A stretch of 64,000 nucleotides of DNA, from the NCBI GenBank assembly GCA_049903315.1, contig JBNGBT010000008.1, positions 32,001 to 96,000 of the forward strand, read 5' to 3'. Under the pieces are notes generated by a model. That model did no database searches, was not told the DNA's origin, and saw nothing but the letters and a program-made list of their open reading frames with translations. This stretch comes from Candidatus Cloacimonadota bacterium (GTDB taxonomy: Bacteria > Cloacimonadota > Cloacimonadia > JGIOTU-2). The position numbers and the translations under genes are program-made. Below are positions 1 to 64,000 of the stretch, piece after piece (position 1 is the first letter of the stretch; each line of letters opens with the position of its first letter).

Positions 1-3000
1 ACCCGGATTCTGATTGGTAGAAACAAGAGTTTTGATTTTCTGACCAAGGATGTTATAGATAGTGAGTTCAACATGTGAAGATTCAGGAATATAATATCGA
101 ATTGATGTGGAATGATTGAACGGATTAGGCTGGTTTCGATACAGTTGCATCATATTATCTGGATGCTGAATTTGCTCTAGGGTAATATCAATAGGATCGC
201 CAATTTTTCCAAGAATGACATCATTTTGGAAGCTAATATTTTGACTTCCGATTAAATATTCACCGGTATCACTGTTGATTGCTTCAAAATGAAGTGTCTG
301 AGCTTCACCGCCTACAACCGTAAAGTACCAGCTATCGTTTTGATAAGATCCAATTGAATGGCATTTACCCTGTTCGTCAAAAACTCCGATTGATAGTGAT
401 GAAGGATTATCGATGCCGACAACATCAACGATTACGATCATATTCTTGTCAAATCCAGTAAGAACTTTCCAGGCGAGAGGATTTGATTCGTTAGAAGTTG
501 GCAAATCATTCTTTGTAACAGCTGCAATTGGATAGGTAAGTGTATCGGCAGCTCCCATGTTTATCTTGTAACTCACTCCCGGCTGCATAGCCAGAAGATC
601 TCCAGTCCAGATACCATTGACATATATTGCGGACTTTGACTGCGTTTTCACAGCAATAACACTACTGCCGAGACTCGCAAGCGCTTCATCAAGAGTCAGT
701 TCTGCATTTGGATAATACCCGACCCAGTTCCAGTTGTAAGCCAGAGTTGAGTCGTATTCCAACGGGAGATAGTGTGTTTCAGGATTTATCAGATATCCTG
801 TCACAGTAAAAGGATCAAGAGGATTCAACATATTAAGAAGATATCCGTCCCCATCAGTAATATCGGAGAGGGTACCCACCCAGATACCGGGAGGATCGGT
901 GTAAGTAGCAGATTCTGTCTGATCTTTTATCTGGAAACCATCGCTTCCAAGAGGGGCAAGAACCGCATCAATAGAAACATCTGCAGGATGAACATTAAAA
1001 GAAATCCAATTCCATTCAGCATTAAGAGAGAAATCTTGATCCACATCATTCTGTGCCACTACATCAAGCGGTACAATCGTGCAATCCTCAAAGATAATAG
1101 TCTCATAACAATCATATATACTGTCGGTAACAGTATCATACATCATGAAGCTGATAGTATCTGTTCCAGAGTTATTATTACTTACCATTGTAAGATACCA
1201 GTATCCGTCAAGATCATAATAGCCTTCCCAAAGAGGATGATTGCCTTCTTGCCAGGTAGCAATTCCACGGCAATCTGATGTTCCTCCAGATCCAAATGCG
1301 CCAACCTGATTGCTTCCGGTTTTTATTAGATATTCACCATCCAATGATGTCGTGGCATATGCAATCATTGTGTATTGCGTACCCGGGATCACTTCCCAGT
1401 TTAAAAGAGTTATATAAACAGTCGTGGTGTCATTTGCAATTACCTCTACATCATAGATCGTGACGGTCGTATAATCATCTAGAGATGCAGTAACATCATA
1501 TGTTCCATTTTCGAGAAGTATCTCATAATATCCTGTTGGATCGGGATTAACAGACGCAGTATCTGAGACAACTTGAACGTCTGTGACAACACCTGCACCA
1601 TCTTTAAGAGTAATAGTACCAGAAATCCACCCATCATATTTAATGAGAAGAAGGAAGAAATTTATATTGGTCGTCTGGTTTCCGGACACCACAACCACAT
1701 CAGTAATTGTTGAATCTTGATATCCGGCTTTCGTAGCCGCAACGTCATAGGTACCTTGAGGTAACTCTAGCAAGTATTCATAGTACATAACAAGTCCAGA
1801 ATAAGGGTCATAGACCGGATAAGGATGTGTGCTTTCGCCACCGGCACTTACTAATACTTCTGCCGGATCTCCCAATCCCTCAAGATCAACTTGTCCAACA
1901 ATTTCACCCGGCAAGATTTCATTCAATGTAATGTCTGTACCTGTAGTTACCTGACCAAGATTCACAATAACTCCTGTGACAGGATCCGCAGAGTAGCCCT
2001 CTAAGATTGCTGTTACTGTATATGTACCAGGTGCCAGATTGATAAGATATTCACCAGCCGCATCAGGATTAACAGTGATTCCACCTGCGCTTACGTCAAC
2101 GTTTTGTACATTTCCAGTTCCACCCTGAAGAGTAATTGTTCCGCTAATACCAGATTGGAGGTAAGGCAACGCACCCATATCAGCACGAGTGCCGTCAGGG
2201 TCAGGTGGAGAAGCGGGATCGCCAGTATTGATACAAGGAGATTTTGTTACATCCTGAACAGGAAAATTCGCCCACGTTATTTGGTAGTCATCATTTGCAG
2301 GATCTGCAAACAGAGGATCAATCGCAATACATCCAGTCCCAAAATATGTCTGTCCTGTTCCGTTCATAATGTCTGAATAAGTAGCCGATAGGCTACTGCC
2401 AGATTCAACACTGATTCCATTTGTTGCATTATTCCATATTATACAATTAAGAATGGTAACGTCAGAATTGTAGAGGACTGCGAGTGCAGACCCGCTCTGG
2501 AATGCAAGGTTGTTGCTGAAAGTTGTATTTTGAATAAAGGGAGCAGAATTGTTATAACAGGAAATTCCAGCACCATTCCACTGCGTTGTGTTGCTGTAGA
2601 TTTGAGACCATGAGAGCGTAGGGCTGGAGTTGAAGCAATTTATACCACCGCCATCATAAGTTGCAGTATTATTCGAGATGATCACTTCATTAAGCACAGG
2701 ATCGGAGTTGTAGAGATAAATACCTCCACCAGCACCACTTGCAGTATTGTCTGAAATAATTACGCCATCTATGACAACATCGGAACCTGATAGATAGATA
2801 CCACCGCCATTGCTGAGTGCCGAATTATCGAATAATATCGAGCTCTGAATGAGGACATCAGATGAGTTTAAGCAATAGACCGCGCCACCACGATAATCAG
2901 GGGACGTTCCCGTTGCTTTTCCGTCTTCTATTGTGCAAAAAACAACTTTTGAACTATCCTGCCCATTTGTGTTCGTGTCAATGAATCGCAATCCATGCCA

Positions 3001-3288
3001 ACCAGTTGCGGGTGTTTGGGCAGCGAAAGTAATCATGTTTCCGACTGAACCTTCTGCGAGCAGACGCCCATAAATAATGAACTTATAGTGTCCGGAAAAT
3101 CCAACAGCCACACCAGGATCGATCGTTAATTGATCACCGGATATGATCTGTATCTCTCCATCAATAATGTATGGACTTCCTGCTACATTCCATGTGCCGC
3201 TTACATTACCGGCAGGTATATGGGTTTGAGCTGCAAGAAATGAGACCAAAAGGAAGGTCATACTAACGAATAAAATTAATTTTTTCAT
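1..3288 (-). CDS. Large secreted protein (3' end runs off window): parallel beta-helix repeats, about 3 carboxypeptidase-regulatory-like Ig modules, C-terminal FlgD-Ig/T9SS-type sorting domain
   Basis: Absent from the ORF track because there is no stop in the window; I translated segments by hand. ATG at 3288 after GGAGG gives MKKLILFVSMTFLLVSFLAAQTHIPAGNVSGTWNVAGSPY (signal peptide). Internal GGGIY/NN repeats, KSPCINTGDPASPPDPDGTRADMGA and PGTYTVTA/QGTYDVAA/NGTYDVTA modules follow. The same frame ends ...NQPNPFNHSTSIRYYIPESSHVELTIYNILGQKIKTLV at the window edge. Confidence 0.85.
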   Translation of the reverse strand, partial: MKKLILFVSMTFLLVSFLAAQTHIPAGNVSGTWNVAGSPYIIDGEIQIISGDQLTIDPGVAVGFSGHYKFIIYGRLLAEGSVGNMITFAAQTPATGWHGLRFIDTNTNGQDSSKVVFCTIEDGKATGTSPDYRGGAVYCLNSSDVLIQSSILFDNSALSNGGGIYLSGSDVVIDGVIISDNTASGAGGGIYLYNSDPVLNEVIISNNTATYDGGGINCFNSSPTLSWSQIYSNTTQWNGAGISCYNNSAPFIQNTTFSNNLAFQSGSALAVLYNSDVTILNCIIWNNATNGISVESGSSLSATYSDIMNGTGQTYFGTGCIAIDPLFADPANDDYQITWANFPVQDVTKSPCINTGDPASPPDPDGTRADMGALPYLQSGISGTITLQGGTGNVQNVDVSAGGITVNPDAAGEYLINLAPGTYTVTAILEGYSADPVTGVIVNLGQVTTGTDITLNEILPGEIVGQVDLEGLGDPAEVLVSAGGESTHPYPVYDPYSGLVMYYEYLLELPQGTYDVAATKAGYQDSTITDVVVVSGNQTTNINFFLLLIKYDGWISGTITLKDGAGVVTDVQVVSDTASVNPDPTGYYEILLENGTYDVTASLDDYTTVTIYDVEVIANDTTTVYITLLNWEVIPGTQYTMIAYATTSLDGEYLIKTGSNQVGAFGSGGTSDCRGIATWQEGNHPLWEGYYDLDGYWYLTMVSNNNSGTDTISFMMYDTVTDSIYDCYETIIFEDCTIVPLDVVAQNDVDQDFSLNAEWNWISFNVHPADVSIDAVLAPLGSDGFQIKDQTESATYTDPPGIWVGTLSDITDGDGYLLNMLNPLDPFTVTGYLINPETHYLPLEYDSTLAYNWNWVGYYPNAELTLDEALASLGSSVIAVKTQSKSAIYVNGIWTGDLLAMQPGVSYKINMGAADTLTYPIAAVTKNDLPTSNESNPLAWKVLTGFDKNMIVIVDVVGIDNPSSLSIGVFDEQGKCHSIGSYQNDSWYFTVVGGEAQTLHFEAINSDTGEYLIGSQNISFQNDVILGKIGDPIDITLEQIQHPDNMMQLYRNQPNPFNHSTSIRYYIPESSHVELTIYNILGQKIKTLVSTNQNPG

Positions 3289-3318
3289 CGCATCCTCCAG
3301 GATATTTTTTATAAACAT

Positions 3319-5148
3319 TTAAGGGCTAATTTGTACGATCTTCATACCCTCATTATCGATAAGCAGTTCATAACTGCCAAAATGAGTTAGTGAAGAAGGT
3401 TCTGTGGTCATTACATAATAACCGAGAATAAATGGATCTATAATTGAAGAAATATCAATTGTGATCAAGCCAATTTCGGAATCAGAAACATATGCATAGG
3501 AGTTAGTTACGTGAACTCCATTAACAAATCCATCAGTTTCTACCTCTGCTGTGTATGCAGGAGATGAAGGATTTGAGACATCAAGAATCAAGAGACCATC
3601 CTCGCTGTTTGCAATAAAAGCGTAGTTATTTTGAACAAAAATATCTTTCGCACCCGAAGTTGTATACGTGGAACTCAGGGTAGGATTATAGGGATCTGAG
3701 ATATCAAAAATTGCTATTCCATCTAAGCCCTGTGCAACATACGCGTGAGTTCCATCAACATAAATACTTTGAGCGTGACCGCCTGTTGTAATATTTGTCA
3801 CGGAATCAGGTGTTGAATTTGAAATGAAGAAAACGGTCAAACCATTGTCACCATCAGCTATGTACGCAAAATCTCCGACTACTTCAATATCGTATGGGAT
3901 GCCGGAAGTAGAGCTGCTTCCTGATAATTGAGGATTCAATGGGTTTGTGATATCAACCGTTGATATGATACCCGGAGCAGTACTGCCGCTATGACTTGTT
4001 ACATATAAAAAATTGTCCTCTACGTCAGAAGAAAGAACGCGGTCCTCAAAATCAAACATCGTATGCACAATATCAGGATTTTCAGGATTCCCAAAATATA
4101 TAATCTGCAAGCCTTCATAATTGTCCGGAACATAGGCATACCAGCCGGACGTGATAATATCCTGAGCAATACCTGGGGTGTTTACAAAACCGATGAGATC
4201 AAGAAGGACATTGGTCTGAGCTTCTTCGCTGTTTGCAGAAGTATAAATGCCGGAATATGCATTCACACGATAAGAGAATGTGCCGCATGGTTCTGTGATG
4301 TTGTCAATAAAGGAAATTGTGTTGCTATCGACCGTTGCATAATTGGTCACCCAATCTGTACCGCCGATCTTTTTATCAATATTAAAACCGACCTCTCCTT
4401 CACTGTTATCCTGCCATGTGAGTTTTATCTTGTTTTGATCGAGTTTCTGCAATGCAAGATTCGATGGGGCTAAAAGCGTAGGCACGATAGAATTTTCGAT
4501 TGATGAAGATGTCGTTGTGCCGACAAATGCTGAAACACGATAGAAGACCTCCTCAAAAAGATTAACGTCATCTATAAAAGAAGTAGCGCTCGCATTGAGA
4601 GTTCTGTATTTGCTTGTCCAGTTGCCTGTGCCTATTTTTTTATCAATATAAAAACCCTCATCACCAATACAATGGTCTTTCCAGCTTACTTCAACACGCG
4701 ATTGCGTTTTCTGTTCGATGATGAGATCGGTAGGATCACAATAGGTGGACATGTAAGCAACGACTTTTGAATAGGGAGAGGATTCATCAGTTGATTTATT
4801 GAGAAATTTTATCTTATATGCGTACACAAGACTGTCGTTTGTGGGAATGTTATCAAGATAAGTGAAAAATTGAGTTGAAATATTTTGATAACTATCGTTC
4901 CAGCTTCCTGTACCGACTCTTTTACCGATCACAAAATAGAGCGTATCAGAATCTGCATGATCAGGAATTTGATATGTCCAAGTAATTTCGACTCTACCCT
5001 CATCTGTTTTTTTGATCTTGAGGTTTGAAGGTGCATCAGAGAGATCGGGATCGGTCAAAGTGAGGTCACAGCTTGCAAGGAATAAGAAAATACCCGCAAA
5101 GAGAAGCAGCACGAGCAGGAGGGCGGATTTATTTGTTCTTTTTATCAT
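3319..5148 (-). CDS. Lipoprotein with fibronectin type III-like repeats and C-terminal LVIVD repeats
   Basis: Lipobox FLASC. Repeated 'APSNL...LTWQDNSEGEVGFNIDKK' FN3 units. 'YAYIADGDNGL.I.DIS.P' LVIVD repeats. Start uncertain (5148-5184). Confidence 0.8.
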   Translation of the reverse strand: MIKRTNKSALLLVLLLFAGIFLFLASCDLTLTDPDLSDAPSNLKIKKTDEGRVEITWTYQIPDHADSDTLYFVIGKRVGTGSWNDSYQNISTQFFTYLDNIPTNDSLVYAYKIKFLNKSTDESSPYSKVVAYMSTYCDPTDLIIEQKTQSRVEVSWKDHCIGDEGFYIDKKIGTGNWTSKYRTLNASATSFIDDVNLFEEVFYRVSAFVGTTTSSSIENSIVPTLLAPSNLALQKLDQNKIKLTWQDNSEGEVGFNIDKKIGGTDWVTNYATVDSNTISFIDNITEPCGTFSYRVNAYSGIYTSANSEEAQTNVLLDLIGFVNTPGIAQDIITSGWYAYVPDNYEGLQIIYFGNPENPDIVHTMFDFEDRVLSSDVEDNFLYVTSHSGSTAPGIISTVDITNPLNPQLSGSSSTSGIPYDIEVVGDFAYIADGDNGLTVFFISNSTPDSVTNITTGGHAQSIYVDGTHAYVAQGLDGIAIFDISDPYNPTLSSTYTTSGAKDIFVQNNYAFIANSEDGLLILDVSNPSSPAYTAEVETDGFVNGVHVTNSYAYVSDSEIGLITIDISSIIDPFILGYYVMTTEPSSLTHFGSYELLIDNEGMKIVQISP

Positions 5149-6325
5149 CATTATCCTCATCATTATTAAAAAGGTTTGACGCATCTTGGTTCTTTATACG
5201 ATGTTCCTCGATCTGTTGCTGCGTGGATAAGGCTTCTTTCTTACGGTCGTTGATAGGTTTAGAGATTTCCGCTTTAATAATAACAATCATTTCTCGCACA
5301 TTCGTCTCATACCTGTTTGATCCAGTAAGATAACGTATGCCAAGCACCCACCAGGGAAGATCTTTCAAGATTGGGATGCCAACCCGCGTCACAGTTTCGT
5401 CTGTATCGTATAAGCCACCGATAACTGTTTCCTCTCCATCATAGAGCAAAACTTCTGTCGAAGATTCGCTTTTATTAATGATGGTGCTGAGTTCACCTGG
5501 AGTTGCCGAGCTTTTTTGTACGCTTGCAACAAGATGAATAGCTTCGATATTTTCGTCCTCAACAACTGTCGGGGTCACAGTCATGATCACACCCGTCTGG
5601 AAAAACTCGTCAGTAACATTGCCGGCATCATCTTTCTTTTTCACAGAGAAATCTTGTCCGACCTGTATTTCACCTGTTTTACCGGAGATAACTATTACAG
5701 AAGGGCGTGCGATAATAGTGCCCTTCTGGTGTGATTCAAGAATAGTGAAAAGGGTATTAATATCGATGGAGACATCTCCGGACTCAAGCTTTGTCGCAGC
5801 AGATGCATTAAAGATATCCTGTCCGACACCAGCTCCCTTGAAATTTATCGATGCAACAACTTTTCCGTTGAAAAGGGTTGACCAGTCGATCCCGATACTG
5901 TTAAGAACAGATTTATCCGCTTTGAAAAATATGGAAGATATCTTAACCTGCTTTGTGTCGGGTGTGATATCTGCCTCCTCTCCCAATTCTTCTTGGAGTT
6001 CTTCAGCGGCATCTTTGATCACATAGGATCCGGGAAGGTCTTCAAGCACAAGATCATTAAAATTAATGATAAGAAAGAGAGCATTTTTCCAATATACTTC
6101 TTTAACGGGTACACCGATCGTTCCGGTAAATGAGCTCATATTAATGATCTTTTTTCCTTCAAATTGGATAGACATTACTTCGAGCGCACGAACCGCTTCC
6201 GGGAAAGGTGTGTCACGGGTCATTGAGACCAGTTCCTTATATGAAAATTCGTCATAGACCCATTGGGCGAATAAGGAAACTGTGGTGAATGAAAAAATTA
6301 AAAGTAATAGAATTATTTTTTTCAT
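5129..6325 (-). CDS. pilQ: Secretin (PilQ/GspD family), short form without AMIN domains
   Basis: Signal peptide and secretin motifs (IIARPSVIVISGKTGEIQVGQ, DGEETVIGGL, GIPILKDLP). Located in pilus cluster. Confidence 0.85.
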   Translation of the reverse strand: MKKIILLLLIFSFTTVSLFAQWVYDEFSYKELVSMTRDTPFPEAVRALEVMSIQFEGKKIINMSSFTGTIGVPVKEVYWKNALFLIINFNDLVLEDLPGSYVIKDAAEELQEELGEEADITPDTKQVKISSIFFKADKSVLNSIGIDWSTLFNGKVVASINFKGAGVGQDIFNASAATKLESGDVSIDINTLFTILESHQKGTIIARPSVIVISGKTGEIQVGQDFSVKKKDDAGNVTDEFFQTGVIMTVTPTVVEDENIEAIHLVASVQKSSATPGELSTIINKSESSTEVLLYDGEETVIGGLYDTDETVTRVGIPILKDLPWWVLGIRYLTGSNRYETNVREMIVIIKAEISKPINDRKKEALSTQQQIEEHRIKNQDASNLFNNDEDNDDKKNK

Positions 6326-7197
6326 AATTCATTTCCCTGTAAATACATTTTAACTTCTTGGTTAATACCAATTCGATTAATATTAAATACAGCGCATTGC
6401 TGTTTCCAGTTTATATAGTTGAGATAACCGTATGCAACCCGTGAGCCGGGCACAAGAGTCACAATTTGTCCGTTCATATCCCTGAGGAAGACCTTATCCG
6501 GAGTAAGACCTATGATAACAGAAGCATTTATATTGATGTATTTTTCTTCTTCAGTTCTGTCGAACGGTGCATGGATTTGTGAATAGAAAGGATTATATGT
6601 AAGATTTGAATAACTAAAACTCCGGAATGGTATCTCAGAGATTTGAGTACCGGTTTTCTTGTCATAATACACATTCAGCTTAAGAGAGAAATCAACGGTA
6701 TCTTTGAGGGCAGCTGAGGTTTCTGAAATTCGTATAGTTTCGATTACATAGAGAGGGGCTTGATATTCAACCTGATAGAGAAAGAAATGAAGTAATTCAA
6801 TATTTCCCGCCCCGTTCAAGGTATACGAATTAAAAGGAAGGTCTCCTTTTTTGCCACCCTGAGCGACCTTGAAATCAAAATTAAGACCCGGAGTAAAAGT
6901 CTCAGTGATATCAATAAGGTATTGGTATGTTTGACTGGGATTGTCTGTTTTCAGTATTATTTTATTATTTTCCAGAGCTTTTTTCTTCATTTCTTCAAGA
7001 GAGGCGATTATTTCATCTGTTTTATCAAGATCGGGATTGGTCTTTTTGAGCTGATTGAGTGTTTGTTGGTTTTCCTGAAAAACCCTTTCGCTCTTGTCAA
7101 GCCGCTTTACGGATTGAGAATTTGAGAGCATACCCACGAAGAAAACGAGGATGAGTAGTACACCAAGGATGATAGAGTTTCTTATTGCATAGGGCAT
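6322..7197 (-). CDS. PilO-like alignment protein with C-terminal PilP-like beta domain
   Basis: N-terminal TM, coiled coil and ferredoxin-like core (FLYQVEYQAPLYVIETIRI). Then an 'NPF' motif and a beta domain (VFLRDMNGQIVTLVPGSRVAYGYL). Lies between pilN-like gene and secretin. Confidence 0.65.
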   Translation of the reverse strand: MPYAIRNSIILGVLLILVFFVGMLSNSQSVKRLDKSERVFQENQQTLNQLKKTNPDLDKTDEIIASLEEMKKKALENNKIILKTDNPSQTYQYLIDITETFTPGLNFDFKVAQGGKKGDLPFNSYTLNGAGNIELLHFFLYQVEYQAPLYVIETIRISETSAALKDTVDFSLKLNVYYDKKTGTQISEIPFRSFSYSNLTYNPFYSQIHAPFDRTEEEKYININASVIIGLTPDKVFLRDMNGQIVTLVPGSRVAYGYLNYINWKQQCAVFNINRIGINQEVKMYLQGNEL

Positions 7198-7201
7198 TGC
7201 A

Positions 7202-10066
7202 TCAATCCTTTACTTCTATTGCTTTGAGCTGAGCAATATCAGCGAGACGATTGTGGGGATAACGGGATATCAGCTCGTTCCAGTAATAAAGAGCTTTGTC
7301 CTTATCATCGAGCCGATAATATGAATTGCCAAGCATCATCAGGGCATCAGGCGATTTAACAGAATTGTTTTCAACAACAGCGCTGAAAATTGTAATTGCT
7401 TCCGGAATATTGCCCATTTGGTACTGAGCTTCTCCGGTAAAATATTCGGCATGTGATGCGAGTTCACTGTCTGGATATTTCCTTAGAAATGAACAAAAAT
7501 CATCATATGCGCCCCGAAGATCATTCGCAAAATATTTATCTAGAATGGCGGAGTACGTATTTTGAATTTCTTCCTGATTGTTCACCTTTGGCTCTTCTAC
7601 AGTTTTATCAACCGATTCATGTGCGACATCAACCTTCGTGATCCAAAAATCATGATAGGCATTCTGCTGCATGCTGATCTTCTGTCCAAGGTCAAGTGCT
7701 TCATTTCCGGAAAGTAGATTATCAATCCGAAGTCTGTAAATAACACCCTGACTGGTAGATACTGGAATAATTTTAGTATCAAATCCAGCTAATTTGAGTT
7801 TTTTCTGTTCGTCAAGAACAGTAGCATAGTTGCCATCAGCATACAATTGAAGCTCATATTGTGTCTCAAGCTGATTTTCCTGAACTTGGATTTTCTTTGT
7901 TTGTTCAAGTTGAGATTCAGTTTGAGAATATTGGTTCATTTTTTCATTTGCAATTGACGCCAAACGATTATTGGGATATTCATGAATTATCCGATTCCAA
8001 TAAAATTTTGCCTGCTCAACATTGTTGTTTTTTGCATAGGCATTTCCGAGCATCATAAGAGCATCCGGAGTTTTAATACCATTCTGAGTAACAACTTTAT
8101 CAAAAACGAGAATTGCCTGATCGATATCATCCATTTGATACAAACACTCACCCAAAAGATAGCTTGCACTGTGAGAATACTTGCTCTCCGGGAAGTCAGA
8201 AAGGAATTCCTTGAATTGGTCATATGCTTTCTGGAAATTTCCGGAAAAATAGAGCTCAATTATCTGATTATACCGGGTTTTATCATTATTTGAAAAAGTC
8301 TGAGGTTTCTTCACAGGCTCTTCTTGATTCTCTTCAGCTGGAGTGAAATTTTCTATTTGAACCTGGGGCGATTTAAGGTGCTCTTTATTTTTTATGAATT
8401 CAATACCTGGGCCACCTTCCTTTTTTTGCTTTGCTATTTCAATGGGATCAGGATATCCAAAAGTGATATCGTATTGCCAAATCTGTACATTTTGTATAGT
8501 GTTTTCAGTAACCTTCTCAACATTGCCATTTGGGAAAAGATTCGAAAACGGGATCACATTCCTTTTTCGTGTAGTAAAACCACTCACCTTGAACGTTTTA
8601 TCCTGGCTATTCAGAGAGGTGAGCCAGCTAATCTTGTGGTCTTTAAATGAATTTGAAATAACATTTAATATATAGTACCACTGATTTTTATTACCAATTA
8701 GTTTATCAACTTTTTTTAGATTTTCCTGAAGGACTTCGATATCACCCTTAACTTGTTGAAGTTTGATAACGATGGCGCGGTTCTTCCTCAATTCAAGTTC
8801 GACCTGACTATTTTCTCGGTTAATCTCGATAATTTCTTTTCCAACATTAAGATTTTTAAAAGTTGCAGAGAAGGCAACATAGAAGATAGCAGTAAGTACA
8901 ATAAAACCGTGCCAGGCAATTTTAAAGGGTTTTTGGTTTTCAATTATTTTGGACGGAAGAAGATTACAGGGATAGAAATTTCTGTTTCGTCCCTCAAGAG
9001 ATTTCCAGGCGAGGGCAATCGGAATACAGTAATCTGCAATGCGCTCTGGCGGAAAAGTTTCTTCTTTTGCCTGAGGAATGTGCAACTTTTCAAGGGAGAT
9101 GCGAGAAATTTGAGCACCGGAATTGATCCTGTTGCGGAAAAATTCAACATCGTCATCTTTTGCCATTTCACCAGTCAGAATGATATTGCTTGTGATATTT
9201 ACATTTGAAGTATCTTGCTCAAGAATTATCTTTGAGTAGATCACTTGTCTCATGTGCTCGAGGTCGGACTCAGGGACGATAAGAGGGAAGTTCTTTACGA
9301 AATCGTTCCCCTTCATTACAATACCGAATTTGGTGTCGATGCCGATATAGATCAACAATACATATTCATCAGCCGAAAAATCGTAATTATTGCGAACAAG
9401 ATTCATGAGAGAAACTTCAATTGGTTCGATAAAGCTGTAGAAGAATCTCTTCTTGGAAATGAGCGGATTTATATCCTGTAAGGCATGAAGTATATCATTA
9501 CTGCCTGTTTCTGTAAAGGAGAGAATAGAGTTATCTTTATTTTTTATAAAATCAAAGGTATTATCTTTATTTTTCTGCTCTTCTTTTGAGAGGAGCTCGT
9601 CCTTTAGTTTCTTTTTGATTTTGGACCGGGAATGCGACTGGGAAAAGGTTTCATCAAACTGAGTAAATGAGATGTCTTCTTCAAGAGCATTCATTGATAT
9701 TCTGCATGTATCAAGAGGAAATTGTGAGATAAGTTTTTGAAATTCCTGCTTACCCGTCATTATGGGTTCTGCTTCTTCGGCAGATCCATAATCAGCTTCT
9801 TCTAGCTCTGCAAGGTCAGGGATCTTAAAATCCTCAGAAAAGTCTGCGAGATCTGGAATTGGTTCTTCATCTTCAGATTCGATATGTAATTCAGTTTCGG
9901 GTTCATCATGTTTTTCCTCATGGGGGTATAGAGGAAAAGAAAGAGTCGTTTCTGTAAGCTCTGTGAGACTTATCTTCCCATTAATAACCGATAGCTGGGC
10001 GGCTTTAATGGTCAAGCCATCCTGGTAAATACCAAGTGCAGTTTTTCCGTTTTTAATTAATTTCAT
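7202..10066 (-). CDS. PilM-PilN fusion with CpoB/YbgF-like TPR, SPOR-like and second TPR domains
   Basis: Actin-like start (TALGIYQDGLTIKAAQLS). PilN 'NLLP' motif, TM, coiled coil and WLTSL..FKVSGF. Two TPR blocks with 'F...FP.S..A.Y..GE...K.PDALMMLG' flank a SPOR-like segment (YELQL..KLKLAGFDTKI..IYRLRI). Confidence 0.75.
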   Translation of the reverse strand: MKLIKNGKTALGIYQDGLTIKAAQLSVINGKISLTELTETTLSFPLYPHEEKHDEPETELHIESEDEEPIPDLADFSEDFKIPDLAELEEADYGSAEEAEPIMTGKQEFQKLISQFPLDTCRISMNALEEDISFTQFDETFSQSHSRSKIKKKLKDELLSKEEQKNKDNTFDFIKNKDNSILSFTETGSNDILHALQDINPLISKKRFFYSFIEPIEVSLMNLVRNNYDFSADEYVLLIYIGIDTKFGIVMKGNDFVKNFPLIVPESDLEHMRQVIYSKIILEQDTSNVNITSNIILTGEMAKDDDVEFFRNRINSGAQISRISLEKLHIPQAKEETFPPERIADYCIPIALAWKSLEGRNRNFYPCNLLPSKIIENQKPFKIAWHGFIVLTAIFYVAFSATFKNLNVGKEIIEINRENSQVELELRKNRAIVIKLQQVKGDIEVLQENLKKVDKLIGNKNQWYYILNVISNSFKDHKISWLTSLNSQDKTFKVSGFTTRKRNVIPFSNLFPNGNVEKVTENTIQNVQIWQYDITFGYPDPIEIAKQKKEGGPGIEFIKNKEHLKSPQVQIENFTPAEENQEEPVKKPQTFSNNDKTRYNQIIELYFSGNFQKAYDQFKEFLSDFPESKYSHSASYLLGECLYQMDDIDQAILVFDKVVTQNGIKTPDALMMLGNAYAKNNNVEQAKFYWNRIIHEYPNNRLASIANEKMNQYSQTESQLEQTKKIQVQENQLETQYELQLYADGNYATVLDEQKKLKLAGFDTKIIPVSTSQGVIYRLRIDNLLSGNEALDLGQKISMQQNAYHDFWITKVDVAHESVDKTVEEPKVNNQEEIQNTYSAILDKYFANDLRGAYDDFCSFLRKYPDSELASHAEYFTGEAQYQMGNIPEAITIFSAVVENNSVKSPDALMMLGNSYYRLDDKDKALYYWNELISRYPHNRLADIAQLKAIEVKD

Positions 10067-10080
10067 TATTTATTGAGCAA

Positions 10081-11295
10081 TTATGAATATGTAAGAAGCT
10101 GCTCCATTCTCTTTCTATTATTGGAGTAGTTTAGAGCCACTTCTTTTGTGATTTCACCTTTCTTGTAGAGATTGAAAAGGTCTTGTTCCAGGGTTATCAT
10201 CCCATATTTCTTACCTTCAGTGATCATCTGGTAGATTTCACTAATGTTTTGATTTCGAATCGCAGCTTTAACAGAAGGGGTTACAGAAAGAATTTCTTTT
10301 GCGAGACTTCGTTTACCTTCTTTATTTGGAACTAATTTTTGTGAAAGTATTACAGAGAGTGTATCAGCAAGACGGAGACGAATTCGTTCTTGTTCCCGGG
10401 TTGGGAATTCGCCGACTATTCTGTGAAGACTGTCGACAGCTGAGCTTGTGTGAAGAGTAGAGAACGCTTTATGTCCGCTGTCTGTTGCTTCCAGGACTCT
10501 CGCGATAGTATCGGGATCTCTCATCTCGCCAACTATTATCACATCAGGATCCTGACGCAACGCCTGCACAACACCATTTTTAAAAGAAAGCACATCTTCC
10601 CCAACCTCTCTGTGGCGGAGTATACACCTGTCAGATTTATGAACATATTCAATAGGTGCACCGATGATAATAATATGTGCATCATTATTATGATTGTTCA
10701 TATCTATAATCGAATCCAAAGTGCTACTCTTTCCCGAACCCGTAATACCGGTAATGAGAATTAGACCTGATTTCTCATATTGCAGATCCATTCTTTGAAT
10801 GATCGGTTCAGGAAATCCGAGGACTTCAATTTTCAAGAGATTCTGATTGATTCTGCGGAAATTACCTACAAGCACATTGCTTTCATAATAGATATCACTA
10901 CGAAATCTGCTGGGACGCTCACCTTCTTCAAGAACCATTCCGACAGAAAGGTCAACATTTTTATCTTTAAAAAGAAGAACTTTCTGATCATCCGATAACA
11001 CGCTGAGAAGAATAGCGGTAACCTCATCATTATTATAATGTGGCATCTCAGCATTCGGGGATTTATTTCCGTAAATCCTGTACCAGACATTGTTGTTCGA
11101 GCCGGGTCCGCCGATATCAAGGTCAGAAGCATCTATTTCCCGCATGTACTTCAGGAGCTTGCGAAGGTGTTCATATGCCTCTTCCCGCCATGCTGCATTG
11201 TAAGTTATGATTTTATTAATGTTCTGAAAACGGCTTGTTCCAGTTAAATATTCTGGTAAACCAACAAGCATTTCCGGAGTAAATGATAAGCCCAT
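10081..11295 (-). CDS. pilT: PilT/PilU family type IV pilus retraction ATPase
   Basis: Walker A GITGSGKSST, ALRQDPDVIIVGEMRD, His box GHKAFSTLHT, GM.TLEQDL. Confidence 0.85.
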   Translation of the reverse strand: MGLSFTPEMLVGLPEYLTGTSRFQNINKIITYNAAWREEAYEHLRKLLKYMREIDASDLDIGGPGSNNNVWYRIYGNKSPNAEMPHYNNDEVTAILLSVLSDDQKVLLFKDKNVDLSVGMVLEEGERPSRFRSDIYYESNVLVGNFRRINQNLLKIEVLGFPEPIIQRMDLQYEKSGLILITGITGSGKSSTLDSIIDMNNHNNDAHIIIIGAPIEYVHKSDRCILRHREVGEDVLSFKNGVVQALRQDPDVIIVGEMRDPDTIARVLEATDSGHKAFSTLHTSSAVDSLHRIVGEFPTREQERIRLRLADTLSVILSQKLVPNKEGKRSLAKEILSVTPSVKAAIRNQNISEIYQMITEGKKYGMITLEQDLFNLYKKGEITKEVALNYSNNRKRMEQLLTYS

Positions 11296-11362
11296 AGCTG
11301 TCCTGCCTATGCTTTTTTATTGTTGATGATCATGATCACTATAAAAATCTTGTTGAAAAATA

Positions 11363-12214
11363 CTATTTCTCGCCGGTTACGAGTTTGAGCATGACAATAC
11401 GCTGAATAGATTTTCTCCATTTTGAAAAGAGACAATTAATGAGGTTGATCATGAAGCGTTTCATAAGACGTTCACCTTTGTAGGCGAAAAAGTCGAGAAG
11501 CTTCTTCCGTTCGAAAAAGCGGATTTTACACGTAGTTTCGGACCGAAGGGTCGTGAATGTTGAACTTGCAAGTATGAAGTTTTCTTCAGCCCAGCTATCG
11601 TTCTTTCGAAGGTAGTCGACAGTAGTATTGCTCAACCAGATAGAGACTTCGCCATCTTCTACCAATACGATCGAGTTGGCGTTTTCATTATCAAGAGTAA
11701 TATTTTGTCCTGCTTCGAATTTGCGTATCCTTCCAAGAGCCATGAAATCATCTTTTTCTTCTTTCGTGAAGCCGTGAAGTATTGCCGGTTCATTTTTTGT
11801 GCCTTCCGTACCTGGCTCAAAAGCTTTTTGGAGAGGACCATACAGATCTTCTCCATACTGCAATCCTTTTTTCACTGCCTCGAGAAGCTCTTCTGCATTG
11901 ATGGGTTTAGAAAGATACTGGAAGGCTCCTGCGTGAACCGCCTTGACCGCACCCTCAATGCTGGAAAATCCCGTAGTGATGATGATTACGGCAAGGGGTT
12001 GTTTTTTCTTGATGCGTTTCATGGTTTCAAGCCCGTCCAATCTCGGCATGACCATATCAACCATGTAGAGGTCAAAGTCATCATAGTTCATCTTATCAAG
12101 GCCGTCCTGTCCGTCCACAGCAAGAGTGACCTTGTAGCCCTCTTCTTCTAAGAACTCTTTGCACAGCTCTCTGATGCTTTCCTCGTCATCAATGATTAAA
12201 ATGTGTTTTTGCAT
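11363..12214 (-). CDS. Response regulator: REC plus degenerate cyclic-nucleotide-binding (Crp-like) domain
   Basis: ILIIDDE...DMVMPRLDG...KP receiver. C-terminal 'IRKFEAGQNI...SIVLVEDGEVSI...DSWAE' is cNMP-like. Confidence 0.75.
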   Translation of the reverse strand: MQKHILIIDDEESIRELCKEFLEEEGYKVTLAVDGQDGLDKMNYDDFDLYMVDMVMPRLDGLETMKRIKKKQPLAVIIITTGFSSIEGAVKAVHAGAFQYLSKPINAEELLEAVKKGLQYGEDLYGPLQKAFEPGTEGTKNEPAILHGFTKEEKDDFMALGRIRKFEAGQNITLDNENANSIVLVEDGEVSIWLSNTTVDYLRKNDSWAEENFILASSTFTTLRSETTCKIRFFERKKLLDFFAYKGERLMKRFMINLINCLFSKWRKSIQRIVMLKLVTGEK

Positions 12215-12231
12215 ATACTAACCTGCTATAT

Positions 12232-13131
12232 TTATTTATTTCTCGCGTTCTTTATAAGAGTAAGACGTTTTAATTCTTGCAAACGGGCGAGGATGCCATT
12301 GATCTTATTTATAGCTTCCGAAATCTGATTGCTAGACTTGTGAAGTTTTTCATCATTGTATTCACTCGCTGCTTTTTTTACTCTGCTGAGTGAAAGCGAA
12401 ATAATACTCAGAGGATTATTGATATCATGATCTATACCTGCAAGAGATGCTGATACTGCAACAACTTCCTGATAGTCCTTCAACATTTTTTCATCCGAAA
12501 CGATCCTGCTTTCCTTATCTTTAAGGAAATCTTCCTGGTTTTTAAGTTTGTCATTCGCCTCGAGTACCTTGAGTGAGAGCTGTCTGACCATACCACTAAT
12601 GTAGCTCGAAATGAAAGCAATCACAGTAAACAGCCCGGTGTAAGAAATAAGAAAGATCGTTTGGGTTGCCACATCAGGATCATAGGCTAGCCCGTTAACA
12701 GGGCTCAGCAAACCAAAGTTATAACAAAGTATAAGAAGCAATAAGCTCATGCTTCCTATCATTGCAGCTATAAATCCACCTGCTTTTTCGATTGATAAAC
12801 TTGCAGTGACAACCGCCACAAGGTATATCCAAACGAAAGAGCTTTCGAGACCACCGGTAAGATGAACAACGATCGTGCCAAAAATAATATCAAGTATTAT
12901 TTGCGCTGCCCCAACCAGGTTGCTCGATGTAATTATTTGAAGATGAAACAGTATATTCAGCACACTGATGCCGAGAAATGCCCCGACAAAAGCGATTATA
13001 GGAACGGTTTGATGTACCATACCTATGCGAAGGAGACCGATCGCAAAAAGTATGAGTACAATAAACCAGCGAATCTTCAACCACCAGGAAAACATGAGTT
13101 TTTCCGAGTCTAATAATCTTATTTGCTCCAT
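12232..13131 (-). CDS. PilS-like membrane sensor with HisKA (DHp) domain but no HATPase domain
   Basis: About 6 TMs with PilS-type 'WLKIRW...DIIFGTIVVHLTGGLESSF', coiled coil and H-box HDINNPLSII. Protein ends with no N/G1/F/G2 boxes. Confidence 0.7.
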   Translation of the reverse strand: MEQIRLLDSEKLMFSWWLKIRWFIVLILFAIGLLRIGMVHQTVPIIAFVGAFLGISVLNILFHLQIITSSNLVGAAQIILDIIFGTIVVHLTGGLESSFVWIYLVAVVTASLSIEKAGGFIAAMIGSMSLLLLILCYNFGLLSPVNGLAYDPDVATQTIFLISYTGLFTVIAFISSYISGMVRQLSLKVLEANDKLKNQEDFLKDKESRIVSDEKMLKDYQEVVAVSASLAGIDHDINNPLSIISLSLSRVKKAASEYNDEKLHKSSNQISEAINKINGILARLQELKRLTLIKNARNK

Positions 13132-13155
13132 ATGTCTATCCTTATATGTTTTTTT

Positions 13156-14046
13156 TTATCCTTCATTCCATTCAAATATTTCAATTGATATATCTATTGG
13201 AAAAGCATTAAAGGCATCTCTCACGACATCTGCGTCGAAGGATACCTCGGCATGAGCCCCCAATGATGAATCACCAATCACATACACTGCGCCGGTTATA
13301 TTGGAATGCGCACCAAAATTCACATCACCAAAAACAACTAAAATGCCACTAAAATCAATTTGAGCTGTTGCATTAAGATCTCCATTAATAATGAGGATCC
13401 CTGCACCAGACCAGAAAGATTGAACACGTAAATTGTTGTCCATCCAGGTCAGGCTATCGGGCATTGGTTCATTATTCGCAGGAGTTTCTATGTATGAGCC
13501 CAAGGACACACACTCATCCATAATTTCTTGTTCTGTAAAACCGAAAACCTCTTCAAAATTGAATATGGAATCTTCAACAACAGTTCCATTTACTACAGCA
13601 TGAGCTTTAATCGTTATTGAGCCGCCAGTGACAATTGCAGCAGTTATATTAGAAACAGTTCCTTCGTCGGTATAAAATCCAAATCGTGCAAATGCGTGAT
13701 GAGTTGCATGAGATTCAAGCTCTTGATAGCTTACATAAGAATCCAAACGTACCGTACCACCGGACATTCTGGAATAGGTGATACTATCAATCGAGCCGTC
13801 AAAAACATTCATTGGCACGAAGTTATCAATCGAACCGTGAGTACTGTCCGTAAATGTGACATTTCCTTTGAGAAGTTCGCTCATACCATACTGAAGAGCA
13901 TAATTCGAAAGAGATCGTGCTTGACTGTTTGCAACATCATCGGTGACAATCACCGGCACTTTATCGCTACCCTTGCTGCTTGAGACAACGATTACTACTA
14001 CTATAGCGAGTAGTAGAAGCGAAATGATAAGGATAGCTTTTCCCAT
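13156..14046 (-). CDS. PilX-like minor pilin with C-terminal beta-helix/solenoid
   Basis: MGKAILIISLLLL hydrophobic N-helix, 'QARSLSNYALQYGMSEL' PilX-type segment, GILIINGDL/FSGILVVFG repeats, terminal 'EIFEWNE'. Confidence 0.65.
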   Translation of the reverse strand: MGKAILIISLLLLAIVVVIVVSSSKGSDKVPVIVTDDVANSQARSLSNYALQYGMSELLKGNVTFTDSTHGSIDNFVPMNVFDGSIDSITYSRMSGGTVRLDSYVSYQELESHATHHAFARFGFYTDEGTVSNITAAIVTGGSITIKAHAVVNGTVVEDSIFNFEEVFGFTEQEIMDECVSLGSYIETPANNEPMPDSLTWMDNNLRVQSFWSGAGILIINGDLNATAQIDFSGILVVFGDVNFGAHSNITGAVYVIGDSSLGAHAEVSFDADVVRDAFNAFPIDISIEIFEWNEG

Positions 14047-14050
14047 GATA

Positions 14051-15961
14051 TTACGGCATCCAGTAAAGTATCTCTATATCCTCGAGCTCACCTGCTTCTG
14101 CTGATTCCTCGTCCATTGGTTCAGGTTCGGACTCTGGCTCTGGTTCAGGTTCGGGAAGTCCCGGATCGGGTGAAACTGTCGGTTCATTACAGATTATCTC
14201 AATCCACCAATGACCCATTGCGTTGCCGGGTCCTCCGACATTTCTCAAATTAACTGTCATATCATCTGAGGTTATAGTATAGGTAGTCCCTGTTGCCATA
14301 GAAATTACTGTTTCATTCACAATAATAGTATTTCCACCGGATTTAGCACGCAATCGAATTTCAGTAGCTGCTCCAGCATAGGTATACGATGAACCACCTG
14401 ATAGAAGTGTTGCTCTATCAATCTGACCGCTTGGTGTTTGCATTCTGAAACTTCGTGAGGAGTTGTTTGTAGGATTGATATTAAGATCAGCTTCCATTGA
14501 GAGTGCTGGAGTTTCTTCTTCATCTTCAGGTTCTCCGCCACCATCTACTTCATCACCGCCACCGGAATAGCTGACGAGAATTGTTGCAAAGCTTGTATGA
14601 TCATTTTCGTTCCCATATTCATCTTCACTGACAAGAGCTGTGATATCAACCTGTACAGTATATGCACCAGTCACAACAGGGGTTTCTTCTTCAGTGTCCT
14701 CGATGTCGGGAACAGGATCTGTCCAGCTGGTACTTGCAGTTATATTTCCACTTCCGGTAATACTAAGAGTGTTTGCTACAAGTATGCCGCTGATACTTCC
14801 GGATCCGGTAATTGAAGCTGCTGCATTTGGTGCATACAGAGCTCGAACATATGCATTTGCCGCTCCGTTCACATCAAGCGTAGAACCTCCGCATATGATG
14901 TGACCCGTAATACCTCCAGAGCCGCCGATACGAAGATTAGCAGATTCGATATACATAGAGCCATTGTACGTCGTGGCGCCAGCAAGATTAATATCTGTTG
15001 CACCGGAATAGTACATGTGAACCTTGCTTGCGTCTCCACCGGTATTTATGATGCTGCTTCCTGTGAGGGAAAATGAGTTTTCAACATAAAATATCAAATT
15101 GCCGGTTCCCTGGAGTTCAATAAAACCCTGTCCAACACTCAAGGTGCCAACAACGATCCTTCTCGTTCCGGAGCCGACATCTATAGTAATTGTTCGTCCA
15201 CTCGTAGCGCTGATAGAGGAATAATATCCATCATCATCAATAAGATAAACACCAGAAGAAGACCATGGCGTACTGAAGGCACCCCGGTCAGTAAGCTCGG
15301 GGAAGTCCGGATATGTGGGAAGTGGATATGTGCGGGCTGCAGGAAGATTCGAAATGGTTCCGGTAATATTATCTTCAGGGGTGCGCCCCCAGCCGGCTGA
15401 GTTTATCACGTCATTATAGTCAGCACCAGGACCGACATAAAAATCTCCATCCACCTGAGTACTCCATGCAAAATTGACACTGTTTGTGGCAGTGGAATTC
15501 GTTCCTGTCGTTCCGTCGATGCTTGCACTGCCACTAAGAGTAATAGCACCGTTTGAAAAGATCATATCTAGAGCTGGTATGGTAACAGATTCCCCTTCCT
15601 CTTCCTCCTCTTCTTCCTCTCCTTCTTCACCTCCTCCTTCTGTTGTTACGGGGTCTCCAAAATCATAGGTGATCATATCTATACTTCCGTCAAGAGCAGG
15701 AACATCAAAAAATGCATAATGGTACGAGCCACTTTCGTCATCAAAAATAGATGAGTTTGACTCGGTGATAACTTCGTTACGGACCTGTTTAATAGCCCAC
15801 TTGAGTGCATATGCCCCGAGATTTATAAGATCTGACCGCACTTCTTTTTGTGAGATCTTTTCAGGAATCACATCAGCTTTTCGTTCAACAGAGAGAGTAA
15901 CAGACGCAATAACGACGATAACAGCAAGAAGTAATGCCATTATTAAAACTGCTTTGCCCAT
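14051..15961 (-). CDS. Large PilX-like minor pilin/adhesin with inserted beta-solenoid domain and acidic linkers
   Basis: ATG at 15961 follows AGGAGG. MGKAVLIMALLL N-helix paralogous to 13156-14046. G/S-rich 'GSMYIESANL..GGSG..GALYAPNA' repeats, poly-E and PEPE linkers, terminal 'EILYW'. Confidence 0.65.
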   Translation of the reverse strand: MGKAVLIMALLLAVIVVIASVTLSVERKADVIPEKISQKEVRSDLINLGAYALKWAIKQVRNEVITESNSSIFDDESGSYHYAFFDVPALDGSIDMITYDFGDPVTTEGGGEEGEEEEEEEEGESVTIPALDMIFSNGAITLSGSASIDGTTGTNSTATNSVNFAWSTQVDGDFYVGPGADYNDVINSAGWGRTPEDNITGTISNLPAARTYPLPTYPDFPELTDRGAFSTPWSSSGVYLIDDDGYYSSISATSGRTITIDVGSGTRRIVVGTLSVGQGFIELQGTGNLIFYVENSFSLTGSSIINTGGDASKVHMYYSGATDINLAGATTYNGSMYIESANLRIGGSGGITGHIICGGSTLDVNGAANAYVRALYAPNAAASITGSGSISGILVANTLSITGSGNITASTSWTDPVPDIEDTEEETPVVTGAYTVQVDITALVSEDEYGNENDHTSFATILVSYSGGGDEVDGGGEPEDEEETPALSMEADLNINPTNNSSRSFRMQTPSGQIDRATLLSGGSSYTYAGAATEIRLRAKSGGNTIIVNETVISMATGTTYTITSDDMTVNLRNVGGPGNAMGHWWIEIICNEPTVSPDPGLPEPEPEPESEPEPMDEESAEAGELEDIEILYWMP

Positions 15962-16050
15962 GGGCACCTCCTGACCAAAAATTTTTTTCTTCCAGCAAAA
16001 AACAACTTATTTTGCCTTTTTGTCAATACTTTTAATAATTATTATAAATA

Positions 16051-16599
16051 CTATATATATAGATTCTTAAAATATTTCCAAATTTGGATACGATGCAGGA
16101 TAAATCTTTTATCAATATCTTCACGAAAGGTATCATATTGAAATTCCATAATCATTTGAACATAGCGAACAAGAGAATCAGCTGGATTAGGATTATCATT
16201 GACATCATAATAAGTGAACTGAATACCAAAATCCGAGAGCTCAAATGGACCAAGAACAGGTGTGACACTTCCGTCAACATAAACAGCGAGTTGTTTATTA
16301 TCGGCAAGATCTTCCTGTGCCATATTCACAATATGCCTGGCGCCGCCCACACTATCAGCATAGGAAAAGGTAAAGAGCGTATCCTGTGTAGAGATGACAG
16401 CAGAATCTGCAACACCAGCTCCCACGAGAGAAAGATAACTCTCTATTACTGATACAACATCTTCAGAGATTTCGACCAACTCAATCTGTTCATTTATATT
16501 AACACCGGCTGCATGAAGATTAATAATTGATGTGATCATAGTAAGAATGAAAATTCCACCAATTATTGTTGCACCAATTGCTTCTAATATCGCAGCCAT
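16051..16599 (-). CDS. PilW-like minor pilin (leaderless)
   Basis: N-terminal hydrophobic helix MAAILEAIGATIIGGIFIL. C-terminal 'IQFTYYDVNDN...VRYVQM...KNL' typical of PilW/GspJ-like proteins. Operon context. Confidence 0.6.
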   Translation of the reverse strand: MAAILEAIGATIIGGIFILTMITSIINLHAAGVNINEQIELVEISEDVVSVIESYLSLVGAGVADSAVISTQDTLFTFSYADSVGGARHIVNMAQEDLADNKQLAVYVDGSVTPVLGPFELSDFGIQFTYYDVNDNPNPADSLVRYVQMIMEFQYDTFREDIDKRFILHRIQIWKYFKNLYI

Positions 16600-16601
16600 A
16601 A

Positions 16602-17036
16602 TTAATAATATAAATCCACAAACACTTTGCTTATTGGATATTGCGGCATACCGATCCAGAGAGTATCACCATCCGGATGGAGAGCCCACATGCTCATATC
16701 AACCCGAATAAATTCGGGAGTTACTGTAGCCGTGTCAGCTCCGGTTACTGTGCAGGGAGTTGTAGTAATGTTAAGATGATAAACCAAATCAGACACAGTT
16801 AGAGAATCGGAGCGACCATTATATGAGGTCTGAAGTCCATCAAATGGTAAAATGTTACCCAAAATCTTTGCCTCTATCTCTTGAAAGTATTTATCAAGTA
16901 TTTTTTGTCCGTTTAAAAGATACATTCCTTTATATGCAAGATCAGCCTGGTCGAAAAGGCTATTATATGTTGTCAGATATATGGTGGAAAACAGTACCAT
17001 TGCAAGAAGGATAAGGAATATCTGTCCGTAGGTCAT
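16602..17036 (-). CDS. PilV-like minor pilin (leaderless)
   Basis: MTYGQIFLILLAMVLFS hydrophobic helix followed by amphipathic helix '..GQKILDKYFQEIEAK'. Directly downstream of pilB. Confidence 0.55.
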   Translation of the reverse strand: MTYGQIFLILLAMVLFSTIYLTTYNSLFDQADLAYKGMYLLNGQKILDKYFQEIEAKILGNILPFDGLQTSYNGRSDSLTVSDLVYHLNITTTPCTVTGADTATVTPEFIRVDMSMWALHPDGDTLWIGMPQYPISKVFVDLYY

Positions 17037-17038
17037 TA

Positions 17039-18823
17039 TTAACCCTCAGATGTCGCATAGGACACTTCAGAAACTGATGTCAGCCCTTTGCGTATCCTAT
17101 CCAATCCTGAATCAAGAAGAGAAAGCATGCCCTGTGTTTCTGCAATTTTGCGTATTTTGTCTTCATCGATATCATCGCCGGATTCCATGATAGCTTTTCG
17201 TATTTCATCTGTGAAGTAGAGTGCCTCGCAGATATTTACACGGCCTTTATAACCGTTCATGCATTTTTTGCAGCCATTACCGGCTTCATACACTAAGCCC
17301 TTTTTTAGATCTTCTTCTGTCAGTCCAAGTTCAAGAGCTCCTTTATACTTGTCTCGGGAAAGAGGGCGTCTACACTCTGGACAGAGTTTTCTTACCAGAC
17401 GCTGGGCGATAATTATGTTCATTGCATAGGCAAGAAGGAAGGTTTCGACCCCCATTTTATAAAGCCGTGATATTGCACTTGGTGCATCATTTGTATGAAG
17501 TGTAGAGAATGTTAAATGACCCGTGTTTGCCAATTTTACGGCTACATCAGCAGTGATCTTATCGCGGATCTCACCCACCATTACAATATCAGGGTCATGA
17601 CGGAGAATTGAACGAATCGCCTGATCAAAGGTCATTTTTGCGCCGATCTTTAATTGTCGTGCTCCTTTGATAACATACTCAACCGGGTCTTCACAGGTGA
17701 GCACATTTTTGGAGGGATCAATCACATGATGAAGGGCAGCCATAAGAGTCGTACTTTTACCACTGCCGGTAGGACCAGTGAGTAAAATAATCCCTTTGGA
17801 TTTATTAACAGCCTTGAGGAAATCTGATTCCGCCTGTTTTTGTAGACCCAATTTTTGAAGATCAGTAATTACATTTCGGTCATCAATAACACGGATCACA
17901 ATACTTTCAAACCGGCGTTCATACTCAGAAGAAATAATTGGAAGCACAGACACACGAAAACGGATCAAATAACCGTCAACAATTCGCTGCGCAAAACCAT
18001 CCTGAGCATTGTCTCTTTCAAACCTATCGATTCCGCTTGTTCGGTCTTTCACAACTGCGGCAATAGCTTCAGGAGAGGTTTTTTCCTGGCGGTGCCATTG
18101 AATCAGTTTGCCATCAACACGGAACAGAAAATCAACATTGGAACGTTGATAAGGTATGATATGAATATCACTTGCCCCTTTTCGAACTGCCTCGATAAGG
18201 CTTCCTTCAAAAAGGTTGACGAGTAAGCTTTTGTTGATCTCATCATCAAGAGCATATTCGTCTAGCCCCTCTTCTTTTCCTTCTTCCGGAACTTCCTCGA
18301 TCTGCTCGCCGGCTTCACTGAGAATTTCCAAAAATTCGTTTTTTTGAGGAGCGATTATCTTTATGAGTTCCTCGACAGTAGATAAAGGGCAGTAGGCTAC
18401 CTCGTATTTTTTAAACTCAGTATTCAGCGGGATTTTTTCCACAATTTTATCAGTCGGATCAGCAGCAAGAATCACTAAAGTAGTGCGTCTTCCTTGTGCG
18501 ATTTGATAAGGAAGCACCTTCCTATACAGCAATTCACGTTTCAGATCATCAGGAAACTTTGAAAGTATATCTCTCGTATGTTTTATTTGAGTTTGATCCA
18601 GCTTATCTACATTGATTTCTACTTTTCTAAAAGCATAAAGATCGGCAAGAAGTCCATAGACATCATCATGTTTGACCTTAAGGTCAGCAACCAGAATGTC
18701 CTCCAATCTTCTGGGATTGGATGGATCTTCATCTGCCTGAATGATAAGAGCTTTATTTAAGACATCTTTATCAATAACGCCTTTATCAACTAATAGTTTG
18801 CCTAAGCGTGATTTTCCTAACAT
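17039..18823 (-). CDS. pilB: PilB/GspE assembly ATPase with N-terminal MshEN (c-di-GMP-binding) motif
   Basis: RLGKLLVDKGVIDKDVLNKALIIQ (MshEN), ASDIHI, GPTGSGKSTT, TCEDPVEY, LRHDPDIVMVGEIRD, tetracysteine CPEC/CKKC. Confidence 0.92.
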   Translation of the reverse strand: MLGKSRLGKLLVDKGVIDKDVLNKALIIQADEDPSNPRRLEDILVADLKVKHDDVYGLLADLYAFRKVEINVDKLDQTQIKHTRDILSKFPDDLKRELLYRKVLPYQIAQGRRTTLVILAADPTDKIVEKIPLNTEFKKYEVAYCPLSTVEELIKIIAPQKNEFLEILSEAGEQIEEVPEEGKEEGLDEYALDDEINKSLLVNLFEGSLIEAVRKGASDIHIIPYQRSNVDFLFRVDGKLIQWHRQEKTSPEAIAAVVKDRTSGIDRFERDNAQDGFAQRIVDGYLIRFRVSVLPIISSEYERRFESIVIRVIDDRNVITDLQKLGLQKQAESDFLKAVNKSKGIILLTGPTGSGKSTTLMAALHHVIDPSKNVLTCEDPVEYVIKGARQLKIGAKMTFDQAIRSILRHDPDIVMVGEIRDKITADVAVKLANTGHLTFSTLHTNDAPSAISRLYKMGVETFLLAYAMNIIIAQRLVRKLCPECRRPLSRDKYKGALELGLTEEDLKKGLVYEAGNGCKKCMNGYKGRVNICEALYFTDEIRKAIMESGDDIDEDKIRKIAETQGMLSLLDSGLDRIRKGLTSVSEVSYATSEG

Positions 18824-18839
18824 ATATTTTCCTTAACTA

Positions 18840-20183
18840 TTACATACCGGGTGTTTTGGGCGAAACTGTTGCGATTTCTGCAGAAACAACAGTTAATGCT
18901 GTTATAACAATACCAATAAATGCTCCTATAAGTGTTTGAATAGATGAAATCAGATTTTGCATTTTGTAGGTTGTTTCTTTTTCATAAAATTTTGCGATCT
19001 GTTGAGCCGCAGTCAGCACATTACCGGTTTCCGAACCTGTTTTGAATCTACTTAAGGTTGTTTGATTAAACACCTTTGCTGCGGCAAGTGCAGGCACAAG
19101 GGACATCCCTTCCTTAAGCATCAGCGGTATTGTTATTTCTTTAATATTTTTTTCCATGTGTGCATTTCTACACGCCTCAGCAGACGCTTGAATTGTTTCA
19201 ATGTTGTTTTCAGCGCCAGAATATATTGCTGCGAATACACGACAGAAAATTTCTATGCTGGATTTATGTAGGAGTTTGCCAATAACAGGAAGCTTGATAA
19301 TCATAGCATCACGCCAAACGCGGCCATCAGGTGTCCGCCACCAAATACCTAAACCAATGATTGGTATAATTACCATGAATGCCATCCACCACCAATTGGC
19401 TGCAAAGAAATCACTCATCTGAAGTGTGGCAGCAGTAAGCTTTGGCACCTCAACACCGGATTTTATAAATAATTCCGCAGTAGTGGGAAAGATAGAAATA
19501 ATATAATAAAGCACAGCTGCGATCATTGCCAGAACAGTGAACATCGGTGTCATCAATGCCTGTTTCAAGCTCTTTTTATATTCCATATCCCGTTCCATGA
19601 ACTTCGCAGTTGCATCATACACTTCTGCCATGTTACCACTTTTGGTAGCAAGACCAAGCATATAAGCGGGGAATTTACCAAAGACATCAGCATATCGGTT
19701 AAAAACCTCTGTTCCTTCTTTACCCTTTTTAAGTTCACTTTCAATTTTTTTCAGCGTGGATCTTAGTGTCGGGTTTGTTTCTTCTTCAGCAAGCATACGT
19801 AGAATTTTATCATAGCTCATTTGTTCCTTGAGCAGGAAGGAGCTGAGATTGACGAACATAAGGATATTTGCAAAGGATGGTTTGGATTGAAAGTCAAAAA
19901 TTACGGGCTCGATCTTCGCATTAGTATATCCAATTCTTGCAAGCGCTTGTGCGAGTTCTAGCTTAGAAAAAGCAACTTGTTTTCCCTTAACCTTTTTACC
20001 GCTTGGTAGTTTTATTTTATAGATGAAGTTTGTTTTTTGGTCAATTTGATTTACAGAAATATTCTGCTTTATTTCAGTATCATGAATGAGCTTTTTGGCG
20101 TTTGATTTGGAGCTTGCAAGAACAACGCCCTGAACAGAATTACCTGATTGGTTAATTCCTGTATAGCGAAATTCTTTTAACAT
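18840..20183 (-). CDS. pilC: PilC/GspF inner-membrane platform protein
   Basis: EFRYTGINQSGNSVQG start, two T2SSF repeats, 'IIKLPVIGKLL', GSETGNV, three TMs. Confidence 0.88.
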   Translation of the reverse strand: MLKEFRYTGINQSGNSVQGVVLASSKSNAKKLIHDTEIKQNISVNQIDQKTNFIYKIKLPSGKKVKGKQVAFSKLELAQALARIGYTNAKIEPVIFDFQSKPSFANILMFVNLSSFLLKEQMSYDKILRMLAEEETNPTLRSTLKKIESELKKGKEGTEVFNRYADVFGKFPAYMLGLATKSGNMAEVYDATAKFMERDMEYKKSLKQALMTPMFTVLAMIAAVLYYIISIFPTTAELFIKSGVEVPKLTAATLQMSDFFAANWWWMAFMVIIPIIGLGIWWRTPDGRVWRDAMIIKLPVIGKLLHKSSIEIFCRVFAAIYSGAENNIETIQASAEACRNAHMEKNIKEITIPLMLKEGMSLVPALAAAKVFNQTTLSRFKTGSETGNVLTAAQQIAKFYEKETTYKMQNLISSIQTLIGAFIGIVITALTVVSAEIATVSPKTPGM

Positions 20184-20201
20184 GATAGGGGATTATGAAA
20201 A

Positions 20202-20240
20202 ATCAGGGAGGTATACGTTATAAAACTATACCTCCCAGAT
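20202..20240 (-). terminator. Probable intrinsic terminator after the major pilin gene
   Basis: Inverted repeat GGGAGGTATA(20206-20215)/TATACCTCCC(20227-20236), followed on the minus strand by TGATTTTTC. Lies between pilin and pilC. Confidence 0.7.
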
Positions 20241-20262
20241 ATTACATTAAATAGAAATACGA

Positions 20263-20685
20263 TTAGTTATCGATAACCATCGCAACAGGGTCCGTGGAAG
20301 TGGCAACAACAGTGGCAGTAATTTTTGTGTTAGTAGCAGAGCTATTACCCGGTTCAGTACCAGTTCCAACAATTGTGATTGTACTCGCGTTCGTACGGGT
20401 GAGTGTATAGGTGCCGTTGTCATTGGTGTATGTATTGTCACCATTAAATCCAATCCATACAACAAGTGTGTCCATAGAAGCTTCGAATGTTCTTCCGCCA
20501 CCACCATGTGATGTAGGGGTTTTGTAATAAGCGATCATTTGAGATGCAAAGTTGTTTGCATCTGCAACCAAAGCTTGACGGTTAGCATTTTGTGCCTGGG
20601 TATTAAACATTGTAATACCTACTGCAACGGCAATACCTACGATAATAACGCTCAATACGATGAGCAGAATTTGTTGAGTTCCCAT
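20263..20685 (-). CDS. Probable major type IV pilin, leaderless (MGTQQILLIVLSVIIVGIAVAVG)
   Basis: Strong AGGAGG RBS. Pilin-like hydrophobic N-helix, amphipathic helix and Thr-rich beta head. Has its own sigma54 promoter and terminator and lies upstream of pilC/pilB. Confidence 0.75.
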   Translation of the reverse strand: MGTQQILLIVLSVIIVGIAVAVGITMFNTQAQNANRQALVADANNFASQMIAYYKTPTSHGGGGRTFEASMDTLVVWIGFNGDNTYTNDNGTYTLTRTNASTITIVGTGTEPGNSSATNTKITATVVATSTDPVAMVIDN

Positions 20686-20758
20686 GGGATCCTCCTGGGT
20701 TTTTTATTGTTCGTAACTTACAAACTTCACGTCTATAAAACAATTCATAATTTTATAG

Positions 20759-20774
20759 AACAAGTTTCGTGCCA
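20759..20774 (-). promoter_or_regulatory. Sigma54 (-24/-12) promoter of the pilin gene
   Basis: Minus strand TGGCACGAAACTTGTT versus consensus TGGCACGNNNNTTGC. About 75 bp upstream of pilin ATG. A bEBP gene is nearby. Confidence 0.75.
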
Positions 20775-20882
20775 AAGTTCTAAAAGCTGAAATATAATAT
20801 TCAGAACTTACCAAGTGACCGATAGTTGTGTGCGAGAATTATTATAATTGAAAAATAATAGCCTATTTCAAAAACACAGAAC

Positions 20883-20933
20883 GCGTAACAAAAAGATAAC
20901 AGAACCGCCATCGGCGTAATAAAAAAATGACAC
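20883..20933. promoter_or_regulatory. Candidate tandem upstream activator sequences for the PilR-like bEBP
   Basis: GCGTAACAAAAAGATAACAG (20883) and GCGTAATAAAAAAATGACAC (20914) are 16/20 identical and 31 bp apart. They sit 110-160 bp upstream of the -24 element. Confidence 0.5.
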
Positions 20934-20938
20934 GGATA

Positions 20939-23245
20939 CTATTTGTTTTCAAGAGCTTTTAAGAAGGATTTTGGGATTGTAATGCCTAATTTTTCTGCTT
21001 TTTGAATATCCTCTCTTGCATTATCATATTTTCCGAGAAAATAAAAAGACACTGCCCTTTTCTGATACAAAATACCGCAGTCAGGCTCAATATTGATCGC
21101 TTCGGTATACGATTGTGCTGATTCTGAAAATAATTTCTCTTTGCTTAAAATATCACCTTTGGTGATAAGAATTTCTATATTATTCTCTGCGAGAGAGATG
21201 GCTGTGTTAATGTCATTTATTGCCTGCTCAAAGTGCCCTATTTCAGAGTAAAGAAGAGCTCTCTTAATATAAGCATTCACAAAAGTATCATCAAGCAACA
21301 GGGCTTGATTGTAGTCTTCAAGAGCAGCAGCATAATTCTTTTCAACAAAGTTAACTTTACCTCGCAAATAATAGGTTTGCGATCTTTGAGGATTCAGTTC
21401 TATGGCTTTTGAAAAGTCATCTATAGCTTGAGAAAAGTTCCCAGTATCAAAATATAAGATGCCCCGATTACTATAAGCCATTTCATCATATGGATCAATT
21501 TGGAGAACCAGGTTATAATTTTCAAGAGCTATGTCATACCGTTTCATTCCAGCGTACGCAATGCCGCGATTAAGATAGGCTGCTGTGTAATTTGGTAATT
21601 GCGCAATAGCCTTATTGTAATATACGATAGCAGAATCAGGATTATCATTTTCTGCATATGTGAGACCAATGTTATAATAGGATTTAGGTTGGGAGGAGTT
21701 CAGTAATAGTGATTTCTTATAATCTTCCAACGCACTTACAACATCCCCTTTTCCTTTGAGTGCATTACCCCGATTGATATAAACTTCATAGTAAGATGGG
21801 TTAAATTCGAGAGCTTTATTAAAATCATTAAGCGCTTCTTCGTTTTGATCCGATTGCAAAAAAGAAAATCCCCTGTTATTATACGAAGACGCATCCTGGG
21901 GATTTATTTCAAGTGCACGATTAAAATCAATGATAGCCTTATCATATTGCTGCAGCTTATTATATGCAGCACCTCGATTATTATATGCAAAAGTGTTGGG
22001 TTTGCCATAGTTCAAAGCATGTGTCCAAAGTGAAAGAGAATTTTTCCACACTGGAATTTGAACAAAACCGGTGAGGATCGTAAAGCATAGAATTAAGCAA
22101 ATTGTCGGGACCCACACTTTTTGAGTTTTATACGTGCTAAGCAACCAGCCCACCACTAAGGCAATGCCGAACAAGGAGAAGTACATATACCTATCGGCGA
22201 CATTCGACCATTTTTGAAAGTTAAAGGATACTAAACCGAAAACAGGCATAAATCCTACGATAAATATAATCAGTGAGAGAAGTATAAATGAATTCTTTTT
22301 ATATAATTTTACTGCAAAGAACACAAGCAAGACAGGTATTACCCATTCGAGGTAAAACAAGAATTTCGATATAAGAGTCTGGAATGTCCTTGTATAAGTA
22401 ACAACTAAAGGATAGGGAATGAGCGTCTTCAAGAAATAGAAATTAATCGTATCCATCCAGATAAAAAAGCGAGACCAGAGCGGAGCAATTTCTGTATGAT
22501 AGGAAGCTGGTTGAACAAATCGGAGTATTAAAACAAAAGGGATGGTAGCGATGATGAACGGAATAATCTTTTTGAGGGAATGCCATAAATTTTCTTTAAA
22601 ATATAAAAAATAGATAAGGAATGCAAAAGCTGGAATCACAACAACTGAGGGTTTGGAGAGCATGCCCAAAACAAATAGGATAAGTGAATTAATATACCGA
22701 ATCGTGCAGCATCTCTTAGAAATACTCTTCTTTAAGAATTCATTTTTTATTAATATGTAAAGTGAAGAAAATCCAAAGAAGGCAGCAAGCAAACCCCGGA
22801 ATTCTGTGATCCATACAACTGGCTCAACCTGTAGAGGGTGAAGGATAAAAATCAGTGTCCCAAAGAAAGCGGACCATTCATTATTAATAAGCAATTTCAG
22901 GATTCTGAAAACGAAAAGTCCATTGAAAATATGAAAAAGAATGCTAAACAAATGAAAAGCAAAGGGATTAAATCCATCAACTCTTTGTCCCCAAGGAATA
23001 AGTGTGCCTATCTCTTTTATTAATGCCCATGCTGTATAAGGCATCGGAATGTACATTTGTGCATATGGCTTTGTCCAGAAATGAAGAACATTCTTGAAAG
23101 AAGTATATTGAAGATACCGATTCTCGATAAGATTAGGATCCTTATCATCCCACACAAATTCATAAGATGTGCACTGCCAGTAGACAGCAAGAGGGATCAA
23201 AATAAGCAGCAGGTAAATGAGTAATCGGGATTTCGACTCTTTCAT
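20939..23245 (-). CDS. TMTC-like GT-C membrane glycosyltransferase with long C-terminal TPR array
   Basis: FVWDD motif, 'FHLFSILFHIFNG', 'FILHPLQVEPVVWITE', 'VADRYMYFS', 'WKNSLSLW', then about 10 TPRs (AYNNRG). Confidence 0.75.
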   Translation of the reverse strand: MKESKSRLLIYLLLILIPLAVYWQCTSYEFVWDDKDPNLIENRYLQYTSFKNVLHFWTKPYAQMYIPMPYTAWALIKEIGTLIPWGQRVDGFNPFAFHLFSILFHIFNGLFVFRILKLLINNEWSAFFGTLIFILHPLQVEPVVWITEFRGLLAAFFGFSSLYILIKNEFLKKSISKRCCTIRYINSLILFVLGMLSKPSVVVIPAFAFLIYFLYFKENLWHSLKKIIPFIIATIPFVLILRFVQPASYHTEIAPLWSRFFIWMDTINFYFLKTLIPYPLVVTYTRTFQTLISKFLFYLEWVIPVLLVFFAVKLYKKNSFILLSLIIFIVGFMPVFGLVSFNFQKWSNVADRYMYFSLFGIALVVGWLLSTYKTQKVWVPTICLILCFTILTGFVQIPVWKNSLSLWTHALNYGKPNTFAYNNRGAAYNKLQQYDKAIIDFNRALEINPQDASSYNNRGFSFLQSDQNEEALNDFNKALEFNPSYYEVYINRGNALKGKGDVVSALEDYKKSLLLNSSQPKSYYNIGLTYAENDNPDSAIVYYNKAIAQLPNYTAAYLNRGIAYAGMKRYDIALENYNLVLQIDPYDEMAYSNRGILYFDTGNFSQAIDDFSKAIELNPQRSQTYYLRGKVNFVEKNYAAALEDYNQALLLDDTFVNAYIKRALLYSEIGHFEQAINDINTAISLAENNIEILITKGDILSKEKLFSESAQSYTEAINIEPDCGILYQKRAVSFYFLGKYDNAREDIQKAEKLGITIPKSFLKALENK

Positions 23246-23246
23246 A

Positions 23247-24842
23247 CTATTTTTCCTGTGATGCTTTTGCTAACGTTTTCATGAAATGGCTATTGACCTC
23301 TATGCCACGGATCTGCGCTTTACGAATTTCATCCCACGCTTTATCATATTCTTTAAGGTAATAATACACAACCGCCTTACTAATATAAGCAATTGCAAAC
23401 TCTGAGTCGATTTTGAGGACAGAATTAAAATATTCAAGGGCTTCATCAAAATTTTTCTGTCCGAGCAAGAGATATCCTTTTTTATACAAAGCTTTTGTAA
23501 AGCCAGTATCATAAGTTACAGCATTTTCAAAGTCCGCATTTGCCGCATCATACATTTTTAAACGCATGAAAGCGTTACCCCTATTATAATATGCATTTGC
23601 CTCAATAGGAGTTTTCTCAATACAATGGCTCCACAGAGTAAGATTATTTTTCCAAACTGGCACCTGGATCAATGCTGTGTCTGCAGCAAGAAGCGCAATA
23701 AGAGCGATTATCAAAAATTTCAAAGGTTTATAAGAAAAATATCTATACACTGCACCAACAAGTAGTGCCATTCCTATCATTGATATGTATATATATCTAT
23801 CTGCAACTGTTGACCAATTTTGAAAGATAAAGGGGACAAGTCCGGAAACCGGCAAGAATCCTATTATAAAAACGAAATATGCAAAACTTACATTCTTTAT
23901 TCTTTTACGATACGCAATAAGTAATATCAAAAAAATCAAAGGAATTATCCAGATGACGTAAGGCATCCAGGAAGAAAGAACGCGCTGTGTTGTACGTGCA
24001 TAAGAGGGAGAAAAGTTAAGAGGAATAAAAATTTTCTTAAGATAGAAAACAAGGGAGTCCATCCAGATAAAAAAACGCGAAAACAGAGGGACTTCATTCT
24101 TTAGAATAAAAGCAGGCTGGAATAATTTTGTGATGTACACGACAAAAAGCGATATGAAAATATACGGAATTGATCGCTTGATGATCTGTTCCAAACGAAG
24201 TCCCTTGAACATAAGTGCATAAATGAAAAAGATTGGAAAGAAAACAACTCCGATTGGTTTCGATAAAACAGAAAATAAAAATAGGACAATGCAAAGAAGT
24301 GTATCAAAAACATTTTTCTTGATTTGAGACAGCGATTTGTCTGCTGCAAGAAAAAACAGTAAACCCCAAAATGTCGAAAAGAGACCGCGGAACTCTGTCA
24401 CCATCGAAACCGCTTCAGCCTGGATGGGGTGAGCAAGGAAAATAAGTGTTCCAATGAACGCAGCAGAAGTATTTTTGAGAATTTTTCGTAGAAAATAAAA
24501 AACAAGAATGCAATTTATACAGTGAAAAAGCACATTAAAAAAATGGAAAAAAGAAGTATTAAAAGGAAATCCTGTTAAAAATTTACTGATTAATGTTATA
24601 ACAAAAATTGCAGTGTATGAGATTGGAATGTACATACCCTGATATGGCTCGGTCCAGAAGTGGAGAAGATTCTGAAATGAAAGTTTTTCTAGATAGGGAT
24701 TCTGTACAAGATGAGGTCCGTTGTCATCCCATACAAAATCATAAGTGAGAGTTTGTCCGTAGATGATAGATGTAAAAATGATCAGCAGGAGCACAAGAAG
24801 TGCAACAGAAGTTCTCTTTGTATCTAATGCACCTTTTTTCAT
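23247..24842 (-). CDS. TMTC-like GT-C membrane glycosyltransferase with short TPR tail (paralogue of neighbour)
   Basis: FVWDD, HPIQAEAV, VADRYIYIS, WKNNLTLW, 3 TPRs. Confidence 0.75.
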   Translation of the reverse strand: MKKGALDTKRTSVALLVLLLIIFTSIIYGQTLTYDFVWDDNGPHLVQNPYLEKLSFQNLLHFWTEPYQGMYIPISYTAIFVITLISKFLTGFPFNTSFFHFFNVLFHCINCILVFYFLRKILKNTSAAFIGTLIFLAHPIQAEAVSMVTEFRGLFSTFWGLLFFLAADKSLSQIKKNVFDTLLCIVLFLFSVLSKPIGVVFFPIFFIYALMFKGLRLEQIIKRSIPYIFISLFVVYITKLFQPAFILKNEVPLFSRFFIWMDSLVFYLKKIFIPLNFSPSYARTTQRVLSSWMPYVIWIIPLIFLILLIAYRKRIKNVSFAYFVFIIGFLPVSGLVPFIFQNWSTVADRYIYISMIGMALLVGAVYRYFSYKPLKFLIIALIALLAADTALIQVPVWKNNLTLWSHCIEKTPIEANAYYNRGNAFMRLKMYDAANADFENAVTYDTGFTKALYKKGYLLLGQKNFDEALEYFNSVLKIDSEFAIAYISKAVVYYYLKEYDKAWDEIRKAQIRGIEVNSHFMKTLAKASQEK

Positions 24843-24852
24843 AGAAAAGAGA

Positions 24853-26280
24853 TTATGAATTGTTTCGGAAAGTATTCACATCTATTTTGTGTTTATTGAA
24901 TTTTTCATAGAGATTTGGACGTTTTATACCTGACAGCTCTGCTGCTTTTGACACATCCCCACCACATTTTACCAGCAGCTTCTCGACGTAATTCTTTTCG
25001 AAGGCATCTTTAGCATCTGCAAAAGGAATATCTGTATGATTGTGCAAAGCCTTATCTCCGTTTTCATCTTTTTTCTTGTATACCGTACCGGGAAGATCTT
25101 CGAGCACTATCTTATTATGAGTTGCCATCGCAACCGCATGCTCAATAGTATTTTTGAGTTCACGAATATTTCCTTCCCATTCACAAGAAAGGAGTACAGA
25201 CATCACCGTATCAGAGATCTCGAGGTTTGGTTTATCATATTTTTCACCAAATTCTCGAACAAATGCATTCGTAAGAAGCAGAATATCCTCCGACCTTTCA
25301 CGAAGAGGTGGGATGTCAAGGCGGATGACATTGAGACGGTAGTATAGATCTCTGCGGAAATTGCCTTCTTTAACCTCTTCTTCAATATTTTTGTTTGTTG
25401 AAGCTATAACACGCACATCAACCTCAATGTCCATATCTCCACCAACCTGACGTATGGCACTTTTTTCCAGGACACGCAGGAGTTTAACCTGAAAAGTTTT
25501 GGTGGTTTCTGTTATTTCATCCAGGAAAAGAGTTCCGCCATCTGCCTCCTGAAAATAACCGACTTTATCTCTTATTGCATCAGTAAAAGACCCTTTTTTG
25601 TGACCAAAAAGCATACTTTCAAGAAGATTCTCCGGCAGACCGCCACAATTGACTGCGACGAATTTTTGGTTTTTTCTTTTGCTATTTCGATAGATAAGAT
25701 CAGCAAAAAGATCTTTACCGACCCCCGTTTCACCGGTTATAAGAATAGTTGTATCAAGAGGGGCGATCCTTTTGACTTTTTCCATGACCTTCTGGATCGA
25801 AAGGCTATTTCCGATGATCTGTGTCCTGTCAAATTCATGTGCGAGGATACTTCTTAAGCGCTTAATTTCTTCTTGCTGCCATTTAGTTTTGAGTATTTTT
25901 TTTATGATGATCTTGAGCAGATCAAGGTCTTCTACAGGCTTTTCTATAAACTCTTCAGCGCCGATTTTCATTGCTTCGACAGCCATACCTATTGAAGCCT
26001 TCCCGCTTATGACGATCACTGCAACATGGGGCCAGCGTTTCTTTATTTGAGTGAGAAGCTCGATCCCGTCAGTACCCGGCATTACCATATCAGTCATCGC
26101 AATATGAAATTTGTTATTTCCCAGCTTTTCAAGTGCTTCATCTGCCGAATGGGCGATGTCAATGTTATATTCATCTTCAAGGTGGCGGCGGAAAATATCC
26201 AAGGTATCCTGCTCATCATCGACGATCAGTATTTTGGCATTTTGTTTAAAAAATTCTGTCTGAAGTATTTCATTTTCCAT
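24853..26280 (-). CDS. Sigma54-dependent NtrC/PilR-family response regulator (REC-AAA+-HTH)
   Basis: REC, GETGVGKDL, GSFTDA (GAFTGA loop), GGTLFLDEI, WEGNIREL, Fis-type HTH. Confidence 0.92.
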   Translation of the reverse strand: MENEILQTEFFKQNAKILIVDDEQDTLDIFRRHLEDEYNIDIAHSADEALEKLGNNKFHIAMTDMVMPGTDGIELLTQIKKRWPHVAVIVISGKASIGMAVEAMKIGAEEFIEKPVEDLDLLKIIIKKILKTKWQQEEIKRLRSILAHEFDRTQIIGNSLSIQKVMEKVKRIAPLDTTILITGETGVGKDLFADLIYRNSKRKNQKFVAVNCGGLPENLLESMLFGHKKGSFTDAIRDKVGYFQEADGGTLFLDEITETTKTFQVKLLRVLEKSAIRQVGGDMDIEVDVRVIASTNKNIEEEVKEGNFRRDLYYRLNVIRLDIPPLRERSEDILLLTNAFVREFGEKYDKPNLEISDTVMSVLLSCEWEGNIRELKNTIEHAVAMATHNKIVLEDLPGTVYKKKDENGDKALHNHTDIPFADAKDAFEKNYVEKLLVKCGGDVSKAAELSGIKRPNLYEKFNKHKIDVNTFRNNS

Positions 26281-26283
26281 GTA

Positions 26284-28401
26284 TTAATTTTTCCTGTTGT
26301 TTAAAGGAAGAAATATTGTAAAAGTGCTCCCTTTATCGCGTTCTGAATGCACGGTTATATATCCGCCATAGCGTTCGGCTACGTTTTTACAGATCGCAAG
26401 CCCAAGTCCGAATCCGCCCTGTTCTTTTTCCTTTTTTGATGTGTAATAAGGTTCAAATATAGCAGTAAGGTATCTCTCTTCAATTCCCTCTCCGCTGTCC
26501 CGCACTTCTATTGCTACCATATCCGAGGTTTGATATGTGCGCACCCAGATATTACGTTCTTTACTATCATGCAAAGATTCTATCGCATTATTAACAAGGT
26601 TAGTAAAACTTTGGCTTATATCGCTATATACAGCTTTAACTGAGGGAAGATCAGCAGAAAGATCAGTTTGTAACACAACATAATGTTTAAAGAAGAGATT
26701 ATGTTTAAGAAGTTCGAGTTCTTGTTCGATGAGCAGGTTTATATCAATCGGCCGCATCATCGAAATATTATCCTGTTGAACCTTTCGTAAAAGTGTTTTG
26801 ACTGCATGAGAAATATTCTTGGCAGCATTAATAATTTTATCGACATCTTCATTATCTTTATAATCTTTTTTCACAAGTTGTGCATAACCGAGAATTGAAT
26901 TGAGTGGAGAATTCATATTATGTACGACGCCTTCTACCCGTCTTCCGATCTCAGCTAACTTATTGCTCTTTATGATCTCCATCTCAAGCGCTTCACGCGC
27001 CTTTTTTTCATTAATCTCGCGTGTGATATCTGTCATGGTTGCGACCATGCGCAAGCCGATAGTGTCATCAACCGCTTTAATATTGAGGATAACAAATTTT
27101 ACGAACTTCTTTATTCCTGGAAGATTTATTTCGAGACGGGGAAGGGTCAAGCTGTCCTCATGGGCTTTTGATATGAGGTTCTCATCCAACCGGATAAATT
27201 CTGAAAGGTTCTTACCGATAATTTTATCAGGAGAGATCAGTTCAAAAATATCCATCGCACTTGGATTGCAAATCAGGATGTTCATCTTCGAATCCATCCA
27301 CAGCACACCAATATCAATATTGTCAGTAAGGACTTTATATTCAAGCAAAGATTTGTGATATTCTACAAGGGATTTATTCATCGAGCTGAAAGCCGAAACC
27401 ATATTGCTGAGCTCGCCCCCATATTCGTCTTCAATATGTTCTATACCAAGGGGGTTCTTCTCAATCCTCTGCATTTTTTCGCTTATCTGTTTGACGGGTT
27501 GCATTATTTTTTTGGAGAACCAATTACTCAAAAAACTAACTATAACTAAGGTCGAAGCAGCAAGAATAAGAAAGAAGAAGAACATGCTCTGTTTATAGAA
27601 TTTATTAAACTCTCTCTCATAAAGATAAACAGTGAGCGATGCAGGATCATCGAAGATATTATAATTAATGAGAAGACCAACGGCAATTTCCCCACTTATA
27701 CGAATCACCGACTCATTATTTTTAGTTTTTAACACAGCGGGAAGTTTCTTTTCGAACTCGGGAAGAATTTTTTTAAGAACATCCTGCTCGGGATTGAGTG
27801 GTTTAGAGAATGGCAAAAGGAATATTTGGGGATTTTGAGCAATTCCTATATCGGAAGAAGTTATCTGGTTGACATTGAGAAGAAAGCCGAGAAATTTTTT
27901 CTTTTGGTCATTTTCAGAATAAAGTGGGAAGTAAGAGAAGTAATATATTTTGTTTGAAAAATTTGCAGAGAAGCCCTGTGTTGAATTCTGTTTTGCCAGT
28001 AAAAGCATTTTGGGGAGAAAGGATTCAACGAGTTCCCATTGCTCGCCATAGAGCACATTGCCTTGAGCATCGAAGAGAGCCATATATGTTGCAAAAGAAC
28101 GATCATCATATGATTTGAGTATTGTTTGGATCTCTGCAAAATCGCGACTTTCTACAGCAGAAGTAAGCACAGGATCATTTGATATTTCAGAAGTAAAATT
28201 ATTCAGGTTGTTGGTGTAATCGAGCTGAAGGGTTTTCAGCCCGGTAAGCATGCGGGAAATTCTCTCATATTCAAATTCTGAAATGCCAAATTTTGTAAGC
28301 TGCCAAATGCTGAATATCAAAAGGAATACAAGTGAAAATGTAAATATGAAATAGAGGGCTAATATCTGTTTTTGTAGTCCTCTTTTTTTCTTTTTCATCA
28401 A
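26284..28401 (-). CDS. Membrane sensor histidine kinase (periplasmic sensor, HAMP, PAS, HisKA, HATPase)
   Basis: Two TMs, HAMP, PAS, HNMNSPL, NLVNNAIES, DSGEGI, GFGLGL. Confidence 0.9.
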   Translation of the reverse strand: MMKKKKRGLQKQILALYFIFTFSLVFLLIFSIWQLTKFGISEFEYERISRMLTGLKTLQLDYTNNLNNFTSEISNDPVLTSAVESRDFAEIQTILKSYDDRSFATYMALFDAQGNVLYGEQWELVESFLPKMLLLAKQNSTQGFSANFSNKIYYFSYFPLYSENDQKKKFLGFLLNVNQITSSDIGIAQNPQIFLLPFSKPLNPEQDVLKKILPEFEKKLPAVLKTKNNESVIRISGEIAVGLLINYNIFDDPASLTVYLYEREFNKFYKQSMFFFFLILAASTLVIVSFLSNWFSKKIMQPVKQISEKMQRIEKNPLGIEHIEDEYGGELSNMVSAFSSMNKSLVEYHKSLLEYKVLTDNIDIGVLWMDSKMNILICNPSAMDIFELISPDKIIGKNLSEFIRLDENLISKAHEDSLTLPRLEINLPGIKKFVKFVILNIKAVDDTIGLRMVATMTDITREINEKKAREALEMEIIKSNKLAEIGRRVEGVVHNMNSPLNSILGYAQLVKKDYKDNEDVDKIINAAKNISHAVKTLLRKVQQDNISMMRPIDINLLIEQELELLKHNLFFKHYVVLQTDLSADLPSVKAVYSDISQSFTNLVNNAIESLHDSKERNIWVRTYQTSDMVAIEVRDSGEGIEERYLTAIFEPYYTSKKEKEQGGFGLGLAICKNVAERYGGYITVHSERDKGSTFTIFLPLNNRKN

Positions 28402-28460
28402 ATTATGACAGAATTCTTACTCGTCCAAAAATAATAAATGCAAACCAATAACGGTTTGAA

Positions 28461-28859
28461 TTACAAACCGAGTATTTGGCTTACGGTTTTATGAAATTCT
28501 TCGGGTTCAACAGGTTTATCAATAAAAGCATCGGGTTCTGATCCAAGTGTGATACCCATGTCTTTTGCGTCATATCTCAGTCCGGTAGTTGTTGCGATAC
28601 CTGTAAGCATGATGACGGGAATATTTTCAGTAACATCTTTTCTTTTAAGCTCTTTAAAAACCTGAAAGCCGTTCATGACCGGCATCTGTACATCCAGTAT
28701 GATGAGATCAGGTATGATCGCTTCGGCTTTTTGTAATCCTTCAAGACCATTTTTTGCTGTCTCAATCTCAAAATCTCCAAGCTCGGAAAGCATTGCTTCT
28801 GAAAACGCAGTCGCGTCTGGTTCGTCATCAATAATGAGTATCTTTTTATTTTCTGCCAT
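28461..28859 (-). CDS. Single-domain response regulator
   Basis: ATG at 28859 after GGAGG. ILIIDDE, DVQMPVMNG, IDKP. Confidence 0.88.
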   Translation of the reverse strand: MAENKKILIIDDEPDATAFSEAMLSELGDFEIETAKNGLEGLQKAEAIIPDLIILDVQMPVMNGFQVFKELKRKDVTENIPVIMLTGIATTTGLRYDAKDMGITLGSEPDAFIDKPVEPEEFHKTVSQILGL

Positions 28860-28878
28860 TATATACCTCCGGCGGTAA

Positions 28879-30090
28879 TTATTTTTTTCTTTTCTTTGGC
28901 AACGTAATTGTGAATTTTGTGCCTTTCCCCTTTTCTGAGTCAACAGAAATGTTTCCCCCATGCTCTTTTATGATCTTGTAAGAAACTGCAAGACCAAGCC
29001 CCGTCCCCTTTGATCCCTTTGTGCTGAAAAAAACCTGGAATAGTTTTGCTTGAGTTTCCGGCGACATGCCTATGCCTGAATCCACAACATGGATTTTGAA
29101 AGTCTTTCCCTTTGTTGATTGTACAGAAACTTCGACATTGCCCTTGGCAGATTCTTCGCACGCATCAATGGCATTGGAAACAAGATTAAGCACACAGCGC
29201 TTCACTCCTTTTGCATCGATCTCAACTTCGTCAAGCGATTCTTCCGGTAAGAATTTCATTGAAACATTTTTCTCTTTCCCCTTTTGCTCCATGAGATCGC
29301 ACACGCTTTTCACCAGTTCATTTACATCGGCAGTTACATATTCAGGTTCACGCTCTTTGGAATATGAAAGCATGTCAAGAACAAGTTCTTTCATGAAGAT
29401 GTTATTCTTTTTTACGATATTCCAGCCCTTATCAACATTTGAGAAATTCTCTTTCTTCAGCCCGAGGTCAAGAATATAAGATCCGCCCTGGATTCCATTA
29501 AGTACGTTTTTTATGCAATGAGCAAGTCCCGAAACAGTTTGTCCTACTGCAGCAAGACGCTCATTTTTTACAATATGCTCGTGGAGTTTTGCGTTTTCGA
29601 TGGCAATTGCAGCTTGTGAAGCAATTGCATCGAGAAAGATCCGGTCCGCATCATCAAATTTTTCGTCGTTCATTTTATTGATAACTTCGACAGCACCGAG
29701 GCATTTATCAGGAGTGCTCATCGGCACACAGAGGATTGATTTTGTAATGAAGCCACTTTTCTTATCCGCAGCTTTGTAGAAGCGCCTGTCTTTGGATACA
29801 TCATTTACGAGTACCGGCTTACCTTCTTTGATTACCCAACCGACAATGCCTTCACCCGCTTTCATCCGTATGGTTTTAATAATCTTAGCTTTTTCACCTT
29901 CAGTCACGTGGAAGAGAAGCTCATTCGTTTCTTCATCGATAAGTACAAGGGAAGATGCCTCCACTTGCATCGCCTGGGTGGTGACGTCCATGACGGATTT
30001 CAGGACCTTATCAAGATCAAGATGAGAGTTAATTGTCTGTATGATCTTGAGGATCGCATCCGATTGAGCAGTGTCTATTTTTTCTGGCAT
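28879..30090 (-). CDS. Cytoplasmic GAF-domain histidine kinase
   Basis: GAF (GEGIVGWV...SILCVPM), AHCIKNVL H-box, NLVSNAIDA, GTGLGL. Start 30090 or 30102. Confidence 0.9.
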   Translation of the reverse strand: MPEKIDTAQSDAILKIIQTINSHLDLDKVLKSVMDVTTQAMQVEASSLVLIDEETNELLFHVTEGEKAKIIKTIRMKAGEGIVGWVIKEGKPVLVNDVSKDRRFYKAADKKSGFITKSILCVPMSTPDKCLGAVEVINKMNDEKFDDADRIFLDAIASQAAIAIENAKLHEHIVKNERLAAVGQTVSGLAHCIKNVLNGIQGGSYILDLGLKKENFSNVDKGWNIVKKNNIFMKELVLDMLSYSKEREPEYVTADVNELVKSVCDLMEQKGKEKNVSMKFLPEESLDEVEIDAKGVKRCVLNLVSNAIDACEESAKGNVEVSVQSTKGKTFKIHVVDSGIGMSPETQAKLFQVFFSTKGSKGTGLGLAVSYKIIKEHGGNISVDSEKGKGTKFTITLPKKRKK

Positions 30091-30206
30091 AATTTTTACC
30101 AAATTATTAATAAATGGACTTAGCGTGTAATATTTTTGTTACGTCAAGTTTTTTGCTTTTTGTGAGCGAGAGATAAAAATGTTCTGTAAAGAAATAGCAG
30201 GCAGAA

Positions 30207-30234
30207 AACGCAGATCGAGCAGATGGGTGCAGAT
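30207..30234 (+). repeat. Short tandem GCAGAT repeat (9-10 bp period), REP-like
   Basis: AACGCAGATCGAGCAGATGGGTGCAGAT; related copy at 62076-62102. Confidence 0.5.
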
Positions 30235-30471
30235 AGGAAACAAACAAAGTAAAATAAGATTCCAATCTTGTTTAGATGGAATAAATGAGTTCAGATATTA
30301 TTAAATACACAATGAAACATTTTTTGAAATCTCATAACGTCAGGAAATGGTCCCTGACCACTCAGTTCATTCATTAATTAGAAGTTAAATGAATTCAGTG
30401 TTGATAATAGTTGACGAAAAAACGGTCTGAAAAAAACTGCGTTACACAGAATAACAGGTAGAAATATACTC

Positions 30472-32298
30472 ATGCATTCAAAAATCTATGATGTGATCGT
30501 AATCGGTGCAGGACATGCTGGCTGCGAAGCAGCACTTGCATCTGCAAAGATGGGTGCCGATACCCTCATGTTCGTCATCAAGCTGGAGACGATCGGCAGG
30601 ATGTCCTGCAATCCCGCAGTTGGAGGACTTGCAAAAGGTCATCTTACAAGAGAGGTTGATGCTCTTGGAGGTGCCATCGGGCAGGTCATTGATAAAACGG
30701 GTATTCACTTCAGGATGCTGAACAGGAGTAAGGGACCGGCAGTCTGGGCTCCACGTGCTCAGGCAGACAGGATCGCATACCAGATCGAGATGCGGTCTGT
30801 AGTCGAGCACCAGGAGAATCTTGAAATAAAAGAAGCATTGGTCGAAGAACTCATTGTTGAAGAGGATCATATAAAGGGAGTCTTAACACAATACGGACAG
30901 ACCTATTATGCTAAAACTGTCATTATTGCAGCTGGTACATTTCTTAATGGTACGATTCATATAGGAAAGAATAATTATTCTGCAGGCAGAGCAGGCGAAT
31001 TTGCATCTATAAAGCTGTCGGATTCTCTGAAAAAGTGCGGATTCCCACTTGTAAGATTTAAAACAGGCACACCTGCGCGACTCGATTCCCGAACACTTGA
31101 TTATTCAAAGCTGGAAGAACAAAAACCGGATGAACCACCCCCCAAATTTTCTTATTATACCGATATTCATCCGAAAAATTATGTAAGTTGTTTTCTCACT
31201 TATACGAACAAAAGCACACACAAAATAATTGCTGATAACATTACCGAATCTTCATTGTTCAGTGGAAATATTACAGGAATTGGTGCGCGGTATTGTCCTT
31301 CTATAGAAGATAAAATAAAAAAATTTCCTGAAAAAGACAGGCATCAGGTTTTTATAGAACCGGAAGGTATCAATACCTTTGAAATGTATGCAAACGGACT
31401 GCCCACAAGCTTTCCTCCGCAGGTGCAGCTTGATATGATTCACTCTGTCGAAGGACTTGAAAAGGCAAAGTTGATGCGCTACGGATATGCGATCGAATAT
31501 GACTGCATCCCAACAGAATATATCCAATACAGCTTAGAAACAAAGTTGGTAAAAGGACTGTTCTTTGCAGGGCAGATCAATGGCACTTCCGGTTATGAGG
31601 AAGCTGCTGCGCAAGGAATTATCGCAGGAATCAACGCGGTGAAATATGTGCAGAAAAAAGACCCAATTATTATGCATCGTGATAATTCATATATCGGAGT
31701 TTTAATCGATGACCTTGTAACCAAAGGAGTCGATGAGCCCTATCGAATGTTCACTGCACGAGCAGAGTATCGTCTTCATTTGCGGCAGGATAATGCAGAT
31801 GAGAGGCTCATGCCACTGGGATATGAGTTGGGACTAATCGATAAATATAGGTACAAACAATTTACCGATGCTCTAAAAATCAAAAATAGAGAGATCAAGA
31901 AATTGTTGAAGGAAAATGCAATATCTGACTCAGAAAAATCATATAAAATGATAGATATTCTCCGAAGACCAGAAATTGCTTACGGCGATCTTGCAAAATT
32001 TGGGTACAAGATTGCAGATGATGTGACCAATGCAATCAAAGAGAAAATATCTCTCGAAGTAAAATATGAGGGTTATATAAAGAGGCAGCATCAGGAGATC
32101 GAACGGTTTAATTATCTTGAAAGCAAGTCTATTCCAGCGGATTTCAATTATATGGAATTCGCCACTATTTCTTATGAAGCAAGAGAAAAACTCACAAAAG
32201 TTAAACCTCTTTCAGTCGGACAAGCTGCGCGAATACCCGGAGTAACTTTTGCCGATGTATCGGCACTACTGGTGAAATTAAAAACCCTTGATGCATGA
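30472..32298 (+). CDS. mnmG: tRNA uridine-5-carboxymethylaminomethyl(34) synthesis enzyme MnmG
   Basis: GAGHAGCEAA, MSCNPAVGG, RYCPSIEDK, GQINGTSGYEEAAAQG, EPYRMFTARAEYRL. Confidence 0.97.
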   Translation: MHSKIYDVIVIGAGHAGCEAALASAKMGADTLMFVIKLETIGRMSCNPAVGGLAKGHLTREVDALGGAIGQVIDKTGIHFRMLNRSKGPAVWAPRAQADRIAYQIEMRSVVEHQENLEIKEALVEELIVEEDHIKGVLTQYGQTYYAKTVIIAAGTFLNGTIHIGKNNYSAGRAGEFASIKLSDSLKKCGFPLVRFKTGTPARLDSRTLDYSKLEEQKPDEPPPKFSYYTDIHPKNYVSCFLTYTNKSTHKIIADNITESSLFSGNITGIGARYCPSIEDKIKKFPEKDRHQVFIEPEGINTFEMYANGLPTSFPPQVQLDMIHSVEGLEKAKLMRYGYAIEYDCIPTEYIQYSLETKLVKGLFFAGQINGTSGYEEAAAQGIIAGINAVKYVQKKDPIIMHRDNSYIGVLIDDLVTKGVDEPYRMFTARAEYRLHLRQDNADERLMPLGYELGLIDKYRYKQFTDALKIKNREIKKLLKENAISDSEKSYKMIDILRRPEIAYGDLAKFGYKIADDVTNAIKEKISLEVKYEGYIKRQHQEIERFNYLESKSIPADFNYMEFATISYEAREKLTKVKPLSVGQAARIPGVTFADVSALLVKLKTLDA

Positions 32299-32926
32299 TA
32301 AATTAGACTTTCAAAATTTTCTGAAACAGCATAACATTTCAGAACTAGCATTTAATTTATTTGAATTATACGAGAAGATCCTCACAGAAAAAAACAAAAA
32401 ATTCAACCTCGTTTCAAATACATCACTAGAAAAAATATGGTTCACTCATTTCTTTGATTCTGTTCTTATTGCCGATTTTCTTGATATTAGCAATGCGAGC
32501 CTTCTCGATTTTGGAAGCGGCGGGGGTTTTCCCGGATTACCATTGAAAATAATCTATCCTTCTATAAAATTATTTTGTGTTGAATCAGTCAGAAAAAAAG
32601 TGCTCTTTCTAAAATTCTTAAAACAGGAACTGAATCTAAAGGATACAACAATAATTCAATCGCGCTTTGAAGACGTGGAGCAAAGCTTGGAAAATAGTCT
32701 TGATTACATCACGGTGCGTGCAGTAAAAATGAACGATGATTATTTCCGGAAGGCATTTTCACTCCTGAAACCTTCGGGGAAACTCATATTGTATAAATCA
32801 GAAGTTAATATTGATGAAGTTGACAAGATTAAGCAGTATGCGGATTGTGAGAAAACAGAAATAATAAGAAAAGAGTATTCCGGGCTCGGTAAAAGAGCCT
32901 TTATCATTGTAAAAAAGCATGGCTAA
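32288..32926 (+). CDS. rsmG: 16S rRNA m7G527 methyltransferase RsmG
   Basis: HFFDS, DFGSGGGFPGLPL. Follows mnmG. Confidence 0.93.
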   Translation: MMHDKLDFQNFLKQHNISELAFNLFELYEKILTEKNKKFNLVSNTSLEKIWFTHFFDSVLIADFLDISNASLLDFGSGGGFPGLPLKIIYPSIKLFCVESVRKKVLFLKFLKQELNLKDTTIIQSRFEDVEQSLENSLDYITVRAVKMNDDYFRKAFSLLKPSGKLILYKSEVNIDEVDKIKQYADCEKTEIIRKEYSGLGKRAFIIVKKHG

Positions 32927-33695
32927 AGCACTCGCGATCACAAACCAGAAAGGTGGGGTCGGCAAGACCACAACAGCGATTAATCTTGCTGCTTCGCTCG
33001 CATCTTATGGGCAAAAGGTATTGCTTATAGATCTCGATCCTCAGGCGAATTGTACGAGCGGAATAGGAATAGATAAAAATTATGTGGATGGGCAAATATA
33101 CGATCTGTTACTTGGAGATTTACACATTTATGATGCAATTCTTGAGACAAGCATAGCTAATTTGCGCATAATCCCATCTTCGATAGATCTTATCGGTTGC
33201 GAGGTGGAGCTTCTCACCGTCGATGACAAAGAACAGCGCTTGAAGAAAGTGCTTTCTGCTATTGATGGGAAATTTGATTATATCATTATAGACTGCCCAC
33301 CGTCTCTCAACATCCTTACAATAAATGCGATGGTCGCCTCTAACGATCTGCTTATTCCGATACAGTCAGAATATTATGCATTGGAAGGTATTGCGCAACT
33401 GCTTAAAACAATTCAGCTTATCAAGCGAAAACTTAATCCTGATCTTTCCATTTTTGGCATTGTTATCACGATGTATGACAGAAGAACAATTTTGGCAGAA
33501 CAGGTCGCAAAAGAGGTTCGAAGATATTTTAAAGACATAGTTTTCAACACAATAATTGACCGAAATGTAAAATTGAGTGAAGCCCCGAGCTATGGCAAAC
33601 CGATCCTGACGTATGATATCAGTTCGCGAGGAGCGCAAAATTACTTGCGCCTTGCACAGGAAGTATTAAAAAAAGATGGAAAGGATGACGTATGA
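32919..33695 (+). CDS. parA: Chromosome partitioning ATPase ParA/Soj
   Basis: NQKGGVGKTTT, DLDPQAN, IDCPPSL, LSEAPSYG. Confidence 0.95.
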   Translation: MAKALAITNQKGGVGKTTTAINLAASLASYGQKVLLIDLDPQANCTSGIGIDKNYVDGQIYDLLLGDLHIYDAILETSIANLRIIPSSIDLIGCEVELLTVDDKEQRLKKVLSAIDGKFDYIIIDCPPSLNILTINAMVASNDLLIPIQSEYYALEGIAQLLKTIQLIKRKLNPDLSIFGIVITMYDRRTILAEQVAKEVRRYFKDIVFNTIIDRNVKLSEAPSYGKPILTYDISSRGAQNYLRLAQEVLKKDGKDDV

Positions 33696-34528
33696 GCAAA
33701 CTTGGAAAAGGTTTGGAAGCACTTGTTCAAATTGATGCAGATGAAAAAACCGGCGTAAAGCTGATCGCAATTAAAGATATATCTTTCAATCCATATCAGC
33801 CGAGAAAATCCATCAATAAAAACCAGTTACAGGAACTAGCAGACTCCATCGCAGAAAATGGCATTATTCAGCCTATTATTGTAAGAAAAGCAGATAATAA
33901 CAAATACGAACTCATTGCAGGTCAGCGAAGATTAACTGCTGCCCAGATCGCAGGATTCGCAAAAGTACCTGCGATAGTACGCACCGCAAAAGACCAGGAA
34001 ATGCTTGCTCTCGCACTTGTTGAAAATATTCAAAGAGAAAATCTGAATGCAGTTGATGAAGCAATGGCGTATCAGATGTTTGTGGATGAATTCAAATATA
34101 CACATGAAAAAATTGCTGATATCGTTGGTAAAAGCCGTGTCGCGATCACAAATGCTCTGAGGATTTTGAAATTACCCGAGCCAATTATTGAAATGATAAA
34201 AAATGATATACTGTCTGCCGGTCATGCACGAGCAATTCTCCAGGTTGATCCTTCTCTGCAAATAGATTTTGCAAATTACATTGTGAAAAACGAAATGTCA
34301 GTGCATGCTGCAGAAGCGATTTCTAAAAAGTTTGAAAATATTAGAAAAGAAAAAAAGCCTGCAAAACGGGATATCCATTTAGTCGCACTTGAACAGGATC
34401 TTGAAAAGAGATTTGGAACAAGAGTAAAAATTAAAGGATATAAAAAAGGTAAATTCGAGATCTATTACCATACCGAGGATGAATTTGAAAAAATCCTCAA
34501 TATGATACTTCACAAAAATGAAACATAG
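33692..34528 (+). CDS. parB: Chromosome partitioning protein ParB/Spo0J
   Basis: LGKGLEAL, NPYQPRK, AGQRR, ENIQRENL, GHARA. Confidence 0.95.
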   Translation: MSKLGKGLEALVQIDADEKTGVKLIAIKDISFNPYQPRKSINKNQLQELADSIAENGIIQPIIVRKADNNKYELIAGQRRLTAAQIAGFAKVPAIVRTAKDQEMLALALVENIQRENLNAVDEAMAYQMFVDEFKYTHEKIADIVGKSRVAITNALRILKLPEPIIEMIKNDILSAGHARAILQVDPSLQIDFANYIVKNEMSVHAAEAISKKFENIRKEKKPAKRDIHLVALEQDLEKRFGTRVKIKGYKKGKFEIYYHTEDEFEKILNMILHKNET

Positions 34529-35174
34529 AAGATTAGTTGTATTTCTTTCAATAATAATAATAATTTTGGTCGGATCATATATTGTTGTTTCTTTATATCT
34601 TATCAGCGATCTGACAACAAAGAATGATATTTTAAAACAGGAAAAGCAGGGTTTGGACCTCAAGGTCAAACAACTCGAAGATGTGATTGCCTCATTGCCC
34701 AAAGATACAAAAAGCCCGGTTATTCAATCAAAAGCAGTAGAAAATATTCAGGTGCATGAGAAAGAGCTCGAAGCAGCGACAGATGATTTTATAAACTATC
34801 AGCAGTATATACCGAATTTTTGCCCTCTTGCTGAATTGATCCTTACAAAGCCATATTTGCCAAAGCGAAGCCACTACGGCATAGACCTTGCAGGAAAGAT
34901 TGGCGAACCGGTTTATGCTGCAGCTTCAGGAGTCGTGGAATCAATCAATCTTGATGACGAGATCTATGGAAAAATTCTTGTACTCGATCATCTTAATGGA
35001 TATAAAACAAGTTACGGTCATAACTCCCACATAAATGTACAGGTCGGGACCTTTGTGCGCAAAGGAGAACAGATTGCAGAAGTCGGCAACACAGGTATTA
35101 GTTCTGCCCCGCACCTGCACTTCGAAATTTTATTACATGACCAAAATATCGATCCGGAGACAAAAATAAAATGA
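34518..35174 (+). CDS. M23 family metallopeptidase
   Basis: HYGID, YGH, PHLHFE. N-terminal TM and coiled coil. Confidence 0.9.
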   Translation: MKHRRLVVFLSIIIIILVGSYIVVSLYLISDLTTKNDILKQEKQGLDLKVKQLEDVIASLPKDTKSPVIQSKAVENIQVHEKELEAATDDFINYQQYIPNFCPLAELILTKPYLPKRSHYGIDLAGKIGEPVYAAASGVVESINLDDEIYGKILVLDHLNGYKTSYGHNSHINVQVGTFVRKGEQIAEVGNTGISSAPHLHFEILLHDQNIDPETKIK

Positions 35175-35188
35175 GATGGAGGTTTTAA

Positions 35189-35560
35189 GTGAAAAACGGA
35201 GAAAATAATTTGGATACCATTATTGGAGAACATACGAAATTCAATGGAGAAATTCATTCTGAAGGTGGTGTTCGCATCGATGGTGAAGTTGAGGGAAAAA
35301 TTCATTGTGAAGGTTTTTTACTTATTGGAGAAAAGGCAAACATCAAAGCCAATATCCAATCCGACGAAGCGATTATTTCTGGCAAAGTCGAGGGGAATAT
35401 CACTATTGAGAAAAAATTGGAACTTAAGAGTTCCGCGCTGATCAATGGCGATATTATAGCAAAGGTGCTTTCTATGGAATCTGGAACACAGATCAGCGGA
35501 AATTGCAGCATAAAACAGGTTGATACCCAGAAAAGCACAAAAAAGAGCAAAGAAAAATAA
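35189..35560 (+). CDS. Bactofilin (polymer-forming cytoskeletal protein)
   Basis: TIIGEHTKFNGEI...RIDGEVEGKI repeats. Typical pairing with an M23 peptidase. Confidence 0.9.
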   Translation: MKNGENNLDTIIGEHTKFNGEIHSEGGVRIDGEVEGKIHCEGFLLIGEKANIKANIQSDEAIISGKVEGNITIEKKLELKSSALINGDIIAKVLSMESGTQISGNCSIKQVDTQKSTKKSKEK

Positions 35561-35565
35561 CCACA

Positions 35566-35802
35566 ATGCCTGTGAAGAACAAAGGGTATTACAAAGAGGT
35601 TTTTGAGGGACTCGGGCTTGTGGCACAGCTCGGTCTCACAATGATTATTAACATTTTAATATTTTTTTTCGTAGGATTATTCATTGAAAAAAAATGGCAT
35701 CTCAAAGGTATTCCAATAATCATCGGAGTTTTTTGCGGAGTTGTTTCAGGTGCATTTTCATGTTACCAACTCATAAAAAAAAATGAAAATTCTGACAAAT
35801 AG
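35566..35802 (+). CDS. AtpZ/AtpI-family small membrane protein
   Basis: Two TMs, 'LVAQLGLTM...GLFIEK'. First gene of atp operon. Confidence 0.75.
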   Translation: MPVKNKGYYKEVFEGLGLVAQLGLTMIINILIFFFVGLFIEKKWHLKGIPIIIGVFCGVVSGAFSCYQLIKKNENSDK

Positions 35803-36166
35803 TTTTCGCAAGTACGTATATCATATTCTCGGGCTGATTTTCTTGACAGAGATACCGGCTCTTTTGCTTATCACACAAAACTTGAAGCTTTGGCTAGGTT
35901 ATTTTCTTGGCTCAATTCTCTCAAGTGTGAATTTTTATTTTCAGGCAAAGGGCGCAGAGAGCAGAGTGGGACTAAGCCCCACAGGAGCAAAATTAAGCGT
36001 ATTCAGGAATTTTTATATACGCTATTTGGTTTTGGTTGTATTCGTAGTTGTTTCTGTGAAGTTCTTAGAAGTAAATATTTTTTCTCTTCTTGTCGGCTTA
36101 CTCATTGCTCCAGCTATTGTTCTAATCGATGGTATTCATGCCGGAAAAAATAATCAGGAATCCTAA
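35783..36166 (+). CDS. atpI: ATP synthase protein I
   Basis: Four TMs, 'FYIRY'. Upstream of atpB. Confidence 0.75.
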   Translation: MKILTNSFRKYVYHILGLIFLTEIPALLLITQNLKLWLGYFLGSILSSVNFYFQAKGAESRVGLSPTGAKLSVFRNFYIRYLVLVVFVVVSVKFLEVNIFSLLVGLLIAPAIVLIDGIHAGKNNQES

Positions 36167-36182
36167 TAAGATATAAGTTGAT

Positions 36183-37013
36183 ATGAAAAAAAAGTCCAAG
36201 AAAGCATTGATAATAGTTCTTATAATAATAGTTATTGAGGGGATACTTTCTGTCGGACTTAATCATGAACTTCAGGTTGGAATTGATGATGGCAGATTCG
36301 TTATCAGAAATATTGAGAGTGAAAAATCCATTCAGGATCAGATCAATCATGAATTCCAAAACTATCATATAGTAAAGCTTTTCGGAAAATTTACTATCAA
36401 TTGGAGCGTGTTGCGCGTTATTCTTTTTGTAGATCTTTTTTTGATATTATTTGCAGCGCTTGTCAGACGAAAGATGCATCTTATCCCAGGGAAATTACAA
36501 ATTATTGCAGAGATGATATATTCGTTTTTTTCCAGTCTTGTGATTGAAACAGTCGGTGAGAAGAAGAAATATTTCACGCCCTATATTTTTACAATATTTG
36601 TGTTTATCTGGATATGCAATATAATCGGAATGATCCCCATTCCGGGAAATCTTGAGCCAACCAGGAATTTAAATGTTCCTCTTGGACTAGGACTCATGGC
36701 GCTGGTAATTGTTCATTATTCCGCAATAAAAGAAAAAGGAATGAAGCTCTACCTGAAAGAATATGCCGAACCGATTTCTTTCATGCTCCCCATAAACATT
36801 GTCGGCGAAATTGCAAAAGGGATTTCTCTCTCCTTTCGTCTTTTCGGGAATATTCTTGGAGGAGCTATCATTATTCTCGTAGTTTCGAATCTCACCCGTT
36901 TTATTCTTATCCCGGTTGGTCTTAATCTGTTTTTTGGTTTGTTCATCGGAACGGTGCAGGCATTTGTGTTCACCATGCTTGTGCTGTCATATACCGCAGT
37001 GGCAATAAAATAA
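36183..37013 (+). CDS. atpB: F0F1 ATP synthase subunit a
   Basis: PGKLQ, SLSFRLFGNI, QAFVFTML. Confidence 0.95.
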   Translation: MKKKSKKALIIVLIIIVIEGILSVGLNHELQVGIDDGRFVIRNIESEKSIQDQINHEFQNYHIVKLFGKFTINWSVLRVILFVDLFLILFAALVRRKMHLIPGKLQIIAEMIYSFFSSLVIETVGEKKKYFTPYIFTIFVFIWICNIIGMIPIPGNLEPTRNLNVPLGLGLMALVIVHYSAIKEKGMKLYLKEYAEPISFMLPINIVGEIAKGISLSFRLFGNILGGAIIILVVSNLTRFILIPVGLNLFFGLFIGTVQAFVFTMLVLSYTAVAIK

Positions 37014-37014
37014 T

Positions 37015-37746
37015 ATGTTTGATACCTTTAGTTTAGTACACGTTGCAGCATACCTCGGTGCAGGTCTTGCAGTCGGCATTTCGTCGATCGGAGCAGGCAT
37101 TGGAGAGGGCTATATTGCAGGCAATGCGAACATTGCAATGATGAAGCAGCCGAAATCAAACGATATTCTTCTTCGCACTATGCTTATCGCACAGGCAATT
37201 ACAGAAACCGGAGCTATCTTTGCACTCGTGATCGCAATGCTTCTCCTTTTTGGTGGTTCTATTATACCCGAAGCTAACTGGCAGAGGATCGCTTCATTAT
37301 TTGGTGCGGGACTTGTTATGGGAGCGGGTTGTCTCGGAACCGGTCTTGGAATCGGGTATGCTGGCGGACAGGCGTGCAAGGGAATAGGCAGGCAGCCACG
37401 AGAATCAAAAGTTCTTACAGCAAACATGCTTATTGGGCAAGCGCTGTCCGAAACATCGGCTATTTTTGCCTTGGTCATTGCGATGCTTCTTCTTTATTCT
37501 ACACCTGACGGAAACAGCATCGTGAAATCTTTCGCTTTTATTGGTGCAGCATTTGCAATGGGATTCGGAACGTTCGGTCCCGGATTTGGCATCGGTATTG
37601 TGGCGGGAAAAACCGTTGACGGTATCAGCAGGTTTCCAAAGCAGTCTGCAGTACTTGTGAGAACGATGTTCGTAGGCGCCGCTGTGTCGGAGTCAACTTC
37701 AATATATGCATTAGTTATTGCATTTTTATTATTATTTGTAGCATGA
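37015..37746 (+). CDS. atpE: Triplicated F0 subunit c (three fused hairpins)
   Basis: Three GxGxGxG...(K/R)xP...AxxE repeats in 243 aa. Confidence 0.9.
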   Translation: MFDTFSLVHVAAYLGAGLAVGISSIGAGIGEGYIAGNANIAMMKQPKSNDILLRTMLIAQAITETGAIFALVIAMLLLFGGSIIPEANWQRIASLFGAGLVMGAGCLGTGLGIGYAGGQACKGIGRQPRESKVLTANMLIGQALSETSAIFALVIAMLLLYSTPDGNSIVKSFAFIGAAFAMGFGTFGPGFGIGIVAGKTVDGISRFPKQSAVLVRTMFVGAAVSESTSIYALVIAFLLLFVA

Positions 37747-37767
37747 TTATAATCCTTAGGAGGATAC

Positions 37768-38007
37768 ATGGAAAGTGAAATCATTAGAGCGGCAGCATTA
37801 TTGGGTGCTGGCATTTGTATGGGCTTCGGTGCTATCGGACCTGGAATCGGCGAAGGTTTTACCGCCGGAAAGGCATGTGAAGGCATCGCACGTTCACCCG
37901 AAAACGCCGGACTACTCACCAGAACAATGCTTGTCGGTCAAGCAGTATCAGAATCAACCGGTATCTATTCACTGGTCATTTCTCTATTACTTATTTTCGC
38001 AGTGTAA
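37768..38007 (+). CDS. atpE: F0 subunit c, Na+-binding two-carboxylate type
   Basis: GPGIGEG...QAVSESTGIY. Strong AGGAGG RBS. Confidence 0.95.
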   Translation: MESEIIRAAALLGAGICMGFGAIGPGIGEGFTAGKACEGIARSPENAGLLTRTMLVGQAVSESTGIYSLVISLLLIFAV

Positions 38008-38011
38008 GAAC

Positions 38012-38048
38012 TCCCGTCAAATCGGGAAGGAACCCCGAAATTTCGGGG
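38012..38048. repeat. Two short hairpins between atpE and atpF
   Basis: TCCCG-TCAAAT-CGGGA and perfect palindrome CCCCGAAATTTCGGGG (38033-38048) abutting the atpF RBS. Confidence 0.6.
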
Positions 38049-38061
38049 AGGAGTATCAAGT

Positions 38062-38562
38062 ATGGTTAATATTGATTATACGCTTATTCTGGTGATCGTA
38101 AATTTCATTGTTTTGCTATTCATCCTGAAAAAGCTCTTGTATAAGCCGCTCATGGACTTTATCAACAAAAGAGAATCTCAGATAAGAGATGACCTCCAGG
38201 GCGCAAAAGAGCTTAAAGAAGAATCTACCAAGATTCTTGAGAAGCAGAAAGAATTGCTTCGAAAAGCAAAAGAAGAAGCCAGAAGTATACGTGATGAAGC
38301 AACAAAAAGTGCGAAAATACAGAGCGAGCAAATTCTTCATGATTCCGAAAAACAACGGGATGTGATAATACAGGAAGCTCAGGAAATTATCGATGTAGAA
38401 GTAAACAAAGCAAAAGAAAGCATTCAGTCTCAGATTGGAGATTTTGTCATAGAACTGACCGATAAAATCATCGGCAAGAAACTCACCGAAGATGATGATG
38501 TGAAACTCATTAACGATATGATAAAAGAAGAGAGCAAAAAAAAGGAGTCGTCTGTTGATTAG
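38062..38562 (+). CDS. atpF: ATP synthase subunit b
   Basis: N-terminal TM 'VNFIVLLFILKKLLYKPL' and coiled coil. Confidence 0.93.
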   Translation: MVNIDYTLILVIVNFIVLLFILKKLLYKPLMDFINKRESQIRDDLQGAKELKEESTKILEKQKELLRKAKEEARSIRDEATKSAKIQSEQILHDSEKQRDVIIQEAQEIIDVEVNKAKESIQSQIGDFVIELTDKIIGKKLTEDDDVKLINDMIKEESKKKESSVD

Positions 38563-39085
38563 AAATATCATTGCAAGAAGATACTCATCAGCGCTTCTTG
38601 AGATTATCAAGAGGGATGATCTCGTACATTTTGAGAATGAGATCTCAGCATTGCAGACAATCCTGAAAGATGAGCCAGAAATTGAGGAATTTCTTGTCTC
38701 GCCCATTGTCGAGGATGAGCATAAAACCGAAATTATTGGGCTTCTCGTAAAAGAATTTAATGCATCAGAGGTGCTGCACAATTTCCTGAATGTACTCGTT
38801 GATAAAGAAAGGATATTCTATATTGCAGACATTCTTAAGGAATTGATCAGAAGAATACACAAGGAAATCGGCATCTTTGATTTTGAGCTTAAGACAGCAC
38901 ATGAACTCGATGAAGAAACAAGTGAAAATATAAAAAAATTCATCTCAAAATATGTTGATGGAAAAATAATATTTAAACATACGATTGATCGGCATATTAG
39001 AGGTGGCTTTCTCGCATTTAATGATGAACTGGCGGTAAATGCATCGATCAGAAACAATCTTGATGCTCTGAAAAGAGAGTTTTAA
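38555..39085 (+). CDS. atpH: ATP synthase subunit delta
   Basis: [24 protein letters not shown]. Confidence 0.92.
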
Positions 39086-39111
39086 TATATGAAGCAGATT
39101 ATTTTAGGAGT

Positions 39112-40815
39112 ATGATGAAAATACAACCTGATGAAATCAGTAGAATAATCAAAGAAAAAATTGAAAAGTATAACTATAAAGTTGATATAGACGAAGTCGG
39201 CAGAGTTATCGAGGTCGGTGACGGTATCGCACGTGTGTATGGCCTGCAGGATGTCATGGCATCGGAACTTGTCCTTTTCAATAATGAAATCTACGGTATG
39301 GCACTAAATCTGGAAGAGGATAATGTCGGCTGTATCATCCTTGGCGAAAGTGATAAAATCAAAGAGGGTGATATTGTCAAAAGGACAAAGAAGATCGTAC
39401 AAGTACCGGTCGGCGAAGCAACGCTGGGACGTGTGGTGGATCCCCTCGGAATGCCTCTTGATGGAAAAGAGCCGATAAAATCCAAACTGAGTATGCCTAT
39501 TGAGAGAAAAGCACTTGGCGTTATTGCACGACAACCAGTGATAGAACCCCTGCAATCCGGGCTGAAAGCTATCGACTCCATGATCCCCATCGGAAGAGGA
39601 CAACGTGAACTCATAATTGGTGATAGACAAACCGGAAAAACAGCCCTCGCGGTTGATACGATCATAAACCAGAAAGATACAGACGTCTATTGTATTTATG
39701 TGGCGATTGGACAGAAAAGATCGTCAGTAGCAAAGGTCGTTGAGGCATTGAGAGAGCATGGAGCGCTGGATTATACAATTATCGTATCAGCAACCGCTTC
39801 CGATCCTGCTGCAATACAGTATATCGCTCCTTATTCCGGTGTCACAATGGGCGAATATTTCCGCGACAGAGGTAAGCATGTACTGGTAATTTATGATGAC
39901 CTTTCCAAACATGCTGTTGCATATCGCCAGATTTCACTTCTGCTCCGCAGACCTCCCGGTCGTGAAGCATATCCCGGCGATGTTTTCTATCTCCATTCAC
40001 GACTTCTTGAAAGAGCGTCAAAACTCGAAGAAATTTATATCATCATACCAAAAGAAATGGAAAAAGCAGAAGAAGGTGTGAATAAAAAAGAATATCGAAG
40101 GCATATTAAATCAAGCGATGAAGAACTCAAAAAAGATCTTAAGGAATTAGGAAATGATAAATTCAAGTTCTATAAGCTGCCGGAAACAGGCGGTTCACTC
40201 ACTGCTCTACCAATAATCGAAACCCAGGCAAGTGACATTTCTGCATACATTCCCACGAACGTGATCTCAATTACGGACGGTCAGATATATCTCGAATCAA
40301 AGCTCTTTTATTCCGGTGTGCGACCTGCGATCAATGCAGGATTATCGGTTTCACGAGTTGGGGGCAAAGCACAGATAAAGGCAATGAGACAGGTTGCAGG
40401 AAGATTGCGTATTGAACTTGCTCAGTTCAGAGAGCTGGAAGCGTTTGCGAAATTCGGCGCAGAGCTTGATAAGGATACTCAGGATCAACTTAATCGCGGG
40501 TACAGGTATGTAGAAATACTCAAACAGGGTCAGTACAAACCAATTCCCGTTGCCAAGCAGATTGCAATAATTTTCATGGGTTATGAAGGATATCTTGATG
40601 ACCTTCCGGTCGATATTATACAGGATGTTCAGGCAGAGCTTTTCGAATTAATGGATGAAGATTATCAGAAACTACAAAAAGAACTAGTTAAACCAGATGG
40701 AGTGACAGAAGAAGTCGAAAAGCAATTGCACGAGTTATCAAAAAAAGTAAAAAAAGTTTTCGAGCATCAGGTCATCGTAGAAGAAATAATCGAAGAAGAA
40801 GCATCAGCGAAATAG
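39112..40815 (+). CDS. atpA: ATP synthase subunit alpha
   Basis: [30 protein letters not shown]. Carries an internal insertion. Confidence 0.97.
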
Positions 40816-40816
40816 T

Positions 40817-43222
<2,406 letters not shown>

Positions 43223-43223
<1 letters not shown>

Positions 43224-43642
43224 TGGCCAATAATTCACAATTGCTTCATTTAAAAATAGTCACACCTAGGGGAGTATTCTTTGAAGATGACGTGGGTGAG
43301 CTCGTTGCTCCCGGCAAAGATGGTGATTTTGGAGTCCAGACCGGGCATACGCCATTTATATCTTCAGTGAGACCCGGCATTTTGAAAATCTATAAAAACG
43401 ACAAACCAGAGCTCTATTCTCTAATCAATGGTTTTGTGATGGTGGATGTCGATAAGGTGAGAATTTTCACAGAAATAATAGAAAAACCGGAAGATATCGA
43501 TAAAAACAGAGCAGAGCGTGCAAAACAACGAGCTGAAAAACGCCTGCAGGAGAAAAAGGAACATACGGATCTTCGTCGCGCTGAAGGTGCGCTGAGAAGA
43601 GCTATTGCCCGTATTCAGATAAGCGAAGAGGGATTTCACTAA
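43223..43642 (+). CDS. atpC: ATP synthase subunit epsilon
   Basis: IVTPRG, GDFGVQTGHTP, RAERAKQRAE...LRRAIAR. Confidence 0.95.
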
Positions 43643-43705
43643 TTGATTTCTTTGACGTAGAATAAATCGATAGCTATATGTGAGTATAGCTATTTTTTTA
43701 TATAG

Positions 43706-45007
43706 GTGATACATTTGAAAAGACAAAAAAAGATATTGATAATCTCATTGGCATTTCTTTCAATGCTCTGCTTCACTACTTTACAAGCAGAACAAGAAGA
43801 TTCTCCATTCGTTGAGCACAAAGTTCTTTCAGGAGAGAATCTGTATACGATTGCCAGGAAATATATTGACCGATCCCCGACTCTTTTTCTTGGGGAATTT
43901 GTAGAGCAGATCAGAAGTGTAAATAACATCTCTGATTCTAATGTAATACATGTAGGTCAAATAATATTGATACCGACTGAAGCAACGAATCTTATCAATA
44001 AGGAAAAAGTACGACATGATTCATTGTGCGGGATTTATCTTAACACCTATTCTCTAACCGAAAATAACATGCAGCGCATTATAAACAGATATGATTCACT
44101 TAAATGCAATGCGCTTGTTGTTGATTTTTCAAATGTGAGGGGTACCCTTTTTTACTCTTCTAGAAACAATATTGCTCAGCAGAACAACCTATCAACTCCA
44201 ATTATTCGGGATCCTCAAAAACTCGCTAACATGCTGCATATGAATGATATCGAACTTATAGCCCGTGTCACAATGTTCAAAGACACGACACTTGCGCATA
44301 ACTATCCAGAATGGCGACCTGTTCTTATTCCTGATTCAACTGATACTCTTGCATCTAAGAAGAAATATGCGGAGCACTGGCTTAATCCGAATAACCAGGA
44401 AGTACAGAAATATAAACTTGATATTATCAAAGAAATAATTTCTCTCGGAGTTGATGAGATACAGCTTGATTATGTACGTTTTCCGACCGAGGGTCATCTC
44501 CTTGATGCGGATTTTGGCATTCCAGACTCAATCACGAAGCAGGATGTGATAACAGATTTTATTTCAAAAGTATATGAGGTAACTCAGCAGAAAGGGGTAA
44601 ATCTCTCTGCTGATATTTTCGGGATCGTTGCATTTCAGCATCATGATGATGTGCAGAACACGGGACAGGATATCGGCAGAATCATGCCGTATCTGGATAG
44701 AATTCATCCAATGATATATCCCTCACATTTTTATGGAGAATTCTGGGGAAAAGCATATCCCGGTAAGGAACCCTATTATTTTATTTATCGAATGTGCAGG
44801 GTGCTGAAAGAAGAAATCGAAGATGATCAAAAGATCATACCTTATCTTGAATCTTTCTCGTTGTATAATAATTATATTGATCCTTACACGATCTCTGCTC
44901 AGATACAGGCAGTAAAAGATGCGGGATTGAAAGGTGGATTTCTTTTCTGGAATGCCGGAGCAAATTATGAGTCAACCTGGAAAGCGCTTGAGGAGTTTAT
45001 AGAATAA
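43706..45007 (+). CDS. LysM domain plus putative glycoside hydrolase (DUF4015-like TIM barrel)
   Basis: HKVLSGENLYTIARKY LysM, IARVTMFKD, GVDEIQLDYVRFP, PMIYPSHF. Confidence 0.8.
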   Translation: MIHLKRQKKILIISLAFLSMLCFTTLQAEQEDSPFVEHKVLSGENLYTIARKYIDRSPTLFLGEFVEQIRSVNNISDSNVIHVGQIILIPTEATNLINKEKVRHDSLCGIYLNTYSLTENNMQRIINRYDSLKCNALVVDFSNVRGTLFYSSRNNIAQQNNLSTPIIRDPQKLANMLHMNDIELIARVTMFKDTTLAHNYPEWRPVLIPDSTDTLASKKKYAEHWLNPNNQEVQKYKLDIIKEIISLGVDEIQLDYVRFPTEGHLLDADFGIPDSITKQDVITDFISKVYEVTQQKGVNLSADIFGIVAFQHHDDVQNTGQDIGRIMPYLDRIHPMIYPSHFYGEFWGKAYPGKEPYYFIYRMCRVLKEEIEDDQKIIPYLESFSLYNNYIDPYTISAQIQAVKDAGLKGGFLFWNAGANYESTWKALEEFIE

Positions 45008-45057
45008 TACCTCATTATTTTCTTGACGCTCAGAATCCGCATTCATGAATAAATTAT

Positions 45058-45609
45058 ATGAAAATAAAATTCATTCAAATTCCTCTCATACTTCTCTACA
45101 CCATTATCATATTTCTCCTCACCTGTTGCGCTTCAAAAACAGGTTTGATTCCCGGAGCAGCAAGCGGAAAATATATCGAGGTTTTCTTTCTTTCCGAAAC
45201 TACAAACCAGTATTTCATCCACCCGATCGAATGGAAAGAAAAGGGAATTACATTCAGTTTAGATTTTACTGTTCGAACCAGTAGGAAACCACAACCCAAT
45301 GATCCTGTAAATTTCAGCTATACTCTCGAAAAGAACGACCCATTTAATGATGAACTGGTGCTTTATTTTGTGCTTAATGACACTACTGCCGTAGCACCGT
45401 CTATGATAGAATCTCTTGCTTCTGAGGATAATAACAGTTATGTAAGATACACAAGTCAGATCGAATACGGTGATTTTATTAAATTGATCTCTGCAAAAAG
45501 AGTCGATATTATTCTTCTGGATGGGATGAATGATACCCGCAGCAAGTTACCGAAGCAATTTTACAAGGCAGCAGATGAGATGAAAAAAATGTTGAACATT
45601 CAAAATTAA
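45058..45609 (+). CDS. Hypothetical lipoprotein
   Basis: Hydrophobic leader ending LLTCCAS. No recognised domain. Confidence 0.6.
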   Translation: MKIKFIQIPLILLYTIIIFLLTCCASKTGLIPGAASGKYIEVFFLSETTNQYFIHPIEWKEKGITFSLDFTVRTSRKPQPNDPVNFSYTLEKNDPFNDELVLYFVLNDTTAVAPSMIESLASEDNNSYVRYTSQIEYGDFIKLISAKRVDIILLDGMNDTRSKLPKQFYKAADEMKKMLNIQN

Positions 45610-45620
45610 AAGAGTGAGTG

Positions 45621-45797
45621 ATGAAAAGAGCTTTTAATATTTTTATTTGTTTGACCTCAGGGCTTATTGTCGGCATCATTATCAGTAAATTATTACTTGA
45701 ACCAGACTGGCAGGATGCATTTGCCAGCCCTGCAGTTATCGGGGCAGTTATCGGCACAGCAGTCGGATTTCAAACAAACAGGAAGAAAAAGAAATAA
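45621..45797 (+). CDS. Small (58 aa) two-TM membrane protein
   Basis: Hand-translated MKRAFNIFICLTSGLIVGIIISKLLLEPDWQDAFASPAVIGAVIGTAVGFQTNRKKKK; below the track cutoff. Confidence 0.55.
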   Translation: MKRAFNIFICLTSGLIVGIIISKLLLEPDWQDAFASPAVIGAVIGTAVGFQTNRKKKK

Positions 45798-45898
45798 ATA
45801 TTTACTTGAGGAAAATTATAATTATAAATTTTCTTGACGCACTATTTCCCTCTTAGGCAATAATTTACACGCATTTAAAAAATCTCGTAAGGAAGTAT

Positions 45899-47380
45899 AT
45901 GGAAGAACTGTCTCACGAAACACGACTGGCACAATTATCACTCATTGCAGACAAGAAATACCTGCCGCTTGCAATGGACTTTATTCAGGATGTGGCAGTT
46001 GTTGTAGGATTAGAAAAATCCGATGCGCAAAAACTCGAACTGATCGTGGAAGAAGCAAGCCTCAATGTTATAGAACATGCCTTTGATGAGGATGAAAAAG
46101 GAAATTTTGAGATCATTATCATGAGAAAACCCGGACAGCTTGTCATCTCGATTAGAGATAAAGGACTTCCTTTTGATTTTCAAAAAATAAAACCCGGCGA
46201 GAATTCAGGATTGGGCATGGTTCTCATGAAAGCATTGGCAGACGAAATACATTTTGTCAATCTTGGAAGAGAGGGCAAAGAGGTCTTATTTATAAAAAAT
46301 CTTCCTTATAAAAACATTACTGAATTAGAAGAATTGCCGGAAACAAAGGAAGCCATCCCCGTAGAAAAAAAGGATGTCGAACTTACCTACCGATTGATGA
46401 CCGAGCAGGATGCAGTTCCCATGGCACGATGCATGTATCGGTCTTATGGCTATTCCTATGGCAACGATTTTGTGTATTATCCGGAAAAAGTACAAGAACT
46501 CATTAAAAGCAAGCTGCTTCACTCATGCGTTGTATTAAATCCCGAAGGAGAGCTGATCGGGCACCTTGCAATGATGCTGGAATCTCCTGATGCTAAGATC
46601 GGAGAAACGGGAATGGCTGTCGTCGATCCGCGCTACAGAGGTCACGGCATATTCAAGAAAACTAAATTATTTTTAATTGATTATGCGAAAAAAAGAAATA
46701 TGGCAGGGATCTACAGCGAAGCCGTAGCAGTGCATCCCTATACCCAAAAAGGGAATATCTCACTCGGTGCTCATGAGACAGGATTTCTTATCGGTTTCAC
46801 TCCCTCAACAATGTTCTTCAAAAAGATCGAAACGCAGCAGAGAACGAAACGGCAAACCACCGTTCTTTTCTATCTTACACTGAAAGATGAAGAGGAAAAG
46901 ATATACCCTCCATTCCATCATAAAGCAATGATAAAGAAGATATATGAGATGAGCGGGTTGAAGAGAAAGATAGAGAAAGCGGCGCACAATATTTTAGATG
47001 ATATACCTGAAAAATCACAAATCGATGTGAGGGTGCAAACAGAACCGGGCAGAGCATTTATGAGAGTCTCGCAATTCGGGAAGGATGTTGTCGAACTTAT
47101 TGGATTTAGATTACATGAACTTTGCCTGCAAAAGATCGACTGCATCTATATAGATCTGCCGTTAAGCCATCCTATGACACAGCAGATATGTGCGCCACTC
47201 GAAATGCTTGGATTTTTCTTCGCAGGCATTATTCCTGAAATGTTTGACGGAGATGTACTCAGATTACAATATCTCAACAATGTTGATATAGACTTTGAGA
47301 AAGTGACTGTTGTCTCAGATTTTGGAAAGGAGCTTTTTGACTACGTAGTCAAGGCGCACGAAAGGGAATTATCAGTATGA
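45899..47380 (+). CDS. RsbW-like HATPase_c_2 domain fused to GNAT acetyltransferase domain
   Basis: EEASLNVIEHAF, RDKGLPFD, GLGMVLMKALAD, then VVDPRYRGHG acetyl-CoA motif. Confidence 0.8.
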   Translation: MEELSHETRLAQLSLIADKKYLPLAMDFIQDVAVVVGLEKSDAQKLELIVEEASLNVIEHAFDEDEKGNFEIIIMRKPGQLVISIRDKGLPFDFQKIKPGENSGLGMVLMKALADEIHFVNLGREGKEVLFIKNLPYKNITELEELPETKEAIPVEKKDVELTYRLMTEQDAVPMARCMYRSYGYSYGNDFVYYPEKVQELIKSKLLHSCVVLNPEGELIGHLAMMLESPDAKIGETGMAVVDPRYRGHGIFKKTKLFLIDYAKKRNMAGIYSEAVAVHPYTQKGNISLGAHETGFLIGFTPSTMFFKKIETQQRTKRQTTVLFYLTLKDEEEKIYPPFHHKAMIKKIYEMSGLKRKIEKAAHNILDDIPEKSQIDVRVQTEPGRAFMRVSQFGKDVVELIGFRLHELCLQKIDCIYIDLPLSHPMTQQICAPLEMLGFFFAGIIPEMFDGDVLRLQYLNNVDIDFEKVTVVSDFGKELFDYVVKAHERELSV

Positions 47381-47411
47381 TTTTAAAAAAGCAAAAAGAA
47401 AAAAAATGCAG

Positions 47412-47595
47412 AACCACGAAACACCAGTCTTCTCCACCTATTATTGTGCCATGGCACAATCAACTGGCGGATACGCCAAGGCAGGCACGAAATTAATAAA
47501 ATGATATTTAGAACAATATTTTCTCTTAAAATCTGTTTTGGTGCTTTTCGCCTGCAGCGGCGCAATGTAATGAAGACGTGTGATTTTCGTGGTAA
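47412..47595. repeat. Intergenic repeat mosaic bounded by inverted ACCACGAAA, containing an 18-bp perfect palindrome
   Basis: AACCACGAAACAC at 47412, TTTTCGTGGTAA ending at 47595, ATTGTGCCATGGCACAAT at 47443-47460. Confidence 0.5.
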
Positions 47596-47619
47596 AAGTA
47601 TTTATAACAAGGAGTAACT

Positions 47620-49275
47620 ATGGTAAAAGAAAACTTTATTGATTATATCGAGAAAGGGATCAAAGAAAACTGGGACCTTCAGGCATTCACAAACTACCGC
47701 GGCGACACACTTAATTATGGGCAGACCGCAAGCGAAATCCTGAAACTTCATCATATATTCAAAGCACTCGATGTAAAGAAAGGTGCAAAGATCGCTGTGC
47801 TTGGAAAAAATTCTACGAATTGGGCAATTACATATCTTGCAACCGTGACATACGGTGCGGTCATTGTCCCGATCCTTGCGGATTTCAAGGCAGATGACAT
47901 TCATCATATACTCAATCACTCGGAAGCGGAAATGCTTTTTGTCGGAGACGGATTATATGAAGATATTGATGAGAAGATGATTCCAAATATCAATGTAATT
48001 TTTGCTTTGGAAGATTTTTCGATACTCTACAACAAACACAATTCTATCAAAGAAGATATCACAAAAGCAAAAGTTCACTGGGATAAGGAATTTGAAAAAA
48101 ATCTCACACCAAGTTCTTTCACTTTCGAAAAGATCAAGAATGATAAACTCGCAGCGATTGTCTATACATCTGGAACGACCGGATTTTCTAAAGGCGTGAT
48201 GCTTTCACACAATAGTCTAATCGGAAATATTGTGTATGCTCATGAGCACATGCCACTGAAAGCAGGCGAAAGAATCCTCTCATTCCTTCCGCTTGCCCAT
48301 GCATACGGTTGCGCATTTGAATTTCTCTTTCCTTTTACACTCGGGTGTCATATTACATTCCTCACAAAATTACCATCACCCAAGATAATCCTTAAGGCAT
48401 TTGCAGATGTTCAGCCGCATCTTATTCTCTCTGTTCCCCTTATTATTGAGAAGATATACCGTAAACAGGTCAAACCCGTACTTGATAAAGGGAGCATGAA
48501 GGTACTCATTGCACTGCCGGGCTTGAAATCGGTGATAAAGAATAAGATCAAGAAAAAGCTGGTTGCGGCATTTGGCAGCAATTTCTACGAACTTGTGGTC
48601 GGAGGAGCCGCATTAAATGAAGAGGCTGAAGCGTTTTTCCAATGTATAAAATTCCCTATCACAATCGGCTACGGTATGACGGAGTGCGGACCACTCATCA
48701 GCTATGCAAGTTGGGATAAGCATAAACCGGCTTCATGTGGACAAACCATAAATTTTCTCGAAGCGAAAATTGATTCAGATGATCCTCAAACTATTGTGGG
48801 AGAAATTATGGTGCGGGGAGAAGTGGTCATGGATGGCTATTTCAAAAACAAAGAGGCTACTGCTGCTGCTATTGACGAAGATGGCTGGCTTCATACTGGC
48901 GATCTGGGATTGATTGATAAAGACGGTTTCATATTTATCAAAGGGCGAAGGAAGAGTATGATACTCAGTTCATCAGGTCAAAATATCTATCCCGAAGAAC
49001 TGGAAGCTAAAATTGATAATCTTCCCTATATTCAAGAGTCTCTTGTAATTGAGAAAAGTGGAAAGCTCGTTGCATTGGTTTACGCAGATTTTGAGAAAAT
49101 AGACTCTGAAAAGATCTCGGAAACACAGATCGAAGATATCATGGAGCAGAACAGGAAAGATATCAACAAGATATTGCCTTCGTACAGCTTTATATCCAAA
49201 TTTGAACTGTATCCCGAGGAATTTGAAAAGACACCGACCAAGAAGATCAAGCGATTCCTCTATAATATTCAATAA
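47620..49275 (+). CDS. Long-chain fatty acid-CoA ligase (AMP-binding)
   Basis: YTSGTTGFSKG, GYGMTE, GWLHTGDLG, GQNIYPEELE. Confidence 0.9.
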   Translation: MVKENFIDYIEKGIKENWDLQAFTNYRGDTLNYGQTASEILKLHHIFKALDVKKGAKIAVLGKNSTNWAITYLATVTYGAVIVPILADFKADDIHHILNHSEAEMLFVGDGLYEDIDEKMIPNINVIFALEDFSILYNKHNSIKEDITKAKVHWDKEFEKNLTPSSFTFEKIKNDKLAAIVYTSGTTGFSKGVMLSHNSLIGNIVYAHEHMPLKAGERILSFLPLAHAYGCAFEFLFPFTLGCHITFLTKLPSPKIILKAFADVQPHLILSVPLIIEKIYRKQVKPVLDKGSMKVLIALPGLKSVIKNKIKKKLVAAFGSNFYELVVGGAALNEEAEAFFQCIKFPITIGYGMTECGPLISYASWDKHKPASCGQTINFLEAKIDSDDPQTIVGEIMVRGEVVMDGYFKNKEATAAAIDEDGWLHTGDLGLIDKDGFIFIKGRRKSMILSSSGQNIYPEELEAKIDNLPYIQESLVIEKSGKLVALVYADFEKIDSEKISETQIEDIMEQNRKDINKILPSYSFISKFELYPEEFEKTPTKKIKRFLYNIQ

Positions 49276-49301
49276 GCTCGAGGCGATATAATTTATAGAT
49301 A

Positions 49302-50099
49302 ATGGATCATGCATTTCTGCTTAAGCTCCTTCTGAGTTTTTTACTTGGAGGGATCTGGATCACATTCTCGACGATCATTGCAGAAAGATTCGGGTCAAAA
49401 CTCGGCGGCGTTATCGCGGGACTTCCGAGCACGATCATCATCTCGCTTTTTTTTATCGGCTGGACTCAATCGCCAATAATTGCCAACAGGGCAACAACGG
49501 TCATTCCTATTGTCATGGGGATCGACGCATTTTTCGTCGTCGTGTATGCGCTTCTCAGAAAGAAAAGTTTCTCTATTGCACTTGGTGGAGCTCTTCTGTT
49601 CTGGGGTGGATCTGCGTTCATTCTTGCATCGGTTAAGTTTGACAGTTTCCTGATCTCTATGATTGGCTTTGTCGTACTTGTTATACTCTCATATCACATC
49701 CTGGAAAAGTGGAATTCATTCCCGTCGGAGTCAAAGAAATATGCAAAGTATACTGCGCCGGTACTACTGATACGAGGAATCCTCAGCGGCTCGATCATCG
49801 CATTTGCTGTTCTTATGGCAAAGATTGCAGGACCTCTTATCGGCGGTATGTTCTCTGTTTTTCCCGCAGTGATGCTGTCCACAATGATCATTACTTATTT
49901 TGCTCATGGAACCAGCTTTTCTGTTGCAGTACTCAAAATACTCACGGTAAGCGGACCGGTGAATGTCGTTACATATGCAGTTGCAGTGCGCTATCTTTAT
50001 GGAAGTGTCGGACTTCTCTGGGGAACGCTGATCGCATTTGTTATTTCTATGATAAGTTCGTTTTTGGTATATCAATTCGTAAAAAGAAAAATGATATAA
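49302..50099 (+). CDS. Multi-pass membrane protein (DUF3147-like, duplicated)
   Basis: AERFGSKLGGVIAGLP and GPLIGGMFSVFP internal repeat. Confidence 0.65.
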   Translation: MDHAFLLKLLLSFLLGGIWITFSTIIAERFGSKLGGVIAGLPSTIIISLFFIGWTQSPIIANRATTVIPIVMGIDAFFVVVYALLRKKSFSIALGGALLFWGGSAFILASVKFDSFLISMIGFVVLVILSYHILEKWNSFPSESKKYAKYTAPVLLIRGILSGSIIAFAVLMAKIAGPLIGGMFSVFPAVMLSTMIITYFAHGTSFSVAVLKILTVSGPVNVVTYAVAVRYLYGSVGLLWGTLIAFVISMISSFLVYQFVKRKMI

Positions 50100-50114
50100 C
50101 ATGTAAGGAGGACA

Positions 50115-51467
50115 ATGGAAAAAAAAGTTAAAACACAGGGTAGTGGCTATATGGGATTTTGGGCTATTGTCGCGCTTGGCGTCGGGGGAATGGTCGGAGG
50201 TGGAATATTTGCAGTCCTTGGTCTTGCAGTACAGCTTGCTCATGGCGGCACACCTGTGGCATTTGGTCTGGCAGGTATCGTAGCGCTTCTGACAACCTAT
50301 TCATACTCCAAACTCTCTGTTGCCTATCCAAGTGAAGGGGGCACTGTTGAGTTCATTAACCAGGCATTCAAACCGGGTTTCTTCACAGGCGGGATGAACG
50401 TCCTTCTCTGGCTCAGTTATGTGGTCATGCTGTCATTATATTCCTATGCTTTCGGCAGCTACGGAAGCACCTTTTTCCCCGAAGCGATACAGCCCGTGAT
50501 GAAGCATGTATGCATCAGCGGCGTTATAATTATCTTTACATTCCTTAATGTGATCGGTTCCCGCGCAGTGGGCAGAGCAGAGAAATGGATCGTGGGAATC
50601 AAGATTCTTATCCTGTTATTTTTTACCGGGGCAGGCGTGTGGTCGATCAAAGTTGCAAATTTCATGCCTGCAAAATGGGTCAGCACAATCCCGCTTATTG
50701 CAGGCGGTATGATCATCTTTGTTGCGTATGAAGGATTTGAACTCATTGCTAACACAGCGAACCAGGTTCAGCATAGAAAGAAAACAATACCGAGAGCTTA
50801 TTTCACCGCAGTGATATTTGTCATCATACTCTATATTGTTATTGCGTTGATCACGGTCGGGAATATTACGAGTCTAGCTGAAGTCGCGAAATATAGAGAT
50901 TACATTCTTGCTGAAGTTGCTAAACCATTTCTCGGGCAATTTGGATTTGTACTCATCACAATTGCTGCGCTTCTTGCTACGGCTTCTGCGGTGAATGCCA
51001 CGTTGTATGGTGCTTCTCGGGTAAGTTATATCATCGCAAAAGATGGCGAACTGCCAAAAGTACTTGAAAAACAGGTGTGGCATAAACAGAATATTGAAGG
51101 ACTTTTCATTACGACTGCAATAACGCTGCTCGTGGCGAATTTCTTTAATCTCTCGAGTATTTCCACAATGGGAAGTGCAGGATTTTTGCTGATCTTTGGT
51201 TTTGTGAATATCTCGAATGTGATTCTGGCTAAAAGCACAGAGAGCAAAAAATTCATCTCTATGATTGGTGCGATCGTGTGTTTTATTGCACTCTTTGCGC
51301 TTGTCTGGCAGACCGCCAAAACAAATCCAAGCAATATATGGGTGCTTGTTATTATGCTCGGTTTGTCATTTATAATTGAAGGTTTTTACAAAAGCATAAC
51401 CGGAAAAGATTTCAAGAAAATACTCGATCCCAACTTGAAGGAGAACCAGGCAAAGAATTTGGAGTAG
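50115..51467 (+). CDS. APC family amino acid permease
   Basis: GGMVGGGIF, FVAYEGFELIAN, about 12 TMs. Confidence 0.9.
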   Translation: MEKKVKTQGSGYMGFWAIVALGVGGMVGGGIFAVLGLAVQLAHGGTPVAFGLAGIVALLTTYSYSKLSVAYPSEGGTVEFINQAFKPGFFTGGMNVLLWLSYVVMLSLYSYAFGSYGSTFFPEAIQPVMKHVCISGVIIIFTFLNVIGSRAVGRAEKWIVGIKILILLFFTGAGVWSIKVANFMPAKWVSTIPLIAGGMIIFVAYEGFELIANTANQVQHRKKTIPRAYFTAVIFVIILYIVIALITVGNITSLAEVAKYRDYILAEVAKPFLGQFGFVLITIAALLATASAVNATLYGASRVSYIIAKDGELPKVLEKQVWHKQNIEGLFITTAITLLVANFFNLSSISTMGSAGFLLIFGFVNISNVILAKSTESKKFISMIGAIVCFIALFALVWQTAKTNPSNIWVLVIMLGLSFIIEGFYKSITGKDFKKILDPNLKENQAKNLE

Positions 51468-51697
51468 GAATAAATGTAAAAAGCCGGATCTGGAAAGATG
51501 TGTTCTGAATTAGGATTTTTATAAAGATTTGAAAGAATAAACTATTTGACAAGAAGGGTAGTGATTTAAAAAGAATTCGAAATAAAAAATATGATTGGAT
51601 TTACTGCAGAAATTGTGGAAAATAGATGAGGATAATTATATTAATGTAAAAAAGATAAACTGGAATATAAATTAATAAATTAAGAAAGGACAAGAGT

Positions 51698-54076
51698 ATG
51701 AAAAAAATTGTTATTATATTGCTATTAAATCTTATAGCATTTGTACTTAATGCTACGATTATTAATATCCCAGCTGATTATACCACAATACAAGAAGGTA
51801 TTGATGCTTCAGTTGATGGAGATACTGTTCTTGTACAGCCAGGAAATTATGTTGAAAATATAGCATTAATAAGTAAAAATATCTATATTGCTTCCCTATA
51901 TTTAACAACACAGGATACATCATATATTGCGCAAACGATAATTGATGGAAATCAAGAAAATCCTGCAGTGAGAATTCTTAATGGAGTTGATAGTACTGGT
52001 GTATTAGATGGATTTACAATAACTAACGGTGATCCTGCGGGGTTGCTAATATTTATTGCTAGTCCAACAATTAAAAATCTATATGTTTACGACAATCCTG
52101 AAGGAATTAGATGTCAAAATTCAAGTAGCCCAACTATTTTAAATGTAGATATAATAAATAATACATCAAACGGAATTATGTGTACAATGAACAGTAATGC
52201 AAATTTACAGAACGCTAATATAATTGGAAATACATCAACAGATGGAGCAGGTATCTATTGTGATAGTTCTATAATGACTGTTAAAAATTCGATTATTACA
52301 GAGAATACTGCAACAGGTAAAGGAGGAGGTATTTATTGTAAGGGATCTGAAATTGTTTTAGAGAATACTACGATTTCTAATAATATTGCTAATAGTGGAG
52401 GTGGTATTTATTGTTATAATTCAGATGTGGAGTTCAGCTCATACAATAGATGTAATATTTTTATGAATAGCAATATTGTTAATAAAGGATATGGTTTGGA
52501 TATATCTTCACAAAATTGTGATATAATTAATGTAATTTTAGATACTTTCACAGTAGTAAACCCAACAGATTTCTATGTTTCCCCAATAATTAACTACACT
52601 TTTGATATTTTACATGGATATCAGAACAACATAATAAATTCTGATTTATATGTATCTTTAGATGGAGATAATTCAAATTCCGGTACTAGTCCCGATGAGC
52701 CCTTAAAAACAATTAGAAATGCTTTATCTAAGATTTATGCTGATAGTCTAAATAAGAATACAATTTATATTGCAGATGGTGTGTATAGTGAAAGTACAAA
52801 TGGAGAGATATTTCCTTTAAAATGGTGCAACTATGTATCACTTGAGGGTTTTTCAAAGAACGAGACAATTTTAGATGGAGAAAATGAAAATAGGTTATTA
52901 GATTTCTATTATATTACTGAAGCTACAATAAGTAATATTACTATAACAAAAGGAAATTCAGGGGATGGAGGGGGAGTATATTGTAGAAATTCAAATCCAC
53001 ATTTTATGAATGTAAATGTTAATTATAATGTTAGCACCGGAGAAGGAGGAGGAATGTCCTTTAGAGATTCTAATCCGGTTATGGAAAATGTAGAAATAAA
53101 TGATAATACAGCAGATTATGATGGAGGGGGTATCTATTCAATAAACTCCGAGATATATTTAAATGGTGTGTCAGTTTATGATAATACATCATACGAATAT
53201 GGAGGAGGAATGTATATTGGAAATGTTTTATCTGCGATGCCTGATCCAATTTTAGAAAATGTTAAATTAACTGGAAATTACTGTGAAAATGCCGGTGGGG
53301 GTGTTTTCTTTGAGTTTAATAAACCAACTTTGCTGAATGTGGAGATAACAAATAATACAGCAAATGAAAACGGTGGGGGAATATATGGATGGGATGCAGA
53401 AATTAGCTTCGATAAAGTGACAATAGCAAATAATACAGCAACAGATGATGGCGGCGCAATCTATTGTGAATATACAGATGTGAATATGATTAATAGTATA
53501 GTATGGAATAATTTGTCTAATGAGATATATACTCATGGAAGTTGTGATATAGTTGCGAATTATACAGACATTAATGGTGGTTGGTCAGGAATTGGGAATA
53601 TAGATTTAGATCCAATGTTTGTTGATCCGGGTGAGGGAGATTATCATCTCAGTTGGGTTAATTATCCTATGCCAGATGATACAAAATCTCCATGTATTGA
53701 TGCAGGTGATCCGAGTTCGCCACTTAATCCTGACGGAACAATAGCAGACATGGGAGCATACTATTTTAATCAAAATGTATCGATTGATGATCCACAGAAT
53801 TTTGATAATCATACACTTAAAACCTGTCCAAATCCAACTAATATTAATAATGAATGTTTAAATATAAATTTCAAAATGGAAAAAAATGGAAAAGTCGATA
53901 TAGGACTTTATAATTTAAAGGGGCAATTAGTAAAAGAAATTTTAAATGAGGAAAAAGGGATTGGTGAATATACGATACGATATACTGCAAATAAATTAAA
54001 TACTGGCATTTATTTTATTAAAATGGATTTCAATGGAAAAAAGATAGAGGTAAATAAAGTTATTATTTTGAAATAA
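51698..54076 (+). CDS. Secreted parallel beta-helix protein (DUF1565-like module) with C-terminal T9SS/FlgD-type domain
   Basis: Signal peptide, IPADYTTIQEGID, many GGGIYC/NTA repeats, GTSPDEPLKTI, SPCIDAGDP..DGTIADMGA, CPNP...YNLKGQLVK. Confidence 0.85.
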   Translation: MKKIVIILLLNLIAFVLNATIINIPADYTTIQEGIDASVDGDTVLVQPGNYVENIALISKNIYIASLYLTTQDTSYIAQTIIDGNQENPAVRILNGVDSTGVLDGFTITNGDPAGLLIFIASPTIKNLYVYDNPEGIRCQNSSSPTILNVDIINNTSNGIMCTMNSNANLQNANIIGNTSTDGAGIYCDSSIMTVKNSIITENTATGKGGGIYCKGSEIVLENTTISNNIANSGGGIYCYNSDVEFSSYNRCNIFMNSNIVNKGYGLDISSQNCDIINVILDTFTVVNPTDFYVSPIINYTFDILHGYQNNIINSDLYVSLDGDNSNSGTSPDEPLKTIRNALSKIYADSLNKNTIYIADGVYSESTNGEIFPLKWCNYVSLEGFSKNETILDGENENRLLDFYYITEATISNITITKGNSGDGGGVYCRNSNPHFMNVNVNYNVSTGEGGGMSFRDSNPVMENVEINDNTADYDGGGIYSINSEIYLNGVSVYDNTSYEYGGGMYIGNVLSAMPDPILENVKLTGNYCENAGGGVFFEFNKPTLLNVEITNNTANENGGGIYGWDAEISFDKVTIANNTATDDGGAIYCEYTDVNMINSIVWNNLSNEIYTHGSCDIVANYTDINGGWSGIGNIDLDPMFVDPGEGDYHLSWVNYPMPDDTKSPCIDAGDPSSPLNPDGTIADMGAYYFNQNVSIDDPQNFDNHTLKTCPNPTNINNECLNINFKMEKNGKVDIGLYNLKGQLVKEILNEEKGIGEYTIRYTANKLNTGIYFIKMDFNGKKIEVNKVIILK

Positions 54077-54101
54077 TATAAAAACTGAATCCCCTTTATC
54101 A

Positions 54102-54210
54102 AGATGGGTGAACCCCCATCTGGCGGATAAGACATCATGGATGTTTTACTCCAAAACATGTAACTCAACATTCCGATGTTGAGTACGCAAGATCGAAATC
54201 TTGCGTTACA
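54102..54210. repeat. Four consecutive hairpins including an inverted REP doublet (54159-54210) between convergent genes
   Basis: AGATGGG/CCCATCT; ATGTTTT/AAAACAT; TGTAACTCAACATTCCGATGTTGAGT plus inverted TGTAACGCAAGATTTCGATCTTGCGT. Confidence 0.7.
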
Positions 54211-55489
54211 AATTTTTACAATACCCCAGCACTTCCCCGATCGTATACAACGAACCACTTACACATATAAGATCATTTTTGTCAGCGATCTTCTTTGCAT
54301 GTTCAAATGCGGAGATGCTGTTCGGAAATTTGTAATATGCAATACCTGTTTTCTTCACTTCCCTCTCAAGTGTTTCGATTGCTGCAGCTCTGTGAGATTG
54401 CGATTTACTGATCACAATAATGTCTGCGATCTCGGAAATGGAACGCACCATCTTTTTGATTTCCTTATCATAGAGTATGCCAAGCACAACGATAAGTTTC
54501 TTGTATTTGTAGATTGATTTAATATTGCGAACAAGCTGTCTCATGCCTGCGGGATTGTGTGCTCCGTCAAGAATGATCGTAGGATTTTCTCCGATTTTTT
54601 GCAGGCGTCCATTCCAGATGACAGAAGCAAGAGCTTGCTTTGTCTTTTCTTCATCGAGTACGAATCCATAATATTTTGCAAGTACAGCACACACGAGAAC
54701 AGACAGTGCAGTATTACCCACCTGATGTGCTCCTGCAAGATTGCAATAGATACCATTGAAGTTCACATCATACGAGGGGATTGAGATGTCATAGTACACG
54801 CCGTTCTCGCCATAATGTTCATTGGAAAGAGTTAGTGTTTTTTCATATTCGACAACCGGGCAGGAGAGTTCTTTTGCTCTTTGCAAAATTGCTTTTCGTG
54901 CTGCTGGACGCGTTCTGCCAAGCACTAGTGGGATGCCTTTTTTTAGGATTCCCGCTTTTTCAAGGGCGATCTTGGCAAGTGTATTTCCGAGAGATTTTGT
55001 ATGATCGTATTCGATATTTGTAATAACTGTGATAACAGCGTTGAGCAGCACACTGGCATCGAGCCGTCCTCCGAGTCCGACCTCCATAATAGAAAAATCA
55101 ACTCCTTGATTATAAAAAAGTTCAAAAGCAATGGCAGTTGAAATCTCAAAATAGGTTGTATCGAATTCTTCGTGAGTATCTTTTCTTTTGAGATACAATG
55201 CAAGTAGTTCTTCTGGATTTACCTCTTCTTTGTTGATGCGGAAGCGTTCTTTATAATCAACAAGATGGGGGGATGTATTAAGTCCGACCGAAAAATTGTG
55301 AGTATGCAGGATCGACTCGATTGCTGCGCAGGTCGAGCCCTTGCCGTTCGTTCCAGCGACATGGATGCCCTGTATATTCTTTTCGGGATTGCCGATCGCA
55401 TCGAGAAACTGTTTTATTCTTGTCAGCTCGATCTTTCGATCGGTGGCAGTCTTTGCGAAGATTTCTTCTAAGAATTTATTATAATTCAT
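54206..55489 (-). CDS. folC: Folylpolyglutamate synthase/dihydrofolate synthase
   Basis: HVAGTNGKGST, TSPHL, EVGLGGRLDA, LDGAHNP, GSLYTIG. Confidence 0.95.
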   Translation of the reverse strand: MNYNKFLEEIFAKTATDRKIELTRIKQFLDAIGNPEKNIQGIHVAGTNGKGSTCAAIESILHTHNFSVGLNTSPHLVDYKERFRINKEEVNPEELLALYLKRKDTHEEFDTTYFEISTAIAFELFYNQGVDFSIMEVGLGGRLDASVLLNAVITVITNIEYDHTKSLGNTLAKIALEKAGILKKGIPLVLGRTRPAARKAILQRAKELSCPVVEYEKTLTLSNEHYGENGVYYDISIPSYDVNFNGIYCNLAGAHQVGNTALSVLVCAVLAKYYGFVLDEEKTKQALASVIWNGRLQKIGENPTIILDGAHNPAGMRQLVRNIKSIYKYKKLIVVLGILYDKEIKKMVRSISEIADIIVISKSQSHRAAAIETLEREVKKTGIAYYKFPNSISAFEHAKKIADKNDLICVSGSLYTIGEVLGYCKNL

Positions 55490-55490
55490 A

Positions 55491-56780
55491 TTATTTTAGA
55501 TATATCATTTTATGAAAAGACGTTTCTACATTTTCAGAAACCATCTTGTAAAGATAAACACCGCCGGACGCTTTTTTGCCATTCTCGTCTTTCCCATCCC
55601 AAACAGCTTGAAGCGTTCCCAAACAGTGGTTTGGGAATGAGGTAAGTTTTTTAATTAATTGTCCTTTTATATTGTAGATTTCCACTTCTGTGTTCTCTGT
55701 GCTCTCTGTGGTGAAAAAATTTATTATAGTTGAATCCGTAAATGGATTAGGGTAATTGCTGACAAAAATGTCATCAGGATGGGGAATATCCACGCTGACT
55801 CCCGTGTAGTAAAATCCGGCATCCTGGGGATTAACACCGACAGTGAGTGTGTGAAGAAGCTCCTCCGATTCTGAGTAAATGTACATCCTTCCATTATTGA
55901 TCCAGTCCATAGAATCACCCAGATAGATTGTGCCATCATTATCAAATTGAATGAAGCTGCCACCGCTTGCCCAGAGACCTGTAGAGGAATGTATAATTGA
56001 GAGATCCAGAGAATTGTACGCCAAATAACCAAGTCCGAATCCGTCTGCGAGATAAGTAGTGCCGTTTGGATGAATGGCAATCTTGGTCGGTGAACCACCA
56101 ATATCAAGAATAGTGATGTCATTATAATTTGCAGTATTAATAATATAGATCTTTCCCCAAACAGCGGGATTGGCATAACCATAATTACCTGTACAAACGA
56201 CATGCAAACGACCAAATGCATCGATTGCTCCAAACTGCGGATTGTTACCAACGGGAATCGTATTCGTTACCGTTTCTGTATTAATGTCGATAACCGAAAC
56301 TGTTCCCATACTCGAGCCATAAGAGGAATTCATCACGTATAAATTATCATTATAAAGAACCATTCCTTCCGGCGTGGATCCCACCGGAATAGAGCCCGAG
56401 ACAACATTATTAATAAGATCGAGAACATATACTGAATTGGTAAAAAGTCCTGTTACATATGCCTTGTCTCCATTTGGGTGAATGACCATCCAATATGGAT
56501 TCGAGCCGTTCGGGCATTGGATGTGACCCGAGGTTGTTTCTGTTTCGAGATTTATGACCTGGATAGAATGTATTCCAGAGTTGACCACGTATGCTTTATC
56601 CTCCTGAACGACGATCTGGTTGGCGTACTGTCCGAGCTGCAAAATATGGTTTTCAAGCACTTCGGTTTCAGTGTCATAATGGGAAAGCGTTTCGTCATTG
56701 CTGTTGACGATGTACACATCGTGGCTATAAAGTAATGCTGAAATGAGTAGGAAGATAGACAGGATAAGGAAATTTCTCAT
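55491..56780 (-). CDS. YncE/BtuG-like beta-propeller with C-terminal FlgD-Ig/T9SS-type domain
   Basis: KAYVVNS, IPVGSTPEGM, TVSVIDINTETV, NYPNPFTDST...IYNIKGQ...WDGKDENG..SGGVYLYKM. Confidence 0.8.
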   Translation of the reverse strand: MRNFLILSIFLLISALLYSHDVYIVNSNDETLSHYDTETEVLENHILQLGQYANQIVVQEDKAYVVNSGIHSIQVINLETETTSGHIQCPNGSNPYWMVIHPNGDKAYVTGLFTNSVYVLDLINNVVSGSIPVGSTPEGMVLYNDNLYVMNSSYGSSMGTVSVIDINTETVTNTIPVGNNPQFGAIDAFGRLHVVCTGNYGYANPAVWGKIYIINTANYNDITILDIGGSPTKIAIHPNGTTYLADGFGLGYLAYNSLDLSIIHSSTGLWASGGSFIQFDNDGTIYLGDSMDWINNGRMYIYSESEELLHTLTVGVNPQDAGFYYTGVSVDIPHPDDIFVSNYPNPFTDSTIINFFTTESTENTEVEIYNIKGQLIKKLTSFPNHCLGTLQAVWDGKDENGKKASGGVYLYKMVSENVETSFHKMIYLK

Positions 56781-56790
56781 TGAGACCTTT

Positions 56791-58920
56791 CTAAAGAAAA
56801 TTTACAGAGAATGATATTTCCAGATTTCTTCCGGGAGACGGAATATTTCTTGAAGTTTCATAGTGCGCGTTAAAGAGGTTATTTATTCTCATAGAAATTG
56901 AAGTTTTGAGTTTTGTGCCGATCTGCATAGAATAAAGGATGCCGGTATCGTAGGTGGTATAGCCGTCAACCATTACAGTATTGCTGAAATTATCAAACTG
57001 TTTTCCAATGTTCAGGACTGATGCAAAAAGTGAAATGTCCGCTATAGAATATTTAATTTTTCCCTGCATTTTATGAAGGGGTTTGTTTGTAAGATATTTA
57101 TTATAATGATCGGCAGCAGATGTTTTATTGATCGGGTAGTTCTTTGACCCGCTCAGTTCAAGTTCAAGATTATCGAAGATGTACCAGTTCAGAGAACCAG
57201 AAAACCCGTAAAGTTCCGCATCAGCAAGATTGTCCGGCTTCCAAATTCCAAGCGCAGTTCTGTACCAGTATATAAGATTTTCGATCCGGTTGAAGTATAC
57301 CTCACCCGAGAGAGTGAAAGAGCTGAGTTTTACTTTTATGTTACTACTCGTGCCATAAGAGCGTTCGGCTTGAAGATTTGGATTTCCCTGTACCTGTGCG
57401 TCACCTTTCCAGAAAAGCGAACTGAATTCCGGCATCGCATAGGAGTTCCCTCCGGAAATGCTCATCTGAAAAACGTCTAATTTTGCTGGATATTCAAACG
57501 TAAGATGAGAGGAAACATACACATCCTCATCAACAAAATAGTCTGCACGCACAGATGGAATTAAAGATAATTTCTGCAATCCTATTAACAGCGGGATGGA
57601 GGTTTCATTAGACAGATATACAAAGGTTCTGTTTTTTTGCAAGATCGAGTTTTCAGGATGTAGATGGTCATCAAATTTATAGGTTTCATGTCGCACACCG
57701 AGTTGTGATATTGAAGACAGAACTGGTCCGGTTGAATTCAATTTTGCACGAGCTTCAAAAGTCGAGGTTTTATTTGTTGAGTTTTCGGAATAAAATGGAT
57801 TTGTCGTTGAGTTCTCATACTGACTTTTATTAAATTGATAATAGAGATCGGTCGATAAAGTGTTTTTTCCAAAAGGGAATCGAACATCAGTATTTATATA
57901 AAATCTCTGTGCTTTTCCTCGCGCTTTCTCGAACCAAATGTAGTCGTTTGACTGCCCCGGGATACCTCTTTCAGCAGAGTAGTAGAGAAATGACAACTTT
58001 GAGAATGCATCATTTTTGAACGCTATTCGAGATTGAAGCGATAGAGAGCCCTCTTTCATGTCGTTATTTGTCCGGGTGATCGTTTTCTCATCATATTCAT
58101 TAAAGTATTTGAAATTATTTTGAGCGGTGTGACCGTAAAGATTACACAACACAGAATATCTTCCAAAGGAAAAATTATTTTGATAATTGAGAGAATAATT
58201 TTGCCAGCTTCCTGCATGCGAAACAATTTCGTGCGAATGAGAACTGGAGCGGGAATTTTTCAGTACAATGTTCACAATGCCCCCGATTGCTGATTCTCCG
58301 GACGTGCTGCCTGCATTGTGAGAAATAACCTCCACATGATCGATCATATCAACGGGAATCGAAGAAATCGAGTTGCCCATAGAATTGTCTGTTTTCATTC
58401 CGTCGATGAGATACACGCAATGGCGCGCTTCATAGACATGGAGCTGAAGCTGTTTTTCGCCGCTGGCACTTTCTCTTATGAGTAAGCCAGGGTGCGCGGC
58501 AACCAATCCGGCTGTGCTATTATTCTCAATATTTTCTGGAGTCAGTATTTCGATATCAGCTGAGGATAATTTAAGCGTAGTGCCCTTTTCTTTTCTTACA
58601 CTTAATCCCTGAATTCTTATTGGTTCAATTGAGAGATAAATGAGGTTGTTTCCTAGGTCAATAACAGTAAATTCTTTATCTTCGTATCCCTGAGAAGAAA
58701 TGAAAATTTTGCATGGTAATTCACTCACGGGCATCGTGAACCAGCCGTTATCATCAGTAATTGTAATATGATCGGAACTTACTGTTTTTATGAGGGCATA
58801 TCGTATTGGATTGCCTGTTTTTCCGCTGAGTATTCGTCCTTCAATTTCTGCATATAACAGCATTGGGAGTATGAGGGCGATGAAAAGCACACATCCAAAT
58901 TTATTCATCCGGCTCACCAT
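56791..58920 (-). CDS. TonB-dependent receptor (BtuB-like)
   Basis: N-terminal carboxypeptidase-like domain, plug (YLIDGM..IDHVEVI..AIGGIVNI), GNPNLQAERS, NNLFN...PGRNL, terminal F. Confidence 0.88.
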   Translation of the reverse strand: MVSRMNKFGCVLFIALILPMLLYAEIEGRILSGKTGNPIRYALIKTVSSDHITITDDNGWFTMPVSELPCKIFISSQGYEDKEFTVIDLGNNLIYLSIEPIRIQGLSVRKEKGTTLKLSSADIEILTPENIENNSTAGLVAAHPGLLIRESASGEKQLQLHVYEARHCVYLIDGMKTDNSMGNSISSIPVDMIDHVEVISHNAGSTSGESAIGGIVNIVLKNSRSSSHSHEIVSHAGSWQNYSLNYQNNFSFGRYSVLCNLYGHTAQNNFKYFNEYDEKTITRTNNDMKEGSLSLQSRIAFKNDAFSKLSFLYYSAERGIPGQSNDYIWFEKARGKAQRFYINTDVRFPFGKNTLSTDLYYQFNKSQYENSTTNPFYSENSTNKTSTFEARAKLNSTGPVLSSISQLGVRHETYKFDDHLHPENSILQKNRTFVYLSNETSIPLLIGLQKLSLIPSVRADYFVDEDVYVSSHLTFEYPAKLDVFQMSISGGNSYAMPEFSSLFWKGDAQVQGNPNLQAERSYGTSSNIKVKLSSFTLSGEVYFNRIENLIYWYRTALGIWKPDNLADAELYGFSGSLNWYIFDNLELELSGSKNYPINKTSAADHYNKYLTNKPLHKMQGKIKYSIADISLFASVLNIGKQFDNFSNTVMVDGYTTYDTGILYSMQIGTKLKTSISMRINNLFNAHYETSRNIPSPGRNLEISFSVNFL

Positions 58921-59695
58921 TCTGAGAGTAATTATAAAGTATATTAGGTTTGCCGGTAAATGGATTTTTAATAACTTCGATCGGTACGTGAAATACTTTT
59001 CTCAGAATTTCTTTTTTTAATACATCTTCTGTTTTGCCAAAGGCAACAATGCGGCCATTATCTAGTATGAGAATTTTATTACAAAATTCAGCAGCGAGAT
59101 TGATATTATGAGAAACAGCAAAAATAGTTTTGCCCTTTTTTTGATTTTGATGTTGAAGAAGAGAAAAAATTCTTATTTGATGGTGAATATCAAGGTGGGA
59201 TGCCGGTTCATCAAAAAATAGGATATCTGTGTCCTGATTGAGAGCTCTTGCGATCATAACAAGTTGAAACTCACCGCCGCTCAGTTCACCAAGGTACCTG
59301 TTTGAAAGATGGCTAATATTAAGTTCTTTTAATATAAGTTCAGTTTGAGCAATTTGCCCGTTTGTATAATTTTGCCAAAAACCCAGATAAGGATATTTAC
59401 CCATCAACACGACATCCAGGACAGTAAAATCAAACTCGAAATGGGGTTGCTGAACAACAACCGAAACGTGCTGTGCTCGTTCAAGAGAAGTGTAGCTTGA
59501 GAGAGGGTTATTATCTAAGTAAACATCACCCCTGTAATCTTTTATATAACCGCAAAGGCATTTAAGGAGTGTCGATTTGCCTGCACCGTTCGGACCGATC
59601 ACTCCCACAAAATCATTCCGTTCTATAACAAATGAAATATCATCCAGAACAGGCTTGTCTGTGTAAGAATAAAATAAATTTGAAACTTTTATCAT
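58901..59695 (-). CDS. ABC transporter ATP-binding protein (BtuD/FhuC family)
   Basis: GPNGAGKST, LSGGE, DEPASHLDIHHQ. Confidence 0.92.
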   Translation of the reverse strand: MIKVSNLFYSYTDKPVLDDISFVIERNDFVGVIGPNGAGKSTLLKCLCGYIKDYRGDVYLDNNPLSSYTSLERAQHVSVVVQQPHFEFDFTVLDVVLMGKYPYLGFWQNYTNGQIAQTELILKELNISHLSNRYLGELSGGEFQLVMIARALNQDTDILFFDEPASHLDIHHQIRIFSLLQHQNQKKGKTIFAVSHNINLAAEFCNKILILDNGRIVAFGKTEDVLKKEILRKVFHVPIEVIKNPFTGKPNILYNYSQNGEPDE

Positions 59696-59759
59696 TTTTT
59701 TGTTGACGTTAATATACTTGTTTTGTATGTTTTAGCAAAATATGATCATGGAGGTCATA

Positions 59760-60173
59760 ATGAAAATATCGATTGATACAGACTACAGTTTGCGAGCTCT
59801 TCAGGAACTTGCATACCAGGATAGGGACAATCCTTATTCTATTTTGAAGATTGCAACCAAGAGAAAAATTCCTCATAAATATCTTGAGAAACTTTTCAGA
59901 AGGTTGAGAATAGCTGGTATCGTTAAGTCGGTAAAAGGGCGCAAGGGCGGTTATATGCTCACCCGCAATCCCGATAAGATAACCACAAAAGATATCATTA
60001 AGGCGGTTGACGGCAGGACGAACATTCATAACTGCAATGATCGCAAAACAGAGAAGCTCTGCGAATTTGCTGATGAATGCTCTTTCCAAGATTTCTGGAA
60101 TGATTTTAATACTCATATTAATGACTTTCTTGATTCATATTCACTTGAAGATTTTCTTGAGAAAAGAAAATAA
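59760..60173 (+). CDS. Rrf2 family regulator (IscR-like, three Cys)
   Basis: YLEKLF..LRIAGIVKSVKGRKGGYML, C..C..C cluster. ATG at 59760 after GGAGG. Confidence 0.88.
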   Translation: MKISIDTDYSLRALQELAYQDRDNPYSILKIATKRKIPHKYLEKLFRRLRIAGIVKSVKGRKGGYMLTRNPDKITTKDIIKAVDGRTNIHNCNDRKTEKLCEFADECSFQDFWNDFNTHINDFLDSYSLEDFLEKRK

Positions 60174-60184
60174 CGGAGTGTTCG

Positions 60185-61366
60185 ATGAGCGGCAAGGAAG
60201 TATATCTCGATAGCTGCAAAACATCCCGGCTTGCCCCTGGAGTGCTTGATGCAATGATGCCGTATTTAACTGATAAATACTGGTATCCTGGCTCATTTAC
60301 CAGTATCGGAACAGAGATTGCAGAGGTGATCGAAAAAGCGCAGGAAACAGTTGCCAACTCACTCAATGCGCAATCCGAAGAGATCACTTTCACTTCCGGG
60401 GGGACTGATGCGAATAATATTGCGATACAGGGAATCCTGCAGGCAAACAAAGAGAAGGGCAGGCATTTTATATGCTCAACCATCTCGCATCCATCGGTTC
60501 TGGCGGTCTTTCAGGGTTTGGAAAAGCAGGGTTTTGAAGGAACATATATCTCTGCGAATCGGGATGGATATCTTGATTTGGAAGAACTAAAAGCAGCGAT
60601 CAGACCGGACACAATTCTTGCTGCGTTCACGCATATTAATCACATCCTCGGCACTATTCAGGACTCAAAAGCGATTCGTGAGATACTCGATCAAGCTGAT
60701 CATAAGATATACCTGTTCATGGATTCCTGCGAGGCTTATACGAAAATCCCGTTAGATGTTGAAGAACTAGGAATTGACTCTCTTTCAATTTCTGTGCACA
60801 AATTTAACGGACCGAAAGGCATGGGCATTCTCTATGTTAAAAAAGAAACGAAGATCGCTCCAACACAGTTTGGGATAGTAAGATTATACAAACTAAAACC
60901 CGGAGCGATCAATGTATCTGGAATCGTGGGAACCGCAAAAGCTATAGAGATGTCATTTGCTGATTTTGATAAACAGATCGAGCGATATAGAGAACTTCAG
61001 ACTTTGCTTTATGATGAAATAATGAGAAGAATTCCAGATACTGTCCTGAATGGTCCACCGATTGGAGAACGCAGTCCTGCCCATCTAAATGTGACATTCC
61101 GCTTCATAGAAGGTGAAGCAATAATGATGATGCTCGACTTTGATAATATCCATGTTGAAACCGGCTCTGCATGCTCGTCTCAAAATCTACAGCCAAACTA
61201 TATCCTTATGAATACAGGAAGAACTCACGAAGAATCACACGGCTCTGTTCGTTTTACGCTGGACAGATTTGTCACAAAAGAGGATATACTCAAAACGGTC
61301 GATGCGCTGGAGAAAACAGCAAAAGAACTTCGTCGAAGAAGTCCGCTTGGTAAGAAGGAGCAATAA
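60185..61366 (+). CDS. iscS: Cysteine desulfurase (IscS/NifS family)
   Basis: FTSGGT, SVHKFNGPKG (PLP Lys), TGSACSS (catalytic Cys), GSVRFTL. Confidence 0.88.
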   Translation: MSGKEVYLDSCKTSRLAPGVLDAMMPYLTDKYWYPGSFTSIGTEIAEVIEKAQETVANSLNAQSEEITFTSGGTDANNIAIQGILQANKEKGRHFICSTISHPSVLAVFQGLEKQGFEGTYISANRDGYLDLEELKAAIRPDTILAAFTHINHILGTIQDSKAIREILDQADHKIYLFMDSCEAYTKIPLDVEELGIDSLSISVHKFNGPKGMGILYVKKETKIAPTQFGIVRLYKLKPGAINVSGIVGTAKAIEMSFADFDKQIERYRELQTLLYDEIMRRIPDTVLNGPPIGERSPAHLNVTFRFIEGEAIMMMLDFDNIHVETGSACSSQNLQPNYILMNTGRTHEESHGSVRFTLDRFVTKEDILKTVDALEKTAKELRRRSPLGKKEQ

Positions 61367-62001
61367 TGGCAATAAAATATTCGGAACTGGTGATCGAGCA
61401 TTTTAAAAATCCGCATAATGTCGGCACGATTGAGAAAGCAGATGCTCTTGCAACTGAAGGAAGCCCGGCGTGTGGAGATCAGCTCACAGTATATCTCAAA
61501 GTTAATCCTGACACACAGGTCATTGAAGATATCAAATTCCAGTCATACGGATGTGCATCCAATATTGCCACAGCTTCGATAATCACCGATCTTGCTCTCG
61601 GTAAAACACTGGAAGAAGCAAAATCAATCAGTTGGAAGCAGGCAGCTGAAGAACTCGGAGGGCTTCCACCAGTGAAAATGCATTGCTCCGTGCTTGCAGT
61701 GGACGCATTACGCTCTGCGATCAAAGATTGGGAACATAAGCACCTTGGGAAAAAGGTCGAGGAGAATCTCACGAAAAAGAATCTCGTAAAAGAGCTTCAA
61801 AAAGTGATCTACGGGAAGGTGGGAGTTGATATAGTGAGTTTGAAACTGCTCAAATATATCGGCATCGACGAGAAGAAGAATGTGTTGATTGAACTCGCTG
61901 TCTCAAAAGATGATCCTTTTATTGAAGATCTAAAAAACGAGATTAATGAACGCATGGAGAAATTTCCTGGCATAGCTTCTGTTAAGATCTCACTGGTTTA
62001 G
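61366..62001 (+). CDS. iscU: IscU/NifU-like Fe-S scaffold with C-terminal DUF59/FeS_assembly_P-like domain
   Basis: HFKNPHNVG, ACGD, YGCAS, LPPVKMHCS. Tail 'ELQKVI...VDIVSLKLL'. Confidence 0.85.
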   Translation: MAIKYSELVIEHFKNPHNVGTIEKADALATEGSPACGDQLTVYLKVNPDTQVIEDIKFQSYGCASNIATASIITDLALGKTLEEAKSISWKQAAEELGGLPPVKMHCSVLAVDALRSAIKDWEHKHLGKKVEENLTKKNLVKELQKVIYGKVGVDIVSLKLLKYIGIDEKKNVLIELAVSKDDPFIEDLKNEINERMEKFPGIASVKISLV

Positions 62002-62033
62002 CGGGCCTAACTCGGATAAGTCGGGAAAGATTT

Positions 62034-62330
62034 AACCACGAAAGACACGAAATCCCACGAAAAATGAAAGAATAGAACGCTGATTACGCAGATTATACTG
62101 ATCATCACGTATTCAGAAAATATTTTTCAAAAATGTAACAGAATTATAGAATTAAGTGACTAAATCAAATAAACCGAAACCACAAAGAATTCACCACAGA
62201 GAACACAGAGAAAATCTCCTCTAACAAGAGGAGTACGACTTTAGTCGGGAGGTGTGTTTCATAGGAAATTCCGTACCTGTCCCTGTGAATTGATTTATAT
62301 TCAAGAGGGGTGAAATATTAGATATTCACC
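62034..62330. repeat. Mosaic of several short REP-like repeat families in convergent spacer
   Basis: CACGAAA x3 (62037, 62046, 62056), AACGCTGATTACGCAGATTATACTGAT, TTCACCACAGAGAACACAGAG, hairpins CTCCTCT/AGAGGAG and CGACTTTAGTCG. Confidence 0.6.
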
Positions 62331-62431
62331 CAGAAATCGTTATGGATTTGATTGCTAAAACATTCAGTAAAAGGAATTGAGAATTAAGCAACTCATGCTC
62401 ATCTACACTCTATAATTTTATAAAGAACGAT

Positions 62432-63379
62432 TTATTTTCTTTTTAGTAAATACACAAAAAATGGCGCACCGAAAAGTGCGGTCACAACACCGACCGGAAT
62501 TTCAATTACCATCACTGAGCGCGCTATGGCATCGCATATCACGAGGAAGCTTGCACCAAGAAGCGCTGAGAGCGGAAGCATGTAGCGGTTGTCCGATCCA
62601 ATAAGAAAACGGGCAATATGAGGGATGATAAGTCCAACAAACCCGATAATTCCAACAAATGACACAATTATACCAACTAGAAATGAAGTAAGAATAAAGA
62701 GGAACTTTCGAGTTTTGTAAACATTCACCCCGAGTGTCTCTGCAGAATATTCCCCGGTTGAAAGGATGTTCAGCTTTGCCGAGAAAAGGCACAGGACAAT
62801 CACGCCAATAATCGAAAAACCGGCAATCATCCAGAGTAAAAATGACGTGGATTGAGAAAATATGAACCCGAGATTTCCCATAAGAATTGAGAATATTTGA
62901 GCAAGGTCTTTATGAAAGATGCTCATGAGAAAAGCAATGATCGCAGAGAAGAACATATTCACCACAACACCTGCAAGAATAAGCCTGGTTTTATCAATAT
63001 GACGTTTTGTTTGAGCAATTTTCCATACAAGTATCATTGTAATAAGAGCGCCGAGAAATCCGAATAACGGCATCAAATATATCTTCTTGAGAAGAAGACC
63101 GATGATATTTCCAAGTGCGGCGCCGGAAGAGATGCCGAGCAAATAAGGTTCTGCAAGGGGATTATGAAGCATGCCCTGAAGTACACCGCCACTTGTTGCA
63201 AGCACAAGACCGGCAGCGATCCCAAGCATGATGCGCGGTATTCGAATGTTAAATAAGATATTTTTGCTTGTTTCCGAAAGAGAAAAAAGATTAATGGAGC
63301 TTCCACCAATCTGAAGCGATACAAATATTGCGGCAAGTAATGCAATAAATCCGAGGAGAATGTATAATTTCTTATTCAT
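62432..63379 (-). CDS. FecCD/BtuC family ABC permease
   Basis: IRIPR, NPLAEPYLLGISSGA, GIIGFVGLIIPHIAR, IPVGVVTALFGAPFF. Confidence 0.93.
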   Translation of the reverse strand: MNKKLYILLGFIALLAAIFVSLQIGGSSINLFSLSETSKNILFNIRIPRIMLGIAAGLVLATSGGVLQGMLHNPLAEPYLLGISSGAALGNIIGLLLKKIYLMPLFGFLGALITMILVWKIAQTKRHIDKTRLILAGVVVNMFFSAIIAFLMSIFHKDLAQIFSILMGNLGFIFSQSTSFLLWMIAGFSIIGVIVLCLFSAKLNILSTGEYSAETLGVNVYKTRKFLFILTSFLVGIIVSFVGIIGFVGLIIPHIARFLIGSDNRYMLPLSALLGASFLVICDAIARSVMVIEIPVGVVTALFGAPFFVYLLKRK

Positions 63380-64000
63380 TTATTGAGAAGAAAGCTGCGA
63401 TAATTTTTGTATTCCCTGAACGATTCGAGGACCAGCCCTTAAAATGAGATCGGGATCGATATCTTCTGTGGTGAAGATCATGTCGTTTTTGTTTGCGTTA
63501 ATTTTATCCCACCCCAATCTGTCTTTGATGTCCGCCTTATTCACATGTGGGTACGTAATAAGAATGATATCAGGATTGAGTTCCACAACTTTTTCTGCTG
63601 AGACAGAACAATATTCTCGAGGGAGTATAGGAAAGATGTTCTTAAGTCCTGCTTTGAGAATCATGTCTCCAACAAAGGAATCTGAAGATGCTGTCATGAG
63701 AGGATTGTTGTAGATTTCAACATAGATTGTCGGGGCTTCTTGAGGTTTTTGTATTATGTCGATTGCATTCTGCATTGAGACTATAAGTGAGTCAGCGCTA
63801 TCTTCTTTTTCCAGATAGGTTCCTATCTCAGATATTGTATGATAGAGTCCGTTAATTGATCTCGGATAGAATTGGTGAACAGTAATATTGAGATCCCGCA
63901 ATTTCTGTGAGAAAATTTCCTGCTCCATGCCTGTGAGAAAAACTGCATCCGGTTCGAGGGCAAGAATTTTTTCTATATTTGGAGCACTGAAACTGCCAAT
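63380..64000 (-). CDS. Periplasmic substrate-binding protein (BtuF-like), 5' end outside window
   Basis: Frame open to the edge: IGSFSAPNIEKILALEPDAVF...VSAEKVVELNPDII...RAGPRIVQGI. Confidence 0.85.
   Translation of the reverse strand: MGSFSAPNIEKILALEPDAVFLTGMEQEIFSQKLRDLNITVHQFYPRSINGLYHTISEIGTYLEKEDSADSLIVSMQNAIDIIQKPQEAPTIYVEIYNNPLMTASSDSFVGDMILKAGLKNIFPILPREYCSVSAEKVVELNPDIILITYPHVNKADIKDRLGWDKINANKNDMIFTTEDIDPDLILRAGPRIVQGIQKLSQLSSQ

Follow-up and report, generated by a model that had tools for sequence, protein, structure and literature searches.

A type IV pilus-like machine with leaderless pilins in Cloacimonadota, possibly independent of prepilin peptidase

The region analyzed here is likely to encode a type IV pilus-like machine that is complete and retractile, the pilins of which lack a leader and would not undergo any prepilin-peptidase step. 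This machine may belong to an old lineage set apart within the type IV filament superfamily, and we put the probability of the explanation as a whole at about 0.68. A previous reading based on the DNA alone (the sequence-only reading) had proposed that the pilins lack a leader and that the pilus may not depend on PilD, and this proposal is supported by the translation starts, the predicted folds, the homologues, the conservation of Gln5 and the absence of A24 peptidases in most of the genomes carrying the system.

Gene Content of the Region

The window, i.e., the whole 64-kb stretch of DNA analyzed, contains the following features, all on the minus strand:

20759-20774, minus: sigma-54-like -24/-12 promoter (TGGCAC-N5-TTGTT), read in the sequence 5' of the major pilin gene
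20691-20696, minus: AGGAGG ribosome-binding site, 5 nt 5' of the ATG
20263-20685, minus: major pilin, 140 aa, leaderless, MGTQQILLIVL (MGTQQILLIVLSVIIVGIAVAVGITMF...); TAA upstream, fold model
18840-20183, minus: PilC-type platform protein, 447 aa (PF00482, 2.8e-25)
17039-18823, minus: PilB-type extension ATPase, 594 aa (PF00437, 4.7e-99)
16602-17036, minus: minor pilin 1, GspI/PilV-like, 144 aa, leaderless, MTYGQIFLILL; TGA upstream, fold model
16051-16599, minus: minor pilin 2, 182 aa, leaderless, MAAILEAIG (MAAILEAIGATIIGG); candidate pilin by sequence (ORF and orthologues)
14051-15967, minus: large pilin-like protein, 638 aa, MGKAVLIM, DUF7305 (PF23981, 1.1e-11), acidic low-complexity stretches; N-terminal anchor by sequence
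13156-14046, minus: pilin-like protein, 296 aa, MGKAILII, PilX-like N-terminus (ORF reading; PilX_N at E 0.86)
12232-13131, minus: PilS-like membrane histidine kinase fragment, 6TM and HisKA, 299 aa (PF00512, 4.5e-06; PF25323, 6.2e-05)
11363-12214, minus: response regulator, REC and cNMP-binding-like domain, 283 aa (PF00072, 1.2e-30; PF00027, 1.1e-06)
10081-11295, minus: PilT-type retraction ATPase, 404 aa (TIGR01420, 321 bits, above the cut-off of 319.1; PF00437)
7202-10066, minus: PilM/PilN-like (GspL-like) fusion, 954 aa, with C-terminal YbgF-type TPR and SPOR-like domain (TPR and YbgF matches)
6322-7197, minus: PilO/PilP-like protein, 291 aa (Atlas similarity of 0.91-0.93 to PilO/PilP clusters, a lead only)
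5129-6325, minus: secretin, 398 aa (PF00263, 6.7e-28; best NCBIfam match PilQ)
3319-5184, minus: LVIVD-repeat/fn3 protein, 621 aa (PF08309, 2.9e-37), overlapping the end of the secretin gene

The PilB, PilC, PilT and secretin genes named in the sequence-only reading were identified by family matches, whereas its PilM/N-like and PilO/P-like parts were recovered as weaker leads: the fusion protein gave a weak PilN match (E 0.058, residues 401-600) and, as a lead only, an Atlas feature similarity of 0.95-0.97 to clusters named PilM, PilN or GspL, and the Pfam search with the PilO/PilP-like protein yielded no matches. Pfam likewise gave no match for minor pilin 2. The T2SSE and T2SSF genes of the window are the only ones in the whole genome. 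Of the 33 pilin ORFs at the Cloacimonadota loci, 24 have the motif TGGCA[CT]-N5-TTG[CT] in the 200 nt preceding them.

Translation Starts of the Pilin Genes

The five pilin-like ORFs (window positions 13156-20685, minus strand) all begin at the hydrophobic helix, as previously described. ORFs were called as the longest frame, from the first ATG, GTG or TTG past a stop, and none of the five could be extended using these standard starts. Upstream of the major pilin ATG (20683-20685) and its ribosome-binding site there is an in-frame TAA (20704-20706), with no start codon between this stop and the ATG, while in the PilV-like gene (minor pilin 1) an in-frame TGA (17046-17048) is followed by GGG TTA ATA ATG. 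Since these stops are located 6 and 3 codons, respectively, 5' of the starts, a hidden leader is excluded in both genes, in agreement with the sequence-only reading. The 638-aa ORF reads MPMGKAVLIM from its GTG and MGKAVLIM from an internal ATG (15959-15961), which is its probable start.

The homologues of the major pilin (n = 872) showed no typical leader either: the start MG[TM]QQ occurs in 117 of the 120 among the matches listed, and MGxQQ in 135/148 cluster representatives. At 78 loci from other phyla, 110 of the 116 pilin ORFs lack any other possible start codon in the stretch from the preceding stop to Met1. SD-like motifs precede all 33 Cloacimonadota pilin ORFs and 89/116 of those from other phyla, and in RNA-library contigs of relatives, the similarity to the window ends exactly 5' of the ATG. 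Judging from the counts of starts, the leaderless start is more than a chance feature.

Folds and Conserved Residues of the Subunits

Two of the five subunits, the major pilin and minor pilin 1, were modeled with AlphaFold (AF2), and both showed a pilin-like lollipop fold, with a helix at residues 3-55 plus a beta-sheet in the former (pLDDT 82.4) and a helix at residues 3-59 plus a sheet in the latter (pLDDT 85.7). Upon comparing these models with solved structures by VIA lists, the best matches were all pilins or pseudopilins, namely GspK (Z 8.5), Thermus PilA4 (Z 8.4) and PilE (Z 8.3) in the case of the major pilin, and XcpV (Z 8.7), EpsI (Z 8.5) and GspI (Z 8.4) in that of minor pilin 1, where the next match had a Z of 7.0. 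The Pfam and NCBIfam pilin families gave no matches with the major pilin.

The glutamine noted previously at position 5 from the Met in the major pilin and the PilV-like protein turned out to be invariant in both families: it is present in 30/30 and 35/35 sequences of the major pilin (alignments A1 and A3), and together with Met1 in all 21 orthologues of minor pilin 1. It holds this position even when residue 2 is Asn or His, residues with which the specificity of the enzyme does not allow Met excision, and the retention of Met1 is favored for this reason. Minor pilin 2 has an acidic residue at position 6, and its orthologues start with MSVILD, MSSILD, MGSLLD or MHSFLD; those of the 296-aa protein in genomes G200 and G081 start with MGKTLLI and MGKIALI.

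Distribution of the System

Homologues with the MG-x-Q-Q start and the same operon were identified in Cloacimonadota and in records of Ignavibacteriota, Calditrichota, Kryptoniota and KSB1, and the lineage would extend to their allies. Gene order within the operon is maintained across the cross-phylum loci, with PilM/N-like parts conserved at 48 loci, PilO/P-like parts at 43, the secretin at 31 and PilT at 66; the PilM/PilN-like orthologues in other phyla are 523-534 aa long. PilB, PilC and PilT score 700, up to 439 and 432 bits, respectively, against their cross-phylum orthologues, versus 252, 108 and 206 bits against the canonical type IVa pilus proteins of a genome of the same phylum (G112 in the case of PilB).

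Prepilin Peptidase and Canonical Prepilins

No A24 peptidase (PF01478/PF06750) was found in the 64-kb window, as reported in the sequence-only reading, while the genome-wide search that it suggested did reveal a PilD elsewhere, on contig C55, which is the only PF01478/PF06750 match in this genome (G000). This PilD is intact: both Asp motifs are present, and so is the Cys-rich methylase loop. The dN/dS values of the two unsaturated pairs within the genus (0.13 and 0.12) show it to be under purifying selection. No PF07963 pilin was found in G000.

In G000 and G062, the gene order is HK-mazG-pilD-OMP, and in G081, G200 and G065 it is HK-mazG-OMP, pilD having disappeared from the syntenic site. 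PF01478 was not found in the latter three genomes, and a query with the G000 PilD protein retrieved no match from G081 or G065 and, from G200, one no better than chance (E 0.48). The close relatives G081 (94% complete) and G200 (8% contaminated), in which the deletion is clean, nevertheless keep intact MGTQQ pilins, PilC, PilB, PilT and minor pilins, as well as the secretin in G200. The co-occurrence with PilD loss, a check proposed previously, was observed on a larger scale in the Ignavibacteriales-like order around Stygiobacter electus (101 genomes, completeness >= 90%; pilin in 90, PF01478 in 7), where 84 of the 90 pilin carriers have no Peptidase_A24 match, with the caveat that a missing PF01478 match in drafts and MAGs does not prove that the gene is lacking, and that other peptidase families are invisible to this search. 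The cultured strain S. electus 09-Me (draft G207) carries the operon, and neither PF01478 nor PF07963 was found in it. Six of the seven PilD-positive genomes in this order carry canonical N_methyl pilins, located in five of them within about 4 kb of pilD. In these genomes, PilD tracks the canonical pilins rather than the leaderless system. Since PilD is mostly absent in the carriers and pilD deletions left the operon unchanged, a PilD-independent pilus is a well-supported reading of these genomes.

The most likely substrate of the G000 PilD is an orphan canonical-type prepilin-like protein (G000:C66:36620-36979), which reads MLRNSKG/FSIYTVISIIAVIALAIILLVPQFY (MLRNSKG/FSIY...) and has a textbook KG/F site. 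This ORF is present in 21 of the 23 genomes of the order. Its -1 Gly is kept in all seven PilD-positive genomes examined and in the PilD-less G200, and is replaced in the other three of the four PilD-less relatives examined (G065, G081 and G031). The orphan itself is retained by G065 and G031, where the MGTQQ pilin was searched for and not found (PilB, PilC and PilT matches are also missing in G065), and its function is therefore separate from the leaderless system. The retention of PilD in G000 seems to be better explained by the orphan than by the leaderless pilins.

Alternative Explanations

Among the other explanations considered, an ultra-short leader cut after Gly (MG in the major pilin, MxxG in minor pilin 1) by PilD in the genomes that have it and by an unrecognized peptidase in the others, with maturation conventional in principle, seems to be unlikely. 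The major pilin combines an invariant Gly2 with a variable residue 3 (30 and 35 aligned sequences; 135/148 representatives), as expected of a -1/+1 cleavage site, and Gly4 directly precedes the invariant Gln5 in 19/21 sequences of minor pilin 1; however, G081 has Tyr at this point (MGGYQ). The helix landmarks G17, G23 and F27 fit the canonical G14/P22/Y24 slightly better minus two residues, based on manual counting and weak profile alignments. Two of the 120 homologues among the matches listed show an open upstream frame with a basic extension (MEEKEKKMG... and MIGTRGKGEKMG...), but these are probably start-calling artefacts. The maintenance of a constrained PilD in G000, which has no PF07963 pilin, would also be in line with a short leader, but finds another explanation in the orphan prepilin; 84/90 carriers lack an A24 peptidase, MGTQQ is unchanged in G081 and G200, which have lost pilD, and the account given in PMC10191384 offers no precedent for an uncharged leader of two residues.

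It is quite unlikely that, instead of a surface pilus, the machine forms an endopilus like that of type II secretion or another short-fiber device, exporting, for example, the neighboring LVIVD/fn3 protein. This would be consistent with the structural matches of minor pilin 1 with GspI-type pseudopilins and of the major pilin with GspK, with the reference to type II secretion in the M. roseus paper, and with the position of the LVIVD-repeat protein beside the secretin in both G000 and G200 (a 616-aa orthologue directly behind the secretin in the latter). PilB scores 375 bits against GspE, but its best NCBIfam match is the type IVa PilB (TIGR02538, 404 bits, under its cut-off). Furthermore, the operon includes a PilT above the family cut-off that is conserved at 66 loci, the profile search gave no GspG/T2SSG family match, and the major pilin has up to nine or more tandem paralogues in G200, with two to six matches in each of many other genomes, a pattern typical of exposed pili. 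This alternative concerns the function only, and the leaderless finding stands in either case.

It is very unlikely that the G000 PilD continues to cleave, or only to N-methylate, the leaderless subunits, although the system can dispense with it elsewhere. An intact PilD, constrained within the genus, and the lack of any second type IV filament machine in the genome would fit this reading, but the leaderless N-termini are alike in PilD-positive and PilD-less genomes, and the textbook site which decays in three of the four PilD-less relatives examined is that of the orphan, which also occurs where no MGTQQ pilin was found.

Comparison with Known Systems

The leaderless system shares with the type IVa pilus (Pseudomonas, Myxococcus, Thermus) the PilB, PilC, PilT and secretin families, the lollipop pilin fold, a GspI/PilV-like minor pilin, a sigma-54-type promoter and a PilS-like sensor. 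It differs in that it has no leader, no PF07963 signature and Gln5 instead of Glu5, that its PilM and PilN appear to be fused, that pilD is absent from the cluster and from most of the carrier genomes, and that its core proteins are distant from the canonical set coexisting in the same phylum. In the account by Denise et al. (2019; PMC6668835), the MSHA locus does not encode a prepilin peptidase either; however, its pilins carry ordinary class III leaders and it borrows the peptidase of a different system of that genome, whereas most carriers of the leaderless system have no A24 peptidase at all and their pilins no leader to cut. Glu5 is also absent in the tip minor pilins GspK/PilX/PilK (as described for the capping subunit in PMC10191384), but those are single minor subunits with a cleaved leader, while here the major and all the minor pilins are leaderless and Gln5 is invariant, not unconstrained. 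The Bacteroidetes 'T2SS' cluster of Cytophaga hutchinsonii (CHU_3191-3202), also from the FCB group and with divergent PilM/N/O/P-like parts, groups with type IVa pili rather than with T2SS, as described in PMC5553014 and PMC6668835; it includes a Peptidase_A24 (CHU_3197) and a GspG-family pseudopilin, both of which are missing from the leaderless operon.

Proposed Mechanism

In the machine proposed here, PilB, PilC, PilT, the PilM/N-like and PilO/P-like proteins and the secretin would operate together with five pilin-like subunits, one of them major and four minor. These pilins are translated without a leader, the initiator Met being placed directly on the hydrophobic alpha1-N helix, and would be inserted N-in by SRP/Sec in the same way as ordinary prepilins. 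PilB and PilC would then draw the subunits from the membrane, skipping the prepilin-peptidase step, and a filament is presumably assembled. Met1, possibly formylated as in the sequence-only reading, may occupy the place of N-methyl-Phe1; less probably, it might be excised. Gln5 would stand in place of the canonical Glu5, which may not be needed when the N-terminus is uncharged.

We found no paper in the literature describing a leaderless PilD-independent pilus. If the PilD step is indeed skipped, a maturation step thought to be universal among type IV filaments would be dispensed with in these bacteria.

Organization of the pilus genes

ORF listing and Pfam and NCBIfam scans placed the pilus genes of the window in a single operon-like block on the minus strand (3319-20774), the features of which are as follows.

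Features of the operon-like block (window coordinates, strand, description)
20759-20774, -, sigma-54-type -24/-12 element (TGGCAC-N5-TTGTT), ~75 nt ahead of the pilin start codon
20691-20696, -, AGGAGG site preceding the major pilin
20263-20685, -, pilin-like gene, 140 aa (major pilin)
18840-20183, -, PilC (PF00482 at 2.8e-25)
17039-18823, -, PilB (PF00437 at 4.7e-99)
16602-17036, -, minor pilin 1, N-terminal hydrophobic helix
16051-16599, -, minor pilin 2, N-terminal hydrophobic helix
14051-15967, -, 638-aa pilin-like protein, N-terminal hydrophobic helix, DUF7305
13156-14046, -, pilin-like ORF, N-terminal hydrophobic helix
11363-13131, -, PilS-like sensor fragment and response regulator, between the minor pilins and PilT
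10081-11295, -, PilT (TIGR01420, 321 bits; cut-off 319.1)
7202-10066, -, PilM/PilN-like protein, 954 aa (residues 1-570 PilM/PilN-like; YbgF-type TPR and SPOR-like tail)
6322-7197, -, PilO/P-like protein, 291 aa (language-model similarity)
5129-6325, -, secretin (PF00263 at 6.7e-28)
3319-5184, -, LVIVD/fn3 protein, 621 aa, with a 56-nt overlap with the secretin gene (3' end)

The PilB-type extension ATPase and the PilC-type platform gave PilB and GspF/PilC as their best NCBIfam matches, under the equivalog cut-offs, and two further hallmarks of type IVa pili (T4aP), the PilT retraction ATPase and the outer-membrane secretin, were also present. In the case of the PilM/N/O/P alignment complex, a weak PilN match was obtained (E 0.058), and by language-model similarity the 954-aa and 291-aa proteins fall with the PilM/N/GspL and PilO/P clusters, respectively; the PilM/N-like and PilO/P-like identities are therefore given as leads drawn from sequence comparisons. 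Among the 15 window proteins scanned, there was no Pfam match to T2SSG, T2SSL, T2SSM or GspC, which, together with the presence of PilT, speaks against a type II secretion system. Since PilT occurs along with tandem pilin paralogues, we favour a putative surface pilus rather than a secretion endopilus, a question separate from that of the leader.

Some components of the block show particular features. A motif similar to the sigma-54-type element was found upstream of 24 of the 33 pilin ORFs in the Cloacimonadota loci. The PilS-like sensor (299 aa) consists of a 6TM domain and HisKA, with no ATPase domain detected, and its partner regulator combines REC and cNMP-binding-like domains without a sigma-54 activator domain; this insertion is kept in G200, a relative from the same order in which a sigma-54-activator-like ORF lies immediately upstream of the pilin array, and is absent from the operons of other phyla. 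Residues ~575-954 of the Cloacimonadota PilM/N-like protein form two YbgF/CpoB-like TPR modules on either side of a SPOR-like domain, possibly a peptidoglycan anchor, and the orthologous protein is shorter in Ignavibacteria, Calditrichota and Kryptonia (523-534 aa). For the LVIVD/fn3 protein, which carries fn3-like and LVIVD beta-propeller repeats and occupies the same position in G200 (616 aa), possible roles are those of cargo, tip adhesin or partner in the outer membrane. In the 638-aa pilin-like protein, a run of ~13 Glu/Gly lies around residue 110, the DUF7305 core is beta-helix-like and the acidic tail reads PEPEPEPE; this protein may be a PilY1/PilC-type tip protein.

Start sites of the pilin genes

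In a review, type IV pilins are defined as including a hydrophilic leader with a terminal Gly or Ala, which is cut by the prepilin peptidase (PMC10191384). No such leader was found in the five pilin-like ORFs of the window, which begin at the helix. The sequence-only reading had proposed this leaderless start, and it is borne out: each of the five is the longest ORF possible at its site, and the region upstream of the major pilin (TAA-AAA-ACC-CAG-GAG-GAT-CCC-ATG) has an in-frame TAA at 20704-20706, 6 codons upstream of the start, while that of the PilV-like gene (TGA-GGG-TTA-ATA-ATG) has an in-frame TGA at 17046-17048, 3 codons upstream and close to the PilB stop codon (17039-17041). Leaders hidden behind alternative starts are ruled out by these stops. 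In the 78 loci from other phyla, no ATG, GTG or TTG occurs between the upstream stop and Met1 in 110 of 116 pilin ORFs, and the gap is <=10 codons in 100 of them; in the 30 Cloacimonadota loci, the corresponding figures are 30/33 and 26/33. Contigs covering half of the pilin gene from its 5' end were obtained from four metatranscriptome runs, two of them with 0 differences; they serve solely as a hint that homology stops at the ATG, since such contigs mark no transcript start and do not tell RNA from DNA.

Predicted folds and N-terminal residues

The N-terminal stretch of 20-25 hydrophobic residues (alpha1-N) is present in sequence and in the AlphaFold2 helices (3-55 and 3-59), and a lollipop fold, consisting of a long helix on an antiparallel sheet, was predicted for the two of the five proteins that were modelled, as expected if these are pilins. 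The model of the major pilin (30 homologues, pLDDT 82.4) combines helix 3-55 with a four- to five-stranded sheet. Foldseek gave no match in the PDB at E <= 0.001 (PAK pilin 1oqw: TM 0.63, probability 0.85), and the alignment-independent VIA was used in its place for this protein: in the wide search of 48,161 chains, pilins fill 14 of the 16 top rows, including GspK (Z 8.5), Thermus PilA4 (Z 8.4; model 2-140 on chain 1-113) and PilE (Z 8.3). With minor pilin 1 (pLDDT 85.7, helix 3-59), VIA gave XcpV 8.7, EpsI 8.5 and GspI 8.4, the next match being at 7.0; the label PilV-like was apt for this 144-aa protein, since the GspI family ranks best. None of the five pilins matched the PF07963 N_methyl profile, and no Pfam or NCBIfam model matched the window pilins.

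Across the major pilins, little or no variation is seen at M1, G2, Q4 and Q5, and residue 3 varies. The Glu at mature position 5, which is frequent although not universal in type IV pilins, is missing: Gln5, counted from Met1, is invariant in both the major pilin and minor pilin 1, and MGNQE starts only one of 148 representatives. In minor pilin 2, Glu/Asp occupies position 6, or position 8 for an MGxQxI[IL]D subgroup. The initiator Met is not known to be excised when the next residue is Asn or His. Among 21 sequences of minor pilin 1, all of which share M1 and Q5, position 2 is occupied by G (11), N (4), S (3), T (2) or H (1); the fact that Q5 remains fixed despite Asn or His at residue 2 argues that Met1 is retained.

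The strongest rival reading is that of a short MG| leader cut after the Gly, to which we give a small but real chance. It would fit the variability of the residue after the invariant Gly2, the Gly4 that precedes Gln5 in minor pilin 1 and the helix landmarks, which agree slightly better when two residues are removed, and a non-A24 peptidase would escape the present searches. The profile comparisons settle neither Met1 nor residue 3 as canonical residue 1, hhalign of the major-pilin alignment with nine canonical Cloacimonadota PilA giving only a 22-column match (probability 10%) and hmmsearch against PDB chains reaching geopilin at E 0.11 in a gapped alignment.

Distribution of the family

A word-indexed search yielded 872 homologues of the major pilin, all those with an organism name being from Cloacimonadota, and 117 of the 120 homologues among the matches listed start with MG[TM]QQ. 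When 1.84 billion representatives were searched with the profile, 1,831 matched at E <= 0.001; of the 148 new representatives listed, 135 have an MGxQQ start (MGTQQ in 80 and MGQQQ in 35). The pattern scan of one genome per species gave 520 confirmed stretches, from which 78 loci were retained. Judging by their titles, these loci belong to Ignavibacteria/-ota, Melioribacteraceae, Calditrichaeota, Kryptoniota and KSB1, as well as "Bacteroidetes" MAGs, two Gemmatimonadota MAGs and the cultured Stygiobacter electus 09-Me. PilC was found beside the pilin in 70 of them, PilB in 69, PilT in 66, PilM/N-like in 48, PilO/P-like in 43 and the secretin in 31, the latter counts being limited by the flank length, and the gene order is the same as in the window. 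The PilB/PilC/PilT of the window score 700/439/432 bits against the cross-phylum genes versus 252/108/206 bits when compared with the canonical T4aP set from a Cloacimonadota genome, from which it follows that the leaderless and canonical systems are old paralogues.

The number of major pilin genes varies. In G200 (15 pilin profile matches genome-wide), locus L149 (G200:C134:9000-28999) carries at 1748-11959 at least nine tandem paralogues, all with MGTQQ[IV]L starts, and a mobile-looking ATPase and a PIN-like ORF separate two pilin blocks, which suggests pilin variation or exchange.

Prepilin peptidase in Cloacimonadota

The sequence-only reading had noted that no prepilin peptidase lies in the window, and this holds for Peptidase_A24; the genome as a whole does carry one, a single match on contig C55. 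This PilD (252 aa) has both catalytic Asp motifs and a Cys-rich loop. Among 201 Cloacimonadota genomes, the MGTQQ pilin was matched in 150, PF01478 (PilD) in 179 and PF07963 (canonical pilins) in 171. In the Cloacimonadota genome G112, a textbook T4aP cluster consists of PilA (MFKNLQNQKG|FTLIE), PilT, minor pilins, PilMNOPQ, PilB and PilC, followed by a terminal PilD; these counts and this cluster indicate that most of the phylum has two systems. The second, fully canonical cluster ending in pilD, found in most Cloacimonadota, is represented by L048 (G112:C60:55000-73114), one minor pilin of which (G|FGIIQ) combines a normal leader with Gln, not Glu, at +5.

In the window's order (23 genomes), the canonical system has mostly disappeared. 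Twelve of its genomes have the MGTQQ pilin without a PF07963 match, nine with PilD (G000, the window's own genome, and G054, G062, G078, G100, G144, G030, G041 and G135) and three without (G191, G200 and G081). The canonical pilins of G102, which belongs to the window's genus, lie on one ~2.5 kb contig, a possible binning artefact, and were excluded as evidence. Where PilD is retained, it is under constraint (dN/dS 0.13 and 0.12 in two unsaturated within-genus pairs). The pilD site reads HK-mazG-pilD-OMP in G000 and G062 and HK-mazG-OMP in G200, G081 and G065, with 42-150 bp between mazG and OMP; G191 is uninformative about the loss, its mazG neighbourhood being missing from the assembly. G200 and G081 keep PilB (596/638-codon frames), PilC, PilT and minor pilins, and their major pilins, numbering from one to more than nine, are all still MGTQQ, while G065 has lost the MGTQQ pilin along with PilB, PilC and PilT. 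Contrary to what is expected of a T4aP, the subunits appear not to be tied to a PilD: none lies in the cluster, and G081 and G200 have an intact operon although their pilD is deleted. The PilD of the window's genome probably does not serve the leaderless system.

The sequence-only reading had called for a search for G|FTLIE-type pilins. In G000, which has only one type IV filament machine, none was found, either by PF07963 over the cut-off or by a strict scan that looked for class III signals having E/D/Q at +5. The relaxed scan of this genome gave a 119-aa orphan (C66:36620-36979, +; L157:6621-6980) without a Pfam match, lying among housekeeping genes, with the N-terminus MLRNSKG|FSIYTVISIIAVIALAIILLVPQFY, Thr at +5 and three Cys. 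The orphan occurs in 21 of the order's 23 genomes, with 90-99% identity inside the genus. The seven PilD-positive genomes read (G000, G144, G062, G135, G093, G030 and G022) all retain the -1 Gly, as do G191 and G204. Among four PilD-less genomes, only G200 has this Gly, the others reading MPKVKDKKKK-FSIYT (G065), MAKHKK-FTLYK (G081) and MKN-FNIYK (G031). The cleavage site of the orphan thus appears to decay with PilD loss while the leaderless pilins stay unchanged, a pattern rather than a statistic, as it consists of few events in related genomes. The orphan persists in G065 and G031, where no MGTQQ pilin was found, PilB, PilC and PilT being absent from the former. The role of PilD in G000 is probably the maturation of this prepilin-like protein.

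Prepilin peptidase outside Cloacimonadota

Among 101 genomes (completeness >= 90%) from the Ignavibacteriales-like order to which S. electus belongs, the MGxQQ pilin was matched in 90 genomes, PF01478 in 7 and PF07963 over the cut-off in 8. No PF01478 match was obtained in 84 of the 90 pilin-positive genomes, in a search that recovered it from 12 of 14 control genomes. Six of the 7 PilD-positive genomes also have canonical pilins, located in five of them within about 4 kb of pilD. The S. electus draft itself (G207) encodes two MGQQQ pilins, PilC, PilB, PilT, PilM/N-like and PilO/P-like proteins and a secretin, and neither PF01478 nor PF07963 was found in it. The Ignavibacterium sp. chromosome G208, which has no PF01478 match, was left out of the clean cases because its PilB ORF is short and lies beside masked sequence.

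Relationship with known systems and significance

The class III signal peptide and the aspartic peptidase are described as core, ancestral components of every type IV filament (PMC10191384, PMC6668835). MSH loci lack a peptidase and borrow one from another system (PMC6668835); borrowing of this kind fits G000 and most Cloacimonadota but fails in the 84 of 90 carriers of the S. electus order. The "T2SS" of Cytophaga, which has its own A24 peptidase and GspG (PMC5553014), is ruled out as the same system on those two grounds. The available parts of the Cloacimonadota papers name type IV pilus genes and are silent on the leader, and a full-text search of openly accessible literature gave no description of leaderless type IV pilins.

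The best-supported interpretation of these comparisons is that of a separate type IV filament lineage, the subunits of which would need neither a leader nor a prepilin peptidase. In its full form, this would be a phylum-spanning branch in which the initiator Met, probably retained and possibly formylated, serves as residue 1 and an invariant Gln5 replaces Glu5, since no charged methylated amine needs neutralising; we put the probability of this at about one half.

If this is true, leader cleavage is not intrinsic to type IV filament assembly, and if this widespread lineage assembles, or at least preserves under selection, the whole PilB/PilC/PilT/secretin machine for leaderless Gln5 pilins in the absence of the peptidase, the maturation step can be bypassed. 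The long open questions of the roles of Glu5 and N-methylation would find a natural test here and become accessible by comparison. The reading of the pilus genes as "incomplete" in Ignavibacteria, Melioribacter and Cloacimonadota genomes would be explained, and pilin finders that rely on the class III motif would leave the major pilins of these abundant anaerobes and sediment bacteria undetected, with bearings on adhesion, syntrophy and the work on proposed conductive pili in Cloacimonadota. Stygiobacter electus and Melioribacter roseus are cultured carriers, which makes the claim testable at the bench.

Follow-up and report, generated by a model that had tools for sequence, protein, structure and literature searches.

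Which ions would a rotor carry if its ring were built from c subunits of unequal hairpin number? The window analyzed here, a 64,000-nucleotide stretch of DNA from a Candidatus Cloacimonadota bacterium, raises this question because two adjacent c-subunit genes lie in one F-type operon, the first encoding three hairpins (hereafter the triple) and the second a single hairpin. To our knowledge, the ring of Acetobacterium woodii, with a c1 subunit of two hairpins, is the sole hybrid ring of a bacterial F-type enzyme with a solved structure. The A. woodii ring holds one c1, with its two hairpins and one carboxylate, to nine c2/3 subunits (PDB 4BEM). We found no published description of a three-hairpin or triplicated F-type c subunit, or of a Cloacimonadota synthase that has one; the hybrid-rotor review of Brandt and Muller (2015) may list such genes. 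A passage of PMC13343851 that cites this review speaks of multiple atpE copies in Rnf-dependent anaerobes. Two Cloacimonadota genome papers, of which PMC8542988 is one, speak of an F-type, Na+-dependent synthase, and the fused c is absent from the passages concerned.

The window carries a complete F1Fo operon with two c-subunit genes

A complete F-type atp operon was found at 35566-43642 on the plus strand, and in a Pfam search every gene scored over its cut-off. The gene order is atpZ-like, atpI, atpB, 243-aa c, 79-aa c, atpF, atpH, atpA, atpG, atpD, and atpC, with the following features:

35566..35802 (+), atpZ-like small membrane protein (PF09527, E 4.2e-10, over cut-off)
35783..36166 (+), atpI (PF03899, E 1.7e-08, over cut-off)
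36183..37013 (+), atpB, stator subunit a (PF00119, E 9.2e-49), with stop codon TAA at 37011-37013
37015..37746 (+), three-hairpin c subunit of 243 aa (three PF00137 stretches, E 8.5e-46)
37015..37254 (+), hairpin R1, residues 1-80, with Glu at position 32 (E31, codon 37105-37107) and at position 65 (E64, codon 37204-37206); positions 66/67/70 of this hairpin read T, G, F
37255..37500 (+), hairpin R2, residues 81-162, with Ile at position 32 (I113, ATC 37351-37353) and Glu at position 65 (E146, GAA 37450-37452); positions 66/67/70 of this hairpin read T, S, F
37501..37746 (+), hairpin R3, residues 163-243, with Ile at position 32 (I193, codon 37591-37593) and Glu at position 65 (E226, codon 37690-37692); the outward positions 66/67/70 read S, T, Y
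37758-37763 (+), Shine-Dalgarno word AGGAGG, 4 nt upstream of the single-c start codon
37768..38007 (+), single-hairpin c subunit of 79 aa (one PF00137 stretch, E 2.5e-18)
38062..43642 (+), atpF, atpH, atpA, atpG, atpD, and atpC, the rest of the F1Fo operon (Pfam)

Positions 32, 63, 65, 66, 67, and 70 follow Ilyobacter tartaricus numbering, with the four hairpins of the two genes aligned free of gaps. Translation of the triple gives AGIGEG...ETGAIF for R1, TGLGIG...ETSAIF for R2, and PGFGIG...ESTSIY for R3. These motifs, the gene coordinates, and three hairpins each with a Glu had been described in the initial annotation of the window, and open reading frames, translation, and Pfam all agree with that description. 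Membership of the triple in the F-type c family was clear from TIGR01260 (122.6 bits against a cut-off of 43.95). The NCBIfam V-type K models stayed far below their cut-offs, the best of them, NF011483, reaching 79.3 bits against 188, and the operon, unlike those of V/A-type enzymes, is F-type throughout. An AF2 model computed from 84 aligned triples has six long helices arranged as three hairpins (pLDDT 93.1, pTM 0.87). The gene is under strong purifying selection, as indicated by dN/dS of 0.016-0.057, and named proteins at 77-94% identity come from Cloacimonadota MAGs. The 243-aa frame is a real and conserved gene for three fused F-type c hairpins.

The single c reads PGIGEG...ESTGIY, within the longer pattern P..GEG...V-S-E-S-T-G-I-Y, and has E, E, S, T, and Y at positions 32, 65, 66, 67, and 70, which by residues makes it a Na+-type subunit with two carboxylates. 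It holds the full set of E32, V63, E65, S66, T67, and Y70, the residues named for the Fusobacterium nucleatum site in a passage of PMC3692424. In its own numbering these are E29, V60, E62, S63, T64, and Y67, and they were invariant in all 42 aligned proteins. The protein is extremely conserved, sharing 77-92% identity with named proteins of several other phyla, and against near relatives dN was 0 at dS of 0.29-0.54. Across 78 loci, the single c beside a triple was of the full Na+/two-carboxylate type every time, with P-E...V-S-E-S-T-G-I-Y in 75 and Gln at 32 in 3. Inside the triple, the same residue set fits only the outward halves, namely positions 32 and 65 of R1, where E32 and E65 are again as in F. 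nucleatum, and positions 66, 67, and 70 of R3. The Na+ c11 rings of F. nucleatum and I. tartaricus (3ZK1, 1YCE), of the two-carboxylate and the Gln32 type, are homomeric, whereas the fused subunit of the window adds two pockets that have neither a polar residue 32 nor Tyr70.

We found no PF00137 hairpin elsewhere in the genome (2.96 Mb, 96% complete), and the atp locus is therefore its only rotary ATPase. The same genome, in which no match to an oxaloacetate decarboxylase (OAD) beta subunit was found, encodes two Rnf/Nqr-type pairs and one membrane pyrophosphatase. These genes fit the Na+-based energy metabolism that PMC8542988, in the passages concerned, proposes for F-type Cloacimonadota.

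The two c genes differ in their translation signals

The ATG of the triple lies at 37015, 1 nt past the atpB stop codon, and the 30 nt upstream of it contain no GGAG-like word. A GGAGG-type word stands 4-8 nt upstream of the single-c ATG in 12 of 12 loci. The contrast in ribosome-binding sites that had been pointed out for the window is therefore real. Absence of a Shine-Dalgarno word before the triple was seen in the window and its congener, and several relatives have GGAG-like words at this place. A start set so close to the atpB stop, without a ribosome-binding word, would couple translation of the triple to that of the single-copy subunit a, and such coupling would suggest a low copy number for the triple.

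RNA contigs from four metatranscriptome runs, 90-99% alike to the window, cover 37155-37356 and 37405-37628 of the triple and bridge both the atpB/triple junction (36936-37086) and the triple/single c junction (37603-37825 and 37637-37819); they come from relatives, may include DNA, and give no expression levels. The two small hairpins in the gap between single c and atpF (38012-38048) fold at chance level (z -1.49; 17 of 200 shuffles fold as well). Scans of 35000-44000 yielded 22 promoter-like hits against 22.9 in shuffles, which is no excess, and 10 terminator-like hits against 6.7, which is at shuffle level.

The gene pair recalls A. woodii and is widespread in Cloacimonadota

To place the triple among known rotor subunits, it was compared with solved structures. 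R1 and R2 together matched A. woodii c1 best among PDB chains (4bem_J, E 1.4e-26, query 2-164 against chain 18-180), and R3 had its best match in the single c2 of the same ring. Superposed on 4bem_J, the AF2 model gave a Foldseek E of 2.6e-08 and an rmsd of 1.6 Å over 165 columns. The fold also superposes on V-type proteolipids, including Enterococcus hirae NtpK, and no solved chain among the structure matches covered all three hairpins (TMq at most 0.63).

The likeness to A. woodii extends to the gene order of atpB, multi-hairpin c, single c, and atpF, shared also with Clostridium aceticum, with the multi-hairpin and single c genes side by side in an F-type operon. It includes 36% identity over R1 and R2, a common K-x-P-KSNDI loop, a first hairpin with Glu and Phe70, and a single c of Na+ type. 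In the alignment, hairpin 1 of A. woodii c1 has G-Q-G...A-E-T-S-G-I-F where hairpin 2 has G-Q-G...A-Q-T-T-G-I-Y, and the Gln at position 65 of the second hairpin recurs in 73 of 80 relatives. There are also differences. A. woodii c1 has two hairpins instead of three, and its second hairpin has lost the carboxylate, whereas E64, E146, and E226 are all present in the window. Gln occupies position 32 in both c1 hairpins, unlike the Ile of R2 and R3, and R1 and the single c of the window have Glu there, giving two carboxylates. Judged by sequence and model, the locus would encode a hybrid rotor of the A. woodii kind whose fused subunit has grown to three hairpins, and the initial annotation's comparison with A. 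woodii was apt.

We sampled 61 Cloacimonadota genomes evenly across the phylum. Triple and single c frames, of 242-258 and ~80-137 aa, occurred together in 32, which are all of the F-type genomes in the sample; each has four hairpins, except one with five. The remaining 29 genomes, 28 from a single family and 1 from a second, contain only a two-hairpin frame; we presume that it encodes subunit K of a V/A-type enzyme, which would agree with a passage of PMC12590816. In the best 80 of 581 species loci, the triple lies directly 5' of the single c in 78, and the other 2 end at a contig edge. The best 120 of 568 protein matches, drawn from 8000 scored candidates, comprised 85 proteins with three hairpins, 26 with four, and 9 with five, and the four- and five-hairpin forms among these 120 are named from Desulfobacterales. 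Multiplied hairpins with lost sites are also a feature of archaeal A-type proteolipids; PMC9171764, in the passage concerned, states 1, 2, 3, or 13 hairpins with fewer carboxylates for archaeal enzymes only.

Tyr70 covariation indicates which way the ion sites face

How the triple would join its neighbors depends on the handedness of the ion site. A passage of PMC3692424 assigns Glu32 and Glu65 to one subunit and Ser66 and Val63 to the adjacent one. We examined 280 internal interfaces in 119 multi-hairpin proteins, leaving out the incomplete row P0016. Tyr70 was present in hairpin n-1 at 28 interfaces, always before a hairpin with E65 and either Glu or Gln at 32 (28 of 31 such hairpins), and it was found before none of the 78 E65 hairpins with another residue at 32 and none of the 171 hairpins without a carboxylate; as the sequences are kin, these counts overstate independence. 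The reverse pairing gave no such link, with Tyr adjoining dead hairpins in 129 of 182 cases. The pattern appeared in three length classes with different arrangements. A. woodii c1, in which Phe70 of hairpin 1 precedes the Gln hairpin, agrees with it, as does the superposition.

From these data we infer that hairpin n contributes positions 32 and 65 to an ion site, to which hairpin n-1 adds positions 63, 66, 67, and 70. The Tyr70 covariation would then have E31 and E64 of R1 face the preceding subunit, and the Ser, Thr, and Tyr of R3 face the following one. This is the handedness that the initial annotation had assumed. The last hairpin keeps S66, T67, and Y70 in 118 of 119 proteins and in 79 of 80 species, whereas R1 keeps E32 and E65 in only 41 of 80. 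Among the species that keep S-T-Y are 29 with dead R1 and R2 ("SQ AQ IE"). Retention of S-T-Y although R1 is dead argues that the next neighbor is a live single c, and hence for a heteromeric ring.

Carboxylates are lost across the family and regained in the window

The 85 three-hairpin proteins contain no Glu at these sites in 3 cases, one in 33, two in 46, and three in 3, and the zero-Glu triples include examples from closed 1.6-Mb genomes. On this sequence record, loss of ion sites is the main theme of the family, and a triple carries between 0 and 3 Glu. Gln occupies position 65 of R2 in 82 of the 85 proteins and, counted by species, in 73 of 80. In R3, position 32 is Ile or Val in all 80 species and position 65 is Glu in 73, with Gln in the other 7. 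The claim that all three hairpins keep the essential Glu is thus correct for the window and does not extend to the family.

Three Glu occur together in 7 of 80 species and, among the clustered proteins, in 3 of 85. The form with Ile at R2 position 32 is that of the window, its congener G054, and species loci L017, L018, L019, L023, and L024. L018 has the same dN and dS as L016, the locus of G054, and the two may therefore be one genome. A second three-Glu type, with Ser at R2 position 32, is represented by L088 and L089, and P0044 is a third case.

A maximum-likelihood tree of the 85 triples, built on 250 columns with the two trait columns included, nests the window and P0002 among triples with N32/Q65 in R2: P0003 (98), then P0004, P0006, and P0008 (95), and finally a clade of 13 rows (98). 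This tree requires at least two Gln/Glu changes at R2, and the nesting within N32/Q65 clades marks the window's R2 Glu and Ile as derived. From the nearest Gln-type relative, the changes from Asn to Ile (AAT to ATC/ATT) and from Gln to Glu (CAA to GAA) are single-base steps. Gene conversion from R3 was considered as the source of the R2 Ile and Glu and rejected; M102, C106, T109, I113, A116, and E146 do not copy R3.

Beside I113 and E146, R2 of this genus has four further fixed changes in the inner helix. I113 and E146 are both retained across five comparisons (four genomes if L016 and L018 are the same) at dS of 0.5-1.3, where values above 1 are near saturation. Whole-gene dN/dS in these comparisons was 0.016-0.029, and codon 113 shows a synonymous ATC/ATT change. 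Since the pair is kept over such distances under purifying selection, it is not a passing polymorphism. The regained third Glu appears to be what distinguishes the window within its family.

The inner pockets and the ions they may carry

The 243-aa triple and the single c would probably sit in one mixed rotor ring, as c1 and c2/3 do in A. woodii. E31 and E64 of R1, with the Ser, Thr, and Tyr of the preceding single c, would form a Na+ site with two carboxylates, and R3 would lend its S/T/Y to the Na+ site of the next single c. The two pockets internal to the triple would be of another make. The first would combine I113 and E146 with T66, G67, and F70 of R1, and the second I193 and E226 with T66, S67, and F70 of R2. 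Both keep the carboxylate and have lost polar residue 32 and Tyr70, and they are predicted not to bind Na+. The R3 pocket follows a family rule of Ile or Val at 32 and Glu at 65, fed by T66, a small polar residue 67, and Phe70 of R2. The R2 pocket of the window has converged on this make-up but is fed by T66, G67, and F70 of R1. With T67 and Y70 lost (G67 and F70 in R1) before the Glu returned, the R2 pocket may work poorly whatever the ion.

A hydrophobic residue 32 (G-I-G) paired with a carboxylate is also found in the E. coli-type H+ c subunit (Ile28/Asp61), with Ile28 of E. coli presumably equivalent to position 32. In the window, unlike E. coli, the carboxylate is Glu, T66 and S67 are nearby, and the ring is otherwise of Na+ type. 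Passages of PMC3692424 describe Na+ sites as hydrogen-bonded polar networks and H+ sites as mainly hydrophobic. On that basis, a Glu surrounded by Ile and Phe would be expected to prefer H+. The passages add that all rings characterized so far have an intrinsic selectivity for H+ and run on Na+ solely through its large excess, and that the Na+-coupled F-type rings known in 2013 all had 11 hairpins. In a ring of 11 hairpins made of one triple and eight singles, about nine Na+ sites would stand beside two H+ (Ile/Glu) sites. As hydrophobic Glu pockets are of the H+ type, the inner pockets would most likely carry H+ through the same stator channel.

It is likely, from the residues involved, that such a ring would mix Na+ sites with proton-type or idle sites. 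That it is a ring of triple and single c in which the two inner pockets carry H+ is the explanation we put first, although tentatively, with the case falling a little short of balance. For the full picture our confidence is lower, and we regard it as possible but lean against it: a dual-ion rotor with about nine Na+ and two H+-type Glu/Ile sites, drawing on both gradients in one turn, in which a carboxylate was returned to a long-dead site, the inner helix was remodeled, and the sites are tuned by lineage.

The main rival to H+-carrying inner pockets is a silent role for the triple as an ion-poor spacer. E146 and E226 would stay protonated within their hydrophobic pockets and pass the stator in the manner of the Gln found in relatives and in A. 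woodii c1, so that each ring would carry about 9 Na+ per 11 hairpins, with fewer Na+ per ATP and no H+. The family trend toward site loss speaks for this, as do the Gln residues of R2 and, in 7 species, of R3. The repeated loss of R3 Glu in those species and the existence of zero-Glu triples, some in closed genomes, indicate that the inner carboxylate is dispensable, which favors a spacer. There is precedent in c1 of A. woodii and C. aceticum, read as a low-energy adaptation in passages of PMC7911925 and PMC9171764, and Glu32 of F. nucleatum is described as constitutively protonated in PMC3692424, in the part concerned. Against it, if Glu were equivalent to Gln, the opposite preferences of R3 for Glu and R2 for Gln (73 of 80 species each) would be unexpected. 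These preferences argue that the two residues are not interchangeable, and for this reason we rank carriage of H+ above a protonated and silent Glu. E146 has, moreover, been kept across the genus at dS of 0.5-1.3 together with five other fixed changes in the R2 inner helix. E. coli-type Ile/carboxylate sites exchange H+ at the stator, which further weakens the silent role. We consider a spacer rather unlikely.

It is improbable that all three hairpins carry Na+, with water or backbone oxygens replacing the ligands from residue 32 and Tyr70, in what would be an ordinary c11-like Na+ ring whose hairpins are merely linked. The T66 hydroxyl and backbone 63 do remain in R1 and R2, with S67 also in R2, and a passage of PMC7911925 gives the minimal Na+ motif as Q...E-T/S. 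Both inner pockets have Ile at 32, however, and the R3 residue is Ile or Val in every one of the 80 species. Tyr70 before E65 hairpins that lack E/Q32 is the class with 0 of 78, and the live sites of the single c and of four- and five-hairpin relatives all keep E/Q32 and Tyr70.

We give little credence to a triple that stays outside the working heteromeric ring, whether in a homomeric ring of its own in a second enzyme population, in an assembly role, or under special conditions: the missing Shine-Dalgarno word in the window's genus and an R3-to-R1 contact between two triples that by sequence also completes a Na+ site would allow it, but the R3 S-T-Y kept in the 29 species with dead R1 makes sense only beside a live single c, the place between atpB and single c is constant at 78 of 80 loci, dN/dS stays below 0.06, and the solved A. 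woodii ring (PDB 4bem) contains c1.

Implications for rotor gearing

The number and kind of sites in a c-ring set the ion/ATP ratio, and hence the smallest ion gradient that allows ATP synthesis. A three-hairpin version in a phylum of anaerobic fermenters, with 0 to 3 Glu by lineage, would offer a natural series of differently geared rotors. The genus of the window stands at the extreme of this series, with three Glu, two of them in Ile-lined pockets. Such pockets make directly testable the long-discussed idea that one rotor can carry Na+ and H+ together. If the mixed ring with H+-carrying inner pockets is correct, the enzyme would draw on the sodium and proton gradients within the same turn.

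Distribution and conservation of the c subunits

The occurrence of the three-hairpin c subunit (the triple; 243 aa, 37015-37746, + strand) was examined across an evenly drawn sample of 61 Cloacimonadota genomes. An F-type triple accompanied by a single c subunit was found in 32 of these, while the other 29, comprising one large family and one further genome, carried only a two-hairpin proteolipid frame, which is presumably V/A-type. The phylum is cleanly split: none of the 61 sampled genomes combined the triple and single c with the two-hairpin frame. The window's single c (37768-38007) is unusually conserved, with 77-92% identity to proteins named from other groups, namely Auribacterota, Omnitrophica, Deferrisomatales, and Thermodesulfobacteriota. 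In contrast, its triple shares just 54-60% identity with the majority of Cloacimonadota triples that belong to other clades.

Other features of the atp operon

Three further features were noted in the operon:

38012-38048, a pair of small GC stems, after the stop codon of the single c and ahead of the ribosome-binding word of atpF
39112-40815, + strand, atpA, alpha subunit with an insertion at residues 308-358
41664-43223, + strand, atpD, beta subunit with a Lys/Glu-rich C-terminal tail (last ~45 residues)

The second GC stem terminates within the atpF ribosome-binding word, and the fold of 38012-38048 was no better than that of shuffled sequences (z -1.49). When atpA was aligned to solved chains, the best alpha chains all covered residues 4-307 and 359-550, with just two residues of their own separating the blocks. 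The insertion, of ~51 aa, is Lys- and Glu-rich, and is flanked by "...ERASKLEE" before and "TGGSLTALP" after. For atpD, the match to model TIGR01039 stops at residue 475 of 519, and the tail extends past the model end.

Longer fusions and triples without carboxylates

Among P0012-P0115, proteins from the best 120 of 568 protein matches, 26 are predicted four-hairpin F-type c fusions (~324 aa) and nine are predicted five-hairpin fusions (~402 aa), some of them named from Desulfobacterales. The usual pattern has live first and last hairpins (E32/E65, I. tartaricus numbering) and Gln in the middle hairpins; the presence of Tyr70, a predicted Na+-site ligand from the preceding hairpin, follows the live neighbor. 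Triples in which every hairpin lacks the carboxylate were found at loci L006, L008, L009, and L010 (genomes G010, G017, G023, and G002), each adjoining an ordinary Na+-type single c. These triples would be three-hairpin blocks that are wholly ion-blind.
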